Assembly: GCA_050260475.1 (NCBI GenBank)
Contig: JBLNCG010000055.1
Coordinates: 12,135 to 76,134 of the forward strand
Origin: Bacillota bacterium
GTDB taxonomy: Bacteria > Bacillota > UBA4882 > JBLNCG01
Reading direction: 5' to 3'
DNA length: 64,000 nt
In this document: in pieces, positions 1-64,000 of the stretch
Layout of the letters: every line of letters begins with the position of its first letter
Numbering within the stretch: position 1 is the stretch's first letter
Program-made: the position numbers and the translations under genes
Notes under the pieces: model-generated
What the model saw: only the letters and a program-made list of their open reading frames with translations
The model's database searches: none
What the model was told of the DNA's origin: nothing

Positions 1-836
1 TCTATGGACGGGAGCTCCGTTTCCAGCATCTCCAGCTCCGATCCATACTCCTCTTTCAAAAAGGTGAACAAAAAACGCATCAGGCCGGTTTCCATCTCCA
101 TCACATCGGTGAAATCCCGGATAAAACCCATCTCATAGTCCATGCTGACATACTCGTTCAAATGTCTGGCGGTATTGTGCTTTTCCGCGCGATACACGGG
201 GCCTGCCTCGAAAACCCGCTGGAAAACCCCCACCATCATCTGCTTGTAAAACTGCGGGCTCTGGGCAAGGTAGGCTTCCCTGCCGAAATAATCGATTTTG
301 AAGATATTGGCGCCGCCTTCCGCCCCGGCGCTGACAATCTTCGGCGTCCTTATCTCCGTAAATCCCTGTTCAAACAAGTATTCGCGAAAACCGCGGACCA
401 AACCTTCCTGGATTCTAAAAATCGCCCGTTCACGCGGATTTCTGAGCGCCAGGGGGCGGTAAAAAAGGCTGCTGTCTAAGGAAGCGTCCAGCTTTTTTTT
501 ATTGACGACCAAAGGGAGACCTGCGGCGGGTTTAGACAAAACTTCCGCTCCGGTGAGGTGAAGCTCGAATCCCGCCGCCGCCCTTTCTTCCTTCTTCACT
601 TCGCCCTCGAAAACCACCGCTGCCCCCTCCGGAACATCCTCCAGCTTGAAACGGGCCTTCTCCGCGGCATATACGCATTGACACAAACCGTTCCCCGTCC
701 TTAGAACGATAAAAGCAAAGCCGCCCATCTCCCTGACCTTATGTACCATCCCCGGAATGCGGACGGTTGTACCGATTTTCCTCAATAATTCCGCTCCGGA
801 TAATATTTTCTCAGTCTTACCCATAATAATTTTCAT
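1..836 (-). CDS. aspS: Aspartyl-tRNA synthetase, archaeal/non-discriminating type (aspS2-like); 5' part, runs off window start
   Basis: Not in the ORF track. Manual translation from ATG at 836 (RBS GGGAGGAG): MKIIMGKT...VHKVREMGGFAF...TPKIVSAGAEGGANIFKIDYFGREAYLAQSPQFYKQMMVGVFQRVFEAGPVYRAEKHNTARHLNEY, i.e. class IIb motifs 1 and 2 of AspRS. Confidence 0.92.
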   Translation of the reverse strand, partial: MKIIMGKTEKILSGAELLRKIGTTVRIPGMVHKVREMGGFAFIVLRTGNGLCQCVYAAEKARFKLEDVPEGAAVVFEGEVKKEERAAAGFELHLTGAEVLSKPAAGLPLVVNKKKLDASLDSSLFYRPLALRNPRERAIFRIQEGLVRGFREYLFEQGFTEIRTPKIVSAGAEGGANIFKIDYFGREAYLAQSPQFYKQMMVGVFQRVFEAGPVYRAEKHNTARHLNEYVSMDYEMGFIRDFTDVMEMETGLMRFLFTFLKEEYGSELEMLETELPSI

Positions 837-852
837 AACACTCTCCTCCCCA

Positions 853-1105
853 AATAAAAAAAACCTTCATCCCTTAAGGGACGAGAGGTTTATTTCCCGC
901 GGTGCCACCCATCTTATGCTTTAATAAGCATCATCTTTTACCGTTAACGCCGGCCGGCGGGCGGACTTACTTGCCGTTCGGCTTTCATCCGCCGGCTCCC
1001 GGGTGTCCTTCCCTGCCGTTTCCTTCCTCAAAAGCGCTCCCAGCCCGCGGCGCCTTCTCTCTTCCGAGCGGAACGGAGTACTGTCCCGATCCTTGCCGTT
1101 TATAT
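853..1105 (-). promoter_or_regulatory. T-box riboswitch leader of aspS (Asp specifier GAC)
   Basis: On the minus strand: stem I with AGTA, AGAGA and GCTG elements, specifier GAC at 1005-1007, T-box AAGATGGGTGGCACCGCG, then a terminator hairpin with a U-tract (~853-891). Confidence 0.9.
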
Positions 1106-1113
1106 TGAATATA

Positions 1114-1142
1114 ATTATACGCGGCGGAAATGCGCATGTCAA
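1114..1142 (-). promoter_or_regulatory. SigA promoter of the T-box/aspS transcript
   Basis: Perfect TTGACA-N17-TATAAT on the minus strand. Confidence 0.85.
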
Positions 1143-1291
1143 GCCATGGTTTTTCACATCACGAAAAGTTGCAAAAAAATACATGAAACAACCAAATAAT
1201 CCATGGCAATTTCCCTGCTAAAATTGTTAATATTGATTTAAAAACAGTATGGAACCGTATCCGTAGAAATAACCGGGGAAGGGAACACTAC

Positions 1292-3145
1292 ATGAAGGAC
1301 ACACTGGTTCATTTGGAAGACAATGGCCTCGCTTTTACCATGTTCACCGACGCTTCGGCTATTATTGAGCAAAAATCCACCGGAACTCGCTGGACAATGG
1401 GCCCCGTAGCCCTGCAGGAAGAAGGCCCCATCGATGTGGGGCATGTCTGGCTGCGGCATGATCGTTCCGTCTGCGAGGAATACCCCGGCCGGTTTCAAGG
1501 CTCGCAGGAAGGGAATCGCTTGAAATTCCGGCTGCACGGGCGGCAGGGAAAGTTCATGGGGACGTTCACCTGCAAAATATCCCTGAATAACGGCTGGTTG
1601 GATTTCGAGCTTTCCGATATCGATGAGAACCTGCCGAGCCTTATTTTCCCGACCCCCATTGAATCGGAAAGCCTGGTCATTCCAACCGGAGTGGGACGCT
1701 GGATTAAAAAACCCCTCCCGTACGGCCGCCGTTATTTCTGGCCCATGTACGGCGGTCTAAATATGCGCTGGTTCGGGGGCTTGAACGGCGATGCCGGATG
1801 GCTTGCTATCTTTGGTGATGGGTACGCCGACGCGGGTATCCTCGCGGCCGAGCTCGCCGTCTCCCCGGGCTGGCTCAAATCGTTGGGGCGCTGGACGGGA
1901 TTGCGGAACATCAGGTACGGATTCACCTCCGGGGGCTACGTGGGCCTCGCCAAAACGTACCGCGATTGGGTCCGGGAGCGCGGGCAATTTAAACCCCTCG
2001 CGGAAAAAATGGAGGAATGTCCGGTCTTGCGCAACCTATACGGCGGAAGGATTTTCTCCATAATGCAGGCCAGGGGGCCCCAGAAAATCCGGCAGATGGA
2101 GGAAAGGCTGGTTAAAATCAGCGAAGAGAGCCGGGCAAGCGACGGAAAACCCCGAATCGCCTTCACCCATCGGGAAACCGCGGATTTAATCAAAGAGGCG
2201 CAGAACCTGGGCATGAAAAAAGGACTGGTGATTATACGGGGGTGGATCAAAGACGGCTATGACGGATCCCACCCGGATATCTGGCCGCCGGAGCCGGCTT
2301 TGGGGAATATCGAAAGCCTGAAGGAGATTTGCCATATTAAAGATCCCTATTTTACCGCCCTGCATGACAACTATCAGGATATGTATGAAGGCGTAGAGAG
2401 TTGGCCGGAAGGCGTCATCCGGATGCCCGATCAAAGTTTGATGCCGGGCGGGTTTTGGGCCGGGGGGCAGGCTTACATCATCAACCCGCGGGATGGATTG
2501 ACATACGCGAGGAGAAACTGGGAGCGCATCAAAACCCTCGAACCGCGCGCCATGTTTATAGATACCACCACCGCAGTCCAGGCCTATCAGTCCTACGAGC
2601 CGGGCAACATGCTCACCCGGGCGGAGGATATCGAATATAAACGAGAATTATTGCGCTTTTACAAAGGCAAAGGGCTGGCGCTCGGCAGCGAAGAGGCGGC
2701 TGACTTCGGTGTTCCGTATGTGGATTGGCAGGAGACCCGCCACAGGCGGACCGCCGGCGAATCTATCCCACTCTGGCCCCTGGTTTTCCACGACGCGGCA
2801 TTTTGCGCCCGATACAGCCAGCATATACCGCAGGATCCCTGGCCGAACCCGTCTCCCCCTTGGCTGGCGGATATGCTCTGGGGATATTTGCTGCTCTGGG
2901 GGGTTTATGCCCGGAAAGGATGGGATGAACGTAAAAAATCCTTTTCCTCCACTTTTCATGTAGATGATTGGCACCGGCGCATCGGGACAGGTGAGATGAT
3001 AAGCCACCGTTATCTGACGGAAGATTGCGAAGTCGAGGAAACCGTCTTTTCCCCCGGCGAAGCCATCATAACCAATTTTTCCGCCGAAGACCGAAGCGTT
3101 GAAGGGATAACCGTCTCTGCGGGTGGATATTCAATTAGAGCCTGA
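1292..3145 (+). CDS. DUF5696 / GH129-GH101-like glycoside hydrolase
   Basis: 617 aa with motifs GYVGLAKTYR, GW..GYD..HPD..PP, LHDNYQDMY, FIDTT, LGSEE and IPLWPLVFHDA, typical of the GH129/GH101-like fold; no signal peptide visible. Confidence 0.6.
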   Translation: MKDTLVHLEDNGLAFTMFTDASAIIEQKSTGTRWTMGPVALQEEGPIDVGHVWLRHDRSVCEEYPGRFQGSQEGNRLKFRLHGRQGKFMGTFTCKISLNNGWLDFELSDIDENLPSLIFPTPIESESLVIPTGVGRWIKKPLPYGRRYFWPMYGGLNMRWFGGLNGDAGWLAIFGDGYADAGILAAELAVSPGWLKSLGRWTGLRNIRYGFTSGGYVGLAKTYRDWVRERGQFKPLAEKMEECPVLRNLYGGRIFSIMQARGPQKIRQMEERLVKISEESRASDGKPRIAFTHRETADLIKEAQNLGMKKGLVIIRGWIKDGYDGSHPDIWPPEPALGNIESLKEICHIKDPYFTALHDNYQDMYEGVESWPEGVIRMPDQSLMPGGFWAGGQAYIINPRDGLTYARRNWERIKTLEPRAMFIDTTTAVQAYQSYEPGNMLTRAEDIEYKRELLRFYKGKGLALGSEEAADFGVPYVDWQETRHRRTAGESIPLWPLVFHDAAFCARYSQHIPQDPWPNPSPPWLADMLWGYLLLWGVYARKGWDERKKSFSSTFHVDDWHRRIGTGEMISHRYLTEDCEVEETVFSPGEAIITNFSAEDRSVEGITVSAGGYSIRA

Positions 3146-3247
3146 ATAAAAAAATCCCCGGCAATTTCTCCGCCGGGGTATATCAACCGCTGATGAACAC
3201 GACTAAACGCGAATTGCACTATACTGTCCACTGATCACCGTTTCCTG

Positions 3248-3778
3248 CTATTTCACCAATTCCGCTCCCCTGCTTAAAGCCTGACGGTTCATTTCCAGCA
3301 TATCCCTGCGCTTGGCGGAAAGTTTTTCCTCCAGGGCGGTAAGCACCGTTTCCACCTTGACCACATTTCTTCTGGCCAGCAAACTTCCCAGCATTACCAT
3401 ATTAGCGATTTTCACCGAACCCAGTTCATCGGCTATGGCGTTAGCAGGCACCGGAAACGATTCCAGATCGTTTTCCGGCTGAAAAAGGGAACTGTTATAA
3501 AAAAGGATTCCGTCTTCGCTCAGCATGGGATGAAATTTCTCATACGAAGGCCTGTTCAAGGCAATGACGATATTTGGAGTGGATAATACCGGGGAACCCA
3601 CTTCCTCATCGGAAATCACCACCGAACAGTTGGCGGTTCCGCCGCGCATTTCAGGCCCGTATGCGGGAAAATACGATACGTTTTTCCCTTCCACCATGCC
3701 CGCGTAAGCCAATAATTGCCCAAGCATCAGCACTCCCTGGCCGCCGAATCCGGCGATAACGATTTCATAATGCGCCAT
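3248..3778 (-). CDS. 2-oxoacid:ferredoxin oxidoreductase gamma subunit
   Basis: [21 protein letters not shown] and NMVMLG motifs. Confidence 0.92.
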
Positions 3779-4529
3779 CTGCCTTCACCTCCGGTTCCCT
3801 GTATACACCCAGGGGATACTGCGGGAGCATATTCTCTTCCAGCCATTTAAGGGCCTCCGCCGGGCTCATCCCCCAGTTTGTGGAACATGTGGAAAGCACC
3901 TCCACCATGGAAAAGCCCAGACCCGCCTCCTGCGCCTGAAAAGCTTTTTTTATGGCCTTTCTGGCTTTCATCACTTCCTTGGGGTTATGCACGGATACCC
4001 GCTCGATATATGCCGCACCCGGGATGGTGGCGAGCATTTCCGAGACCTGCAGGGGGTATCCGACTTTTTGGGGATCCCTTCCCGTGGGAGAGGTGGTGGT
4101 TTTCTGGCCTACCAGCGTGGTGGGAGCCATCTGGCCTCCCGTCATACCATAAATTGCGTTATTGATGAATATCACGGTGATCTTCTCGCCCCGCATTGCG
4201 GCATGTACGATTTCCGCGGCGCCGATGGAAGCGAGATCCCCATCCCCCTGATATGTGAAAACCAGGTTCCCCGGGTGCACCCTTTTGGCCCCCGTGGCCA
4301 CCGCCGGAGCTCTCCCGTGCGCAGCCTGATACATATCAAAATCATAATACCTGTAGGCAAATACAGCGCAACCTACCGGCGCGATCCCCACTACCCTTTC
4401 TTGTATCCCGAGATCATCGACGACCTCCGCGATAAGGCGGTGTATGATGCCATGGGTACATCCGGGACAATAATGGAAAGGCGTTTCGCTCATGCTTTTG
4501 GGCCGCGTGAAAAGCACTTGTGTCGCCAA
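3765..4529 (-). CDS. 2-oxoacid:ferredoxin oxidoreductase beta (TPP-binding) subunit
   Basis: YCPGCTHG, PVGC, AAHGRAPA, GDGD and NNAIYGMTGGQ motifs; start reassigned to TTG 4529 behind AAGGAGG. Confidence 0.92.
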   Translation of the reverse strand: MATQVLFTRPKSMSETPFHYCPGCTHGIIHRLIAEVVDDLGIQERVVGIAPVGCAVFAYRYYDFDMYQAAHGRAPAVATGAKRVHPGNLVFTYQGDGDLASIGAAEIVHAAMRGEKITVIFINNAIYGMTGGQMAPTTLVGQKTTTSPTGRDPQKVGYPLQVSEMLATIPGAAYIERVSVHNPKEVMKARKAIKKAFQAQEAGLGFSMVEVLSTCSTNWGMSPAEALKWLEENMLPQYPLGVYREPEVKADGAL

Positions 4530-4545
4530 TGGATATCCCTCCTTT

Positions 4546-5592
4546 TTAAAAACCTTTGATGGCCTCATATAGTTCCGGCACTGTCGGAAGCGTACCGGCG
4601 ACTTTTCCATAAAAACGAACCTGCGCCCTGCCGTTGACGGCAAGTCTTACATCCTCCACCATCTGGCCATTGCTTATCTCCGCCGCCAGAAACTTCTTGC
4701 CCATTCCTGCGAGCCTGTCGATTTCCCCGGACGGGAAAGGCCAAAGGGTGATCGGCCGCAGCAGGCCGACTTTTATTCCGGCTTTTCTGGCTTTGGATAT
4801 GGCGGATTTGGCGATACGGGAAGTAGTGCCGTAAGCTACCACGATAATCTCATCCTCGTCGGTATAGCACTTTTCAAAGCGGACCTCTTGCCGGGAAATC
4901 TTCTGATATTTCTCTTTGAGGCGAAGATTTATTTCCTCCATCAGATTGCTGGGTATCCCCACCGAACTGATGAGGTTGGCGGGGCGGTCTTTCTTGCCGC
5001 TGGCGGCCCAGGTTTTTACGGGCAGATCCGAGGCGGATTTTCCATCCTTCATTACCACCGGTTCCATCATCTGACCGATGATGGCGTCCGTCAGAATCAT
5101 GACCGGATTGCGGTACTGATCCGCAAGATCAAAGGCCAAGCTTGCGAAGTCGTACATTTCCTGAACGGACGCAGGGGCCAGCACGATCAACCGGTAATCG
5201 CCGTGCCCTCCTCCTTTGGTAGCCTGGAAATAATCAGCCTGTGAAGGATCAAGACCCCCAAGCCCCGGGCCGCCGCGCATCACGTTTACAACCAGACACG
5301 GAACCTCCGCTCCGGCGATATAGGATATTCCTTCCTGTTTCAAGCTGATGCCGGGGCTGGATGATGACGTCATTACCCGGGCGCCGGCCCCCCCCGCGCC
5401 GAAAACCATATTGATCGCACTGACCTCGCTTTCAGCCTGTAAAAATGTCCCGCCCACCTCCGGCATTCTCCGTGCCATATACTCCGGCACTTCATTCTGG
5501 GGAGTGATGGGATATCCGAAGAAAAAGCGGCAGCCCGCCTTTAATGCTCCTTCCGCCACAGCCTCGTTTCCTTTCATCATCACTTTTTCCAT
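4546..5592 (-). CDS. vorB: 2-oxoacid (3-methyl-2-oxobutanoate-type):ferredoxin oxidoreductase alpha subunit
   Basis: MKGNEA, GYPITPQNE, QAESE, TSSSSPG and KGGGHGDY motifs. Confidence 0.88.
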   Translation of the reverse strand: MEKVMMKGNEAVAEGALKAGCRFFFGYPITPQNEVPEYMARRMPEVGGTFLQAESEVSAINMVFGAGGAGARVMTSSSSPGISLKQEGISYIAGAEVPCLVVNVMRGGPGLGGLDPSQADYFQATKGGGHGDYRLIVLAPASVQEMYDFASLAFDLADQYRNPVMILTDAIIGQMMEPVVMKDGKSASDLPVKTWAASGKKDRPANLISSVGIPSNLMEEINLRLKEKYQKISRQEVRFEKCYTDEDEIIVVAYGTTSRIAKSAISKARKAGIKVGLLRPITLWPFPSGEIDRLAGMGKKFLAAEISNGQMVEDVRLAVNGRAQVRFYGKVAGTLPTVPELYEAIKGF

Positions 5593-5616
5593 GAAAGTCC
5601 CTCCTTTCTGCCCATC

Positions 5617-5844
5617 TCACTCATTTCCCCGGCTTTCCTTGCAAACCGCGATCGCCACATCCGGGCACATCAAAGCGCAAAAAGTACATGATATGCAAGC
5701 CTGTTCATCCGTAACCTCCGCGGGGTGGTAACCCTGTCTGTTGAAACGATCGGAAAGCCGCAGGATCTTTTTAGGGCAGACCGCAACGCATAATTCGCAC
5801 CCCTTGCAAAGACCCTCATTGATTTGCACTTTCACCGGCATCAC
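5617..5844 (-). CDS. 2[4Fe-4S] ferredoxin (delta subunit)
   Basis: Two CxxCxxCxxxCP motifs. Confidence 0.92.
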
Positions 5845-6512
5845 CTCCCTTCGAACTCCCAGGGCGGTTTGACCATTAATTTCAAATAAAGCAACTCTTC
5901 TGTATAGTTATCCTGCCTGATCCGGTCCCGCAGTCCGGGCCCTACCGTGGTATACAGCAGGGGCTTGTCCATGGATTGGGCCACTTTAAACACGGTTTCT
6001 CTTCCGAAGAGCCAATCCCCTGCCGTTGTCTCATTCCCCAGATTGGGATTGGCGATTAGGCCGTGGATCTTCAGACGGCTTTTATTCTCCATTTTCTCCG
6101 CGAGCCGTCCGATTGTCCGGGCATTGCGGCTGTCCGGGCGGTATGGATTTATTACCATCAGCATCCTGTAGCCCGCCTGGTTGAAAAAAGAAGAGAACCG
6201 TCCCAGCACTCGCGATCCGGACTCATCCCCGCCTATATCGAATACCGCCGGATCCTCCCTCTCGATTGTTCCGTAAATCGCGGGTGAAAGCGCCGGCAAA
6301 TCCGCCTCATAACCCAAAGAATTGCTCAGAACGGCTATCCCCGCGGTCCGCAAAGTTTCAACCAATTCTCTGGAGCGGAAGTAGGGTTTGGTAATATCCA
6401 AATCCACCAGACTAACCGGGCGGGTTCCGCTCTCAGAAAGCTTCAGGGCAAAATGCAAGGCCAGCTCAGTTTTACCGCTGCCCCAGGCCCCTATGACAAT
6501 CAAGTTTTTCAT
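5841..6512 (-). CDS. Conserved P-loop NTPase (MinD/CobQ-like) leading the vor operon
   Basis: Walker [22 protein letters not shown] and DIGGD; overlaps the ferredoxin start. Confidence 0.7.
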
Positions 6513-6655
6513 CCATACCTCATAAACGAAATCAGCTTCCCTGCGGATTTACTTGTTTATTCCTATTATAACTGTTAATTTTTCAGATTACCAGGGGAAT
6601 TTTTTGAATGTGAGGGAGAATAATCTTTTCAATAGTCCAATCGCCGGTTTACTAA

Positions 6656-6869
6656 AAGGAAAATGCGTTGTTGCCTTAATGCCAGGTCTTGCCGCTGAAT
6701 ATAGTGTACGGCTACCATTAGGCTATCGGTATAGAAAATAGTTGCCTCATTTATTCCAATTAGCTTTAGGCTTTCTTTTCTTGAAATTTAAACTGTTGCC
6801 TAAAAGTTTGGATTTGCACAACGCTTTTAGCGGCAAGACGCAAAATTATCATAACACCGCAAATTGCTC
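6656..6869 (+). mobile_element. ~120-bp palindromic MITE-like element, copy 1 (with ~94-bp internal insert)
   Basis: Matches the family consensus at both ends; extra sequence at 6733-6826; flanks actaa/cataa. Confidence 0.8.
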
Positions 6870-6933
6870 CATAAGAAAAAACCCCTTGTTACAGGGGCCT
6901 TTTCCGTTAAGGAAAACCTGTTTGCGGCCTTCC

Positions 6934-7200
6934 TCATTGATCCACAACCTCCAGCATACCGTGAGCGACCGCGAAGAGCACAATCTGTGCACGGTTTTTC
7001 AAACCAAGCTTTTTTCTCAACGATGTCACGTAATTTTTTACGGTTTTATCGCTTAAAAAAAGTCTTTTGCTTATTTCATGGTTATCCAAACCCTGAATCA
7101 CCAGATCGAAAACTTCCCGCTCACGTGGGCCCAGAACCTGCAATGGATGAGCCGCCTGGTTCAAGGCCAGCTTTGAAACTACCTGTAGCATCCTCTTCAC
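6934..7200 (-). CDS. Stand-alone LuxR-type HTH regulator, GerE-like
   Basis: 88 aa: REREVFDLVIQG..EISKRLFLSDKTVKNYV...KLGLKNRAQ; no receiver domain. Confidence 0.8.
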   Translation of the reverse strand: MKRMLQVVSKLALNQAAHPLQVLGPREREVFDLVIQGLDNHEISKRLFLSDKTVKNYVTSLRKKLGLKNRAQIVLFAVAHGMLEVVDQ

Positions 7201-7305
7201 TCCCCGGCTTCCTCTTCGGCAAGCTGGAGTGAACCGCCTTCACTCCCTTTTCGGCTTCGGTGAGCCGAACTGCTCACCGAGTCGGAACTAATCATCCTCT
7301 AGCCA

Positions 7306-7334
7306 TATCGTATGATATATATACCGGCTTTGCT
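7306..7334 (-). promoter_or_regulatory. SigK-type promoter upstream of the GerE-like gene
   Basis: AGCA-N16-CATACGATA on the minus strand (consensus mACm-N16-CATAnnnTA; -35 imperfect). Confidence 0.5.
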
Positions 7335-7419
7335 ACAGATCCGGCCCCATTAAATTACATTGGTCCGCCTTCTCCATATCCATCGGATTTAAGGAAACCG
7401 GTGCCTAAAACGAGGAATT

Positions 7420-8526
7420 TCAACAAATCTCCTCATAAACATCGATGGTTTCCTTTGCAGCCGCTTCCCAGTCAAATCTCCGGTTGCATAAAAGTCCTTC
7501 AGCGCTAAGCTTGCGGACCAGGGTTTCATCCGTGGCCAGCATCCGCATCGCCTCCTCGATCTCCGCCGGTCGGTAGGGATTTACCAGAATAGCACTTTTG
7601 CTTACGATTTCAGGCATGGAGGAGACGTTTCCCGCAATGCACGGGATACCGCACGCCATCGCTTCCACCAAAGGCAGGCCGAATCCTTCGTATAAGGAAG
7701 GATATACAAGCGCCCGCGCGCCGTTATAAAGATAAGGCATTTCCTCCACCGGCACGAGCCCGGTCAGGATAACCTTGCCCTTCAGATTATAATATCCGAT
7801 AAGCTTTACGCATTCATCAAAACATCCTCCGTCAGGTCTTCCCACCACAGCAAGCTGGTATCCGGGAATTCTGGAATTTAACCGCGACAGGGATTTGATG
7901 ACAGCCAGCGCATTCTTTCGCCGGGAAAAACCACCCACATGTAAAAAATATCTGCCGGATTTTAAACCGTATTTGTCCAACACTTGGCGCCCGCTCTCGT
8001 CCATGGGGAGGGGGCGGTACACGGGATCCGCGGCCTCGTATATGATGCGTATTTTATCTTCCCGCACGCGCAGTATGCGCATGATATCATCTTTTGTCTG
8101 CATCGAAACGGCTATAATCATCCTGGCTTTTTCCACAATCCGGGGGACCATTTCCAAAAACAACCGCAGGTAAACCCGGCTGCACGTTTGCGGAAGTATA
8201 TACGGGATGAGATCATGGATCGTTACCACAAGAGGGGTTTTCGCCCACAATGCGGGCAGGCCGAAGCCATTTTGAGGATTATGATAAATATCCATCTTGC
8301 GCAGTGTGTGGCCGGCATCATCCTGCAGAGCCTGCCAGAAATTAATTTTTTTCAGGCGTATGGCAGGCTGGCAGGAGTTTAATTCTTCCAATTTTTCGCC
8401 CAGTGGTATGAATTGATGCTTTTCCCCGGCTATCCTGCTCAAATTATGCCACAACTGGTAGGTATAGGTTCCGATACCGCTTGCCCGGTACCATATTGCG
8501 GCCCTGACATCCAGACCAAGCCGCAT
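7420..8526 (-). CDS. Glycosyltransferase family 4 (CotSA-like)
   Basis: GIGTY, TIHDLIP and YPSLYEGFGLPLVEAMACG motifs; start at ATG 8526 behind GGAGG. Confidence 0.88.
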   Translation of the reverse strand: MRLGLDVRAAIWYRASGIGTYTYQLWHNLSRIAGEKHQFIPLGEKLEELNSCQPAIRLKKINFWQALQDDAGHTLRKMDIYHNPQNGFGLPALWAKTPLVVTIHDLIPYILPQTCSRVYLRLFLEMVPRIVEKARMIIAVSMQTKDDIMRILRVREDKIRIIYEAADPVYRPLPMDESGRQVLDKYGLKSGRYFLHVGGFSRRKNALAVIKSLSRLNSRIPGYQLAVVGRPDGGCFDECVKLIGYYNLKGKVILTGLVPVEEMPYLYNGARALVYPSLYEGFGLPLVEAMACGIPCIAGNVSSMPEIVSKSAILVNPYRPAEIEEAMRMLATDETLVRKLSAEGLLCNRRFDWEAAAKETIDVYEEIC

Positions 8527-8567
8527 CCAATCCCTCCTTTCCATAAACCGTAAAAAGCCCTCCGTCT

Positions 8568-9653
8568 TTAGAGATATTTTTGCAGCCCGGCTTTGTTGAT
8601 TTTATTGATGAGTTTTTTGATCTCCTGATCCCGGTTCTTATCGCAGATCAGAATCACATCATCGGTGTTTACGATGATGAGATTGCGCAGCCCCAGCGTG
8701 GCCACAAGTTTATTTCCCGCATCGATCAGGCAGTTGCTGGTGTCATATGAGACGGACATGCCGAGGCAGACATTCCTGTCCTCATCCTTCTGCAAGGCCC
8801 GATCCAGGGCGGACCAGCTTCCCACATCATCCCAACTGAAGGTAGACGGCACCATCAGGATTCCCTTTTCCTTTTCCGTAATGGAATAGTCGAAAGAAAT
8901 CGCCGGTATCTTCAAGTACTCCTCCGCCTCAATCTTCAGCGATTGGCCCGCCCGGCGGGAAACCATCTCCTGCAGCGTCCGGTATATTCCGGGCTGATGT
9001 TTAATAAAAACGCCCTCCAGCGCCACCAGCGTAGCGATATAGATCCCCGTGTTCCAGTAATAGGCTCCGCTTTCCATATAGCTTTGCGCTTTTTTGTGAT
9101 CCGGCTTCTCCTTGAATTTATCCACCAGATACAGGGAAATCCCGTTTTTCGTATACAGCTTGTCGGCGCATTTAATATAACCGTAAGCTGTTTCAGGCCT
9201 CGTGGGCTTGACCCCCAGCATCGTGATCCTGCCGGTTTGTTCCGCGGCCTCCACCGCCAGTTTCAGGTGGGTCAAAAAAGATGATTCATCGGAAATGATA
9301 TGATCCGCCGGTAAAACCACCAGCGTGCCGTCGGCGTCATATTGTTTTAAAAATAAAGCGGCAAGGCCGATAGCCGGCCCGGTATCCCTGGGGGTCGGTT
9401 CAAAAATAAAATTCTGCGGGGGTATAAACGGCAACTGTTCCCTGACGACCTCCGCAAATTCGTCCGACGTGGCTATAAATGTCTGCGCCTCCGGGATCAA
9501 ACGGTTTATCCTGTTGACGGTGGATTGCAGCAGCGACTGCCCTCCTTTCACCGCCCAAAGCTGCTTGGGCGCCCATTTCCGGCACCGCGGCCACAGCCGC
9601 GTCCCTCCGCCCCCGGCCATTATCAAAGTAAATAGCACCGGCATTCCCCCCAT
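8568..9653 (-). CDS. manC: Mannose-1-phosphate guanylyltransferase
   Basis: IMAGGGGTRLWP...PKQ, LPADH, ETAYGYI, FKEKP and WDDVGSW motifs; exact start uncertain. Confidence 0.88.
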   Translation of the reverse strand: MGGMPVLFTLIMAGGGGTRLWPRCRKWAPKQLWAVKGGQSLLQSTVNRINRLIPEAQTFIATSDEFAEVVREQLPFIPPQNFIFEPTPRDTGPAIGLAALFLKQYDADGTLVVLPADHIISDESSFLTHLKLAVEAAEQTGRITMLGVKPTRPETAYGYIKCADKLYTKNGISLYLVDKFKEKPDHKKAQSYMESGAYYWNTGIYIATLVALEGVFIKHQPGIYRTLQEMVSRRAGQSLKIEAEEYLKIPAISFDYSITEKEKGILMVPSTFSWDDVGSWSALDRALQKDEDRNVCLGMSVSYDTSNCLIDAGNKLVATLGLRNLIIVNTDDVILICDKNRDQEIKKLINKINKAGLQKYL

Positions 9654-9678
9654 TATTGCCGTACATTGTCTGCAATAT

Positions 9679-10527
9679 TTAATAATAGTATCGTTTTAGG
9701 CGATTAAAGTCGATATCCGGTTGACGGCTCCTATTTTCCCTTGCCGCCATCAATTCCGAGACCAGGTATTCCGGGCCTAATACGCCGTCACGGTATATGA
9801 CGCCGCTTCCCTTTCCGAAAATCCGCCGGAGAATCCCGTCCGTTTTCTGCCAGTTCCCCGATTCCTTTAATAAAAGGGCGGAGGCTCCGCCCGTACAATA
9901 TCCTTTTCTGACGGCATCCAGTATCGAGCGCTCCCCGGCATTGTCTGCCCAAAGATATGTCCTGGCGGCTCCGATCACATGTCCGAAACGCGGAGAGTGC
10001 CAATCCGAACCGCCGAGTATCGCCAGACCTTTATCTATCCAGTTTTTTTCATAATGGATCAGCATTTTTTCCCAATCGTCCGCGTCGCCCGCAAAGGCCA
10101 GATTCATCAGCTCCAGCCCATCCACAATCTTCTCCCTTACCAGATCATTCAGGATGGCCACGGTTTTTCTGCTGAAAAAAAAGCTCCAGGGATGGGCTAC
10201 AACCAGGGCTCCGCCCTCTTTTTTGATCCCGGCGGCAAACTCATCGAGCCGTTTTAAGTCGATGGAATGGTGTACGGTTTTGCACCCCAGGATGAGAAGA
10301 TGCATCTGATGTCCGCATGACGCCTCCTGACACCATATGCCCTCCACCGGGGAATGCGTCGCCTCAATAAACCGCATCGCCTCCCTGGTCCCGCTCAGGC
10401 AGTGATGATCGGCTATTCCTATAAAATTCAAGGCTCTGCTTTCTGCGATGCGGATAATATCTTCCGGAGCAAGTATCCCGTCTGAATATGAGCTGTGGAT
10501 ATGGAGATCGCCTTGAAATATCTGCAT
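9679..10527 (-). CDS. PHP-domain phosphoesterase
   Basis: DLHIHSSYSDG, IADHH, AHP and GGSDWH motifs. Confidence 0.85.
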   Translation of the reverse strand: MQIFQGDLHIHSSYSDGILAPEDIIRIAESRALNFIGIADHHCLSGTREAMRFIEATHSPVEGIWCQEASCGHQMHLLILGCKTVHHSIDLKRLDEFAAGIKKEGGALVVAHPWSFFFSRKTVAILNDLVREKIVDGLELMNLAFAGDADDWEKMLIHYEKNWIDKGLAILGGSDWHSPRFGHVIGAARTYLWADNAGERSILDAVRKGYCTGGASALLLKESGNWQKTDGILRRIFGKGSGVIYRDGVLGPEYLVSELMAARENRSRQPDIDFNRLKRYYY

Positions 10528-10618
10528 CCGACCCCTCCCGGCGCGGCGTTGCGCTTAACGCTGCGCGCTGCCGCTTTCAGTAAAATAATCCGTTACATTT
10601 CATGCTCGGGGACATTTA

Positions 10619-10792
10619 CTAACAGACCGGGCGGTTTCTGCACACACAGGCGATGAAATACACAAGCAGGACAACCAGGATGATGATGTCCAGGGCGTTC
10701 GGGACCAGAATGGCCTTGATAAAAATGACCAACGCCAAGGCCAGGATGATGATCTCGCCCAGAGCCCTGATTTTATCGAAAATCCACCACAT
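10619..10792 (-). CDS. Small two-TM membrane protein (57 aa), not in the ORF track
   Basis: Strong RBS AGGAGGAGG; MWWIFDKIRALGEIIILALALVIFIKAILVPNALDIIILVVLLVYFIACVCRNRPVC*; SigK-type promoter upstream. Confidence 0.75.
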   Translation of the reverse strand: MWWIFDKIRALGEIIILALALVIFIKAILVPNALDIIILVVLLVYFIACVCRNRPVC

Positions 10793-10897
10793 GCCTCCTC
10801 CTAATGCCGGTGCTACCGGAGCGCCGGGACCCCCCCGGCTTGCATACGCAAATTATCCATACAGCCGCCTTATATAAAAACGACCGGTTCATAAGGT

Positions 10898-10970
10898 TAT
10901 CATATGACACCGGCCCGCCATGGGTGATTTGTTTTTGCATTGGCAATCCTCAGGTCTAATGCATATTATA
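10898..10970. promoter_or_regulatory. Back-to-back SigK-type promoters
   Basis: Minus strand CACC-N16-CATATGATA (10926-10898); plus strand GGCA-N16-CATATTATA (10942-10970). Confidence 0.6.
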
Positions 10971-11007
10971 CATATAACTTTGAACCGTGCCGGACTCCCG
11001 TTGAAAA

Positions 11008-12006
11008 ATGAACATATACGAAAATATCCGGGAAGCGCTGGAGGAGGAACTGTCCTGCCGGGTGGTTGTTCAATTCCGCGGCAAGCTGCTCCTGGGTTTT
11101 ACACCGCGCAAAACATATCTCATCAAGGAAATCCGTTTTCCCACCGCGGAAATAGCCTTTATCCATCAAACCCAATCTTTCATCAGCAGATCGGGTTCCC
11201 CGGCGGTTATTCCATATCTGGAATTCCACGGGGTTCCCTGGCTGAATACGGGAGCCGGAAACTACGTGGTGAAAGAGTATCTTCCGGGCCGCAATCCGCA
11301 TTTCCATGACCCGGCCGCATGGCGGCTGGGCATCCAAGCCCTGGCCAGCCTTCACCTGAATTCAGGGTCGTACGCCTGGCCATCAATACCTGACACCCGA
11401 AATTTTTTCCGCCGCTGGGGGATCCGCTGGGACGAAAAAATGGCGTATCTTTCATCCTTCCACCAGCGCCACGAGAGCGCTTCCACGCCGTTTGCGTCGC
11501 TTTTTCGTAACTCATATCCGTTTTTCGCGGAAATGATGCGAAAAAACCGGTTCTTACTGGAAAAAAGCGTCGCCTTGTCCGGGATAAACGGAGTATTCTG
11601 CCATCACGATCTGACGGAACGAAACCTTCTGTGGACGGAAAAACGCCGCATCATCCTGCTTGATTGGGAAAACGGCATTTATGACGCGGCAGCCCATGAT
11701 CTGGCGCGTTTGCTACTATACCATCTTTTTGTTCTGCCCCCGCCGCGCTGGAAGAGGGCTGCCAAATCGTTGCTGGATGCTTACAATTTCACCAGACCGC
11801 TCTCCGGAGAAGATTTCATCCTTTTGCATATCTTCAGCTTATGGCCGCAGAAATACTGGCGTATGGTACGCCAGTATGAAGAAAACTACCCGTTCCGTCC
11901 CGAAATGGAATACTGCCGTCTTTTTATGGAAATCATCAAATTTTATGAGAACCTGTACCGGATAAAACCGTTTCTCACGCTAAAATCCTTTCATAACGAA
12001 ATCTAA
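11008..12006 (+). CDS. CotS/YsxE-family spore coat protein (APH kinase-like fold)
   Basis: FCHHDLTERNLL, LLDWE, HDLARLL and WPQKYW motifs. Confidence 0.8.
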   Translation: MNIYENIREALEEELSCRVVVQFRGKLLLGFTPRKTYLIKEIRFPTAEIAFIHQTQSFISRSGSPAVIPYLEFHGVPWLNTGAGNYVVKEYLPGRNPHFHDPAAWRLGIQALASLHLNSGSYAWPSIPDTRNFFRRWGIRWDEKMAYLSSFHQRHESASTPFASLFRNSYPFFAEMMRKNRFLLEKSVALSGINGVFCHHDLTERNLLWTEKRRIILLDWENGIYDAAAHDLARLLLYHLFVLPPPRWKRAAKSLLDAYNFTRPLSGEDFILLHIFSLWPQKYWRMVRQYEENYPFRPEMEYCRLFMEIIKFYENLYRIKPFLTLKSFHNEI

Positions 12007-12145
12007 AAGCGTTGTGATAAAGTCGACTCACCCCCGTTCCCCTTTTTGCGAAAGAGAGGAGGACATGGTAAGGCTTTAAAGGCTCTGGATTACCCTCTCT
12101 TTCGCAAAAGAGCGGGCAATGGTGAGGTTTCTCATAACGCTTCTA
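12003..12145. repeat. Intergenic nested inverted repeat
   Basis: Perfect 16-bp arms TTTTGCGAAAGAGAGG (12044-12059) / CCTCTCTTTCGCAAAA (12094-12109), enclosed by CTCACC/GGTGAG and AGCGTTGTGA/TCATAACGCT arms. Confidence 0.7.
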
Positions 12146-12194
12146 AAGGATCATTTTCTGAAACAGCAGGCAAGGAAGTATAAGGAGGATATTT

Positions 12195-13232
12195 ATGAAG
12201 AATATCGGCGAACCATTCGCGGGAAACACCAAAGCGGTTCATGAGATCCTTGCCTGCTACGGCCTTAAGGCACGGCATTTCCGTCCGTTCCGCAAGGTGC
12301 TCAAAGTCCAGACTTCCTGCGGCACGAAAGCATTGAAGAGATCCCGCCTTACCGCGGATGAACTGCTTTTCATCCATGAAGCGAAAGAGCACCTCTGGGG
12401 GAAAGGCTTTGTATATACGGACCGTTTTTTAACCACGCAAAAGAATGAGCCTTTTGCGATCATAGAAAAAAGCGTTTATACCTTGACCGACTGGATCGCG
12501 GGGAGCAGGGAATTCGATTACGATGCCCCCGGGGATCTGCTGATAGCAACCTTCATGATGGCGCATTTCCATGAAATGAGCGCCGGTTTTTTCCCGAAAA
12601 CACTGCCCACGGAGCGCTTGCTATGGGCAAACTGGCCGGATCGCTACCAGCACCGCCTCGCCCAGTTGTCTGAATTTTATCAGCTCGCCGAAAGGAAAAA
12701 AAGAAAGAGCAATTTCGATGGAAGGTTTTTAAGCCACTTTGAGTATTTTTACAGACAGGGTGAGTTGTTCTTGAAGCTCCTGCCCCAATCGTCCTATCGC
12801 CGGATAAGCGCTGAGGGCATGCGCCGGGGGGAGTTCTGCCACCACGATTTTTCCCCCAGAAACCTTCTCCATGCCCCCAACCATAAAATTTATCTGATTG
12901 ATTTTGATTATTGCATTTGCGAAATCCGCCTTCACGATCTGGGCAGCCTGTTGATACGTAATATGAAGACCAACGGGTGGGATCTCGAGCTGGCCGTATA
13001 TATTCTGAAAAACTATCACAATTCTTATGCCTTGACCAGGGAGGAGTTCGACGTATTATGGCTTTTTATGATGTGGCCCCAGGATTTCTGGCAGGTCGGG
13101 CTGCAATATTATAAAGAAAAACAGCCCTGGCCCAAAAAAAGATTTTATCAGTCCCTGCAAAAAAAAATAAAAGACATCCGCCCCAGGGAAGTCTTCTTGA
13201 ACAGGTTTCCGGATTTATGGCCGCTGAAATAG
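12195..13232 (+). CDS. CotS-family spore coat protein
   Basis: FIHEAKEHL, FCHHDF...N, IDFDYC, HDLGSLLIR and PQDFWQVGLQYY motifs. Confidence 0.88.
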   Translation: MKNIGEPFAGNTKAVHEILACYGLKARHFRPFRKVLKVQTSCGTKALKRSRLTADELLFIHEAKEHLWGKGFVYTDRFLTTQKNEPFAIIEKSVYTLTDWIAGSREFDYDAPGDLLIATFMMAHFHEMSAGFFPKTLPTERLLWANWPDRYQHRLAQLSEFYQLAERKKRKSNFDGRFLSHFEYFYRQGELFLKLLPQSSYRRISAEGMRRGEFCHHDFSPRNLLHAPNHKIYLIDFDYCICEIRLHDLGSLLIRNMKTNGWDLELAVYILKNYHNSYALTREEFDVLWLFMMWPQDFWQVGLQYYKEKQPWPKKRFYQSLQKKIKDIRPREVFLNRFPDLWPLK

Positions 13233-13302
13233 CCGCGGGTAACGCGGCTGGAAGTGGGAAGTGAGAGAAAATAAATATAATTTATGCTTCGCCTCTCACC
13301 TC

Positions 13303-14946
13303 TCACTTCTCATTGCGCTTTCCGGCTCTTACCCGGCCGAAAGTATTTTCGATTTTCGCCAATTTTCCCGTCAGATCCGCCATTTGCCGCTTCAGAAGCT
13401 TTTTGTTGGCCGCGCAGTCTTTAAAAACCTGGAACAGTTGACCTTTAAGCTTGCCCCACCTGTATTCAAACGCGTTGAACAAGCCATGAATTTCATCAAT
13501 AGCAACCGCCGCCTGCCTTACGGCTTGGACCCTGCCGGCGGCCGCCTTTGCTCCTTCGGTTATCCCGTATTGTTCGTGCCTGGCCGGGATGGAAACGTTT
13601 ACCCCCATGGCTTTAATATTATCCGCCAAGGCAGTCAGGCCTTCCTGCTCGCCGTGAACCAGAAAAACGTGCTTCGGCCGTTTCGCAAACGCGCCGAACC
13701 AGTCGAGGATCCCCTTTTGATCCGCGTGGGCCGAGAAACCCTCAATGGAACATATTTGGGCCTTTACCGCGATGTCCTCCCCCAGGATCTTCACCGACTT
13801 CTCCCCATCTTTAAGACGCCGGCCCAGTGTCCCCTCCGCCTGATAGCCCACGAATAAAACGCGCGCTTCCGGGCGCCAGAGGTTGTGTTTAAGATGGTGT
13901 TTGATGCGCCCCGCCTCGCACATGCCGTTTGCGGAGATGATCACCGCCCCGGAGGTGATCTTGTTTAAAAGCATGGATTCCTCGGAGGTACGGACAAAAT
14001 GCAGCCCAGGAAAATCGAAGGGGCCTTCCCCCCGCCTGATCATCCGGTACGTTTCCTCATCAAAGCATTCCTGGTGTTTACGGTATATTTCCGTAACGGA
14101 GACCGCCATGGGGCTGTCGATATAAACAGGCAGGGGCGGTATTCTTTTTTCCTTGAGCAGCAGTTTAAATTCATAAAGCAGATCCTGGGTCCTGCCTACG
14201 GCAAAAGCCGGGATGATCAAATTACCCCCGCTTTTGACGCTGGCAACGATCAATTCCTCCAGCCTTCTGCGCTTTTCCGCAAGGCCTTCATGCATCCGGT
14301 TTCCATACGTGCTTTCCATCAGCAGCAGATCAGCGCCGTCCGCTGTTTCCGGATCCTGTATGATGGGTTGAGCGGTCTGCCCCAGGTCTCCGCTGAAGAT
14401 AATCTTCCTGGTTTTACCGCCCTCGGTGCACCAGACTTCGGCAAATGCGGAGCCGAGGATATGTCCGGCATCGCGCAAGACGAATTTAATCCCCGGGACC
14501 GGCCCGTTTTCACAACGATAAGGAACCGTCTCAAAATAATCCAGACTTCGCACAGCATCGTCCACCGTATATAATGGTTCGCGCTCCGGCATGCCGGACC
14601 GCGCCCTTTTCCTGTTTTTCCAATTTGTTTCCGTCTCCTGAATGTGGCCGCTGTCGGGAAGCATGACACGGCACAGGTCCGCGGTGGCTCCGGTACAGTA
14701 AATTCGATTCCGGAAACCTTCCTTTACCAGTTTCGGGATCAAACCGCTGTGATCGATATGGGCATGCGTCAGAATCACGGCATTCAATTTGCCGGGATCA
14801 AAAGGAAATTCCAGATAATTGCAAGCTTTTTCCTCTTTAGCCCCCTGGAACATCCCGCAATCGATCAAGATCTTTTTTCCGTTCGCTTCCAGCAAATAAC
14901 AAGAGCCTGTAACGGTCCGCGCTCCGCCGTAAAATGTCAGCCTCAT
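13303..14946 (-). CDS. MBL-fold/beta-CASP metallo-hydrolase (RNase-like) with C-terminal helical extension
   Basis: GGARTVTGS, THAHIDHSG, DAGHILGS, MESTYGNR, PAFAVGR and FSAHAD motifs; start at ATG 14946. Confidence 0.9.
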   Translation of the reverse strand: MRLTFYGGARTVTGSCYLLEANGKKILIDCGMFQGAKEEKACNYLEFPFDPGKLNAVILTHAHIDHSGLIPKLVKEGFRNRIYCTGATADLCRVMLPDSGHIQETETNWKNRKRARSGMPEREPLYTVDDAVRSLDYFETVPYRCENGPVPGIKFVLRDAGHILGSAFAEVWCTEGGKTRKIIFSGDLGQTAQPIIQDPETADGADLLLMESTYGNRMHEGLAEKRRRLEELIVASVKSGGNLIIPAFAVGRTQDLLYEFKLLLKEKRIPPLPVYIDSPMAVSVTEIYRKHQECFDEETYRMIRRGEGPFDFPGLHFVRTSEESMLLNKITSGAVIISANGMCEAGRIKHHLKHNLWRPEARVLFVGYQAEGTLGRRLKDGEKSVKILGEDIAVKAQICSIEGFSAHADQKGILDWFGAFAKRPKHVFLVHGEQEGLTALADNIKAMGVNVSIPARHEQYGITEGAKAAAGRVQAVRQAAVAIDEIHGLFNAFEYRWGKLKGQLFQVFKDCAANKKLLKRQMADLTGKLAKIENTFGRVRAGKRNEK

Positions 14947-14976
14947 GAAAGCACCCCCGCAAGACACTTCTTTACA

Positions 14977-15096
14977 ACGGCAATTGCATTGTTGCCTTAA
15001 TTCAAGGCCTTGCCACTAAATAAAGTGTATGGCTACCATTAGGCTATCCATATTTAGTGGCAAGACGTAAAATTATCATAACAACGCAAATTACTC
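14977..15096 (+). mobile_element. Palindromic MITE-like element, copy 2
   Basis: Full-length match to the family; flanks ttaca/ttacg. Confidence 0.85.
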
Positions 15097-15146
15097 TTAC
15101 GAAAACAATTCTTTGCAAGCCCGGCAATCCCTGCTTGGCTATCTTT

Positions 15147-15175
15147 TTGACAATTTTCCTCCAATCTGCTATACT
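15147..15175 (+). promoter_or_regulatory. SigA promoter of tRNA-Pro
   Basis: TTGACA-N17-TATACT with an extended TG. Confidence 0.75.
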
Positions 15176-15241
15176 ATTAAACGGTGCATCCGTAATTCAC
15201 TTATTTTTTTTCGCAGCAAAAATGCGCATGCATGCTCAATG

Positions 15242-15318
15242 CGGGGTGTGGCTCAGCTTGGTAGAGCGCACGGTTCGGGACCGTGAGGCCGGAGGTTCAA
15301 ATCCTCTCACCCCGACCA
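15242..15318 (+). tRNA. tRNA-Pro(CGG)
   Basis: CGGGGTG acceptor stem, anticodon loop TTCGGGA, GGTTCAAATCC T-loop, encoded CCA. Confidence 0.97.
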
Positions 15319-15326
15319 GATAAATT

Positions 15327-15353
15327 AAAATCAGGTTGCGCCTGATTTTTTTT
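15327..15353 (+). terminator. Intrinsic terminator after tRNA-Pro (bidirectional)
   Basis: AAAATCAGG-ttgcg-CCTGATTTTTTTT. Confidence 0.75.
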
Positions 15354-15384
15354 CATTTAAAAGACAAATGAGAGTATAACACTC

Positions 15385-15534
15385 TCATTTTCCCGTTTTG
15401 CCGCCGTTGACAGTCGAATTTGCCTGAATCGGTATGTCTTTTTCCAGCTTATCGCACATAAGATTCGTTAAAACCTCCAGTTCATCATTGCAATTTTTAA
15501 TTTTCTCAAGGATTTGGCTCAATCTCTCCGACAT
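15385..15534 (-). CDS. Small hypothetical protein (49 aa), not in the ORF track
   Basis: RBS AAAGGAGG; MSERLSQILEKIKNCNDELEVLTNLMCDKLEKDIPIQANSTVNGGKTGK*. Confidence 0.5.
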   Translation of the reverse strand: MSERLSQILEKIKNCNDELEVLTNLMCDKLEKDIPIQANSTVNGGKTGK

Positions 15535-15653
15535 CACTGGCCCTCCTTTGCAGGTGATATCATCTCTTAAAATTCATTTTCTATACCGCCGGCCGGAAAC
15601 CCTTCCAGGAGTTTCCTGGTTTTTTCGATAAAAAAAGGCAATTTCCGAGTCTT

Positions 15654-15851
15654 TTATTGTTGCGCGCCTTGCTGCATCATTTGCTGAATCTGTTGCTGCA
15701 GTTGGGTAATGTGCTGCATTTTGGCGTCCCGCATTTGGAAAAAAAGCTGGCGGACATCAGGCGTCATGATATCCACCGCGTGGTGATTATACATCGCTTG
15801 CAGCATCATTTCCCTGGCAAGCGAATCCTGGAGTTCATCAAGAGTATTCAA
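15654..15851 (-). CDS. Small Gln-rich half-ferritin-like putative spore coat protein
   Basis: RBS AAGGAGG; helical pattern L.DSLAREMMLQAMY...VRQLF.QMRD..MQHI..L. Confidence 0.6.
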   Translation of the reverse strand: MNTLDELQDSLAREMMLQAMYNHHAVDIMTPDVRQLFFQMRDAKMQHITQLQQQIQQMMQQGAQQ

Positions 15852-15864
15852 AGTTTCGTCCTCC

Positions 15865-16065
15865 TTATACTATCCCCAAACCGCCCATCTTTTGCAATAA
15901 AGTGCCGTAATGGCTGCGGGTTGCCTGTTCCATGCCCCGGAGCATCGGCAAAAGCTGGGGGTCGGTGGTTTGCTTGACCAGATCGGCATATTTCTTGGCC
16001 ATCAATTCTTCCTGGAACAGCATTTCCTTAAAGGCATTGTTCATCCGTTCCTTTTCGGTCAACAT
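15865..16065 (-). CDS. Small CotF/ferritin-like putative spore coat protein
   Basis: MLTEKE...EELMAKKY....TDPQL...Q...HY..LL pattern of clostridial small coat proteins; RBS GAGGTG. Confidence 0.65.
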   Translation of the reverse strand: MLTEKERMNNAFKEMLFQEELMAKKYADLVKQTTDPQLLPMLRGMEQATRSHYGTLLQKMGGLGIV

Positions 16066-16082
16066 TTTTTCACCTCGATAAT

Positions 16083-16460
16083 TCAGTTTTTAACGGAACA
16101 ATAAAAGTTACCGGCAGGGTCTATGGAAGCTAAATAAACATCCTCAATTTTCCTGATGCCGTTTTTTTGCAATTCCTGCTGAAGCCACGTCCGGTCGTGC
16201 CCGATTTGTTTCAAGTTTTTCGTTTGGACTATACCGTCGTTAATCAAAATTACCGGTAAACCTCCCGGAGCGGCTGGCAGGTTCAGTTCCACGGGGGTAG
16301 CCGGCTGGGCGTCCGCCTTTTTAACGACGCTGACATGGCCGCTGGTTTCCAGGACAGCAGCCTCGACTTCATAAATATTCGGCGCGTCAACAGTCCGTAA
16401 TTCCGAGAAAAGCAGCTCGAGTGGGAACAATCCTTTCTTTATCATGCTTATTATTATCCG
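16083..16460 (-). pseudogene. 5'-truncated DUF421/YetF membrane protein (C-terminal domain only)
   Basis: VEAAVLETSGHVSV, P..LINDG.V...NL and WL.QEL...GI..IEDVYLA motifs; the N-terminal TM part is replaced by AT-rich sequence lacking an RBS. Confidence 0.6.
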
Positions 16461-16564
16461 CCGGACATATCGGCAAAACATAAACATGAAGGTATAAAAC
16501 CCGTAATTACTTAAAAAAATAAAAATATGCATAAAAGGGAAATATATGGGATTAATTTAAAAAC

Positions 16565-16593
16565 AAATGAGGTTAACTGTTAACCTCATATTT
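16565..16593 (-). terminator. Hairpin terminating the V-ATPase operon
   Basis: ATGAGGTTAAC-t-GTTAACCTCAT perfect stem, followed by a T-rich run on the minus strand. Confidence 0.6.
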
Positions 16594-16624
16594 CAAAATA
16601 TTTGAGAACCGACATCAATTTTAT

Positions 16625-17266
16625 TTATTTCGCCCTTACAATCTCCTTTACCTTCATCAGCCTCACCAGGTTCCCCCGCTCGTTTTCCTCCAGCTTCATG
16701 GAGATAAACCTGATCGTTTCCGCAAGCTGGGGGATGAGCACATATTCCAGCGCATTGACTCTCCGGCGCGTTTTTTCCAGCTCCGCGGCCATCAACTCGA
16801 CGGTCTTTTCCACTTCCGCAAGCTCAATCATATCTTCGAAGCTGTTTTTCAACAGAAGCACGGCTCGATCCAATTCGCCGGATGTGGTGATCATGCTGTA
16901 GGGAAGCCTTCCCTGCGCCCCGTTCCCCCTTTTTCCCTCGGCGGACAGGATGAAACGCGGCGCCGTAATACTGAACACCTTTTGCATTTCCGGCGTAATC
17001 CCCCGGCCTTGTCCGGGGGCAAGGATGCTTTCCTCCAGAACCCGGGGGGACATCACCGCTTTGGCCAGGGCAAAACCGGCATAGGCCGCCGCCAGCTTCT
17101 CCTCCACCTTTTGCCTGATTTCCCTGTTCCGCTCGATGAGTTCGAGAAAAATTTTCATCATCTCATCAAATTTGTCCTTAAGGAGCTTATGGCCCCTCCG
17201 CGCCACCTGAAGGCGTTTTTTCAACCGCAGCAATTCCATGCGGGTGGGGTTTACGCGTATTTCCAT
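16625..17266 (-). CDS. ntpD: V/A-type ATP synthase subunit D
   Basis: NPTRMELL, RGHKLLKDK and KTRRRVNALE motifs. Confidence 0.95.
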   Translation of the reverse strand: MEIRVNPTRMELLRLKKRLQVARRGHKLLKDKFDEMMKIFLELIERNREIRQKVEEKLAAAYAGFALAKAVMSPRVLEESILAPGQGRGITPEMQKVFSITAPRFILSAEGKRGNGAQGRLPYSMITTSGELDRAVLLLKNSFEDMIELAEVEKTVELMAAELEKTRRRVNALEYVLIPQLAETIRFISMKLEENERGNLVRLMKVKEIVRAK

Positions 17267-17286
17267 CTGGCTTCAACCTTCCCGAA

Positions 17287-18663
17287 CTATCGTTTCCCCG
17301 GATAATATTTATGAATGAACTCCGGCCTGATCCTCTTAAGCTCCGCCGCGGGGATCAAACCTAAAAGCTGCCAGCCCAGTTTCATGGTCTTTTGAATGTC
17401 CCGGTCGTCCTCGGAACTTTGCTTCACATATCTGGTCTCGAATTCATCGGCGAACCGGGCGAATATTTTGTCCGCATCCGTAAGCGCCGCTTCGCCCAAT
17501 ATCACCGCCAACTCCTTGGCCTCCTTACCGCGGGCGTAGGCGGCGAACAGTTGGTTCATGACATCGGCGTGATCTTCCCTGGTCTTGCCGGCCCCGATCC
17601 CTTTGTCCTTCAAGCGGGACAGGGAAGGCAAAACGTCGATGGGGGGATAAATCCCCTTCCGGTGAAGCTCACGGCTTAATATAATCTGCCCTTCCGTGAT
17701 GTAGCCTGTCAAATCCGGAATGGGGTGCGTCTTGTCGTCTTCCGGCATGGAAAGAATGGGGATCTGGGTGATGGAGCCTTTTTTCCCCCGGATGCGGCCG
17801 GCCCTTTCATAAATGGTGGCCAGGTCGGTGTAAAGATACCCCGGATAACCGCGCCTCCCGGGCACTTCCTTGCGGGCCGCGGAGATCTCCCTAAGCGCCT
17901 CCGCATAGTAAGTCATATCCGTCAGGATGACAAGCACGTGCATATCCAGTTCGTATGCCAGGTATTCCGCCGCGGTCAGAGCCATGCGCGGGGTGGCGAT
18001 CCTCTCGATGGCGGGATCGTTGGCGAGATTTACGAAAAGCACGGCCCTTTCGATGGCGCCCGTGCGCTGGAAATCCGAAATGAAATAGTCCGCCTCTTCA
18101 AAAGTGATGCCCATGGCCCCGAATACCACCGCGAATTTTTCCTCCTTGCCCAGTACTTCGGCCTGGCGGGCAATCTGGGCGGCCAACCGCGGATGCGGCA
18201 GTCCGGCCGCGGAAAAAATGGGCAGCTTCTGGCCTCTCACCAGGGTATTCAGGCCGTCGATGGCGGAAATGCCGGTCTGGATAAATTCCGAAGGATAGTT
18301 GCGGGCGTATGGATTGATGGGGGCTGAATTGATGTCCATTTTCTTCTCGGGTATGATTTCCGGGCCTTTATCCTTCGGCCTTCCCAGACCGTCAAAAACC
18401 CTTCCCAGCATATCCGGGGACAATCCCAATTCAAGGCCGCGCCCTAAAAAACGCACCTTGCTCTGGCGCAGGTTTATCCCGGCGGAGCCTTCGAATAACT
18501 GTAAAAGCACCACATCCTGGTTGGTCTCCAAAACCCTCCCCCTGCGCATGGAACGGTCCGCCAGGACGATCTCCGCAAGCTCCCCGTATTTGACGCCGCT
18601 CACCCCCTGCACCATCATTAGGGGTCCGGCCACCTCGCGGATGGTTTTATATTCCGTCAGCAT
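17287..18663 (-). CDS. ntpB: V/A-type ATP synthase subunit B
   Basis: [32 protein letters not shown] and [14 protein letters not shown] motifs. Confidence 0.97.
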
Positions 18664-18682
18664 AAATCGATCGCCACCTTAA

Positions 18683-20425
18683 TCAAGATAACAACTCCTG
18701 TTTAATTTCCTCCTCCAGAGATGAAAACTGCTCCAGATCATCCTCCGAGATATATCTGGCCTTGGCTATTTTCTCCCTTACCGGCGTGGCCAGTATCGCC
18801 TCCAGTTCCCTGCCCCCGGCCAGAGCCTGTTTTGCATATTCGTTGAATGAGAGAACTAACTCCAGCAGACGGTATTGTTTTTGCAGGGAAGAATACGTGT
18901 CGATCTCGTGGAACGCATTCTGATGCAGGTAATCTTCGCGAATGGAACGGGCGACCTCCAGCTTGAGCCGGTCTTCGGCGGAAAGGGCGTCCACGCCCAC
19001 CAGGCGGACGATCTCTTCCAACTCCGCTTCATCCTGCAGGATGCGCATGGCTTTCCCGCGCAAATCCGGATAATCCTCCCCGATATGCTGCCGGTAATAC
19101 GCAGCCAGTTGATCCGTATAAAGCGAATAACTCAAGAGCCAGCTTATGGCGGGAAAATGCCTCCGGTAGGCAAGCCCCGCGTCGAGGCCCCAGAAAACCT
19201 TGACAATCCTTAACGTCGCCTGGGTTACCGGCTCCGACAGATCCCCGCCGGGCGGCGACACGGCTCCCACCGCGGTCAGGGCCCCTTCCCTGCCGTCTCT
19301 CCCCGCGCAGATTACCCGGCCCGATCTTTCGTAAAACTCGGCAAGGCGCGAACCGAGATACGCCGGATAACCTTCTTCACCGGGCATCTCCTCCAACCGG
19401 CCGGACATCTCCCTGAGGGCTTCCGCCCAGCGGGATGTGGAGTCAGCCATCACAGCCACCTGGTATCCCATGTCGCGAAAATACTCGGCAATGGTGATGC
19501 CGGTGTAAATGGAAGCCTCCCTGGCCGCCACCGGCATGTCGGAGGTATTGGCCACCAGCACCGTTCTTTTCATCAAAGGCTCTCCGCTGCGCGGGTCCTT
19601 TAATTCCGGAAATTCCAGGAGCACGTCGGTCATCTCGTTGCCGCGCTCCCCGCATCCCACATAAACGATGATGTCCGCGTCCGCCCATTTGGCCAGTTGA
19701 TGCTGGACCACGGTCTTCCCGCTGCCGAAAGGGCCGGGTATGCAAGCGGTCCCTCCCTTGGCCACCGGGAAAAAAGTGTCGATGACCCGTTGCCCCGTAA
19801 CAAGCGGCTGCTCCGGAGCAAGCTTCTCCCGGAAAGGGCGGCCCTTTCTCACCGGCCAGCGCTGCATCATGGTTAGATCCGCCACGCCTTCGGCCGTTTT
19901 AAGTCTGGCAACCGCATCCTCCACCGTATAATCGCCTTCGGCGATGGAAACAATGGTCCCTTTCAAACCCGGCGGAACCATGATGCGGTGCTCCACCACC
20001 ACCGTCTCCTGGACGGCGCCGATGATGTCCCCCGCCTCAACTTCCGCGCCATCTTTAACCTTGGGGACGAAATGCCATCTTTTGTCGCGGGAAAGCCCGG
20101 CGGCTTCCACTCCCCTGGTAATCCAGCTTCCGACATTGTCCGCGATGATACTTAACGGCCTTTGAATGCCGTCGTAAATGCTTTCAACCAGTCCGGGCCC
20201 CAGTTCCACGCTCAAGGGACGGCCCGTTGCGAAAACCGGTTCCCCGGGACCGAGTCCCGAAGTCTCCTCATAGACCTGGATGGAAGCCCTGTCGCCGCGC
20301 ATTTCGATGATCTCGCCGATGAGCCTTTTTTCGCTGACCCTGACCACGTCGAACATCTTGGCTTCTTCCATCCCTTCGGCCACCACCAGAGGCCCTGAAA
20401 CTTTGATTATTTTTCCCTCTTTCAT
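18683..20425 (-). CDS. ntpA: V/A-type ATP synthase subunit A
   Basis: Walker [17 protein letters not shown] and [13 protein letters not shown] motifs. Confidence 0.97.
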
Positions 20426-20428
20426 GGG

Positions 20429-20764
20429 TTAAGCCCGACCCTCTTTCCCAAATAAAATATCCGCCCCGACCGCTTTTTCCACGATTTTACGCAGCCTTTC
20501 CATGGCCGTGCCCGTTTCCCCCCCCACGCCCGGAATCATGATCACGGCGGGCATGGTATTTGTACTGTATTTTTCGATTAGGGGAAGGTTATCCCCGGCC
20601 GCCGATTCCGTGATGAAGATAACCGCATACCGGGGATCCCCGGCTAATTCCTGCAGCTTATCCGCGGCCTGGAGCGCATCAGCCACAGGCCAGATTTCCA
20701 GGCCCAGGGAGGTAAAACCTAGTATCGAATCATATTCACCGATCACGGCCGCTTTATATAACAA
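20429..20764 (-). CDS. V/A-type ATP synthase subunit F
   Basis: AVIGE.DSILGF, AVIFITE and VEKAVGADI motifs. Confidence 0.92.
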   Translation of the reverse strand: MLYKAAVIGEYDSILGFTSLGLEIWPVADALQAADKLQELAGDPRYAVIFITESAAGDNLPLIEKYSTNTMPAVIMIPGVGGETGTAMERLRKIVEKAVGADILFGKEGRA

Positions 20765-21743
20765 GGCGCATCCTCTCCCTTATCTCATCCAAAGGCAGGC
20801 CGTTTCTTTTCCCGGCCAGGATCAACCGGAGCATCTTGACTTCCTGTTCCACGGACAGCAGGTAGCTTACCAGCGCCACGGGCTGGAAGGGATCACTCCG
20901 GCGCTCATGCCAGAGTGTAAAAATATAATTATCCGCCGCGGTTTCCGCATACACCGGGGATTCAACCGCTTTCTCCCCTCCGTGGGCCGCCAACCGGGCG
21001 ATTTTCGAGTTCTGCAGCCAGCGCCGCAAGCCCTCCTTGTCGGAATTATATAATTTCAAGAAGTCATTCTCCATGTAATGCCCCCCGGGCAGATAAAACG
21101 CCAACCACTGGTCCGGATTCAAACCGAGATTTTTCGCGCGGATGATATTTTTTAAATTATGGGCGTCCACCGTCCGCTTCCATATTTCCGCGACATGCTC
21201 GTAAAGGGAATTTTGCATGATCCCGGCGGCGTAATCGAAATAAAAGCGATCAAGCGCCAAATCCGCCCTAGCGAGGTCCGGATTGCCCTTGCTCAGGGCG
21301 GTTTTCAGGTAATCCAGGGCCCGGACAATCCAGGGCGCCATATTCGCATCCGCCGATTCCCAGGCTTTTTTCAACTCGCCCGCCGGATAAAAACCGGCAT
21401 CCACATAGAGGTGCTCCAGATTCAGCCGCATCACCCGTTCTTTAAGCATCACCTTCAAATTGTGAAGATCGTCCCTCCACAAGAAAACATGCAATAGCGG
21501 CTCTTCGGCGGCAGATTCAAGGAGGAGATTCCGGGCCGAGACGCGTCGCTTCTGAAATATCGCTTCCTCTTCCAGATAATTCGAGGCGTTTATTCCTCCC
21601 GCATAATCGGTCTCCGAAAGGAGGCGCCAGAAATCATCGACGCTTTGCGCTTCCATCAGCCGCTCCATTTTCTGGCGATCCAGCAGCCTGGTCTCCAGCA
21701 CCCACACCCGGCCGCTGGCATAGGTAAACTGCCTTTTACCCAC
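20754..21743 (-). CDS. ntpC: V/A-type ATP synthase subunit C
   Basis: YASGRV.VLETRLL, DLHNLK and EVKMLRLIL.GK...IRERMR motifs; operon position. Confidence 0.9.
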   Translation of the reverse strand: MGKRQFTYASGRVWVLETRLLDRQKMERLMEAQSVDDFWRLLSETDYAGGINASNYLEEEAIFQKRRVSARNLLLESAAEEPLLHVFLWRDDLHNLKVMLKERVMRLNLEHLYVDAGFYPAGELKKAWESADANMAPWIVRALDYLKTALSKGNPDLARADLALDRFYFDYAAGIMQNSLYEHVAEIWKRTVDAHNLKNIIRAKNLGLNPDQWLAFYLPGGHYMENDFLKLYNSDKEGLRRWLQNSKIARLAAHGGEKAVESPVYAETAADNYIFTLWHERRSDPFQPVALVSYLLSVEQEVKMLRLILAGKRNGLPLDEIRERMRLVI

Positions 21744-21765
21744 TTGTTCCTCCCCCTATTGTTCA

Positions 21766-21882
21766 GAGCAATTTGCGTTGTTATGATAATTTTACGTCTC
21801 ACTAAACATCGATAGCCTAATGGTAGCCATACACTATATTTAGTGGCAAGACCTTGAATTAAGGCGACAACGCAATTGCCTC
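21766..21882 (-). mobile_element. Palindromic MITE-like element, copy 3, inserted in the 3' end of subunit E
   Basis: Full-length (3-bp internal deletion); 4-bp duplication TGAA on the minus strand. Confidence 0.88.
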
Positions 21883-22479
21883 TTCAAAAAGCATCCGGGC
21901 CACTTCGGGGCCAAGACGTTCTTCCGCCTGCTTCAAAAGGTTCTCTAAAGAAGCGTCGACTTCGTAATCGCCCCCTAGCAGCAAAAATCCTCCCGTTATT
22001 CCCGCCGGTTCGGAAGCGAGCGACAGCTTCCCGGGACGTCCGGATTTAGCGAGTTTTTTATTGGCCTCCGTCAAGACCTCCTCCCAGAGCTTGCGCTCCG
22101 CGGAAGATGCAGCGACTTGCTCATCGCCTCTTTTTACGGAATCAAGCAGGATATTAAAATACAGGCCTTTCTTTTTTTCTGCAGGCAACTCCAAAAGCTT
22201 CGCCGCAGCCAGCCGGAAAACAGCCTTGATGAGATCCTGTTTGGTCTGGAGCAGGCGCAGCTTGGCGTCCGTTTCCGCCTGCTTTACGATACGCCTGCAT
22301 TCCGCCGCGGTCTTTTGGGTAAACTCTTCCAGGATGCCCCGGGATATTTCATCGGTCTCCTTTCGGAAACTTTGCGCGAAAAGCTCGGACTCCATCCTTC
22401 CCCGCTCCTCTTCCTCGCCGGCCTTTTTCCGGGCGTCGCCGATGATATGGTTCACCAATACTTCAAGACCTTGCGTCAT
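21859..22479 (-). CDS. ntpE: V/A-type ATP synthase subunit E
   Basis: GLE.LV..II.DA, coiled N-terminal half, GGFLL...VDASLE and VARMLF; the last 7 codons come from repeat copy 3. Confidence 0.9.
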   Translation of the reverse strand: MTQGLEVLVNHIIGDARKKAGEEEERGRMESELFAQSFRKETDEISRGILEEFTQKTAAECRRIVKQAETDAKLRLLQTKQDLIKAVFRLAAAKLLELPAEKKKGLYFNILLDSVKRGDEQVAASSAERKLWEEVLTEANKKLAKSGRPGKLSLASEPAGITGGFLLLGGDYEVDASLENLLKQAEERLGPEVARMLFEEAIALSP

Positions 22480-22492
22480 GACTCATCCCTGC

Positions 22493-22969
<477 letters not shown>

Positions 22970-24904
22970 TTATTTTTCACTTGAAAAAATATAGACGTTC
23001 TCCCATTTTAACGGAGCGAAGATGCGTCCGCCCCCCTCGTAAAACTTGCCGTAAAACTCAAGAAACTGAAGGCGGCTGGAATGGACGTACGCCCCCAGAA
23101 TGCTTAGGGCCAGATTCAACCCGTGGCCCAAAACCAATATTAACAAGGAAACCAGCCACCCGGCCCAGGGGATGCGCCAGGTCATCCCGGCAAACATATT
23201 GATGATAGAAGCCATCACGCCGCCGGAAAGGCCAAGGGCCATCAAACGGGAATAAGACAGGACGTCGCTGAAAAATCCAATGCTGTTGTATAAGGCGTAT
23301 AAGCCTCCCGGTATGGCCAGCAGTTTTGCGGCAACGCCTTCTTTGCCGCGCATATTGGCCGCCACAACCAAGCTAGCCGCGGCCAAAGCCCCGTAATTTA
23401 CATAAATACTATATTCCCCAAGTCCAATGCCTTCCTTGCCCATGACCAGCAATAAGCTGGTAAGGAATAAAAGCCACGTCCCCTGGTTCCATACGGCATC
23501 CTTCCACCTTCCGTCCCGGATCGCCATAAATGCGCTAATGCCGATGCCGATGTATAGATGGATCAAACCCAGCGCCAGGGCGATTCCCAGCAGGACCGTC
23601 GGCTGTTTCAAGGGATTAAAAAGCCCCTTGTAAGGTGAAAAACCTAGAAAACTTGCGGTCAAAGCGCCGACAAACACAGCCCCCATGCCGCTCAGCAAAA
23701 ACATCCAGGCAAGCTTCCTGCCGGCAGGTTTTAAGGCCATCTTCCGCAACAGAAAAAAACAGAAGACAGATAAAATCGCGCCGTATAACGCATCTCCCAG
23801 GGCAATGCCGAAAAAAAGCGTAAAAAACGAAGCCACGGCAAGGGTGGGATCCACTTCATGAGTTTGAGGATAGCTGAAAGACTGAACGAGCGCTTCGAAA
23901 GGGGTCGCCAGTGGCGGATTTTTCAACGCCACCGGCGGCTGCTCGCCCCCAACCGCCGGCCTTATCTCCAGAGTATAAGGTAAATCAAGCTTCTGCAAGG
24001 ATTCCCGCAAACGCTTTTCCTGCTTTTCCTCCACCCATCCCTGCAACATGAATACTTTCCTGCTTTTCGCCGCCTGCATTGCCGCTTCGGTCCGCAGCTT
24101 TTCGTTGTATATCTGATCGTAAAAAAACTGGACCATCCGGCGCCTTCCGGCAAGGGAACGCAAGGCTTCTTTTTCCTCCGCCAACCGCTGCCGTAAGATA
24201 TCAAGCTGTGCGTTCAATTTATGACAGTATTCTTTAACAACACCCGTTTTATTGGGGGGAAGGGAATCGGAGAAGCCCGCGTCCCTGACGGCTTGGGCCG
24301 CCGCCTCTTTTTTAGGCGAATAGACTGCAACGCAGATCTTGTGATCCTTCCGGCCGAATTCCTGCAAAACATAAGGTATGCCGCTTTGTTCCATACGGGA
24401 AATAAATTCTTCCCTTTCATCATCGATGGCGCCCAGCAGCATCCGAAAATAATTCGGCCTATCCCGGAAATCCACGGGTGTTTCAAGACCCAACCAGGGT
24501 TCCGCCTCGATAAGCTCCCTTTCAATCCGGGTGATTTCCTGCTCCAGGCGGTTGTATTCGGATTCAGCCTCCAGCGCCTTTTTAACGACGGCCTTAAACT
24601 CATCCCTGTCTGCCAGCAGTTTTTCTTTCTCTTCCGCGGTCAAAACCGTTCGGACACCGGAAAACTGCTCTATAATCGAAGGCGTCTGCGGTAAAAACCT
24701 GTCAAATAAATTAAAAATTCTATTGATTTCCGCCAGACTCTTTTCCAATTCAGCATGACGGGATTCCAACTCGTCCGTACCGGTCGTATTTTCGCTCTCG
24801 CGGTCTATTTCTACGATACCCAACATTTGTAAGGCGTGCAGAAACTTTTCCCTGTAACCAAGCAGGCTATATAGTTCCAGCCTTTTCATGCGTACGATGG
24901 CCAT
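22970..24904 (-). CDS. ntpI: V/A-type ATP synthase subunit I
   Basis: EVDPT, FFGIALGD, SDVLSYSRLMALGL and HSSRLQFLEFYGKFY motifs. Confidence 0.95.
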   Translation of the reverse strand: MAIVRMKRLELYSLLGYREKFLHALQMLGIVEIDRESENTTGTDELESRHAELEKSLAEINRIFNLFDRFLPQTPSIIEQFSGVRTVLTAEEKEKLLADRDEFKAVVKKALEAESEYNRLEQEITRIERELIEAEPWLGLETPVDFRDRPNYFRMLLGAIDDEREEFISRMEQSGIPYVLQEFGRKDHKICVAVYSPKKEAAAQAVRDAGFSDSLPPNKTGVVKEYCHKLNAQLDILRQRLAEEKEALRSLAGRRRMVQFFYDQIYNEKLRTEAAMQAAKSRKVFMLQGWVEEKQEKRLRESLQKLDLPYTLEIRPAVGGEQPPVALKNPPLATPFEALVQSFSYPQTHEVDPTLAVASFFTLFFGIALGDALYGAILSVFCFFLLRKMALKPAGRKLAWMFLLSGMGAVFVGALTASFLGFSPYKGLFNPLKQPTVLLGIALALGLIHLYIGIGISAFMAIRDGRWKDAVWNQGTWLLFLTSLLLVMGKEGIGLGEYSIYVNYGALAAASLVVAANMRGKEGVAAKLLAIPGGLYALYNSIGFFSDVLSYSRLMALGLSGGVMASIINMFAGMTWRIPWAGWLVSLLILVLGHGLNLALSILGAYVHSSRLQFLEFYGKFYEGGGRIFAPLKWENVYIFSSEK

Positions 24905-25215
24905 TAATGTAAAATCTCCCCTATGACATATTCAACGACCTTGCTCGTTTTCGCGCCGGTATGCTTGCGCAATGCTTCAACCTCCGCGGCATTTTCCGAC
25001 AATATCCTTTCCGCTTCCCGTTTTGCCGCGGCCAGTTCTTGATCGGATTTTTCCTTCATCCGGTTTTTGAGCTCCGCCAGTTTACCTTCCCGCTCCTTCT
25101 CCAGCTTTTCCTTCAAACGGGAATATGCGAGAGCGTTTTTTTCCTCAGCCTCTCTAATGATATGGTCGGCTTCCTCTTCTGCGGAAATCAACTGCTCCCA
25201 AATATTATTGGCCAT
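24904..25215 (-). CDS. V/A-type ATP synthase subunit G/H (peripheral stalk)
   Basis: 103-aa charged coiled coil (AEEEADHIIREAE) at the head of the operon. Confidence 0.8.
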   Translation of the reverse strand: MANNIWEQLISAEEEADHIIREAEEKNALAYSRLKEKLEKEREGKLAELKNRMKEKSDQELAAAKREAERILSENAAEVEALRKHTGAKTSKVVEYVIGEILH

Positions 25216-25263
25216 TTTCCGCCCTCCTGAAAACTGGTTTAATCCTATGTTTATAATAATCTT

Positions 25264-27405
25264 TTAAAATCCGAACCACGTAAAAACGTTATTTCGGATG
25301 ATGAATACCGCAAATACAATCGCAACCATGGAAATCAATTTAATCAGAATATTGAGCGAAGGCCCGGAGGTGTCCTTGAAGGGATCGCCCACCGTATCCC
25401 CCACCACCGCCGCCTTATGAGCATCCGAACCCTTGCCGCCGTGCTGGTCCGATTCGATGTATTTCTTGGCGTTGTCCCACGATCCGCCGGCATTGGCCAT
25501 CATGATGGCCAATACGAATCCGGTCGCCGTAGCCCCGGCCAGCAGCCCGGCCACCGCCTCGGCGCCCAATAGAACCCCGATGATCACCGGGGATGAAATA
25601 GCGATTAGAGAAGGAACCACCATTTCCTTTTGCGCGGCGCGGGTGGAAATGTCCACGCAGGCGGCATAGTCCGGTTTGGCTTTACCTTCCATCAAACCTT
25701 TGATCTCCTTGAACTGGCGCCGAACCTCCTCCACAATTTTCTGGGCGGCCCTGCCCACCGCCTGCATGGTCAGGGAACAGAACATAAACGGCAGCATGCC
25801 TCCGACAAAAATCCCCACTAATACCTTGGGATTCATAATGGATAGCTCCTGAAACGTGAGTTGAATCTTTTCGTTGAAAGCCGCAATCAATGCCAGCGCG
25901 GTCAAAGCCGCGGAACCGATGGCGAATCCCTTGCCAGTGGCCGCGGTGGTATTTCCCAGCGAATCCAGGGCGTCCGTCCTCTCCCGGATTTCCCTGCCCA
26001 TCCCGGACATCTCCGCGATCCCGCCGGCATTGTCGGCGATGGGGCCATAGGCGTCCGTAGCCAGAGTGATACCCAGCGTGGAGAGCATGCCCACCGCGGA
26101 AATGGCTATGCCGTAAAGGCCCTTGATGAATCCCGGGTCGGTAAAGGCAAGCTTGGTGATATCAAGGGATCCGCCTGCCAAAATAAAACTTATCACAACG
26201 GAGACGCCCACGATTAAAACCGGAAAAGCGGTGGAAAGCATTCCCAGGGAAAGTCCGGCGATGATCACGGTGGCCGGTCCGGTTACGGATGTGCCGGCCA
26301 CCCGCCGGGTGGGTTTATAGGTGGCGGAGGTGTAATACTCCGTTAATATCCCGATAATCACTCCGGCCGTCAGGCCGCTGAGCACCGCCCAATATACGCC
26401 GAAATTGCCTTTACCCAGTATGTAATAAACAATAACCGCCGAGATCACGGCCATTAAAACTGAACTGGCATATACTCCCCTTCGCAATGCGGCCAACAAC
26501 ACGCTTTGTTTCGCTTGCTCCCCGGAGCGCACGAAGAACGTCCCGATAATCGAAGCCAGTACTCCGACCGCGGCCATGATCAACGGGACCAGCACCCCTT
26601 TCAGCCCGTATCCGGCCGCCACGCCCAGCGCGGAAGTGGCAACGATGGATCCCACGTATGATTCGTAAAGATCCGCCCCCATGCCTGCCACATCGCCCAC
26701 ATTGTCGCCCACGTTATCGGCAATAACCGCGGGATTGCGCGGATCGTCCTCAGGGATCCCCGCCTCCACCTTACCCACCAGGTCTGCGCCCACATCCGCG
26801 GCCTTGGTGAAGATGCCGCCGCCCACGCGGGCGAACAGAGCCATGGAACTTGCGCCCATGCCGAAGTTTAACATGGCCTGGGTGATGATGGGAAGGCTTT
26901 GATCCATACTGAATCCCCTAATAACCGTATAATACCATCTTAGTCCGTAAAACCAGAGACTTAAATCCAACAATCCCAATCCCACCACGGTTAAACCCAT
27001 GACCGCGCCGCTGTTGAAAGCCACCCGCAGGCCTTTGTTCAGGCCTTTGCCGGCTGCCTGCGCCGTGCGCACGTTGGCCCCAGTGGCGGTCATCATGCCG
27101 ATGTAACCGGATAATCCCGAGAAAAAACCGCCGGATAAAAAAGCAAACGGCACCACTATCGGTACATATTTAAATATCGCCAGCAGAATCAAGATACAAA
27201 ACATCACCGCAAAAAATATCCCGACGGTCTTATATTGCCGTTTTAAGTAGGCCACCGCTCCCACTCGAATGGCGTTTGAGATCTCCCGCATTTTGCCTGT
27301 ACCCGGTTCCTGTCTGTTTAAAAAAACCGCGCCCAGGTAAAACGCGTAAATCAAGGCCAAAGATGCTCCCATCGGAGCCAATATCAAAAGGCTCGTGACA
27401 TTCAC
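25264..27405 (-). CDS. hppA: Membrane-integral ion-translocating pyrophosphatase (K+-dependent, probably Na+-pumping)
   Basis: [47 protein letters not shown] (Ala form, K+-dependent) and [10 protein letters not shown] motifs. Confidence 0.95.
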
Positions 27406-27542
27406 GTCTAACGCCTCCAGTCAAATTATATTATTTATACTATACCGAATATTTTTACATTTTAGTCTATAAAAACGCACAAAATCCAATATTCGATGGG
27501 CAAAAAAAAATCCCTCTCCAATGATGTTAACTTTTTCTAAAC

Positions 27543-27663
27543 AAGGCGATTGCGTTGTTACCTTAATACCAAGTATTACCACTAAATATAGTGCATAGCT
27601 ACCATTTGGGCCAACGATATTTAGTGGCAAGACGTAAAATTATCACGACAACGCAAATTGTTC
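27543..27663 (+). mobile_element. Palindromic MITE-like element, copy 4
   Basis: Full-length; perfect 5-bp flanking duplication TAAAC (27538-27542 and 27664-27668). Confidence 0.88.
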
Positions 27664-27704
27664 TAAACAGCTTCCCGCAATAATTATTTTCCGCCGCCCC
27701 TGCG

Positions 27705-28145
27705 TCAAGAGTTTTTTGATCCCAGGGACATGATTTTTTCCACGCGTACGGCATGGCGTCCGCCGTCAAAACCCGTGCTGAAGAATATACCGCAGATCTC
27801 CTTGGCCAATTCCGGCCCGATCACCCGTCCGCCCATGACCAGGACGTTGGCATTGTTGTGGGCGCGCGCCATCCGCGCGGAATACGTGTCATGACAAAGA
27901 GCCGCCCGGATTCCGGGCATTTTGTTGGCGGATATGGACATTCCAATGCCTGTGCCGCAGATGAGAATCCCCCGATCGTCCTGTCCGGAGATTTTACGGC
28001 AAAGCGTTTCCGCGATATCCGGATAATCTACGGACTCGGCGGTAAATGTCCCGATATCCTTGAATTTTAATCCCCGGGCTGAGAGACAGGGGATTAATTC
28101 GTTTTTTAACGCCAAACCTCCCTGATCGCAACCGATGTAAATCAT
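27705..28145 (-). CDS. rpiB: Ribose 5-phosphate isomerase B
   Basis: SVDYPD, GILICGTGIGMSISANK, HNNANVL and FDGGRH motifs. Confidence 0.95.
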   Translation of the reverse strand: MIYIGCDQGGLALKNELIPCLSARGLKFKDIGTFTAESVDYPDIAETLCRKISGQDDRGILICGTGIGMSISANKMPGIRAALCHDTYSARMARAHNNANVLVMGGRVIGPELAKEICGIFFSTGFDGGRHAVRVEKIMSLGSKNS

Positions 28146-28663
28146 TTTTCACCGCCTTCGCTTATCATTTTTCGGATCGATTTGCGTAACGATTCCTCGA
28201 TTTCCAGGGCGCATTTCCGGTAGTCCTCCAACTCCAGCCCGAAAGGATCTCCGATGTCCGCGACATCCCCGCCATACATATCTCCGGTCCCAGGGATCCC
28301 GGCCTCGCCGTGGGACGCAAATTCTTTGAGCGTATAAATCTTGGACGAGAATTCCGGATATATGGCGGACAAATAAGATTTCTGCGCCATAGTCATAGTC
28401 AATACCAGGTCCGCCGCCAGAACCATTTCTCTGGTAAGGTTGCGGGCGGTATGACCGGAAATATCGATCCCTCTTTCCCGCATGACCTGAACGGCATGGG
28501 CGGAGGCGGGCTGCCCCTGCGTCGCCGCGGCGCCTGCGGAAAGGATAACCGGGCGATATGGCAGATCCTTCTCCTCCGCCGCAAACATCCGGCATAACAG
28601 CGCTTCCGCCATGATGCTCCTACAGGTGTTTCCTGTGCAGACGAAAAGTATATTCCCCGGCAC
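28142..28663 (-). CDS. Low-molecular-weight protein arginine phosphatase (YwlE-like)
   Basis: FVCTGNTCRS P-loop (Thr variant) and DIGDPFG; conserved sua5-mntP-ywlE-rpiB neighbourhood. Confidence 0.88.
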   Translation of the reverse strand: MPGNILFVCTGNTCRSIMAEALLCRMFAAEEKDLPYRPVILSAGAAATQGQPASAHAVQVMRERGIDISGHTARNLTREMVLAADLVLTMTMAQKSYLSAIYPEFSSKIYTLKEFASHGEAGIPGTGDMYGGDVADIGDPFGLELEDYRKCALEIEESLRKSIRKMISEGGEK

Positions 28664-28766
28664 CCGGCAAAACCTCCGACCATTAAACCGGTGATTGAGC
28701 TTTAAAAAAAGGATATTTTGTAATTAAACGGTAATAATAACTGTTCAATGCAATTATAACATAACC

Positions 28767-28887
28767 AAGGAAGTTGCGTTGTTAACCTTAATTCAAGGTC
28801 CTGCCACTGAATATAGTGTATGGCTACCATTAGGCTATTGATATTTGGCGGCAGGACGTAAAATCATCATAACAAAGCAAATTGCTC
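28767..28887 (+). mobile_element. Palindromic MITE-like element, copy 5
   Basis: Full-length; flanks taacc/tagcc. Confidence 0.85.
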
Positions 28888-28930
28888 TAGCCACGGCTAT
28901 ATGTGACAAGAAAACCTGCAAAAAATTCCT

Positions 28931-29494
28931 GTGAGGGTGATTCTCTTGCCTTTGCTGGCTTTATTGATTCTTGCGGTGGCCCTGGGGACCGACTCATTTT
29001 CGGTCTCCATCGGTCTCGGCATGATGCCCTTGACTAGGCGGCGCATCGCATGCATCAGCGGGGTGGTGGGATTATTTCATATAATCATGCCGCTGATGGG
29101 ATTATTATTGGGGCAATATATCGGCCGTTTTATGGGGCAAATCGGCAACATCATCGGGGCCCTGATCCTGACTTTGATCGGATTGCGCATGCTTATAGAC
29201 AGACAGAAATCCGAAGGGCAAAAGCTGGCGCTCTTAAATCCCACCCGAAACCTCGGCATGTTTCTGCTTGCTTTCGGGGTAAGCATCGATGCCCTGTCAT
29301 CCGGGCTGAGCCTTGGTATTCACGGGGGGTATAACCTGTTTCTTACCGTATTCGCTTTTGGTCTGGTGGCCCTGCTGATGACGGCCGCAGGCTTGCTGTT
29401 GGGAAAATTCATCAAATATACCGTGGGCTCCTGGGCTGAACATCTGGGAGGGATCGTGCTGATTGGCTTGAGCGTCTATTTCCTGTTTACTTAA
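28931..29494 (+). CDS. mntP: Manganese efflux pump MntP family
   Basis: ALGTDSFSVS, FHIIMPL.G, SIDAL and E.LGG.VLI motifs. Confidence 0.88.
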   Translation: MRVILLPLLALLILAVALGTDSFSVSIGLGMMPLTRRRIACISGVVGLFHIIMPLMGLLLGQYIGRFMGQIGNIIGALILTLIGLRMLIDRQKSEGQKLALLNPTRNLGMFLLAFGVSIDALSSGLSLGIHGGYNLFLTVFAFGLVALLMTAAGLLLGKFIKYTVGSWAEHLGGIVLIGLSVYFLFT

Positions 29495-29525
29495 ACTCAA
29501 CTTTCGCATGTCGATTTAGCCCATT

Positions 29526-30263
29526 TTAATCCGCTTTCATCAGCCTTGATTCGATAATCCCGAAAGGCCTTTCGTTGAAAATCCGCACGGGAATCCGGGG
29601 TTTTTTACTGGAAATCCAAAAACTGCAAGGAATAGCGGGATCATTCAAGTAGTAACAGTCATATCTGCCCGATTTAGTGTCGATGGTGTCCTTGCACGGA
29701 TCTTTGATATTCACGTTGGTAATGTGGCCGCGGGAGGACATATAAGCGAATTGCAAATCATAACCGTTTTCCCAGGGCCAGATCCTCAAAAAATAAAAGA
29801 GAGATAAGCCTTCCTGCACTTTCGGCGGCCCCGTATACATAAATTGTTCCGTTTTGCCTTCTTTCCTTTCCGTTTTATAAACCGTTCCATCCGGAGAAAA
29901 AATCACATCCGTGACCTCCCTTTTCTGCTTGTTGGACGCCACGGTATGACTGCGGAGAGGATACAATTCGTACGCGTCCAGATATAAATCCAGAACCTCG
30001 TGGTAATTAAGAAACATATTTACTATGCTGGCGGTATCGGTTTTGACCTGGATATGATAAACCTCCCGGCCGTCCCACTCTTCACGTCCGATTACAGACA
30101 GAACCTGGGATCCGCAGTATATCCCCTTGATATAAACGTTGTAATTGAGGTTCTCCCCGGCTTCAAAAGGAATATCCGATTCCATCTGGGCTTTCAAATG
30201 CAGCGGAAGCATTGACACCAGAAATGCCAAACATAGCAAGAGCATCCTGCCAAGTGGTTTCAT
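29526..30263 (-). CDS. Exported DUF3108-like protein
   Basis: Start reassigned to ATG 30263 (signal peptide MKPLGRMLLLCLAFLVS); PFEAGENLNYNV, LSLFYFLR and WIS....IPVRI motifs. Confidence 0.65.
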   Translation of the reverse strand: MKPLGRMLLLCLAFLVSMLPLHLKAQMESDIPFEAGENLNYNVYIKGIYCGSQVLSVIGREEWDGREVYHIQVKTDTASIVNMFLNYHEVLDLYLDAYELYPLRSHTVASNKQKREVTDVIFSPDGTVYKTERKEGKTEQFMYTGPPKVQEGLSLFYFLRIWPWENGYDLQFAYMSSRGHITNVNIKDPCKDTIDTKSGRYDCYYLNDPAIPCSFWISSKKPRIPVRIFNERPFGIIESRLMKAD

Positions 30264-31270
30264 CTTGTTCTCCCTTTTCCCGCCGCTTTTTGCAGCCTGT
30301 TCATGATTGCCAGCCCGATGCCTTCCGGGGGGATCCCTTCCACAAGAATGATGTCCACGCCCCGGGAGTCCATTTCCCTTAAATAGGCGAACAGCCTTCT
30401 TGCCGCAGTTTCCGGGCGGGCCTTGCTCCCCAGCTTTTTTACGATGTCCGCCGCGCAATCGGTTTCATCATATACCAGAGCCCCCACCTTTTTGCCCTTC
30501 GCCATCCACTTGGCGGCTTCCCGGGCTAAAATCCCGGCCGTATCCTCCTGCGATTCGATCACTATCAGGTCAGCATCGGGAGCGTAGTGGCGATATTTCA
30601 TGCCCGGAGCCTTCGGAAACCGGTCCGGGCGATGTCCTCCCATCCCGACTGGCCCGCAAACCGCCTCCAGTTCCTCGCGGCTGATTCCGCCCGGTCTTAA
30701 AACAACCGGAACGGTCCCGGAAAGATCCACCACCGTGGATTCCAATCCTATCCTGCACCGCCCTCCGTCGATGATATAATCCACCTTTTCTTCCAGGTCC
30801 TCTACCACATGAGCCAGACAGGTCGGACTGGGCTTACCGGAAAGATTGGCGCTGGGCGCAGCCACCGGAATCCCGGAATCCCCCAGGATTTTTAAAGCCG
30901 CCGGATGGGACGGGATCCGGAGCGCCACTGTAGAGAGCCCGCCCGTCACAGTCTTGTCGACTGCGGGAGAAGCTTTCAAGATAATAGTCAGTGGCCCGGG
31001 CCAGAACCGCTCTGCAAGCTTAGCGGCGCACTCGGGGAAACCGCTGACAAGGGGGATCAGTATATCCAACGCGGCGCCGTGCACTATTAAAGGGTTGTCC
31101 GCAGGCCGTCCTTTCGCCAGGAAAATTCTCCCGACCGCTTCCGGGAGCAATGCGTTGGCTCCCAGTCCATATACCGTCTCAGTGGGAAATACGACCAGCT
31201 TGCCGTGCCGCAGGCCTTGCACGGCTTCATCCCAATAGGGGCTGTCGGTACCGTTTAAAATGACCGCCAT
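30260..31270 (-). CDS. sua5: Threonylcarbamoyl-AMP synthase (Sua5/TsaC2)
   Basis: FPTETVYGLGA, KGRPADNPLIVH, AAPSANLS, PGMKYRHYAP and AIMNRL.KAA motifs. Confidence 0.95.
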   Translation of the reverse strand: MAVILNGTDSPYWDEAVQGLRHGKLVVFPTETVYGLGANALLPEAVGRIFLAKGRPADNPLIVHGAALDILIPLVSGFPECAAKLAERFWPGPLTIILKASPAVDKTVTGGLSTVALRIPSHPAALKILGDSGIPVAAPSANLSGKPSPTCLAHVVEDLEEKVDYIIDGGRCRIGLESTVVDLSGTVPVVLRPGGISREELEAVCGPVGMGGHRPDRFPKAPGMKYRHYAPDADLIVIESQEDTAGILAREAAKWMAKGKKVGALVYDETDCAADIVKKLGSKARPETAARRLFAYLREMDSRGVDIILVEGIPPEGIGLAIMNRLQKAAGKGRTR

Positions 31271-31424
31271 CTCCGCCGCCTTTTTCCGTGATCAGTTACC
31301 AGTAATCGGGGTTATATTCGCCTTTATTAAGTTGAACTCCTTTTTCTGCGGTTTTAAAATAATCAAAGCGTATGACAAATTAGACGCCATCCGCGGCGGG
31401 TTATTCATTCCTATCGTCAAGCCC

Positions 31425-32402
31425 TTATCCGTTAATACAGGATTTGACTCCGTCGGACAACTGGAAAAGACAATCCCTTAATACGCTGCCGCTCTTCTCC
31501 ATAAGGCACGGCAGTACTGCCCCCGCCCGGTCCAGATACGATATAACCTTCAGGCAGGTATACTCCAGGGCCCCGTGCTTTTTAAGGAACAGCGCGAATT
31601 CATCCATTTCTGCGGGGGACAATCGTCTGCCCCACCATTTATTTATCCCCTCCATCCCGAGCTTGCGCAGAATATAAATGACCGGTAAAGTTGAAATGCC
31701 CCTGGAATAATCATTCCCCCTGGGCTTCCCCAAAATCTCGGGACTGCCGCAGATGTCCATAAGGTCATCATGGATTTGATACGCGGTCCCAAAAAGTTCG
31801 CCGAATTTTTCCGCCCTTTCAGCGTTGGCCCGGGAAAAAGCGGCGCAAAAAGCCCCGATCCTGGCTGACAGGGCGAAAAGGCTTCCCGTTTTCTTTCTGC
31901 ATCTTTCAAGGTAAACATGCTCTGTGATGCCCGGTTCCCACCGGTATATTTCCTGTTCCAGTTCAGCCTGGCTCATTTGCATAATGACTCTGTTGGCGGC
32001 GGCCCAAACCTCCGCATCACCGGTCCGGATAAACAAGTCATAACTCTTTGCGAAAAGCAAATCCCCGGTAAGCACGGCGCATCCGCACCCCCATTCCGCC
32101 GGAAGCGAGGCTTTTCCCCTCCGCAGGAGCGAATCATCGACAATGTCGTCGTGAACGAGCGTGGCCAGATGCAGTAATTCTACAGCCACTGCAAGATCCA
32201 ACGCCCTGCGGTCCGCATACCCCTTGCCCGACTCCGCCAGGGACAAAAGCAACTTGGGGCGCCATAATTTACCCCGGTCCGCCGAAATTCTTTCCCAGAT
32301 CGGTGACAACGTCCCGCAAGCGGCGTATAGAAAGGCCCGCAAACGGGAATAGAACTGTTTTCTTGTAAATGTGTTGCTTAATCTTTCTTTTTCTTCCTGC
32401 AA
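31425..32402 (-). CDS. Polyprenyl diphosphate synthase (HepT-like)
   Basis: GKLWRP, LVHDDIVDDS.LRRG, KKTGSLF and QIHDDLMD motifs. Confidence 0.88.
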   Translation of the reverse strand: MQEEKERLSNTFTRKQFYSRLRAFLYAACGTLSPIWERISADRGKLWRPKLLLSLAESGKGYADRRALDLAVAVELLHLATLVHDDIVDDSLLRRGKASLPAEWGCGCAVLTGDLLFAKSYDLFIRTGDAEVWAAANRVIMQMSQAELEQEIYRWEPGITEHVYLERCRKKTGSLFALSARIGAFCAAFSRANAERAEKFGELFGTAYQIHDDLMDICGSPEILGKPRGNDYSRGISTLPVIYILRKLGMEGINKWWGRRLSPAEMDEFALFLKKHGALEYTCLKVISYLDRAGAVLPCLMEKSGSVLRDCLFQLSDGVKSCING

Positions 32403-32535
32403 TGCCCCATCCTTCCTGTCTGTCTTATCGTTTTACCGCAGGACGTTTTCAGTTGCAGTTGGTTTTTTATGCAATGCGGCCGGTTTTATTGTCTCTTCCA
32501 AAATCATTATATATACATAAAAATTCCCATTTTAA

Positions 32536-32562
32536 CAAGGAATTATCTAATTTATGCAGAAT
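32536..32562 (+). promoter_or_regulatory. SigH-type promoter upstream of the Spo0A-like gene
   Basis: CAAGGAATT...GCAGAAT with AGGA-N17-GAAT spacing. Confidence 0.65.
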
Positions 32563-32595
32563 ATTGACGTAATAGTTTCGGATAAGGAAGGAACC

Positions 32596-33399
32596 ATGGC
32601 GGAAAATATCAAAGTAGGGCTGGCGGATAACAATAAGGATCTTTGCATCTCATTAAGCGAACACATAACGATGCAGGAGGATATGGAACTGGCGGGAGTG
32701 GCCTACCACGGAGTAGCGGCGCTTGAAATGGTGTCGTCTTATGACCTGGATGTGCTTCTGCTTGATATCACCATGCCTTATCTGGACGGCATCGGGGTGC
32801 TCGAAAAAATGAACCAGATGAATCTTTCAAAAAGGCCGAAGGTGATTGTAATCACCGCCATTGAACAGGAAAATATGGTAAAAAAACTCTTCGGCCTTGG
32901 CGTGGATTACTACCTGATCAAGCCCTTTTCCATCGAAACCCTGCTGGAAAGAATACGCCAATTCGGGCCCTCCATGCAAACCACGGCGCCCGCATCCGGC
33001 CCATCAAGCCAGACGGCGTCTTCCGACAAGACGGAGTTCGACCTTGATATGTCCATTGCGCGGATCTTTCATGAAATGGGGATCCCCGTGAATTTGAGAG
33101 GCTATGCGTACTTGCGGGAAGCCGTCCACCAGATGCTGGAGAACGATCAGACAAATTGGAGCGTCACCAAGCTTCTTTACCCCCAGATCGCGCAAAAATT
33201 CCACTGCACGCCCAGCGGAGTGGAATCGGCGATCCGTTATATCCTGGATATGGTATGGGAAAGAGGAAATGTGGAGTATCTTTCCAGCTTCTTCAGGTTT
33301 CCCAAAAGCGGCGCCCGAAAACAGCCCACCACCTCCCAGTTCCTTTCCAGAATTGTGGAGCATCTACGGATGTCCCATTCTTTGGCTCAGAATATTTAG
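32596..33399 (+). CDS. Spo0A-like response regulator (divergent paralog)
   Basis: Receiver domain (ADNN, LLDITMPYLDG, KPF) plus Spo0A_C domain (G.P..L.GY.YLREA, VTKLLYP.IA, VE.AIR, PT.SQF); start at ATG 32596. Confidence 0.85.
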   Translation: MAENIKVGLADNNKDLCISLSEHITMQEDMELAGVAYHGVAALEMVSSYDLDVLLLDITMPYLDGIGVLEKMNQMNLSKRPKVIVITAIEQENMVKKLFGLGVDYYLIKPFSIETLLERIRQFGPSMQTTAPASGPSSQTASSDKTEFDLDMSIARIFHEMGIPVNLRGYAYLREAVHQMLENDQTNWSVTKLLYPQIAQKFHCTPSGVESAIRYILDMVWERGNVEYLSSFFRFPKSGARKQPTTSQFLSRIVEHLRMSHSLAQNI

Positions 33400-33453
33400 C
33401 TTATTGCGTAGCGATCAAGGGAATCAAGGGAACTAAACGATCGCCTTTTCTTG

Positions 33454-33819
33454 TCACCCCTCCGCATAGGAAACCCATGCATCCGGCGATTCATAAACCG
33501 TGACCCGTCCTAATCGGGCGCCGGCTATTTTTTCTTTCAGCCGGGTATGGATATAAAGAGCGATATTTTCGGAAGAGGGATTCTGCGCTAAAAATGGTTC
33601 CCTCTCGTTTAAAAGGCAGTGATCGAGCATGGATAAACAATCCCTCAGACTTTCCCTTAGCAGACGGAAGTCGTAAGCCAAGCCCGTTTCATCGATGCAA
33701 CCGGTCCTGACGGAGACCTCCACTTTCCAGCGGTGGCCGTGCAAAGCTTCACATTTGCCTTTATAACCTCTAAGAAAATGCGCCGCATCAAAATGATCCG
33801 ATACGCTCACTTCATACAT
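33454..33819 (-). CDS. queD: 6-pyruvoyl/6-carboxy-tetrahydropterin synthase family (QueD; PTPS-I/III motif)
   Basis: FDAAHFL, CEALHGH, LDH.LLNE, NPSSENIA and VYESP motifs; start at ATG 33819. Confidence 0.9.
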   Translation of the reverse strand: MYEVSVSDHFDAAHFLRGYKGKCEALHGHRWKVEVSVRTGCIDETGLAYDFRLLRESLRDCLSMLDHCLLNEREPFLAQNPSSENIALYIHTRLKEKIAGARLGRVTVYESPDAWVSYAEG

Positions 33820-34339
33820 CCCGATCCCCCCATAATCTGGAATTATTTGCCTGATAAGTGATTTTTTCAATTTTTTCCAGATGGTCCCTTCTGGCCATCC
33901 ATATCTCCCGCATGGACGCGTCCAGCAACGGATGCCTGAAATCAGGCGCAATTTCGGACATCGGCCAAAGCACAAATCCCCTGTCGCCAAGGCGCGGATG
34001 GGGAATGGTGATTCTGTGGGCCCAAAAAAGCCAATGGCCGTAAAACAGGATATCCACATCGATGGTCCTCGGACCGTTATCAAAAGGCTTTTTTCTTCCC
34101 AGGATCCTTTCCACTTCCTGAACTGAATCCAGCAGTTTCAAGGGTGGCAGGGATGTGGCCATACGGCACGCGGCGTTGTAAAACCACGGCTGAGCGCTGT
34201 ATCCCACCGGTTCGCTGTGATACATGGAAGATACGGCGCGGATCTCTCCGTATCCGGCAAGCAGCCGGAGCGCTTCCTGGATATTCTCCGCCTTTTCCCC
34301 CAGATTGCTTCCAAGCCCGAGATATACATGTTCCTCCAC
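33812..34339 (-). CDS. folK: 2-amino-4-hydroxy-6-hydroxymethyldihydropteridine diphosphokinase
   Basis: YLGLGSNLG, GPRTIDVDIL and IPHPR...RGFVL.P motifs. Confidence 0.95.
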   Translation of the reverse strand: MEEHVYLGLGSNLGEKAENIQEALRLLAGYGEIRAVSSMYHSEPVGYSAQPWFYNAACRMATSLPPLKLLDSVQEVERILGRKKPFDNGPRTIDVDILFYGHWLFWAHRITIPHPRLGDRGFVLWPMSEIAPDFRHPLLDASMREIWMARRDHLEKIEKITYQANNSRLWGDRDV

Positions 34340-34342
34340 GGT

Positions 34343-35554
34343 TCACCACCCCCTTGCGACAGCGTCCGTCATCCGCGCCACTCTGGCCATGGCTTTCACA
34401 TCATGCACCCTTATTATGTCCGCCCCGTTCATGATAGCCATGCATACCGTGGCTGCGGTTCCCTCCAGGCGCTCTTCCACAGGCAGATCCAGAGTAAGCC
34501 CCACTACGGATTTCCGGGAGGTTCCCACCAGGATCGGACAGCCGAGAATTCTTAATTCCCTGAGGCGCTTTATAATCTCCAGATTATGTTCCCTTGTTTT
34601 CCCGAAACCGATGCCCGGATCCATAATCAAACGGCCCGGATCGACGCCCTTATTCAATGCAGCCTCCAGACGGGCGCGCAAATCTCCGATAATTTCCCCC
34701 AGCAGGTCCTGGTACTCCCTGTGATCCCTGTTATGCATGATTATGTATGGCGTTCCGGCCTCCAGGGCTACGTCCAGGATTTCCGGATCCATCATCCCGC
34801 CCCAGATGTCGTTGATAATGTCCGCTCCCGCCAAGACGGCTTCTTTGGCTACCTTTGACTTGTATGTATCGATGGAAATCGGAAGGGGGGAGTTTTGCGC
34901 CAGCGCCTTAATCACCGGGACCACTCTTTTAAGCTCCGTGTCCGCATCCACCGCTTGCGCCCCGGGGCGCGTCGACTCCCCGCCCACATCCAGGATGTCC
35001 GCGCCTTCCTTGAGGAAAACATCCGCTTGCTCCAGCGCTTTTCTGATCGCTTCCCCCGGGCCGCCTTCTTCCCGCCAAAGGCCGTCTCTGGAAAAAGAAT
35101 CCGGTGTAATATTGATGATGCCCATGATATATGTACGTTTACCCCAGTTAAAATCCCTGCCCTTTACAGTGATCTTTTCAAGCGTAAAATTACCGGTAAG
35201 AAGCTCGTAAAGGGAATCAGCCACATGCGCCAGCCTGAAAGGCTGTTCGAACAACCTGGGCAGGGCGGCAAAGATCTGCGCTTTGGTGGCGATAATAATG
35301 CATGATCCGAACTCATTCGCTGCTCCAGTACACGCTTCCTTTGGCACCGCCACATCCCCGCCCTTGGCGAGCACTTCCTGCTTCAAGATATTGGCGCCCG
35401 GAAGCGGCAGGTTATCCAACCTGACCCAAAGAAATTCCCCTTTTTCCCGGAGAATCTCCCGGCCCCTCTGGTCCACGCCTGTTTTTCTCATTTCCGCATC
35501 CAGCAGAGAGATTTCCCGGGGGTGAAGAAATCTTATATTGAACTCTCTATACAT
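34343..35554 (-). CDS. folP: Dihydropteroate synthase with N-terminal extension
   Basis: MGIINITPDSFS, DVGGESTRPG, DPGIGFGK, GTSRKS and RVHDV motifs; start at ATG 35554. Confidence 0.95.
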   Translation of the reverse strand: MYREFNIRFLHPREISLLDAEMRKTGVDQRGREILREKGEFLWVRLDNLPLPGANILKQEVLAKGGDVAVPKEACTGAANEFGSCIIIATKAQIFAALPRLFEQPFRLAHVADSLYELLTGNFTLEKITVKGRDFNWGKRTYIMGIINITPDSFSRDGLWREEGGPGEAIRKALEQADVFLKEGADILDVGGESTRPGAQAVDADTELKRVVPVIKALAQNSPLPISIDTYKSKVAKEAVLAGADIINDIWGGMMDPEILDVALEAGTPYIIMHNRDHREYQDLLGEIIGDLRARLEAALNKGVDPGRLIMDPGIGFGKTREHNLEIIKRLRELRILGCPILVGTSRKSVVGLTLDLPVEERLEGTAATVCMAIMNGADIIRVHDVKAMARVARMTDAVARGW

Positions 35555-35588
35555 TGGTCCTCCTTCGATATGCCAACGATTATCACCG

Positions 35589-36098
35589 TTATTTTTTTCC
35601 CAAATCAATCCTCTTGCGCATCAGCCCAGCTATCATCCCCACCAGTATTCCCGGAAAAATGGACAGCGCCGCTGCCGCCGGAATCAAAGACATCAGTTCT
35701 CTGTACCGCCAAAACTCCGACAGCATCAATAGCTGTATCGTATTATAAGCGGCGGCGCCCGCAATGCCCAATCCGATTTCGCTGAAAAAGGGCTTAAAAA
35801 AATCCCGCAGAAAAGCCATTGTTAGAACGCTGGCCATCGATCCGGCCAGGGATAAATAAAAAACCGGCCCCAGAAACGCTCCGGAACCCGCAGAGCCGAT
35901 TACCACACGAAGCAGGGCGAATACAAAAGCTTCTACAGTGCCGTAGATGAGCAATACCAACAAGGTGAAACTATTTGCAAACCCGATGCGAAAACCGGGC
36001 AAAAACGGCAGGGGGATGAAAAGATTTTCCAGCCAATGCGCAGCCAGGGCCAGACTTAAAAAAAGGGAGAAGAGGGAAATCTTTTTGATCTCCTTCAT
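35589..36098 (-). CDS. Gx transporter / heptaprenyl diphosphate synthase component I-like membrane protein
   Basis: LE..IP.P..PG.RIG.AN, LLRV and SLAG motifs. Confidence 0.75.
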   Translation of the reverse strand: MKEIKKISLFSLFLSLALAAHWLENLFIPLPFLPGFRIGFANSFTLLVLLIYGTVEAFVFALLRVVIGSAGSGAFLGPVFYLSLAGSMASVLTMAFLRDFFKPFFSEIGLGIAGAAAYNTIQLLMLSEFWRYRELMSLIPAAAALSIFPGILVGMIAGLMRKRIDLGKK

Positions 36099-36101
36099 GA
36101 G

Positions 36102-36740
36102 CTATCCATAATAGGCCAGACTTTGCAGCTCAGCCGCAAGATCCATATGATGCACCCTGACAAAGGGCGGAGTTTTCAGCCGCACCGGCGCGAAATTCAA
36201 TATTCCCTTAACGCCGGCTCCCGCACAGAGATCGGCGATTTTTTGCGCTTCCTGCGCCGGTACAGTCACGATAGCCAGGGCGATGCCGCTCCGTTTGATG
36301 ACATCGGGCATCCCGTCCACATGCTCAATGATGTGGCTGGCGATTTTTTTCCCGACTTTCTTTGGATCATTATCAAAGATCGCGGAGATCTTCAGCCGGT
36401 AATCGGGATCCGCCTGCTCCCTTTGAAGATTATACCTGGTTAAAGCAAGGCCAAGACTGCCGGCGCCGACCAAGGCGATCCTTTTTTCCTGATCCAGCTT
36501 CAGGATTTTCCTTATCTCATGCAGTAAAACTCCGGATTGATACCCCACTCCCTGCCTTCCGAAAAGGCCGAAGTAGGACAGATCTTTACGGAGCTGCCCG
36601 GAGTTAATCCCCGCGCGCTGCGCCAATACCTGAGATGAGATAATCGGTTCGTTTTCCGCATCGATTTCCGCCAATACCTGCAAATATACAGGCAATCTTT
36701 TGATGACTACGCCCGGTACTTCCTGTCTTCGCATCCCCAC
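36102..36740 (-). CDS. rex: Redox-sensing transcriptional repressor Rex
   Basis: IKRLPVY, QLRKDLSYFG.FG.QGVGY, VGAG.LG.AL and GILNFAP motifs. Confidence 0.95.
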   Translation of the reverse strand: MGMRRQEVPGVVIKRLPVYLQVLAEIDAENEPIISSQVLAQRAGINSGQLRKDLSYFGLFGRQGVGYQSGVLLHEIRKILKLDQEKRIALVGAGSLGLALTRYNLQREQADPDYRLKISAIFDNDPKKVGKKIASHIIEHVDGMPDVIKRSGIALAIVTVPAQEAQKIADLCAGAGVKGILNFAPVRLKTPPFVRVHHMDLAAELQSLAYYG

Positions 36741-36776
36741 TCCCCCGGTTGCCGCTTTATCCCGCCGTCATGCGCA

Positions 36777-37412
36777 TCACAGATGGTAATAAATTAAAAC
36801 CCTTGTGCCGAAAGTAATCTTGCCGTTGATTTCGGTCTTTCTTTCCTCCTTAATTATGCCGACGCCTGAGGACAGGTACAGGATAGAATCTATTTTGGCC
36901 CCGTCAGAGGTGTCGTATACCATGAAAAGCCTTACTGCCTCGAAAGATCCGGCCGGCACGGTGATTTTGCCCGCATCACGGTATTCGCAAAGAAGGTCGT
37001 AAGTATATTGTACTCCATAATCCGGATCCGATATCATTCCTTGCTGCGTCCATCTCTTCCTGTGCTTCACCGGATACTTTAGAAAAACCCGGCGGGGTTC
37101 ATACCGAAATTTATACATCTGCTGCTGCGCCATGACATATAAAACACCGTTCCGGCACAGGCTGTAATATTCCCTGCGCACGGGTATGCCGTTCAGTCTT
37201 ATTTCCACATGATATAATTTTTCACCTTTTTCCTCCAAGACATCCGTAATAGTATATTCCATATTCTTTGTAGCGCCGGCTTCCTCGAGGTTATAAATCC
37301 ATGTCCCCCCGGCTTTCAATGGGAAATAATCCTGGTTTTCCCCTCCGGCGCTGCAGATTATGCCGATCAGGATCAGGCCCATCAAGGAAATAAACCGCCA
37401 TACCATCTTCAT
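36777..37412 (-). CDS. Exported hypothetical protein (TapB/DUF3108-like)
   Basis: Signal-peptide-like N-terminus; YFPLK.G..W.Y, ITVPAGSF and GVGIIK motifs. Confidence 0.65.
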   Translation of the reverse strand: MKMVWRFISLMGLILIGIICSAGGENQDYFPLKAGGTWIYNLEEAGATKNMEYTITDVLEEKGEKLYHVEIRLNGIPVRREYYSLCRNGVLYVMAQQQMYKFRYEPRRVFLKYPVKHRKRWTQQGMISDPDYGVQYTYDLLCEYRDAGKITVPAGSFEAVRLFMVYDTSDGAKIDSILYLSSGVGIIKEERKTEINGKITFGTRVLIYYHL

Positions 37413-37664
37413 ATTTTTCCCCTTGTTCCGGTTGTGATTAAATTCCTCAACTTACATCGACATTTTTTATTGCTCCTTATATTTTTAACCAATTTACCCG
37501 ATTTGTCAATTATTCTGCCGCTAAGTCCCCATGCCGGGCAGGGAAATATGGATTCGGACTAAAATAATCTCTGTCATTAGTTTTGAATAACGCATTTATC
37601 GCATAAAATGTCTTTAAGTTGACGCGGAAACATATTCATAACGGTTCCACGCAGGAGGACTTGC

Positions 37665-38432
37665 ATGAAACCGCCTATTGATAAGGAAAAAAAGCCCTTT
37701 CTCCGGCCTTTGCTTTTTTATATCCTCATTTTTGAAGCGGCCGCCGCTTTTTCCGGTTTTGTATGCTTAAAATTCCCGCCCCGCGATCCATACCCCTGCC
37801 AGAGCAATATTCCAGGCAAAACCGACCTGATCTGGTCCGGGCTGACCTCCCGAAAACTGGCCGCCTTGACTTTCGACGACGGCCCCGATCCCAGGTTCAC
37901 GCCGGAAATTTTACAGATTCTGCATAAGTATAAAGTCAAAGCCACTTTTTTCGTTGTCGGCCGGATGGCCTTGCTTTATCCGGGACTTGTCAAACGGGAA
38001 TTAAAAGAAGGGCACGAAATAGGTAACCATACATTCGACCACCTTTATCTTCGCACGCAATCCCCCCAAACAGTGGAAAGGGAGATCCTGAAAACCGAAC
38101 TGATCCTGCATAACCTGACCGACCGCGCTTCACCGTGGTTCAGACCTCCCAAGGGGCAGGTCACCCATACCATCGCTCTTGAAACAGCCCGGTTCCGTAA
38201 AACCATGATTCTATGGAGCTATTGTATTGAACACCGCGAGGCCGCCGAATCCCGTAGTATGGTGCAAAAAGCAGCGAAAGCGGCCTTTCCCGGTATAATC
38301 ATCCTGGCCCACGACGGCCTGGGAGATCGCAAAGAAACGGTTGAAGCCCTCCCGGGCGTGATCATGGCTTACAAAAAAATGGGGTACCGGTTCGTAACAA
38401 TTTCCGCTATGCTTAAAGCATCCGAAATATAA
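37665..38432 (+). CDS. Polysaccharide deacetylase (NodB/CE4) with N-terminal TM
   Basis: ALTFDDGP, ATFFVVG, HEIGNHTFDH, FRPP and IIL.HDG motifs. Confidence 0.9.
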   Translation: MKPPIDKEKKPFLRPLLFYILIFEAAAAFSGFVCLKFPPRDPYPCQSNIPGKTDLIWSGLTSRKLAALTFDDGPDPRFTPEILQILHKYKVKATFFVVGRMALLYPGLVKRELKEGHEIGNHTFDHLYLRTQSPQTVEREILKTELILHNLTDRASPWFRPPKGQVTHTIALETARFRKTMILWSYCIEHREAAESRSMVQKAAKAAFPGIIILAHDGLGDRKETVEALPGVIMAYKKMGYRFVTISAMLKASEI

Positions 38433-38504
38433 CGTATGGCCACCATTAGGCCATCGATATTTAGCGGCAAGACGCAAAATCATCATAACAAACGCAAATT
38501 GCTC
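38425..38504 (+). mobile_element. Palindromic MITE-like element, copy 6 (right half only)
   Basis: Central loop through to the GCAAATTGCTC terminus; overlaps the deacetylase stop codon. Confidence 0.8.
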
Positions 38505-38569
38505 AATAAAAAACCCGCTGTTTTAGGCGGGTACACGTCCAATCGGAAACGGCGCAAATAAGGAGCCGG

Positions 38570-38860
38570 TTATCTCCCATCCCCAATCGCCACATCTTCC
38601 TGCTCCTCTTTCTTTTTTCCCCACGGGAAAAATTTTCCGCAGGAATAACAAAAACTGGGCGGGGCTTCCATGGAGAAGGATTCGCCCGCACCGTATTGCA
38701 GACCGCGAATGGGTTTATTGCAATGGGGACATGCTTTAATAGTAGGCGCATCGCAGTGACGGCAAAAAGCGGAACTGGCCTCCGGATTTTTTATGGTTGC
38801 GGGATTGACCAAATGCCCGTTCATGCATATTTGTGCGATATCATACCAATATACCGGCAT
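38570..38860 (-). CDS. DUF2321-like Cys-rich zinc-binding protein
   Basis: YDIAQIC.NGH, FC..C, CP.C..PIRG and P.FC..CG..FPW motifs. Confidence 0.75.
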   Translation of the reverse strand: MPVYWYDIAQICMNGHLVNPATIKNPEASSAFCRHCDAPTIKACPHCNKPIRGLQYGAGESFSMEAPPSFCYSCGKFFPWGKKKEEQEDVAIGDGR

Positions 38861-39145
38861 CTTGAAAGCCTCCTTTTCAGGCGAAATGCGCCGATCACCG
38901 TTTCGAGAAATAACGTCCGGGCGCTTTTAACATTCCGTTGGCGATCCGCATGGGATATGTTTTCTCAACTACCGGTTTTGTATGAATATTTCGCTAAAAA
39001 GTCCGGAATTCCTCTTTATAATCCGCACTTTTTAATAAAATACGCTATATCTAGCGTATAATATCATCACATACTCCTGCATTTAGTGGCGGAACGGCAA
39101 AACTTCTTCAACTTTCAGGTTGCGGAGCTTTATGGGAGGACCATC

Positions 39146-39337
39146 CTAATAATCTTCGTTTGATCTGCCTTGAACTTGGCGGGGGTTAATATGCTGGCGG
39201 GTACGGCATACATCGCATTCTATCATGGACCGGTCCGTTCCGTTTTCGCCGCCGATCAAAATGGTATTCCCGCATATGGAACATTTGACGGAATTTTCCG
39301 CATTATCCGCCGTCTCCGGTTTGCTGATCAAATCCAT
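39146..39337 (-). CDS. Small zinc-ribbon protein (63 aa)
   Basis: RBS GGAGG before ATG 39337; CSIC and CDVC motifs. Confidence 0.6.
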   Translation of the reverse strand: MDLISKPETADNAENSVKCSICGNTILIGGENGTDRSMIECDVCRTRQHINPRQVQGRSNEDY

Positions 39338-39470
39338 ATCTGTTTCCTCCACTTTATAATACTCTTTTCTATTTTCCCCGCTCCCGCATTTAAAATACAA
39401 ATAAACCAAAGAAAGAAATCTATGATATAACATCCATTTCCGGAAATACTGTGAACGGGAGGTGGGATTT

Positions 39471-39677
39471 ACGGACGGTAAAAAGGCGAGGGAAATCATG
39501 AAATCAAACAAGGCGGGCATCGTCAACTGCCAGGGTGCCCCGGTGCGGATCCTGGATGTCAACGACCTTACCGGCATCGCCGAGGTGGAAGACTTCAAGA
39601 CCAACGCCACCATGACCGTGCCGCTGTCGCAATTGACGGAAGGGAATGCCGGAGATGACAAAAGAACCTTTGTATGA
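39471..39677 (+). CDS. sspH: H-type small acid-soluble spore protein (apparent ACG start)
   Basis: xDGKKAREIMKS...V...G.PV.I..V....G.A.V........VPLSQL.E resembles SspH; RBS GGGAGGTG precedes ACG at 39471. Confidence 0.7.
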   Translation, partial: TDGKKAREIMKSNKAGIVNCQGAPVRILDVNDLTGIAEVEDFKTNATMTVPLSQLTEGNAGDDKRTFV

Positions 39678-39739
39678 TCCGACTTTAAAACCGGCTGAAG
39701 CGTATCGCCCATACAAAAAAGGCGGTCACCCGCCCTTGC

Positions 39740-40189
39740 TCATTTTTTCTTTTTACCCTTGCCTTTGTTTTTAATGTGATCCGTATGATTGCGGGCCTTC
39801 CCCTTCAGCGAGTGGAACGCCTTGGAGCCCGGTTTGATCCCCAATTGCTTGGCTATATAGCCCCAGCCCTGGGGTTTATTGACCCTGTAAAGCGCATAGA
39901 CTCTGTCGATGGAAACGCCCGCAAGCGTGGCTAAAACACAAATCATGAAGACATCCGCGGGCTGAACCCCCATCTTCAGGTAAAAAAAATCGATTTTCCC
40001 CGCGGTAATATTATAACTGAGCACCATCTCGGACTTAAACGTTCCGTAATCGGACCGCCCTGAAGTATTAAGTATGGAAAGGGCTACATCCAGTTCTCCG
40101 TCACCGGAACGGGTAAAAGCGAAAGCAGGAAAAGCCAGGACCAGAATAAGCAATAATACTATGGCTGCCTTGTTCTTCATCAGAATCAC
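39740..40189 (-). CDS. Exported hypothetical protein with basic tail
   Basis: Signal peptide; GWG.IAKQLGIKPGS..FH.LK motif; KGKGKKKK C-terminus. Confidence 0.7.
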   Translation of the reverse strand: MILMKNKAAIVLLLILVLAFPAFAFTRSGDGELDVALSILNTSGRSDYGTFKSEMVLSYNITAGKIDFFYLKMGVQPADVFMICVLATLAGVSIDRVYALYRVNKPQGWGYIAKQLGIKPGSKAFHSLKGKARNHTDHIKNKGKGKKKK

Positions 40190-40323
40190 CCCTCATCGAT
40201 ATTATATTCCCGATCATAAGGAAATTCTTCATTGTTGATGATTTTCCTTTCATCCCGCCGGTTTTTTCCGGCAAAATTATGCCCGCCTGAAAAACAAATA
40301 TTCAACCCTGCAATGCCGCGCCG

Positions 40324-41775
40324 CTATCTGCCGATAAACTTCCGCAAGTCGTCCATGGACTGAACGTCCTTCTCTGTGGCCACTTTTTGCCCGGGCAGTA
40401 ATAAATCCGCTATCCGAGGGTATAGGCCGCTATCTACCCAGGCCACGTTCCCGATCCCGCCGTCGCCCTTGAGGAAATTCCTTGATCTGATATAAGCGTT
40501 GGAAACGCCGGTAATCCCGTCGCACTGTTTGCCGCCGGCGCGGTTTGCCAGCATGTCCCAGGTCAGGCCGCCGGGGACGACGGCCGGAGAATTGCGGGAC
40601 ATGATGCCGATTCCCCGCGCCTCCCCGATCCAGAAGGCCAGGTTCTGGAAGCATCCGCAGGAAGTATGGGGAAAGGAACGCAAGGAATGCAGAAAAACCC
40701 TTTGCAGTTTTCCGCGGGTCATTTCCCTGTATATCGCATTGCAACCTTCATATTCCCCTTTTTCCCCGTCCAGGATCCGGCCTTTTTCAAAAACCGCCTT
40801 TAGCGGCAAATCCGTTTCGGAGCGCCGTTGATATGGAAAGACAATATTGCCCAGGCAAACGTCGGCTTTAACCGTATAATATGTCCTGGAAGCGCACGTG
40901 GGAACGCGTTCCGGAGTAAGGATGCAAGTATGTTCCACTGAGAACGGGCGGCACTCGGTGCAAACGCAGAAATCGTCCGTATTCTCTTCGGTCATTCCCT
41001 TGATGAACCTGCCGCGCCTCTTTTTATATTCTTTTACTTCCCGCGCTTTTTGCTTCAGCGTCCCCTCAGGGCGATTTCCATGGAGAAAGCGCCGTTTTTC
41101 TCGGACGCCTTGATCCCGGAGAGGTAATTCAACGCCTTCAGGGCGGTCTGTTCCACCATGGCAGCCAGATCACCGCTTAATTTCTTATCGTCTATTTCAA
41201 TGACAAAACCGATGTCATCCCCGGGCTACCGCTGACAACGGTTTCCCTGCGCGCGCCCTTGACGGGCATGACGCAGAAAAACGAATTTACGCCGCCGCCC
41301 AGGACTTTGACCGGCGCGAATTCTTATTGGCGTAAGCGGTATTGCAGTATTCGGGAAGCCGGATAGCCTCATTGCCGATATAGCGTACGCGTAAATTTGA
41401 AAACCGCATCCCTTTGGCGACGATTTCCTCCGGATCCTCCGCAACCACTCGCCTGCCGTAGGGAAATGGAAAATTTCCGGGCACTGTCGCGGGGGCGCCG
41501 AAAAGCATCAATCCCAGGGCAATCAGATATTTTAAATCAGTCAGCGATTTATGAATGATGATCAATCCGGGCAGATCCTCTTCCAGGAAATGGCCCATCC
41601 GGTGGTCATCCCCGGGCGCAATTCTTCCCCAGATCAGCCCGTACCGCACCATCATCTGCAGGAAATAAATGGGAGAAGTGTCCCTGGCGCCGATGAAGCG
41701 AGTATCAGGGATGCCCGGGAGGTCCGTGAAAATCATAAAGCCTTTTTCCTTTAGCTTTTCAACCAGCGGTTTCTT
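40324..41775 (-). pseudogene. Fragmented acetyl-CoA synthase (AcsB/CdhC-like)
   Basis: 3' fragment retains A-cluster motifs CTECRPFSVEHTCILTPER..TC and HTSCGCFQ; upstream fragment has RYGLIWGRI.PGD; frame breaks between ~41000 and 41300; 5' end lost at repeat copy 7. Confidence 0.75.
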
Positions 41776-41842
41776 CGATAGTCTAACGGTAGCCATACAC
41801 TATATTTAATGGCAAGACCTGGCATTAAGGCAACAACGCAAT
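41775..41842 (-). mobile_element. Palindromic MITE-like element, copy 7 (left half only)
   Basis: TCGATAGTCTAACGGTAGCCATACACTATATTTAATGGCAAGACC...AAGGCAACAACGCAAT. Confidence 0.8.
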
Positions 41843-41872
41843 ACAAATATAAGAATATGCGGAATTACCAAT

Positions 41873-41901
41873 AACAACTTGGAAGGCTCATACATATTTT
41901 A
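41873..41901 (+). promoter_or_regulatory. SigK-type promoter
   Basis: AACA-N16-CATATTTTA, a consensus match. Confidence 0.65.
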
Positions 41902-41932
41902 AGTCGTAAAACGGATTTTAGGGAGTTGGGCC

Positions 41933-42724
41933 ATGTTATATCCGGATGCGCCTTTTTATATGGATAAACGTGAATGGATATTGCACTACGCCATGAATTA
42001 CCTGTACCCCAGCTTTTGCAATTACAAGGATCCCGTTCAATTGTTGTCCGTGATCACCCCGACAAACAAAAGCATTTATCTGGATAATATTCTGGAAAAT
42101 TATGCGAACCAGAGTTATTTAAATAAGGAACTGATCCTCGTCCTCCATAACAATGGTCTGCAATACGGGGAATGGGCCGCCGCCTGCAGCAGACTCAAGA
42201 ATATCCGCATTTATCAGCTGGATGATGACTTATCTTTGGGAGACTGTCTGAATTATGCCGTCGAACAGGCGAATGGCGATATCGTGGCCAAATTTGACGA
42301 CGACGATTATTACGGTCCCGGATATCTGCAAGAGGCCGTAAATTGTTTCCAATACACCGAAGCGGCGATTGTCGGGAAAGTATCCCATTTCGTCTATTTT
42401 GAGAACTCGATGAAACTGGGGCTAATCAACAAAGGACAAGGCTTTCAGTACCTCGACTATCTCTTTGGCGGGACTCACGTGGTGAAGAGGGAGGTTTTCG
42501 AAAAAATAAAATTCCGGCCCATAAGCCTTGGGGAGGATTGCGATTTCAACTTTGATTGTAGACAAAACGGTTACCTGCTTTATGCCTGCGGTCCCATGAA
42601 TTATGTACGCGTGCGCCGCTATGACAAGATACACCATGCCTGGAAACTGGAGGATGACGATTTCGAAGGCGGGTGCTCATTTATCGCATCAACCCCGGAC
42701 TTCCGTGCTTACGCAAACGGCTAA
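41933..42724 (+). CDS. Glycosyltransferase family 2
   Basis: SVITPT, SLGDCLN.AV, AKFDDDDYY and GED motifs. Confidence 0.85.
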   Translation: MLYPDAPFYMDKREWILHYAMNYLYPSFCNYKDPVQLLSVITPTNKSIYLDNILENYANQSYLNKELILVLHNNGLQYGEWAAACSRLKNIRIYQLDDDLSLGDCLNYAVEQANGDIVAKFDDDDYYGPGYLQEAVNCFQYTEAAIVGKVSHFVYFENSMKLGLINKGQGFQYLDYLFGGTHVVKREVFEKIKFRPISLGEDCDFNFDCRQNGYLLYACGPMNYVRVRRYDKIHHAWKLEDDDFEGGCSFIASTPDFRAYANG

Positions 42725-42761
42725 TCATTAAACATCGTTTACGCAAAATGGAGGTCAATAT

Positions 42762-43424
42762 TTGGACATCCATCGTTTTATCACTGAATTGCCGGATCAT
42801 TACCCCGATTTCCTTTATCCCCTGGAATTTGCCAGGTCTGATTATCATATCGACGATAGTGATTTCCCCGCGGGACCCGTGACCGAATATATCGGTCACA
42901 TGTTAAACTTTGCCGTTTCTTTGCTTGCCTCCGGCGAGGCCTACCTGCAGCTTGGCAGTGATTCTCTTGCGGCGCTGGGTTACGCCATGACAGGGAACCT
43001 CGACAAATATTATTATCTGATCGCTCATTTTTCCATCGCTGATATGTGGGAGACGCACTTGAACGCCTGGATTAAGCGGCGGCCGGAATATGCTTCCTTA
43101 CTGAAAGTGATTAAAAGGGATTTTTTCCGCAACCTGCAGACCGAACCATTGCCGCTGGCGCATAAAATCGGGGTTTGTTTTTATAACTCCTTCACATCCT
43201 ATAAAATCCTTTATAAAACCTTGAAATGGCTGGAGCCTTATCTCGCGGAGCAAGCCCTGGTGATAGTCGCCGATGCCAACTGGGAGGATGTCCGGGACGC
43301 CGTCAAAGATTGGACAATTGATGACACCGGTGCTTTTCTTATCTTCGATCTGCCGACCCCCACAAACAGTTTTCCAACCTGGTGGAACGGGATTTTGGTC
43401 CTGGGACATTCAAAGCCGGGTTGA
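42762..43424 (+). CDS. Class I SAM-methyltransferase-like protein (possibly degenerate)
   Basis: LNFAV.LL..GEAYLQLG, IG..FY, L...ALVIV.DANW and WWNG motifs; the SAM-binding Gly/acidic motif is atypical. Confidence 0.55.
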   Translation: MDIHRFITELPDHYPDFLYPLEFARSDYHIDDSDFPAGPVTEYIGHMLNFAVSLLASGEAYLQLGSDSLAALGYAMTGNLDKYYYLIAHFSIADMWETHLNAWIKRRPEYASLLKVIKRDFFRNLQTEPLPLAHKIGVCFYNSFTSYKILYKTLKWLEPYLAEQALVIVADANWEDVRDAVKDWTIDDTGAFLIFDLPTPTNSFPTWWNGILVLGHSKPG

Positions 43425-43492
43425 TTAAAAAAGAAGCAACAAAAACAAAAAGCCGGGTTCCCCCGGCCCGCTGTTTGTTAAATTGACGGCCG

Positions 43493-43900
43493 CTACTCTA
43501 AAATCCGCATCGGATAGGTATCATTGTCCAATTCGTCATATTCTCTGGTGGAGATAGCCAGCATAATAAGCGGCTCTTCCGCCTCGTTCTTAAATGAATG
43601 TATGGTACGGACCGGTACTTTTAAGACCGCATTGTCCCCGGATGTTATTTCCACCTTTTCGGTGACGCCGGTCTCCAGATCTTTCAGGACAATACTTGCA
43701 GTACCGGATACGACGGTAAAATACTCCAGGGCCTTTTCATGATAATGATTCCCCCGCACAGCGCCTTGATTGGTATATAATAGATATACCTCCTCAATAT
43801 GCGTGTCTTTTGGGAGCCGGCTTTCGGTGATTATTTTTTTTAAAATCCCGCGTGCGTCGGAATAAGGTTTGATCCGGATGAACTCGTATTCCCGCTTCAA
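43493..43900 (-). CDS. Cupin-fold sugar isomerase/epimerase (WxcM/FdtA-like)
   Basis: DARG, VRGNHYH, EYF.V and H.F.N motifs; TTG start coupled to the upstream stop. Confidence 0.75.
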   Translation of the reverse strand: MKREYEFIRIKPYSDARGILKKIITESRLPKDTHIEEVYLLYTNQGAVRGNHYHEKALEYFTVVSGTASIVLKDLETGVTEKVEITSGDNAVLKVPVRTIHSFKNEAEEPLIMLAISTREYDELDNDTYPMRILE

Positions 43901-43901
43901 G

Positions 43902-45293
43902 TCAACCGCCTTCCTTCCCCCCGGTATTGTTATATTCGGATAGGCCGACGCCCAAATATTTAAATCCGGCATCTTCCCAAGTGTTTCTTTGATATACCCT
44001 GCGGCCGTCCACTATCAGCGGCAGCTTCATCAGCTTCCGGCATTCATCCGGCTCAAGCCGCATAAATTGCGGCCATGCCGTTACCAGGATTGCCGCTTCC
44101 GCATCTTGTAACACCGCCTTGTAGTCCTCAGTAAAGACAAGTCTGCCGTACTCCCCGGGCAATACCTGTTTCGCATTTTCCAGGGCGACCGGATCAGCGG
44201 CGTATACCACCGCATTTTTCTCCAGCAAATATTTGATCATGACAAGGGCCGGAGATTCCCTGACGTCGTCGGTATCCGGCTTGAACGCCACTCCCAGCAA
44301 GGCGATTTTTTTGCCCGAAAGGTCCCCAAGCGCCCTTTCCAGCCGATTAATTAACCTGACCGGCTGTGCTTCGTTTATTTCCATGACGGACTGCATCAAG
44401 CGGGGAACATAACCTTTTTCCCGCGCAAAAGCAACCAGGGCTTTTACGTCTTTGGGGAAACAGCTTCCGCCGAAACCGCACCCCGCCCGAAGATATTTGT
44501 TCATTTCAGGGCGGATCAAGCGGCCATCCACTTTCGGGCTGAAACGCTTATCCAGGGATACGCCCTCCAGTACTTCCGTGACGTCAACCCCGCCCATCTG
44601 CTCGCAGACGGAGGCGATCTCGTTTGAATACGAGATTAGATCCGCTAGAAGTATATTTGACGCATATTTAATCATCTCCGCCGTGCGCAGATTGACTCCG
44701 AGGATCGGCGCATCAAATAAACCGTCATAAACTTTCCGCATGGTTTCAAAGCTCCGGGCGTCATATGCCCCTATCACAATCCGATCCGGATGCATGAAAT
44801 CCTCCACGGCTTTCCCTTCCCTTAAAAATTCCGGGTTCATGGCAAGACCGAAATCCGCGATTTTTTTCCCGGAGACGCTCTCAAGGGTATTTTTTACCAG
44901 GGTATCTGTGGTAGTGGGGACGACCGTGCTTTTTACGCAAACGACATGATAACTCTCTTTATACGTCAATAGCCGCCCTATTTCCCGCGCGGCTGCTTCA
45001 AGATAACTCAAATCTATTTTCCCGCCCTTGCAGGGAGTGCCTACGGTAATGAGGGAAATATCGGAATTCATCACGGCCGTCCTTAAATCGCAATCAGCAA
45101 TCAGTTTGCCGTTTTGCAGCGTCTGCTTCAGCAGCCCATCAAGGCCGGGTTCGTAAATAGGCGTCTCCGTCCGATTAATCCGGTTTATGACTTCCCTACG
45201 CTTGTCGACGGCGATGACATCATGGCCCTTCGCCGCAAGACACACGCCGCTCACCAGGCCTACATAACCCGTTCCGATTACCGAGATTCTCAT
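43902..45293 (-). CDS. UDP-glucose/GDP-mannose dehydrogenase family
   Basis: GTGYVGL, KSTVVP, NPEFLREG, GFGGSCFPKD and FKPDTDDVRES motifs. Confidence 0.92.
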   Translation of the reverse strand: MRISVIGTGYVGLVSGVCLAAKGHDVIAVDKRREVINRINRTETPIYEPGLDGLLKQTLQNGKLIADCDLRTAVMNSDISLITVGTPCKGGKIDLSYLEAAAREIGRLLTYKESYHVVCVKSTVVPTTTDTLVKNTLESVSGKKIADFGLAMNPEFLREGKAVEDFMHPDRIVIGAYDARSFETMRKVYDGLFDAPILGVNLRTAEMIKYASNILLADLISYSNEIASVCEQMGGVDVTEVLEGVSLDKRFSPKVDGRLIRPEMNKYLRAGCGFGGSCFPKDVKALVAFAREKGYVPRLMQSVMEINEAQPVRLINRLERALGDLSGKKIALLGVAFKPDTDDVRESPALVMIKYLLEKNAVVYAADPVALENAKQVLPGEYGRLVFTEDYKAVLQDAEAAILVTAWPQFMRLEPDECRKLMKLPLIVDGRRVYQRNTWEDAGFKYLGVGLSEYNNTGGKEGG

Positions 45294-45308
45294 CCGTCCA
45301 ACTCCTTC

Positions 45309-46382
45309 TTACAAGTTGTAAATCCTTCTGTACCATTCCAGCGTCTTTCTTAAACCTGCCTCCAGAGAGACTTGGGGAGCATAATTCAGCAGGGTCCTGG
45401 CCTTTGTCAAATCCGGACGCCTCCTCTGCGGGTTGTCAGTCAGGTAATCGGTCTCGCCGCTTTGTTCAAAGCGGATTTCAACATCGCCCGTAATTTCCGC
45501 AATTAATTCGGCCAAGTCTTGCATGGAAATCTCCCTTTCATCGTTTCCGATATTAAAGGCTTCACCGTTGAAATCCGACAGCAGGGCCAGAAAAAAACCG
45601 CAAACCGCATCGCTTATATAGCAAAAACTCCGGGTGGGGGCACCGCTGCTCAACAGTTTTATCTCTTTACGGTATAAGGCGTCGCCGAAAAAGTCGGGGA
45701 TCACCCTTTTATCGTCTATTTTAAGGCCGGGGCCGAATACATTAAACGGCCTGACCGTTTTCACGGGGATGCCATGCTCCCTGTAATAATTGGCGCAAAG
45801 AGTCTCCCCCAGCCTTTTGGATTCATCGTAGCAGGCCCTTGGACCCACGCAGGAAACATTGCCCTTATAATGCTCCGGTGTGGGTATCCATTCCGGAGGA
45901 GGATCTCCGTATATCTCGCTGGTGGAAAACTGCAGGAAACTTCGAATTTTCATTTCTTTCCCCAGATCCAGCAGATTTTTTAATCCCCACACATTGGTTT
46001 CAATAGTTTCAATGGGATGCCGCCGGTAATAGGCGGGCGAAGCGATGCTCGCCGCATGGACAATATAGTCGATTCTTTCATTAAAATGCAGCGGCCGTGT
46101 AATATCACCATGGATTATTTTAAAAAACTCATTTTTAACCAGATGCCGGATACGATCCGGAGTGCCCGAAATAAAATTGTCGATGCAAATCACCCGGCAG
46201 GGCGCATCAAACAAATTCCGGTTGCAATCGTCTAAAACATCCAAAAGATACCCCCCGATAAACCCTCCGCCGCCGCTGATCAGCCATGTGCTTCCCTGCG
46301 CCTTTTTCAACGGTCCCTTTAAGCGTTCAGTGATGTCCTTAATGTCCCCTTCAATAACATGGTTGAAGCCCAACTTTTTCAT
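45309..46382 (-). CDS. NAD-dependent epimerase/decarboxylase (UDP-xylose synthase-like)
   Basis: GGGGFIG, HAASIASP, STSEIYG, RACYDESKR and TRSFCY motifs; start at ATG 46382. Confidence 0.82.
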   Translation of the reverse strand: MKKLGFNHVIEGDIKDITERLKGPLKKAQGSTWLISGGGGFIGGYLLDVLDDCNRNLFDAPCRVICIDNFISGTPDRIRHLVKNEFFKIIHGDITRPLHFNERIDYIVHAASIASPAYYRRHPIETIETNVWGLKNLLDLGKEMKIRSFLQFSTSEIYGDPPPEWIPTPEHYKGNVSCVGPRACYDESKRLGETLCANYYREHGIPVKTVRPFNVFGPGLKIDDKRVIPDFFGDALYRKEIKLLSSGAPTRSFCYISDAVCGFFLALLSDFNGEAFNIGNDEREISMQDLAELIAEITGDVEIRFEQSGETDYLTDNPQRRRPDLTKARTLLNYAPQVSLEAGLRKTLEWYRRIYNL

Positions 46383-47347
46383 CTCCCTGTCGGATATTTC
46401 CCTCTGTTTTCCCGATACCATGCGATGGTCCGTTCAAGGCCCTCCTCCAAAGATATTTTCGCCTCCCAATGCAGGGTGTTTCGGATTTTGGCCACATCCG
46501 GCTGTTGCTTCCACATCTCGTTGTTGCGATACGGGACGGCTCCGTATTGAGGTTCTCCCTCAGCCTTCATTATTTTATAAACCAGATTCACATAGTATTT
46601 CAATTTATACGCTTTTCCGCCGGCGATGTTGAATATCTCGTTATCTAATGTCTGATCCCTGGCGGCAAGGAGGAACCCATCGATAATATTGTCAATAAAA
46701 CAATAATCCCGATACTGCTCGCAAGAGGTCAAACGCACCTCTCTCCCGTCTAATATGGACAAAATAAGATGCGGAAAGAACTTGTGGCTGCCTTCCCTCC
46801 CGCCGAACACACCGAAGGGTCTCAGGGTAATCAGCTTTATGCTCTTTTCGGCTGCAATTCGATGCGCAATCATGGTCGCCCAAAGTTTGGTGATTCCGTA
46901 TATTTCAAGAGGTCTGGCTTCACAATCCTCGGTGATGAGTTCTTTTTTGTCACCATACTCCATGCAGGTGCCGGTATTGACGATTTTGTAGCATCCAGCC
47001 TCCGCTGCTGCGTTAAAAAGATTTATGGCACCGATGACGTTCACTCTGACGGCCGTCGCGTAATCCTGCTGCCTGGAATCGACTCCATAGGCGCCGCAAT
47101 GGAAAACCATCTCAGGCCTGACGTCATTCAATGCATTATGGACCGCCGACGCATCCTCAAGATCAGCATAACAGAGGTCCAATTCAGGCAGTATTTCCTC
47201 CAGCCTCCAAAGGTCGGATGATCTGCGCACCAAGACCGCTGTTGAGGCTTGTTCCCCGACCAGCCGGTGTACGAGGTTGGAGCCGATGAATCCGCTTGCC
47301 CCCGTCACCAGCACCTTTTTATTCCGAAAGAATCCGGCCGTTTCCAA
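46379..47347 (-). CDS. NAD-dependent epimerase/dehydratase (CDP-sugar reductase-like)
   Basis: TGASGFIG, YG.TK and RDY.FID motifs. Confidence 0.82.
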   Translation of the reverse strand: METAGFFRNKKVLVTGASGFIGSNLVHRLVGEQASTAVLVRRSSDLWRLEEILPELDLCYADLEDASAVHNALNDVRPEMVFHCGAYGVDSRQQDYATAVRVNVIGAINLFNAAAEAGCYKIVNTGTCMEYGDKKELITEDCEARPLEIYGITKLWATMIAHRIAAEKSIKLITLRPFGVFGGREGSHKFFPHLILSILDGREVRLTSCEQYRDYCFIDNIIDGFLLAARDQTLDNEIFNIAGGKAYKLKYYVNLVYKIMKAEGEPQYGAVPYRNNEMWKQQPDVAKIRNTLHWEAKISLEEGLERTIAWYRENRGKYPTGR

Positions 47348-47392
47348 CCTAAAACTCCTTATTTCTAAAATTCACGCTTCTATAAATCGTCA

Positions 47393-48157
47393 TTAAGTCC
47401 ACGGTTTTTCACCTTTTTCCCACATCCTGTTGATTGCCTCCGCATCCTTGACCGTATCCAAGGCAAACCAAAATCCTTCGTGCTCATAAACCGCAAGTTC
47501 CTTATCGGCGATGAGACGCCTGATGGGTTCCTCCTCCCAGACGCACTGATCCGAATCATCGATATAATCAAATACCCGCCGGTTGAGTACGAAAAAACCT
47601 CCGTTCACCCATCCCTCCAAAAGCGGCTTTTCCTGAAATTCAGCGGCGATCCCGTTTTCTACCTTCATCAATCCATATCCTGATCTGGGGTGCACTCCCG
47701 TCACTGTCGCAATTTTACCTTTTTCCCCATGGAACTTGAGAAGCCGAGCCAAATCGATGTCGGAAACGCCGTCTGCGTATGTCAACATGAATTCCGCGTC
47801 ATCCACGAATTTTTGTATTTTTTTAATCCTGCCCCCGGTCATGGTGTTAAGGCCAGTATCCGCGAAAATAATGTCCCATTCCGCGGTTGCATCCAAAAGG
47901 GTGATGCGTTTTGAATCCTTATCCAGATATAACCGCAGATTATGGGTTCTCCAATCAAGGTTGACGAAGTAATCCTTGATGATCTCGCCGTTATAACCCA
48001 GACACAGGATGAACTCATGAATCCCGTGCTTCCTATAAATGTTCATGACATGCTGGAGGACCGGAATCTCGCCAATCCTGACCATGGGTTTGCAGGTGAA
48101 GCCGGCATCCCCTCTCATGCGCAATCCCTTTCCTCCGCATAGTATCACTGCTTTCAA
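47393..48157 (-). CDS. rfbF: Glucose-1-phosphate cytidylyltransferase
   Basis: ILCGGKG.R, KPMV, TMTGGRI, TYADGVSD, NGGFFV and H.GFW..DT motifs. Confidence 0.88.
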   Translation of the reverse strand: MKAVILCGGKGLRMRGDAGFTCKPMVRIGEIPVLQHVMNIYRKHGIHEFILCLGYNGEIIKDYFVNLDWRTHNLRLYLDKDSKRITLLDATAEWDIIFADTGLNTMTGGRIKKIQKFVDDAEFMLTYADGVSDIDLARLLKFHGEKGKIATVTGVHPRSGYGLMKVENGIAAEFQEKPLLEGWVNGGFFVLNRRVFDYIDDSDQCVWEEEPIRRLIADKELAVYEHEGFWFALDTVKDAEAINRMWEKGEKPWT

Positions 48158-48253
48158 TCATGCCACCTTCCCCGCCGTCCTCATGAAATCAATATACATT
48201 TATCAGTTCTTAAACAACTGTTTCCCATCATTTTGCGTATACCGGCAAACTTT

Positions 48254-49894
48254 TTAACAGCACCGCGAAATAGGATGCACGCCGCGGGAACGGCCGGTTT
48301 GATAGCCCGCCGGAACCGGTTGGCGGCTTTTTTGATAACATTTGGATACCGGGTGAACTCCGCGGTAAATCAAGAGATCCGATCCGCAAGTACTATCGGC
48401 CGGGCGGTTCCATTCCGGACCGTACGACCATTGGTCCGCGGCATAATACCTCACCAGGCACTCTTTCGCCCATGACAAAAGACGTTCCATGCCATGGGGA
48501 TTCCTCTTGAACCCGATTAAGCCCGCGGCATTATAGATGTTTGGCTTTTGACCTTCTTGAAGCGCATCCTGACGGAAACAATAAAGGATTGCAGGTTTTT
48601 TTCCCCAGCCCGCCAGAACCCTCTCCATATTTTTCAAGTATGTCATATCCGGAGCAAGATAGACAAGGGAATCCATCTGAAAATTGTTATTTAACAAGAA
48701 ATGCATAAACCAGACTTTTATGTCGTTAAAATAGCGGCACGGATCGGGTTTATCCCTGACCAGGTTTCTCAAGTGGAATAGTACGGCATCCTTCAATTTC
48801 ATCGGCGCGAACAGGTCATAGCTCATGTCATCCGCACAGCAAACCCAAAGGCGGCAGTTTTTAATCCGCCTCTTTAAGGATCGATACATTTCCCACCCTT
48901 GCGCTGCGCATCGATGGTCCAGAACCGTACAAAAATTTGCCGTCGTCCGGCTTCCCAAAATACCGGGCTCAAGATGGAAATAATTCCCGATGTATAAATA
49001 TTTTTTTTCCGCCTCGCGATAAAGGCCGCGCTCCCACAATTTAAACTGCTCCATGACATCCCGGCAGGCGTAAATATACGGCAAATATAACCATTTAATC
49101 GCGTCATCGCTGAGTTCATTGTTGTAGTAGCACAAATCATATTCGTTCCTATTGCAGTACCTGAACCCGTAATAATGGTAATTGACCAGCCTTTGGCCAT
49201 CAACATATATGGAACCGCCCTTTTTGGCGACCGAACAGCCTTGGATAATATACGGCGTGGCGTTGACCCCTATATTCCTCATTACCCCGACGTTTTCAAA
49301 TCTGGATGGCCAATCGTTCACATAGACCTGGTCGCTCCACAAACCGTTTTCCTGCCTGTCGTAACACCATTCCAGCAGCTTATCCCTGAACCATTTCAAA
49401 CATCGCAGGGCGTTGGCGTCCCTTCTGTATCCCATAAAACCGGTATTATAAATCCCATTTGTCGACCCCAGGCGCTTATCCTGTTCCCTCCATCTTTCCG
49501 GCGTCAGCATAATGGAATATTTTCCCCATTCGTCGAAAATCGGCCCGGGATTTGAATAAAACCGGGTATCACCGTCCAGCCACGCTATCCGATTGACTTC
49601 CGGGTAGCGCTCAAACAAATATAAACACGCGGAAGCTTTGGCCGTCCAGATATATTCCTTGTCGTTGCGCAGCTCTTTTACCGCCTTCAAGCCCCGTTCA
49701 TACGCCTCAACCTCCGCCATGCCCATCACTGCCGCATATCTTAAATTCATTTTCTCAAAGAAACTTTTTACATTATCGTGCAAACAAATCATATAAAAAC
49801 AAAAATCCGGATCCCACCTTTCCAGCGATTTATATAAAAGCAGGCCCTTATAAGCGTAATCTTTGCTAAAAATTGAGTAATAGTAGTGTTTCAT
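48254..49894 (-). CDS. GT-A glycosyltransferase paralog 4 (full domain plus degenerate second domain)
   Basis: KEYIWTAK, WLDGD, YNTGFMG, WSDQ.Y...WP and YHYYGF motifs; second repeat starts near NFCTVLD; start at ATG 49894. Confidence 0.75.
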   Translation of the reverse strand: MKHYYYSIFSKDYAYKGLLLYKSLERWDPDFCFYMICLHDNVKSFFEKMNLRYAAVMGMAEVEAYERGLKAVKELRNDKEYIWTAKASACLYLFERYPEVNRIAWLDGDTRFYSNPGPIFDEWGKYSIMLTPERWREQDKRLGSTNGIYNTGFMGYRRDANALRCLKWFRDKLLEWCYDRQENGLWSDQVYVNDWPSRFENVGVMRNIGVNATPYIIQGCSVAKKGGSIYVDGQRLVNYHYYGFRYCNRNEYDLCYYNNELSDDAIKWLYLPYIYACRDVMEQFKLWERGLYREAEKKYLYIGNYFHLEPGILGSRTTANFCTVLDHRCAAQGWEMYRSLKRRIKNCRLWVCCADDMSYDLFAPMKLKDAVLFHLRNLVRDKPDPCRYFNDIKVWFMHFLLNNNFQMDSLVYLAPDMTYLKNMERVLAGWGKKPAILYCFRQDALQEGQKPNIYNAAGLIGFKRNPHGMERLLSWAKECLVRYYAADQWSYGPEWNRPADSTCGSDLLIYRGVHPVSKCYQKSRQPVPAGYQTGRSRGVHPISRCC

Positions 49895-50103
49895 ACGCCC
49901 ATCCCCTTTCCGCCAATGAACAGCCACCGATTATTTGAACCCGGCATGGTGATCACTATAAGTGTGATAGGCTATCATATTTAAAAAACCGTAAATTGGC
50001 ATAAGTACATATTACTGATTTTTACTGCAAAAGAATCAAATCATTCGCCATATGCCGACGGGTAAATCGCCGGAAAACGGCCATTAGGCTTTGTAAATGT
50101 CAT

Positions 50104-51057
50104 TTATGGAACCGGTGATGGAATCAGGTATTTATAATAATGCGTGATATTTTCGGCTTTTTTTTCATTGGTCAATCCATAAGAAAAAGTGTTATCAACC
50201 TTATAAACATTTTTCATCGCCTCCCCTATCGCCGCCATATATGGAACATAAACCGGGCTTATAACGGCTTCATTCACCTTCCACCAGTTGCACAAATCGA
50301 ATTCAAACCAATTTAAAATGACAAATCCGGTAAAATGATATACAACCAACATATGGCCATCAATATATAACTCATTATTCCAGACATTGATCTTTGGGGC
50401 GGTTTGATTATGTCCAACATTCCACGGACCCACATTCACTCCCGAGTCTTTTGATACAGTCACGCTGGAGAATAATTCCGGCCATTTATCCAAATACTTT
50501 TGATCCGTCCACCGATCTCCGTCATGCCAGTGATAACACCATTCCAAGCATTTAGACCTCCACCATTCCAGGCATCGAGAAGCATTCAAATCTTTCTTGA
50601 AACCTATCAGCCCTGCCTGGTAGATGCCTGTGTCGATCCGCTTGTCGGCAAGCTTTTGTTCGCAGATAAAAATGGATCCCTCTCCCCATTGCTTAAAAAT
50701 CGTTACAGGATCTGCAAAAAAATATAAGTCCCCATCGATATAGATTATTGATTTTAAAAAATCGTAGTTTTTTAAAATATGCAGTACAAGCGGTGCCTTT
50801 AAAGTCCAACTATATTCGCTTGCTGTCCGAAACCCTTTTATGGCAAGAAGTTCATCATCTTCCATGCTTTCCAGGGATATAAGCGTGACAGCGTCCAGCC
50901 CCATCCCGTCCAGCAATCTTTTGGAAATATCATCCATACAGCATATCCAGAGGTGAAAATCGGCCGAGTGTTTTTTTAACGAATAATACAACGCCAAGCC
51001 TTTATATAAATATTCTTTGTCGATAATTGTACAAAAATGGTAACATTCTTTATCCAT
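50104..51057 (-). CDS. GT-A glycosyltransferase paralog 3
   Basis: FCTII...YLYKGL, EYSWTLK, YIDGD, WTDQKYLDKWP and YHFTGF motifs. Confidence 0.8.
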   Translation of the reverse strand: MDKECYHFCTIIDKEYLYKGLALYYSLKKHSADFHLWICCMDDISKRLLDGMGLDAVTLISLESMEDDELLAIKGFRTASEYSWTLKAPLVLHILKNYDFLKSIIYIDGDLYFFADPVTIFKQWGEGSIFICEQKLADKRIDTGIYQAGLIGFKKDLNASRCLEWWRSKCLEWCYHWHDGDRWTDQKYLDKWPELFSSVTVSKDSGVNVGPWNVGHNQTAPKINVWNNELYIDGHMLVVYHFTGFVILNWFEFDLCNWWKVNEAVISPVYVPYMAAIGEAMKNVYKVDNTFSYGLTNEKKAENITHYYKYLIPSPVP

Positions 51058-51958
51058 TGTTTTCTCCGCGATAAACGCAATCGATGGAATCCATTACCTC
51101 ATTGCACGCATGAATATATGGAAGATATATCAATCGCACATCCTGATCCGTGAAACATGTGGAATACGAGCATAAATCAAACTCGCGTTCATTATAGTAT
51201 TTGAATCCATAGTAGTGAAATAATATCAATCTGCTATCGCCAATATATATTCCATCATTTTTCCGATTGACGGAATAACCCAATTCCGTTCTTAAATAAT
51301 AAAGGATAAACGGCGTGACATTGATCCCTAAATTTCGCGCCACCCCCACGTTATTAAATCTTGATCTCCAGCCATTAACGTACATTTGATCGCTCCACAA
51401 TCCTTCTTCATGCCTGTCAAAACACCATTCGATCAATTTTTCCCTGAACCAGCGAAGGCACTCAAGCGCGTCCCTATCCCTTCTGAACCCCATAAAACCC
51501 GTATTATAGAACCCGTTCATTCTGCCAAGCCATTCATACTTGCCGTTAAATTTTTCCTCCGTAAGAAATATGGAATAATTGCTCCATTCATCGAATATCG
51601 GCCGGGGATCCGAAAAAAACGCAGTATCACCGTCCAGCCAGATAATATGGTCTATCGCGGGAAAGCTATCCAGCAAATATCTAAGCGTCGATGCTTTCGC
51701 GGTCCAAATAAATTCCTTGTCGCTGCGCGAATTTGCACTTCTTATATCTGCCAATTCAAAATCCTCATTTTCTATATCCCTTATGCTTATCAACGTTAAA
51801 TCTTCCAGCCGCATCTTTTCGAGCAGGTATTTTACTTCATCATGCAGGTATATAAGAAAGAAATGAAAATCCGGATCATATTTTTTTAATGAGTTATACA
51901 AGATCAATCCCTTATAAATATAATCCTTGCTATTGATGGAACAATAATTGTGACGCAT
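51050..51958 (-). CDS. GT-A glycosyltransferase paralog 2
   Basis: YCS..SKDYIYKGL, KEFIWTAK, WLDGD, WSDQMY and FHYYGF motifs. Confidence 0.8.
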   Translation of the reverse strand: MRHNYCSINSKDYIYKGLILYNSLKKYDPDFHFFLIYLHDEVKYLLEKMRLEDLTLISIRDIENEDFELADIRSANSRSDKEFIWTAKASTLRYLLDSFPAIDHIIWLDGDTAFFSDPRPIFDEWSNYSIFLTEEKFNGKYEWLGRMNGFYNTGFMGFRRDRDALECLRWFREKLIEWCFDRHEEGLWSDQMYVNGWRSRFNNVGVARNLGINVTPFILYYLRTELGYSVNRKNDGIYIGDSRLILFHYYGFKYYNEREFDLCSYSTCFTDQDVRLIYLPYIHACNEVMDSIDCVYRGENNG

Positions 51959-51998
51959 TTGATTAAACTCCCCGCTAAAGTTCGTTATATGCCGGTGA

Positions 51999-53555
51999 TT
52001 AAATCGTGATAATCTTCACACCCGAAAACATGTGCGGCCAATCGTCAATATATTTCCCTTCCTCCCATCCATCCTGTTCGACCCCGTCACAGTGCCATTC
52101 CAGACATTTTCCCCTCCACCACCACAAGAATTTAAATGCATTTTCATCACGCCTGAATCCTATTAAGCCAACCCGATTCATATCGTTTGTTGATTCCGTT
52201 TTATCACCGGATCCCCGCTGATATACAAAGATTGATCCATTTTCCCCATCGCCAGGCATCTTTGGGGGATCGGCGGCGGAAAAAACATCTGCATCCGCAT
52301 AAGCAAGATAATCTACGTAATAGTTACACCTCAGAATATGCAAAACCAGCGGCGCTTTCAATGCGCGGCAATATTCATATGGTTTCCGGGTATCTTTTAT
52401 GTTTAACAGTTCACCGTCTTCAATGTTTTGGGCATCTATCACTATTATACTCTCCAGTCCCATATCCGCCAGCATATCGTAAGTTACGTCATCCATGCAG
52501 CAGATCCAAAGGCGGAAATTTCTTGCATGTTTTCTTAATGAACAATATAATGCCAGCCCTTTTATCAGACGCTCGCTGTTGATAATCGCACAAATATTAT
52601 ATTTCCCTTTTTCCCTGTCTGGATTGTTTTCCAATCTAAAGTAATTCATGATGAATCCGCCTTTTGTACTTCGGCGGCGGTTGAATCCTTTATTAAATCG
52701 ATATATCAAATCAATTGCCTCATTGCATGCCTTAACATACGGAAGATATATCCATTGTAAAACATGATCGGCAATGTCATTGCCATGTGCGCACAAATCA
52801 TAATCAATTCCATTATAATATTTGAATCCGTAAAAATGGAATAATATCAATCTGTCGGCCCCGATGTAGATATCATCTTCCGCTCTGGCAACTGTTTTGT
52901 TTTGTATAATAAACAAGTTGGCGTTGATTCCAATGCTCCGTACAACGCCGACATTATCAAACCTGGCCGGCCAGTCGTTGACATACATCTGATCGCTCCA
53001 TTTGCCGCCTTCGGGTTTTTCAAAACACCATTCGATCAGTCTTTCCCTGAACCAATGAAGACAATTAAACGAATTTTCCCCTCTTTTAAACCCCATGAAG
53101 CCCGTATTATAAACTCCGTATATCTTGCTTAACCAATCATATTCCCCCGTATATTTCTCTTCTGTCAGAAGAATGGAATAATCACCCCACTCATCGAAGA
53201 TGGGTTGAGTATCCGAAAAAAAAGCCGTATCGCCGTCCAGCCATATGATATGATCCATTTCAGGAAAATGATCGAACAGATATAACAAGGCGGATGCCTT
53301 GCTGGTCCACACATATTCCTTATCGTTGCGCGCGGCCTTAATGCCTGCCAATTCCCGATCTTCATCTTCAACATCCTTCATACTTATTAATGTGGCATTG
53401 TTCAAATTCAATCTTTCCAACACGTTTTTCACTTCATCATGCAAACATATAAAGAAGAAATGAAAATTACGGTCATATTTCTTTAATGTATCATATAAGA
53501 CCAATCCCTTGTAAATATAATCCTTACTGTAGGTTGAGCAGTAATAATGCGCCAT
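51999..53555 (-). CDS. GT-A glycosyltransferase paralog 1 (full domain plus partial second domain)
   Basis: Domain 1 as in paralog 2; domain 2 has KGLALY.SL, EYC.ALK, YADAD, GLIGF and KYIDDWP. Confidence 0.8.
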   Translation of the reverse strand: MAHYYCSTYSKDYIYKGLVLYDTLKKYDRNFHFFFICLHDEVKNVLERLNLNNATLISMKDVEDEDRELAGIKAARNDKEYVWTSKASALLYLFDHFPEMDHIIWLDGDTAFFSDTQPIFDEWGDYSILLTEEKYTGEYDWLSKIYGVYNTGFMGFKRGENSFNCLHWFRERLIEWCFEKPEGGKWSDQMYVNDWPARFDNVGVVRSIGINANLFIIQNKTVARAEDDIYIGADRLILFHFYGFKYYNGIDYDLCAHGNDIADHVLQWIYLPYVKACNEAIDLIYRFNKGFNRRRSTKGGFIMNYFRLENNPDREKGKYNICAIINSERLIKGLALYCSLRKHARNFRLWICCMDDVTYDMLADMGLESIIVIDAQNIEDGELLNIKDTRKPYEYCRALKAPLVLHILRCNYYVDYLAYADADVFSAADPPKMPGDGENGSIFVYQRGSGDKTESTNDMNRVGLIGFRRDENAFKFLWWWRGKCLEWHCDGVEQDGWEEGKYIDDWPHMFSGVKIITI

Positions 53556-53592
53556 GATATTAATTCTCCTTAATCAATAAACGCAATGATCA

Positions 53593-54534
53593 TCAACGCA
53601 TCAGCGTCATTTGCTTCTTAAAATATTCAATTGTTTTGCTTAAACCTTGCTCCAGTTTAATTTTTGGTTCCCAACACAGAAATTCTTTTGCCTTTTTGAT
53701 GCAAGGCCTTCTCTTAACCGGATCATCTTGCGGAAGGGGTTTATAAACAACAGGCGACGTACTTCGAGTCAGAACCAGTATTTTTTGCGCCAGCTCAAAC
53801 ACGGGGCATTCTTCATCATTGCCCAGATTCACGGGGCCGGTAAGGGAGTCCTGTTCCATCATTTTTACCAGCCCTTCAACCAGATCATCGATATAGCAAA
53901 AACTTCTTGTCTGGGCTCCATCTCCATATATTTCAAGAGGTTCCCCTTTCAGCGCCCTTGTAATAAAATTGCTGACAACTCTTCCGTCATCCTGATCCAT
54001 GTAGGGTCCATAAGTATTAAAGATTCTGACTATTCGGACAGGGGTATGGTATAACCTGTGATAATCCATGAAGAGCGTCTCAGCGGCTCTTTTGCCCTCG
54101 TCATAGCATGATCTGATCCCCGTGCAATTCACATTGCCCCTGTATTCTTCCGTTTGCGGGTGTATTTCCGGGTCCCCGTAAACTTCAGAAGTTGATGCCT
54201 GCAGTATGCGGGCGTTTGATCCTTTTGCCAGATTCAATAGTTTTAACGAACCAAGTATGTTTGTCTTAAGGGTATAAACCGGATCTTTCTGATATTGCTT
54301 GGGTGACGCAGGACAGGCAAGATTATAAATTCTCTCGACGCCGATTTCTTTATCCAGTTGAGTTATATCTTCCTTAAAAAATGTAAACTTTTGTTGAGCC
54401 AACAATTGCTTGATATTTTCTAAATTTCCGGTATATAGATTATCAACACAAAATACCGAGTGCCCTTCACCAATCAGCTTCATGCACAGGTTTGTTCCTA
54501 TAAAGCCTGCCCCCCCCGCGACGAGAATTCTCAT
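53593..54534 (-). CDS. UDP-glucuronic acid decarboxylase (UDP-xylose synthase)
   Basis: GGAGFIG, NLACPASP, ASTSEVYGDP, RSCYDEGKR, RIFNTYGP and DGRVVSNF motifs; start at ATG 54534. Confidence 0.9.
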   Translation of the reverse strand: MRILVAGGAGFIGTNLCMKLIGEGHSVFCVDNLYTGNLENIKQLLAQQKFTFFKEDITQLDKEIGVERIYNLACPASPKQYQKDPVYTLKTNILGSLKLLNLAKGSNARILQASTSEVYGDPEIHPQTEEYRGNVNCTGIRSCYDEGKRAAETLFMDYHRLYHTPVRIVRIFNTYGPYMDQDDGRVVSNFITRALKGEPLEIYGDGAQTRSFCYIDDLVEGLVKMMEQDSLTGPVNLGNDEECPVFELAQKILVLTRSTSPVVYKPLPQDDPVKRRPCIKKAKEFLCWEPKIKLEQGLSKTIEYFKKQMTLMR

Positions 54535-54550
54535 GGCTTTCCTCGCTATT

Positions 54551-55888
54551 TTATATGCCGGGCCGGTGATTGGACCTCTCGATTTGCCGTCCAATCCGAC
54601 CCCTGCCCACCGAGATATATTTAAAACCTAACCGTATCATGTCTTCAGCATCGAATATATTTCTGCCGTCAATAATAATGGGCGTTTTCATGCGGCGCTT
54701 CAGTACGCTCAAATCCATATGAATGAATTCATCCCATTCCGTGACGATTACCGATGCATCAACCCCATTGCAGGTTTCGTATAAATCATCACAATACTCG
54801 ATATCAGGCTGAATTTCTCTGGCGTTATTAATAGCCTTGGGATCATAAGCTTTAAGGCGTATCCCTTTCGCCATCAACTTTTCAATGATATACAAAGACG
54901 GCGCTTGCCTGACATCATCGGTGTTGGGTTTAAATGCTAATCCCAGTACCGCTATAAGCGGAGCCTCCACTCCGTGAACGCTGTTTGCAATTTTTTCCAC
55001 CATCAGTTCCTTCTGATTTTCATTTACCCGTATCACTGCGTCGAGCAATATAAGGTCATGGCCCGCATCTTTGGCCGTGATTGTCAAGGATTTTACATCC
55101 TTTGGCAGACAGGAGCCGCCATAACCCAAGCCGGCCTTTAAAAAATTCATGCCGATTCTTTTATCAGCTCCCATACCCCTGGCGACTTCATCGATATCCG
55201 CGCCGACTTTTTCGCATAAATTGGCTATTTCATTAATAAAAGATATTTTTGTGGCTAAAAAAGCATTGGAGGCATATTTAATCATTTCCGCGCTGGCGAT
55301 ATCGGTAATATAAACGGGTATATCAAACGGCGCATATACGGTTTTCATAATCGCTGCAGCCTTTTTATCCTCAACGCCCAGTATAATCCTGTCGCCTTCG
55401 AAGATATCCTGGATCGCCGACCCTTCTTTCAAAAACTCAGGATTTGACACTACCGAAAACGGGACATCCTTTTTTTTATTTTGTTGAATAATCTCCTTTA
55501 CTTTCATACCGGCGCCTACCGGAACCGTACTTTTATTTACAACGACCTTATATCCGTTCAGCGCATCCGCAATATCATGCGCCGCTTGAAAAACGAAAGA
55601 AAGATCGGTTCCGCCGTCTTCATGCGGCGGCGTGCCAACCGCAATAAAAATAACAGAGGAATCTTGTATCGCCTGTTTTGCGCCGCATGTAAACTTCAGT
55701 CTTTTTTTCTCCATATTTTCCCTGATTAATTCTTCCAGCCCCGGTTCATATATTGCGACTTCTCCCCGATTAAGCTGTTCGATCTTAACCGGATCAATAT
55801 CTATACATATTACATCATGACCGGCGGCCGCAAGGGCGGTTCCCGTAACTAGCCCGACATAGCCCGTACCAATCATGCATATATTCAT
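54551..55888 (-). CDS. ugd: UDP-glucose 6-dehydrogenase
   Basis: GTGYVGL, KSTVPVG, NPEFLKEG, KYASNAFLA and GYGGSCLPKD motifs; start at ATG 55888. Confidence 0.92.
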   Translation of the reverse strand: MNICMIGTGYVGLVTGTALAAAGHDVICIDIDPVKIEQLNRGEVAIYEPGLEELIRENMEKKRLKFTCGAKQAIQDSSVIFIAVGTPPHEDGGTDLSFVFQAAHDIADALNGYKVVVNKSTVPVGAGMKVKEIIQQNKKKDVPFSVVSNPEFLKEGSAIQDIFEGDRIILGVEDKKAAAIMKTVYAPFDIPVYITDIASAEMIKYASNAFLATKISFINEIANLCEKVGADIDEVARGMGADKRIGMNFLKAGLGYGGSCLPKDVKSLTITAKDAGHDLILLDAVIRVNENQKELMVEKIANSVHGVEAPLIAVLGLAFKPNTDDVRQAPSLYIIEKLMAKGIRLKAYDPKAINNAREIQPDIEYCDDLYETCNGVDASVIVTEWDEFIHMDLSVLKRRMKTPIIIDGRNIFDAEDMIRLGFKYISVGRGRIGRQIERSNHRPGI

Positions 55889-55988
55889 CCGTAGCCCTCG
55901 CATATCAATAATTTCAATAATATACGATATGTTTGTCATGGCAGATTGCTATTGCCGGTTGCATAAAATACATTAGGCATTTTATAAG

Positions 55989-56108
55989 AAGGCAATTGCG
56001 TTGTTACCTTAATTCAAGGTCTTGCCGCTAAATATCATGTACGGTTACCATTAGGCTATCGATATTTAGCGGCAAGATGTAAAATCATCATAACAACGCA
56101 AATTGCTC
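55989..56108 (+). mobile_element. Palindromic MITE-like element, copy 8
   Basis: Full-length, near-consensus; no clear TSD; ends 14 bp before the rnpB -35 box. Confidence 0.85.
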
Positions 56109-56122
56109 TCGCGCCATTTTTC

Positions 56123-56152
56123 TTGACATACCCCTTGATTATATGTTATTAT
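56123..56152 (+). promoter_or_regulatory. SigA promoter of rnpB
   Basis: TTGACA-N18-TATTAT with an extended TG. Confidence 0.65.
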
Positions 56153-56176
56153 TTTCTTTGCTGATCATTGATAAAA

Positions 56177-56544
56177 AGCAAGTGATCCGGGTAACCGCGG
56201 AAGCGATTCCGAGGAAAGTCCGAGCTCCGCAGGGCAGGATGCTGGGTAACGCCCAGTGAGGGTGACCTTAAGGAAAGTGCCACAGAAAAGGAAACGCTGA
56301 AGCCGTGTCGCCTTGCAGCGCATGGCATTGCAAAGCTGAAAAGGTGCGGTAAGAGCGCACCAGCGGGCGGAGAACCGCCCGGCTTGGTAAACCCCATCCG
56401 GAGCAAGACCAAATAGGGGAGATATGGAGTTGCCCGCTCTTCTCCCGGGTAAGGTCGCTGGAGGCTGCAGGCAACCGCAGTCCAAGAGAAATGGTTACCG
56501 CCCCTTAAAGGGGGTACAGAACTCGGCTTACAGGATCACTTGCT
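56177..56544 (+). ncRNA. rnpB: RNase P RNA (type A-like)
   Basis: GAGGAAAGTCC, AGTGCCACAGAAA, GGTAAACCCC, GAGCAAG and ACAGAACTCGGCTTA motifs; P1 stem AGCAAGTGATCC/GGATCACTTGCT. Confidence 0.97.
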
Positions 56545-56613
56545 AAAATCAGTTATCAGTAAACACTCAACTTTCGCACTTTGATTTTACTGATCGCTGT
56601 TCACTGAAAAAGT

Positions 56614-56689
<76 letters not shown>

Positions 56690-56701
56690 TTAGAAAACAT
56701 T

Positions 56702-56729
56702 GGCTCGCCAGAGGCGAGCTTTTTGTTTT
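56702..56729 (+). terminator. Intrinsic terminator after tRNA-Ala
   Basis: GCTCGCC-aga-GGCGAGC followed by TTTTTGTTTT. Confidence 0.75.
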
Positions 56730-56775
56730 CTTAAGTGTGAAGGTGAAGTATGAAATTGTTAGCGGGGTATGAAAG

Positions 56776-56928
56776 ATGCAAACGATTGGCCGGAAATTTC
56801 AATTTGCTTTGGGAATTGTGAATCTGCGCCGATCACTGGATGAGAAACCGGGCGTTTCCCGGATGCTTGCAAACCAGTTCAACATTATTCCAATCGAGAT
56901 TCCGATAACGTATGTTCTAAAAGCCTGA
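56776..56928 (+). pseudogene. Remnant of a four-helix-bundle (23S rRNA IVS-type) protein
   Basis: RKFQFALGIVNL..SLDEKPGVSRMLANQ, diverging just where the conserved LLRSGTSIGAN segment should follow. Confidence 0.6.
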
Positions 56929-57175
56929 ACCCATTCGCAAGCAGGTACGACCCTCTCTATTCCCCCGGATATCCGGGAGAAACATCGGATTTAAAGGCGG
57001 GATAAAATCAGTACCCTTTATGCGGTTTTTTGCTTGTGAGAGACATAAGACTCAAAGCCCGCAAGTAAAATTGCAGGCTTTGATTTTAAGGCCGGCGCGA
57101 AAAAGCCGACCCTACTTTTATGAAATCGGCTGCGCGTCTGGCGGTGAAGAGGAACGGGGCTGCTTTTTTCAGAAT

Positions 57176-57574
57176 TTAAAAATAAAATCTTCTCCTGCGC
57201 AGTAATTCATTTAGAATGATAATCCCTATCAGATCTCTCCGGAATCTTCTCCGGCGTTCGCGACGGTCGTGACGGCGGTCGCGCTCCCGATCCCGGTCCC
57301 GATCGTGGTCATCATAATAACCGACTGGGCCTTGCGCCGCCATATCCGCTGAGACCCCAGCAGCGGTTTCATCCTCTTCCTCCATATCCGGGATCATTCC
57401 GCCTAAATCAGTGTATACCCTGTCTAGCATCATTTCATACATCTGCTGGGTGGGATAGGAAACGGACATGTCGTCCATTTCCGCGATAATCCGCTCTACC
57501 AGCGGCCGTACTTGATAGTAATAGCTGTCGGGATACCGGGCGGGTTTCATCAGATTGGGATTTACTGACAACAT
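57176..57574 (-). CDS. Acidic/Arg-rich putative spore coat protein
   Basis: YP..Y..V.P.V, YPT......M.D.VY and RDLIGIIILNELLRRRR motifs; start at ATG 57574 behind GGAGGT; SigK-type promoter GCAC-N16-CATAGAATA at 57601-57629. Confidence 0.7.
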   Translation of the reverse strand: MLSVNPNLMKPARYPDSYYYQVRPLVERIIAEMDDMSVSYPTQQMYEMMLDRVYTDLGGMIPDMEEEDETAAGVSADMAAQGPVGYYDDHDRDRDRERDRRHDRRERRRRFRRDLIGIIILNELLRRRRFYF

Positions 57575-57805
57575 TGTTACCTCCATAAATTCTTTACCAG
57601 TATTCTATGAATAAATTGCGGTTTAGTGCATTAATCACGGATGTATTCTCCACTTTTATGATTGATGTGACTTTGCTGCCGGGCTAAATTGACATGCCAA
57701 AGTCGAGTAAATATAATATGGGTTCTCTTTTTAAACATAAAAAAAGCATATATCCTATTAGACCTGGGCCAGTCTTCTACATGAATATATGCCGGCTTTT
57801 AGATA

Positions 57806-57925
57806 GAGCAATTTGCGTTGTTATGATAATTTTACGTCTTGCCACTAAAAATCGATAGCCTAATGGTTGCCATACACTATATTTAGTGGCAGGCCTTAGC
57901 ATTTAGGAAACAATGCAATTGCCTC
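57806..57925 (-). mobile_element. Palindromic MITE-like element, copy 9
   Basis: Full-length; flanks agata/agatt. Confidence 0.85.
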
Positions 57926-58030
57926 AGATTAAAATGCATATAGCGTTCCCGCTATAAGAAAATCAACTTAATGTAACATATGAAAGATTATACAACGGCA
58001 ACCAACACTTCATCCTTCACTTTTCAAACT

Positions 58031-58726
58031 TTATCTCACCAGCAGCCTCCCGCAGTTCTCGCAGTAAATCATCTCCCTGTCCTTTATCCCGTTCATGAAC
58101 CGCGTCGACACTTCCACACGACATCCGGTGCAAAGGTTATTCTCAAGGCGCACCACGCCTTTGCCCCCGAATTGTTTGTACAGGTTTTGAAACAGCTTTT
58201 GCTGCTCCTCCGGCAGCGTAAGCCAGAGCGCGTTGAACTCGTCCTCCGCTTTTTCCAATTCCGGCTCCAGCGCTTTCAATTCTTTCTGCAATTTGCCTCT
58301 GAACGAATCGATCTCCGCTTCCTCCCTGGCGATATCCCGCCCGAGCGCTTCGATTTTTCCGCTTATTTCCTCCGTTCCCTCCATGAGCGCCAACATCTCA
58401 TCCTCAAGCCGGACTTGCCGGTGCTTATACTCCTGTAATTTTTGCTCCATCTGCGACAACTCTTTGGCCTGCCCTATGGAACCGCCGTAAATCTTTTTTT
58501 CGAGTTCCTTCTGATGCAGACGGTTCAACTCCAACTCCGCTTCCAACTGCCGGCGCCGTTTGAGATTTTCCGCAAGACGCCCGGAAAGCTCCGCGTATTC
58601 TTTCCGGGAAGAAGCCGCGGGTTCCAACGCCGCCAATTTCTTCCGGCGGTTTTTAATATCCTGGCGATGGCGGGCCAGCCGTTCATAGATATGCTGTATA
58701 TCCCACAAAATACGGGCGTAGTCCAT
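58031..58726 (-). CDS. Coiled-coil protein with C4-type zinc ribbon (DUF164-like)
   Basis: Long coiled coil followed by CTGC...CENCGRLL; lies downstream of Nif3. Confidence 0.85.
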   Translation of the reverse strand: MDYARILWDIQHIYERLARHRQDIKNRRKKLAALEPAASSRKEYAELSGRLAENLKRRRQLEAELELNRLHQKELEKKIYGGSIGQAKELSQMEQKLQEYKHRQVRLEDEMLALMEGTEEISGKIEALGRDIAREEAEIDSFRGKLQKELKALEPELEKAEDEFNALWLTLPEEQQKLFQNLYKQFGGKGVVRLENNLCTGCRVEVSTRFMNGIKDREMIYCENCGRLLVR

Positions 58727-58911
58727 CAGCTCCTGGTTGCCCCCAGCAAATCCTTATACGTATCTATATCCATGCCAACTTCCGTCCGCTTGGTGGCGAG
58801 ATCCGATCCTTTATTGCGCGCACATTCCACACACCGCTTGGTTTCGGGCAGTACTTTCAACCGTTCTTCCGCGATCGGCTTTTGACAAATCTCACACAAC
58901 CTCATAACCAT
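58726..58911 (-). CDS. TraR/DksA C4-type zinc finger protein
   Basis: CEICQKPIAEERLKVLP....CVECA. Confidence 0.85.
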   Translation of the reverse strand: MVMRLCEICQKPIAEERLKVLPETKRCVECARNKGSDLATKRTEVGMDIDTYKDLLGATRS

Positions 58912-58944
58912 GCCCCCTTGTAAGCGGTTATAAGCCGCTTTATT

Positions 58945-60057
58945 CTACCGTACTAAAGAACCGGTGGATGAACTCCATAAAGGCTCCACCGCCGCTTCGA
59001 AAACCCGCAGGCCCTGGAATCTTTCCCGCAGTAAAGACGCAACCTGCGGAACAAACCACTTTTCCAGCCCGCCGTGGCCCGCATCGATGAGCGATAATCC
59101 CAGGGCTTCGGCCTTCAACCAATCGTGATGGGTAACATCGCCGGTAATCAGAACATCCGCACCGGCTTTAACAGTCCTAAGGATCAGGCCTCCTCCTTTT
59201 CCGCCGCATACGGCGACTTTTTTTATATGCGAACCGCACTGCTTCCATCTTAACTCGGAAAGCTGAAGCTTTGTGCGGCAAAAATCCAGAAAACTACTCC
59301 AAGCCATTCTTTTTTCCAGTTCCCCCACCCGTCCGAGACCGTGCTGAATCCCCGGATTCGCCAAAGGATAAAGATCGTACGCCACCTCCTCATAGGGGTG
59401 GGCGGCGCGCATCGCATTTAAGGCCGGGCTTATCTGCGCCTCCTTTAAAATCGTCTCCAGACGGTATTCCCGGGCCTTTTCCAATCTGCCCTCCCGCCCG
59501 ATGAAAGGTTTTGTCCCTGCAAGCGGCAAGAATGTTCCCGTACCTTCGGTTTGGAAGGTGCAAAAAGAATAGTTTCCTATCCATCCCGCTCCCGCCCGGC
59601 ACAAAGACTCGCGCACCTTGTCCTCGTACCCCCGCGGCACAAAGACAACAAGCTTGAAAAGCTTTTCCTCCTTCAGGTCCAGCGCCTGAACATTCCGCAG
59701 GGATAAAAGCTCGGCCAGATGCCCGTTTAAACCCCTTTGCGCGCAATCCCAGTTGGTATGAAGGCAAATAAGGTTAAGGTCGCGTTTGCAGATATCGGCC
59801 ACCAGGCGCCCCTCGGGTTCGGTGCCTATTATGGCGGACATCGGTTGATAAATCAAGGGATGATGCGTGACAATCAACCGGCATTCCAGCCTCACCGCCT
59901 CGGTAATGATCCGCCCGGTCAGGTCAAGCGCTACTATCACGCCCGGAACATCTCCGCCGGATAAGGCGATTTGCAGACCGGGTTTTTCAGGTCCATCCGC
60001 GCACCACCCTGGGGCAATGCTGAGAAGATAAGACTCTATTTCCTGCGGATTCGGCAA
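58945..60057 (-). CDS. Nif3-like dinuclear metal center protein (YqfO)
   Basis: THHP, HTNWD, KLVVFVP, AHPYEEVAYD, TGDV.HH and DAGH motifs. Confidence 0.92.
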   Translation of the reverse strand: MPNPQEIESYLLSIAPGWCADGPEKPGLQIALSGGDVPGVIVALDLTGRIITEAVRLECRLIVTHHPLIYQPMSAIIGTEPEGRLVADICKRDLNLICLHTNWDCAQRGLNGHLAELLSLRNVQALDLKEEKLFKLVVFVPRGYEDKVRESLCRAGAGWIGNYSFCTFQTEGTGTFLPLAGTKPFIGREGRLEKAREYRLETILKEAQISPALNAMRAAHPYEEVAYDLYPLANPGIQHGLGRVGELEKRMAWSSFLDFCRTKLQLSELRWKQCGSHIKKVAVCGGKGGGLILRTVKAGADVLITGDVTHHDWLKAEALGLSLIDAGHGGLEKWFVPQVASLLRERFQGLRVFEAAVEPLWSSSTGSLVR

Positions 60058-60298
60058 AACATTATCCCCCCGGAGGAATTAACTGCCGATATTTTATATC
60101 AAGCCCAGGCATCTCCGCTGATAATTCTGCACAGGCATGATTTTTCCTGCAGAGAGCCGGCCCGCAAAAATAAAGGGACGTCCGGGGAAAAACCGTTTTT
60201 ACCTGGGAGACTATACGAAAAAATTTTCAGAGAATTGTCGGATCCGATATGGGGGAGGATTAAAATAATAAAACCGGCTTTGTCGCCGGGTAAAAACA

Positions 60299-60373
60299 TG
60301 GTGGGCCCACCTGGGATTGAACCAGGGACCGATCGGTTATGAGCCGACTGCTCTACCGCTGAGCTATGGGCCC
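60299..60373 (-). tRNA. tRNA with CAT anticodon, probably tRNA-Ile2 (lysidine)
   Basis: GGGCCCA acceptor stem, CTCATAA loop, encoded CCA; no initiator features. Confidence 0.9.
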
Positions 60374-60428
60374 GAAACATAAATATAAGTGTAAATTGAA
60401 AAATTTTTTAAAACGCGAATTCTGATAA

Positions 60429-60545
60429 GAGCAATTTGCGTTGTTGTGACAATTTTACGTCTTGCTAAATATCGATAGCCTAATGGCAACCATACACTAT
60501 ATTAAGCGGCAAGACCGTAAATTAAGGTAACAACGCAATTGCTTC
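60429..60545 (-). mobile_element. Palindromic MITE-like element, copy 10 (between two tRNAs)
   Basis: Full-length (3-bp deletion); perfect 5-bp duplication GATAA (60424-60428 and 60546-60550). Confidence 0.88.
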
Positions 60546-60605
60546 GATAAAAAGAAAAGTATATTGCCCCTGACTCCTTTTCTCTTTACCCTTTTATGCA
60601 ATAAA

Positions 60606-60680
60606 TGGCTCCCCGAGCTGGATTCGAACCAGCAACCTACCGGTTAACAGCCGGTTGCTCTACCGTTGAGCTATCGAGGA
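60606..60680 (-). tRNA. tRNA-Asn(GTT)
   Basis: TCCTCGA acceptor stem, CTGTTAA loop, encoded CCA; TTGACC-N17-TATAAT promoter at 60699-60727. Confidence 0.97.
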
Positions 60681-60818
60681 GCATCAAGGACACTAAATAT
60701 TATACACAAAATAAATTGCGCGGTCAATGGGCATGCGTTTATTTTTTTTATGCTTTGCAAACGGAATGCATTTTATTGTCTCCATTTGGGCGATTATTAT
60801 TTATGACGATGATCATGG

Positions 60819-61508
60819 CTATAAACCGCTCTTTATTTCATTTTCCAGCACTTCCAAAAAATTCTCCATAAAAGCATGCCTACCCAAAGCCATATCCCGC
60901 GCGGTTTTTGTAAAAAGCCTTTCCTTGATGTATCGGTATTTGATTGCCCATTCCCGCTGCAGGGAATCGTATTCCGGTTTTTTCAACCCGGGATCGAACT
61001 TGCCCCACATCTCAGGATCACCGTAAACCGGGCCGCCGTGTTCACCCAGCCACAAGTATGAACGCGCGATGCCGATCGCCCCCAGGCTGTCCAACTTATC
61101 CGCATCAAAAAGGCACCGGGCTTCCAGGGACAAAGGCTTTTTCCCGCCCCGATAACGGTGAGAATCGATGCAATGGATGATTCTTTTAATGGCGATTAGG
61201 GGCGTCCCCTTCTGCAGCAACAAACCCTTTGCCATGGCGGCGCTTACCTCCGCGTGACAAAGCTCTCCCTCCGATTCCTCCTCCTTGGGCCTCCCCATAT
61301 CATGCAGCAACGCCGCCAGGCCGAGGATGTAAAGGTCCGCCCCCTCACCCGCGCCAATGCGCATGGCGCTATGAAAAACCCTTTGAATGTGGGAAAAATC
61401 GTGACTGGGAGGAAATGACCGGTAATATGGTTCCACGTCGGCGAACCACTTTTCCCATTTTATCTGGGGCATTGATGCGTACCTCTTTCGACTTCTATTC
61501 ATCTCCAT
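60819..61508 (-). CDS. HD-domain phosphohydrolase
   Basis: HDFSHIQRV, AALLHD and DADKLDSLGAIGIAR motifs. Confidence 0.9.
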   Translation of the reverse strand: MEMNRSRKRYASMPQIKWEKWFADVEPYYRSFPPSHDFSHIQRVFHSAMRIGAGEGADLYILGLAALLHDMGRPKEEESEGELCHAEVSAAMAKGLLLQKGTPLIAIKRIIHCIDSHRYRGGKKPLSLEARCLFDADKLDSLGAIGIARSYLWLGEHGGPVYGDPEMWGKFDPGLKKPEYDSLQREWAIKYRYIKERLFTKTARDMALGRHAFMENFLEVLENEIKSGL

Positions 61509-62337
61509 CCCGGGGCGGAGCGGATGATTTTTTCCGATATTCCCTGGGTGAGGCGCCTTTGATCTTCTTGAACATCTTTGAAAGCTCCAGCGGATCCTTA
61601 TAACCTACGGAACGCGCAATGGCTCCGACGGAAAGCGAGGTTCCCCGCATCAACTCACAAGCCTTGTCCATGCGGTACCGGATGAGATATTGCTGGGGTG
61701 AAATATTCAGATACGCCTTGAAAACGGCGCAGAAATAACTCCGGTCCAGCCCCAGATAGTTTGAAATATCGGCAACGGCAATATCCCTGGAGTAATTTTT
61801 CGCGATAAACTCCATGGCTTTTACCACATAATATTCCTTGCGATCTCCGGCCTGTTTCGGCGTATAATGGGAAGCCTCCGTCAGATGCGACAGAAAAAGG
61901 TAGAGGAATCCCAAAAGACGGATTTCCCTGCCTTTTTGTATTTTTTGCGCCTCCACCATCTGGGCGAGACAAAAGTCAAGCGCATTATCCCTGTCATAAG
62001 TAAATATCGGATTGTCCCGGGTGAGGTTGATTTGATCCAGGTACAGTTTGGCCTTCAACCCGTGAAAGCCGACCCAGGAATAGCTCCATGGCTCGGAGGC
62101 GTCGGCCTGATAATAAGTAATCACCCCGGGGCAGATCAGAAAACCCTGCGTCTTATGCAGACGATAGGAACGGCCGTCCACTTCATAGATCCCGGCGCCG
62201 CTCCGGATATAATGGATCAAATAATGATCCCTCAGCCCGGGACCATAAGAATGACCGGACTCACAATCCTGCGTACCACATTGATACATATTCAGTTCGG
62301 GTGAAAACGGGCCCGAACCGTGATAATTTTCAAACAT
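61495..62337 (-). CDS. AraC-family regulator (MsmR/MelR-like)
   Basis: N-terminal cupin (HSYGP..RDHYLIHY, PWSYSWVGF) plus a double HTH; divergent from melA. Confidence 0.9.
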   Translation of the reverse strand: MFENYHGSGPFSPELNMYQCGTQDCESGHSYGPGLRDHYLIHYIRSGAGIYEVDGRSYRLHKTQGFLICPGVITYYQADASEPWSYSWVGFHGLKAKLYLDQINLTRDNPIFTYDRDNALDFCLAQMVEAQKIQKGREIRLLGFLYLFLSHLTEASHYTPKQAGDRKEYYVVKAMEFIAKNYSRDIAVADISNYLGLDRSYFCAVFKAYLNISPQQYLIRYRMDKACELMRGTSLSVGAIARSVGYKDPLELSKMFKKIKGASPREYRKKSSAPPRDGDE

Positions 62338-62493
62338 ATATTTTACCGTTTCTTCGTAATATTTAATTTACACCCAACATTATACCATATTTATAACACA
62401 TGATGCCATTTACATCAATGATAATCCAATTAAAATAATAAGGAGATGGTTTCATCGCCGCATGAGCAACTCATCATGAAAGGAGCGATCTTT

Positions 62494-63816
62494 ATGAGAA
62501 AAATCGCCTTTATCGGGGCCGGCAGTTTCGGCTTCACCCGGGAGCTGGTGAAGGATTTGATGACCTATCCCGCCATGGCGGACAGCCATATTGCCCTGAT
62601 GGATATCAATACGGAGCGCCTTTCTTACATTAAAAAGGCAGTGGATAAGATTGTGGCGGCCGGAAATTATCCCGCCAGGGTTACCGCCACCACCGACAGG
62701 ATAGAGGCGCTGGAAAACGCCGACGGCGTCGTGTCCACCATTCTTGTGGGAGAAGTGGATGTCTGGCGGCATGATATCGAGATCCCCAAGAAATACGGCG
62801 TGGATATCAACATCGGGGATACCCGGGGACCGTCGGGAATTTTCCGGGCGTTGCGCACCATACCCGTAATGCTGGACATCTGCAGGGACATCGAACGATG
62901 CTGCCCGCAAGCGGTCTTCCTCAACTATACCAATCCCATGGCCATGCTGTGCCGGGCCATGCAGGGAGAGACCAAAGTGAACGTAACCGGGTTGTGCCAC
63001 AGCGTCCAGGGGACCGCCGAAATGCTGGCAAAATGGATCGGCGCCCCTATGAATGAAATAACATACCTTTGCGCCGGCATCAACCATCAGGCGTGGTACC
63101 TGAATTATAGATGGAACGGCAGGGACGCCTACCCTCTGATCCGTGAAGCGTTGAAAAAACCGGAGATCTACAATGAAGAAATAGTCCGCAATGAAATGTT
63201 CCTCCACCTGGATTATTACATCACGGAATCCAGCGGGCACAACTCCGAATATAACGCCTGGTTCAGGAAAAGGCCGGATTTGATCGAAAAATATTGCACC
63301 CACGGCACCGGTTGGAATCCGGGAGTATACGGCTATATCCTGGACGCCTACCTAAAGCGGGAGAATACCTGGAAAAAGGATATCGAGGACTGGTTGGCAA
63401 AACCCGACGTGAATTTAAAATGCGGACATGAATATGCCGCCAATATTTTTAACGCTACTATCGGTGACGGCTCCATGTATGAATTCAACGGCAACGTACG
63501 CAACTTCGGGCTCATCGACAACCTCCCGGAAGGATGCTGCGTGGAAGTGCCGGTCATCGCGTCCAAACGCGGCATCAGCCCCATGCATGTCGGACCGCTT
63601 CCCGCGCAACTCGCCATCCTGAACAACATCAGCGCCCGCTGCGAGGAACTGGCCGTGGAAGGCTCGATAACCGGCGATCCCAGGAAAATCTACCATGCAA
63701 TCTGTTATGATCCGCTCACATCGGCCGTTTTAAGCCTCGCGGAAATCCGGGAAATGGTGAACGAGATGTTCGAGGCCAACCGGGAATGGCTGCCGCAGTT
63801 CAAGCATAAGACCTGA
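62494..63816 (+). CDS. melA: GH4 alpha-galactosidase
   Basis: [39 protein letters not shown] and TESS.H..EY motifs; start at ATG 62494. Confidence 0.88.
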
Positions 63817-64000
63817 TTCTTACGATTTCGGCACTACGATGCCGGTCATCTCGAATCTTACCACCGGTGTCACCGATTGTTGGAGAAAGAAATTTCATAA
63901 ACAGTAATGTGACGTTTTCCGATAAAACTTCATCGTTATCACTTCGGTTAAGTTTACTCAAGTCTTCGACTGAAGTCGAGGGGTTTCCTCCCAGATATGG

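Follow-up and report, generated by a model that had tools for sequence, protein, structure and literature searches.

A dense family of short palindromic repeats with the features of MITEs in an uncultured lineage of Bacillota

A palindromic sequence of about 120 bp recurs at a density of ~1 copy per 6 kb in DNA from a spore former of Bacillota that is deep-branching and uncultured. Extrapolated from this density, hundreds of copies could exist genome-wide. The question is whether these repeats are the remains of a mobile element or structures maintained by the host. The window, that is, the whole stretch of DNA analysed, is a 64-kb part of a contig of 80,054 bp, and the within-window results given below refer to this stretch.

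Census and placement of the copies

A profile built from the seven full copies was run on the window with nhmmer at E<=10. It matched ten places: 7 full copies, one split copy and two half copies. All ten copies listed in the original prediction were thus recovered and no eleventh was found in the window at this threshold. The extra rows of the nhmmer output are self-matches on the opposite strand, because the element is palindromic. The copies are as follows.

Copy 1, 6656..6869, plus strand: full but interrupted; model positions 2-77 aligned at 6657-6732 and 76-120 at 6825-6869; flanks ACTAA (6651-6655) / CATAA (6870-6874), 3/5 matching
Copy 2, 14977..15096, plus strand: full; E=2e-38; flanks TTACA / TTACG, 4/5
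Copy 3, 21766..21882, minus strand: full, between ntpE and ntpC; E=9e-38; flanks share TGAA
Copy 4, 27543..27663, plus strand: full; E=7.5e-35; perfect duplication TAAAC / TAAAC (27538-27542, 27664-27668)
Copy 5, 28767..28887, plus strand: full; E=4e-37; flanks TAACC / TAGCC, 4/5
Copy 6, 38424..38504, plus strand: right half only (model 41-120); E=1.3e-20
Copy 7, 41775..41842, minus strand: left half only (model 7-74); E=5e-17
Copy 8, 55989..56108, plus strand: full, the best-preserved palindrome; E=9e-39; flanks ATAAG / TCGCG, 1/5
Copy 9, 57806..57925, minus strand: full; E=3e-38; flanks AATCT / TATCT, 4/5
Copy 10, 60429..60545, minus strand: full; E=1e-35; perfect duplication TTATC / TTATC (GATAA on the plus strand)

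The seven full copies are 117-121 bp each. When the 25-nt loop motif was searched for with at most 3 mismatches, 7 occurrences were found in the window and none in 100 shuffles. Six copies are in the plus and four in the minus orientation, and both sense and antisense placements occur with respect to transcription of the neighbours. Coding capacity is absent: most of the six frames contain stops and the single open frame has only 39 codons.

Although genes take up 85.7% of the window, each of the ten copies falls between genes (P about 3e-9); together the copies account for 13% of the window's intergenic DNA. It had been proposed that most copies sit upstream of genes. This is true, but such a position is nearly unavoidable because so much of the window is genic. 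Stable-RNA genes adjoin 3 of the 10 copies (tRNA-Pro, RNase P RNA and tRNA-Asn/Met), and two copies are embedded in transcription units: the V-ATPase operon contains copy 3, and copy 10 separates two tRNAs.

The immediate neighbours of the copies are varied. Copy 1 lies between a terminator-like hairpin (about 6878-6905) and the start of a gene at 5844-6512 (minus strand). It is interrupted by a 94-bp insert at about 6732-6825, placed by global alignment between the loop and the right inner stem; no second occurrence of the insert was found in the window. Copy 2 is flanked by a beta-CASP nuclease gene (13306-14967, minus) and tRNA-Pro (15242-15318, plus). The neighbours of copy 4 are rpiB (27708-28145, minus) and a pyrophosphatase gene (25267-27405, minus), the element being antisense to both, while copy 5 occupies a divergent intergenic region (28145-28663, minus, and 28931-29491, plus). 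The end of copy 8 is separated by 15 bp from a promoter-like site (TTGACA-18-TATTAT, 56123-56152), and the RNase P RNA (56179-56546) is downstream of both. Copy 9 directly follows a terminator-like hairpin (57956-57939, minus), and copy 10 is placed between tRNA-Asn (60606-60680, minus) and tRNA-Met (60299-60373, minus), in sense to the tRNA genes. The breaks of the two half copies abut genes. That of copy 6 adjoins the 3' end of a polysaccharide deacetylase gene (37665-38429, plus), the stop codon of which falls within the remnant. That of copy 7 adjoins a 5'-truncated acetyl-CoA synthase gene fragment (41290-41796, minus) that matches profile positions 172-318 of 710; a single deletion may have removed both the right half of copy 7 and the start of this gene.

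Architecture, flanking duplications and decay

The element consists of two imperfect inverted arms of ~48 nt each round an asymmetric loop of ~25 nt. Aligned as inverted repeats, the arms are identical at 40 of 51 positions; the terminal inverted repeats in the classical sense are the outermost 17 nt of each arm, and the two ends begin GAGG and GAGC. The outer stem has 14 pairs and one bulge, with 93.9% of cells paired, and the inner stem has 16-17 pairs. Standard pairs occupy 90.1% of 232 pair cells, compared with 31-42% when the partner columns were slid. The arrangement of outer stem, inner stem and asymmetric loop is as predicted. All seven full copies form stable DNA folds (z = -2.3 to -8.0), and the four copies folded as RNA gave -36.8 to -50.1 kcal/mol (z = -4.4 to -9.0). 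Copy 8 has a DNA z of -8.0 and an RNA fold of -50.1 kcal/mol.

The sequences flanking the element were analyzed for target duplications. In the 8 copies with both ends, on which alone this statistic rests, the 5-bp flanks match at 28 of 40 positions, compared with a permutation mean of 15.7, and a match of this quality was reached in 1 of 20,000 permutations. The same 8 copies gave no duplication signal at lengths of 3, 4 or 6-9 bp. The duplication is 5/5 in copies 4 and 10, 4/5 in copies 2, 5 and 9, and 3/5 in copy 1. It is weak in copy 3, a perfect 4-mer that scores 2/5 in the 5-bp register, and absent from copy 8 (1/5). The copy-by-copy duplications previously listed, including the lack of one at copy 8, are correct. 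The duplicated 5-mers differ among copies and are therefore part of the target, not of the element. Their A+T content is 70%, compared with 57% for intergenic DNA. At positions picked after the data had been seen, T occupies 19 of 24 cells from -8 to -6 (P=8e-7) and A occupies 15 of 24 cells from +6 to +8 (P=9e-4).

Copy 3 lies in sense orientation in the V-type ATPase operon (RNA fold -38.6 kcal/mol) and contributes the stop of ntpE together with the 7 codons before it (EAIALSP*). When copy 3 and one duplicate were deleted in silico, the junction became ...MLFEQ-TAG-GGGGGAGG-GTG, a compact arrangement of ntpE stop, ribosome-binding site and ntpC start. The sole NtpE homologue found (48% identity, 198 aa) ends at an aligned ...ILF, 8 residues short of the window's NtpE and 2 residues before the junction, and the 7 element-derived residues are therefore extra. 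The reconstructed junction and the C-terminus of the homologue may stand in, from within the window, for an empty site, and as such add support to transposition.

The distance of the copies to their consensus is 7.7%. The duplications have decayed by about 8.3% per site (5 mismatches in 30 positions of 6 copies, copies 3 and 8 excluded). Substitutions amount to 7.0% in paired and 8.5% in unpaired columns, and there is no strand asymmetry, since 7 G:T mismatches compare with 10 A:C mismatches. Conservation in the loop (92.6%) and in the right spacer (94.3%) equals or exceeds that of the stems, and the right arm and loop are the best-conserved segments. Compensatory changes were found at 3 pairs, although 17 of 500 shuffles do as well, and Watson-Crick cells number 87.1% compared with 82.7% expected under neutral decay. 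The compensatory pairs and the Watson-Crick excess are a weak hint of structural constraint. Overall, the copies seem to be old and subject to neutral decay, not part of a family that is active now.

Searches for relatives and comparison with known elements

The element had been described as lacking a transposase, and no transposase domain was detected in the 64 ORFs of the window compared with NCBIfam or the 27 compared with Pfam. Rfam gave 6 matches at gathering level in the window, none of them on an element; on copy 8 the highest score below threshold was 23.5 bits, where the cutoff is 114. Two element-specific patterns were looked for in 185,579 species-representative genomes, with no result but 2 chance hits of the end pattern. 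Among 72,556 plasmids the 40-nt left end had no match and the 40-nt right end had only chance-level matches (E=6) in genes for hypothetical proteins, in searches by blastn, the sensitivity of which is limited for a diverged 38-mer. A blastn search with copy 8 (word 11, E<=0.01) against 5,426 complete E. coli genomes was negative. Furthermore, phages, 1.84 billion protein representatives and a string search of the literature all gave no match to the element.

Bacterial MITEs such as Correia/nemis, RUP, ERIC, Nezha and Chunjie are described as small, non-coding, multicopy intergenic elements that fold into a long hairpin, end in inverted repeats and are flanked by direct repeats (PMC3184786, PMC10969869). 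All these traits are present in the window family, which is small and without coding capacity, has terminal inverted repeats and duplications varying by copy, and is dispersed in both orientations; at the sensitivity tried, it has no sequence relation to the named elements. The proposal of a non-autonomous element is upheld by the terminal inverted repeats, the significant 5-bp duplications, the lack of coding capacity, the two orientations and the exclusively intergenic location.

Three known elements bear closer comparison. ERIC, which is classed as a MITE, is described as an intergenic imperfect palindrome of some 127 bp that occurs in both orientations, and ERIC-type elements are reported to have a TA dinucleotide at their flanks (PMC3184786). 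The window family occurs in a different phylum and has 5-bp duplications of varied sequence instead of TA flanks. The earlier description of the element as ERIC-like consequently holds for the architecture, but not for the sequence (no match in the 5,426 E. coli genomes) or the flanks, and membership of ERIC was rejected on these two grounds. The bcr1 element of the Bacillus cereus group is about 155 bp long and folded, has 5-bp direct repeats and occupies non-conserved positions; it is described as a transcribed cruciform of two independent stem-loops with compensatory changes (PMC3184786). A Firmicute host, 5-bp repeats and a folded structure are common to both, whereas the window element is one long nested hairpin with weak covariation, and is set apart by this description of bcr1. 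TIMEs, which are MITEs derived from Tn3, are described as 262 bp long; they have 5-bp (sometimes 6-bp) A+T-rich target duplications and 38-bp terminal repeats homologous to Tn3-family ends, and are mobilised in trans, being without a transposase gene (PMC4133298). The window family likewise has 5-bp A+T-rich target duplications, and its arms are ~48 nt long; it differs in its length of 120 bp and in that its 40-nt ends have no plasmid match above chance level within the limited sensitivity of blastn. Tn3-family ends generally begin GGGG, in contrast to the GAGG and GAGC of the window element.

Origin of the family and its significance

These results make it very probable that the repeats are a MITE family that was mobilised in trans with 5-bp duplications and has since decayed neutrally. 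A transposase encoded elsewhere would bind both ends and insert the element by a 5-bp staggered cut, repair of the stagger giving the 5-bp duplication. Its preferred targets would be A+T-rich, a T-run and an A-run on either side of 5 bp, such as the tails of terminators and promoter-proximal spacers. Intragenic insertions would be purged by selection, so that only intergenic copies and copies at the extreme 3' ends of genes survive. The family would have arisen from one master sequence and decayed neutrally since, some copies becoming truncated or interrupted. We infer that the transposase acting in trans was of the DDE type; the copies probably stem from a single burst of transposition, and the family is presumably inactive at present. 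Several points weigh against the MITE reading: the searches revealed no parent IS or transposase with matching ends, and the element itself in no other sequence; copy 8 has no duplication and copy 3 only a 4-mer; the duplication statistic draws on 8 copies; and there is the weak hint of structural constraint. Copies 3 and 10, located in transcription units, would necessarily give the RNA an additional hairpin of great stability, and no sign was seen of selection keeping this hairpin in either.

The possibility that the repeats are structured non-coding RNA genes, or cis-regulatory hairpins such as attenuators, stabilisers or processing sites, under selection was considered and appears very improbable. 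While the RNA folds are very stable in all four copies folded, copies 3 and 10 are inside transcription units, compensatory changes exist and conservation is good in the loop and right spacer, the copies are found in both senses relative to neighbouring transcription, G:U-compatible mismatches (7) are not above A:C mismatches (10), and paired and unpaired columns change at equal rates. The covariation is weak (17/500 shuffles), Rfam has no match, and the 5-bp target duplications would be left unexplained. Those duplications also stand against palindromes of the REP/BIME or IS200/IS605 type (PATEs), moved by single-strand transfer by a Y1/HUH transposase (RAYT or TnpA). Such palindromes, which are short (REPs are 20-40 bp) and GC-rich, have an associated Y1 transposase and are not known to make a target duplication. 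The window repeats resemble them in being palindromic, intergenic and dense and in their strong DNA hairpins, but they are 120-bp units with terminal inverted repeats; no Y1 transposase was detected in the 64 / 27 window ORFs scanned, and the REP/BIME-rich E. coli genomes gave no match. This explanation has hardly any likelihood.

Two further explanations accept a transposon origin. Some copies of a MITE may have been co-opted, for example to bind a nucleoid or regulatory protein at the conserved loop or right spacer, or to serve stable-RNA genes as an upstream promoter element. The 3 of 10 copies by stable-RNA genes, the short distance from copy 8 to the rnpB promoter-like site and the conservation of the right arm and loop are consistent with such a role. 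However, the overall decay equals the neutral decay of the duplications, an A+T-rich target preference alone would put copies near promoters and terminators, and the sample is small; we consider co-option improbable. The repeats might also be the footprint of an undescribed transposase lineage, which could be an IS family so far unrecognised or a divergent, Tn3-like enzyme, with host roles for some copies, although we think this rather unlikely. If true, the lineage would be characterized by ~48-nt ends, a stagger of strictly 5 bp and the palindromic target T3-N5-A3, and would have amplified a miniature derivative to ~1 copy per 6 kb. The candidates for a host role would be the copies by the rnpB promoter and in the tRNA and V-ATPase operons.

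Under the favoured reading as a neutrally decaying MITE family, the family has no match in the sequences searched and its class, MITEs, is already known; since MITEs are well known, the finding leaves concepts unchanged. What it provides is a clean, statistically supported example of MITEs at high density in a Bacillota lineage that is poorly sampled, and the family accounts for 13% of the intergenic DNA in the window. The copies mark spots where gene callers will mis-extend ORFs, as at the ntpE tail and the deacetylase stop. Moreover, the profile could be used to bin or track the lineage in metagenomes and to hunt for its transposase.

Copies and structure of the repeat

A profile HMM was built from the seven full-length copies of the element and used to search both strands of the window at E<=10. 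Ten places were matched and none besides, exactly the ten copies of the original prediction. The other rows of the search output were the same ten places on the opposite strand, as a palindrome should give.

Copies matched by the profile HMM
Seven full copies, 117-121 bp: E-values 1e-35 to 9e-39
Copy 1, 6656-6869: split copy, interrupted by an insert
Copy 6, 38424-38504: right half of the element
Copy 7, 41775-41842: left half of the element

The repeat was also visible by direct reading at these places, and a repeat finder distributed the copies among its families D2, D3, D5, D6 and D8. A 25-nt loop motif, with up to 3 mismatches allowed, occurred 7 times in the window vs. 0 times in 100 shuffles. 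Six copies lie on the plus strand and four on the minus strand.

Alignment of the seven full copies gave a mean column identity of 90%, with pairwise identities of 80-92% (mean 86%). Two inverted arms, each about 48 nt long, enclose an asymmetric core some 25 nt in length, and the arms of the majority consensus agree with one another at 40 of 51 aligned positions. The outer part of the arms, with 14 pairs and one bulge, is the "TIR" of the original prediction; the inner part is near-perfect, with 16-17 pairs. A stretch of 13-14 nt, which is only about half complementary, separates the outer and inner pairs. Standard pairs were found in 90.1% of the 232 pair cells, whereas sliding the 3' partners by 1-3 columns left 31-42%. 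When folded as single-stranded DNA, all seven full copies were more stable than their shuffles (z = -2.3 to -8.0), and for six of them every one of 200 shuffles was less stable. The RNA folds of the four copies examined ranged from -36.8 to -50.1 kcal/mol.

The window comes from an 80,054-bp contig of a spore-forming member of the Bacillota, and carries the following.

Genes: Spo0A; CotS-family coat proteins; V-type ATPase operon; membrane pyrophosphatase; Rex
RNAs: class A RNase P RNA; T-box leader; four tRNAs

Among 5.8 billion database proteins, the best match of V-ATPase subunit I was 51% identical, and Spo0A had one match at 67% identity with all others at or below 50%; the few named Spo0A matches were "Bacillota bacterium" MAGs, Hydrogenispora and Capillibacterium. 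From these comparisons and that of NtpE, the host has only distant relatives among named organisms. The T-box leader (874-1102, minus strand; 96.4 bits vs. a cutoff of 93) lies upstream of a gene for an aspartyl-tRNA synthetase of the non-discriminating type (3-836, minus strand). A beta-CASP metallo-beta-lactamase nuclease (13306-14967, minus strand) scored 435 bits on the NCBIfam model of type VII CRISPR Cas14, for which the cutoff is 800, and the match is confined to positions 1-444 of the 612-position profile. Neither cas genes beside it nor a CRISPR array was seen in the window, and the protein probably represents an ordinary CPSF/RNase J-like enzyme. Three tandem paralogous genes (48257-53555, minus strand), of which two match Glyco_transf_8 weakly, lie inside a polysaccharide-synthesis cluster; the DNA segments that they have in common are 70-75% identical and account for repeat families D1, D4, D7, D9 and D10. 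Two stretches of 550-760 bp, at 6870-7420 and 15320-16085, are without a convincing gene, and the ORFs 6864-7229 and 15657-15974 matched no family in NCBIfam or Pfam.

Genes occupy 85.7% of the window. The midpoints of all ten copies are intergenic (P about 3e-9 under random placement), and together the copies make up 13% of the intergenic DNA. Three copies overlap the ends of ORFs by 6-22 bases. Both senses relative to neighbouring transcription occur, copy 3 being sense and copy 4 antisense. The absence of a transposase, as originally noted, was borne out in the window: no transposase, integrase or Y1-transposase domain was found in 64 ORFs compared with NCBIfam or in 27 otherwise unexplained ORFs compared with Pfam.

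Target sites and the ntpE/ntpC junction

Target-site duplication was assessed in the eight copies with both ends by comparing the k bases adjoining the left end with the k bases adjoining the right end. With k set to 5, matches were found at 28 of 40 flank positions, vs. a mean of 15.7 when left flanks were randomly re-paired with right flanks, and 28 matches were attained by 1 of 20,000 permutations. No excess matching was found in these copies at k=3, 4, 6, 7, 8 or 9. In the window background, 0.14% of random 5-mer pairs 120 bp apart match at all five positions.

Flanking 5-mers of the copies with both ends (left / right, matching positions)
Copy 4, 27543-27663: TAAAC / TAAAC, 5/5
Copy 10, 60429-60545: TTATC / TTATC, 5/5
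Copy 2, 14977-15096: TTACA / TTACG, 4/5
Copy 5, 28767-28887: TAACC / TAGCC, 4/5
Copy 9, 57806-57925: AATCT / TATCT, 4/5
Copy 1, 6656-6869: ACTAA / CATAA, 3/5
Copy 3, 21766-21882: TTGAA / TGAAC, 2/5 in register; perfect abutting 4-mer TGAA
Copy 8, 55989-56108: ATAAG / TCGCG, 1/5

The flanking 5-mers vary between copies and are therefore part of the targets, not of the element; such copy-specific 5-mers are characteristic of a staggered 5-bp cut. The A+T content of the duplicated 5-mers is 70%, vs. 57% for element-free intergenic DNA. Further out, 19 of the 24 cells at positions -8 to -6 hold T (P=8e-7) and 15 of the 24 at +6 to +8 hold A (P=9e-4), both P values being optimistic because the positions were picked after the flanks had been inspected. 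Several of the target T-runs form the tail of a terminator-like hairpin. One such hairpin (57956-57939, minus strand) precedes copy 9, and copies 1 and 6 adjoin G+C-rich hairpins with A/T runs, as read directly in the sequence.

Copy 3 lies between ntpE and ntpC in the V-type ATPase operon. The coding strand there reads ...ATG CTT TTT GAA, followed by the element sequence GAG GCA ATT GCG TTG TCG CCT TAA ... and then TGAACAATAGGGGGAGGAACAAGTG. With copy 3 in place, the last seven residues of NtpE (EAIALSP) are encoded by the element. When copy 3 and one TGAA were removed in silico, the reading ...M L F E Q stop was restored, and the restored ntpE stop was directly followed by the ribosome-binding site GGGGGAGG and then by the GTG start of ntpC. 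The homologue search returned only one non-self homologue of NtpE, a protein of 198 aa with 48% identity. The alignment starts at residue 1, contains no gaps and runs to ...ILF, which is residue 198 in each protein. The homologue stops at this point, and the element-derived tail of NtpE is therefore an addition. The restored form serves as an internal proxy for an empty site, and the arrangement is as would be expected of an insertion into a compact operon junction.

Decay of the copies and selection

The mean substitution distance of the copies to the majority consensus was 7.7%. The duplications had decayed by about 8.3% per site (5 mismatches in 30 positions), a figure based on six copies that excludes copy 3 for its register shift and copy 8 for its missing duplication. 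The two values agree, as expected if the copies share one master and drifted after insertion. The truncation of copies 6 and 7, the insert in copy 1 and the lost duplication of copy 8 fit an old family. The insert is 94 bp long (6732-6825) and separates the loop from the right inner stem. It was considered as a second mobile element and rejected, blast against the window having found no other copy. Truncated copy 7 breaks off next to an acetyl-CoA synthase fragment that is itself truncated at its 5' end. Two ORFs here, 40327-40995 and 41290-41796 (both minus strand), have matches to acetyl-CoA synthase/CODH that cover separate stretches of the profile, positions 477-695 and 172-318 of about 710; the first ~170 residues are missing, and copy 7 lies at the break. 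Together they look like a broken, 5'-truncated acsB pseudogene.

Substitutions were found at 7.0% in paired columns and 8.5% in unpaired columns. G:T mismatches (7) were no commoner than A:C mismatches (10), so that neither strand is favoured as RNA. Watson-Crick cells amounted to 87.1%, vs. 82.7% expected for a perfect palindrome decaying neutrally, and compensatory changes were present in three pairs, a number equalled by 17 of 500 shuffles. The Watson-Crick excess and the compensatory pairs give, at most, a weak indication of constraint. Taken together, the paired and unpaired rates, the mismatch types, the pairing and the compensation point to neutral evolution.

Relation to known elements

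The original prediction called for the exclusion of a known RNA, and Rfam held no family for the element, either in a gathering-level scan of the whole window or in a permissive scan of copy 8. A degenerate 25-nt loop pattern that recovers 8 of the 10 window copies had no match in a set of 185,579 genomes, one per species. A second degenerate pattern, covering 24 nt of the right end and recovering 8 of the 9 copies that keep this end, matched two loci in the same set, in a Desulfobacterales MAG and in Shewanella basaltis; at either locus, alignment to the profile was confined to 24-31 nt around the pattern, and both were dismissed as chance. Copy 8 had no blastn match in 72,556 plasmids, 50,697 phage records or 5,426 E. 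coli genomes. The left 40-nt end matched no plasmid at E<=10. The right 40-nt end matched 31 plasmid records at this threshold, with E=6 and inside protein genes, and these were likewise attributed to chance. Only one frame of copy 8 is open over its full length (39 aa). Used as a query for ORFs called across the element elsewhere, it had no match at E<=0.001 among 1.84 billion protein representatives, a weak search with a short query in a single frame. Furthermore, three sequence strings of the element were absent from about 8.4 million full texts.

The element had been described as ERIC-like in architecture. The likeness holds for architecture only; there was no blastn match in the 5,426 E. 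coli genomes, and its flanks are not TA, whereas ERIC-type elements have TA flanks according to PMC3184786. The same paper describes bcr1 of the Bacillus cereus group, of about 155 bp with 5-bp direct repeats, as a transcribed two-stem cruciform with compensatory changes (PMC3184786). Set beside the element by description, bcr1 is its nearest Firmicute analogue in the literature examined. TIMEs, the Tn3-derived miniature elements, are given in PMC4133298 as 262 bp long, with 38-bp ends and A+T-rich duplications of 5 or 6 bp. TIMEs and the element thus have in common long ends and a duplication of 5 bp at targets rich in A+T. No similarity to Tn3-type ends was detected for the 40-nt ends of the element (blastn, 72,556 plasmids). 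We know of no family in the ISfinder family table with both GAG-type ends and a 5-bp duplication.

The element has the size, the non-coding character, the terminal inverted repeats, the variable target duplications and the multiple dispersed copies of a MITE. No evidence points to a function other than selfish spread, with neutral decay thereafter. It is a real MITE family of a well-known kind, new as a sequence family with respect to the collections searched, in a poorly sampled lineage.
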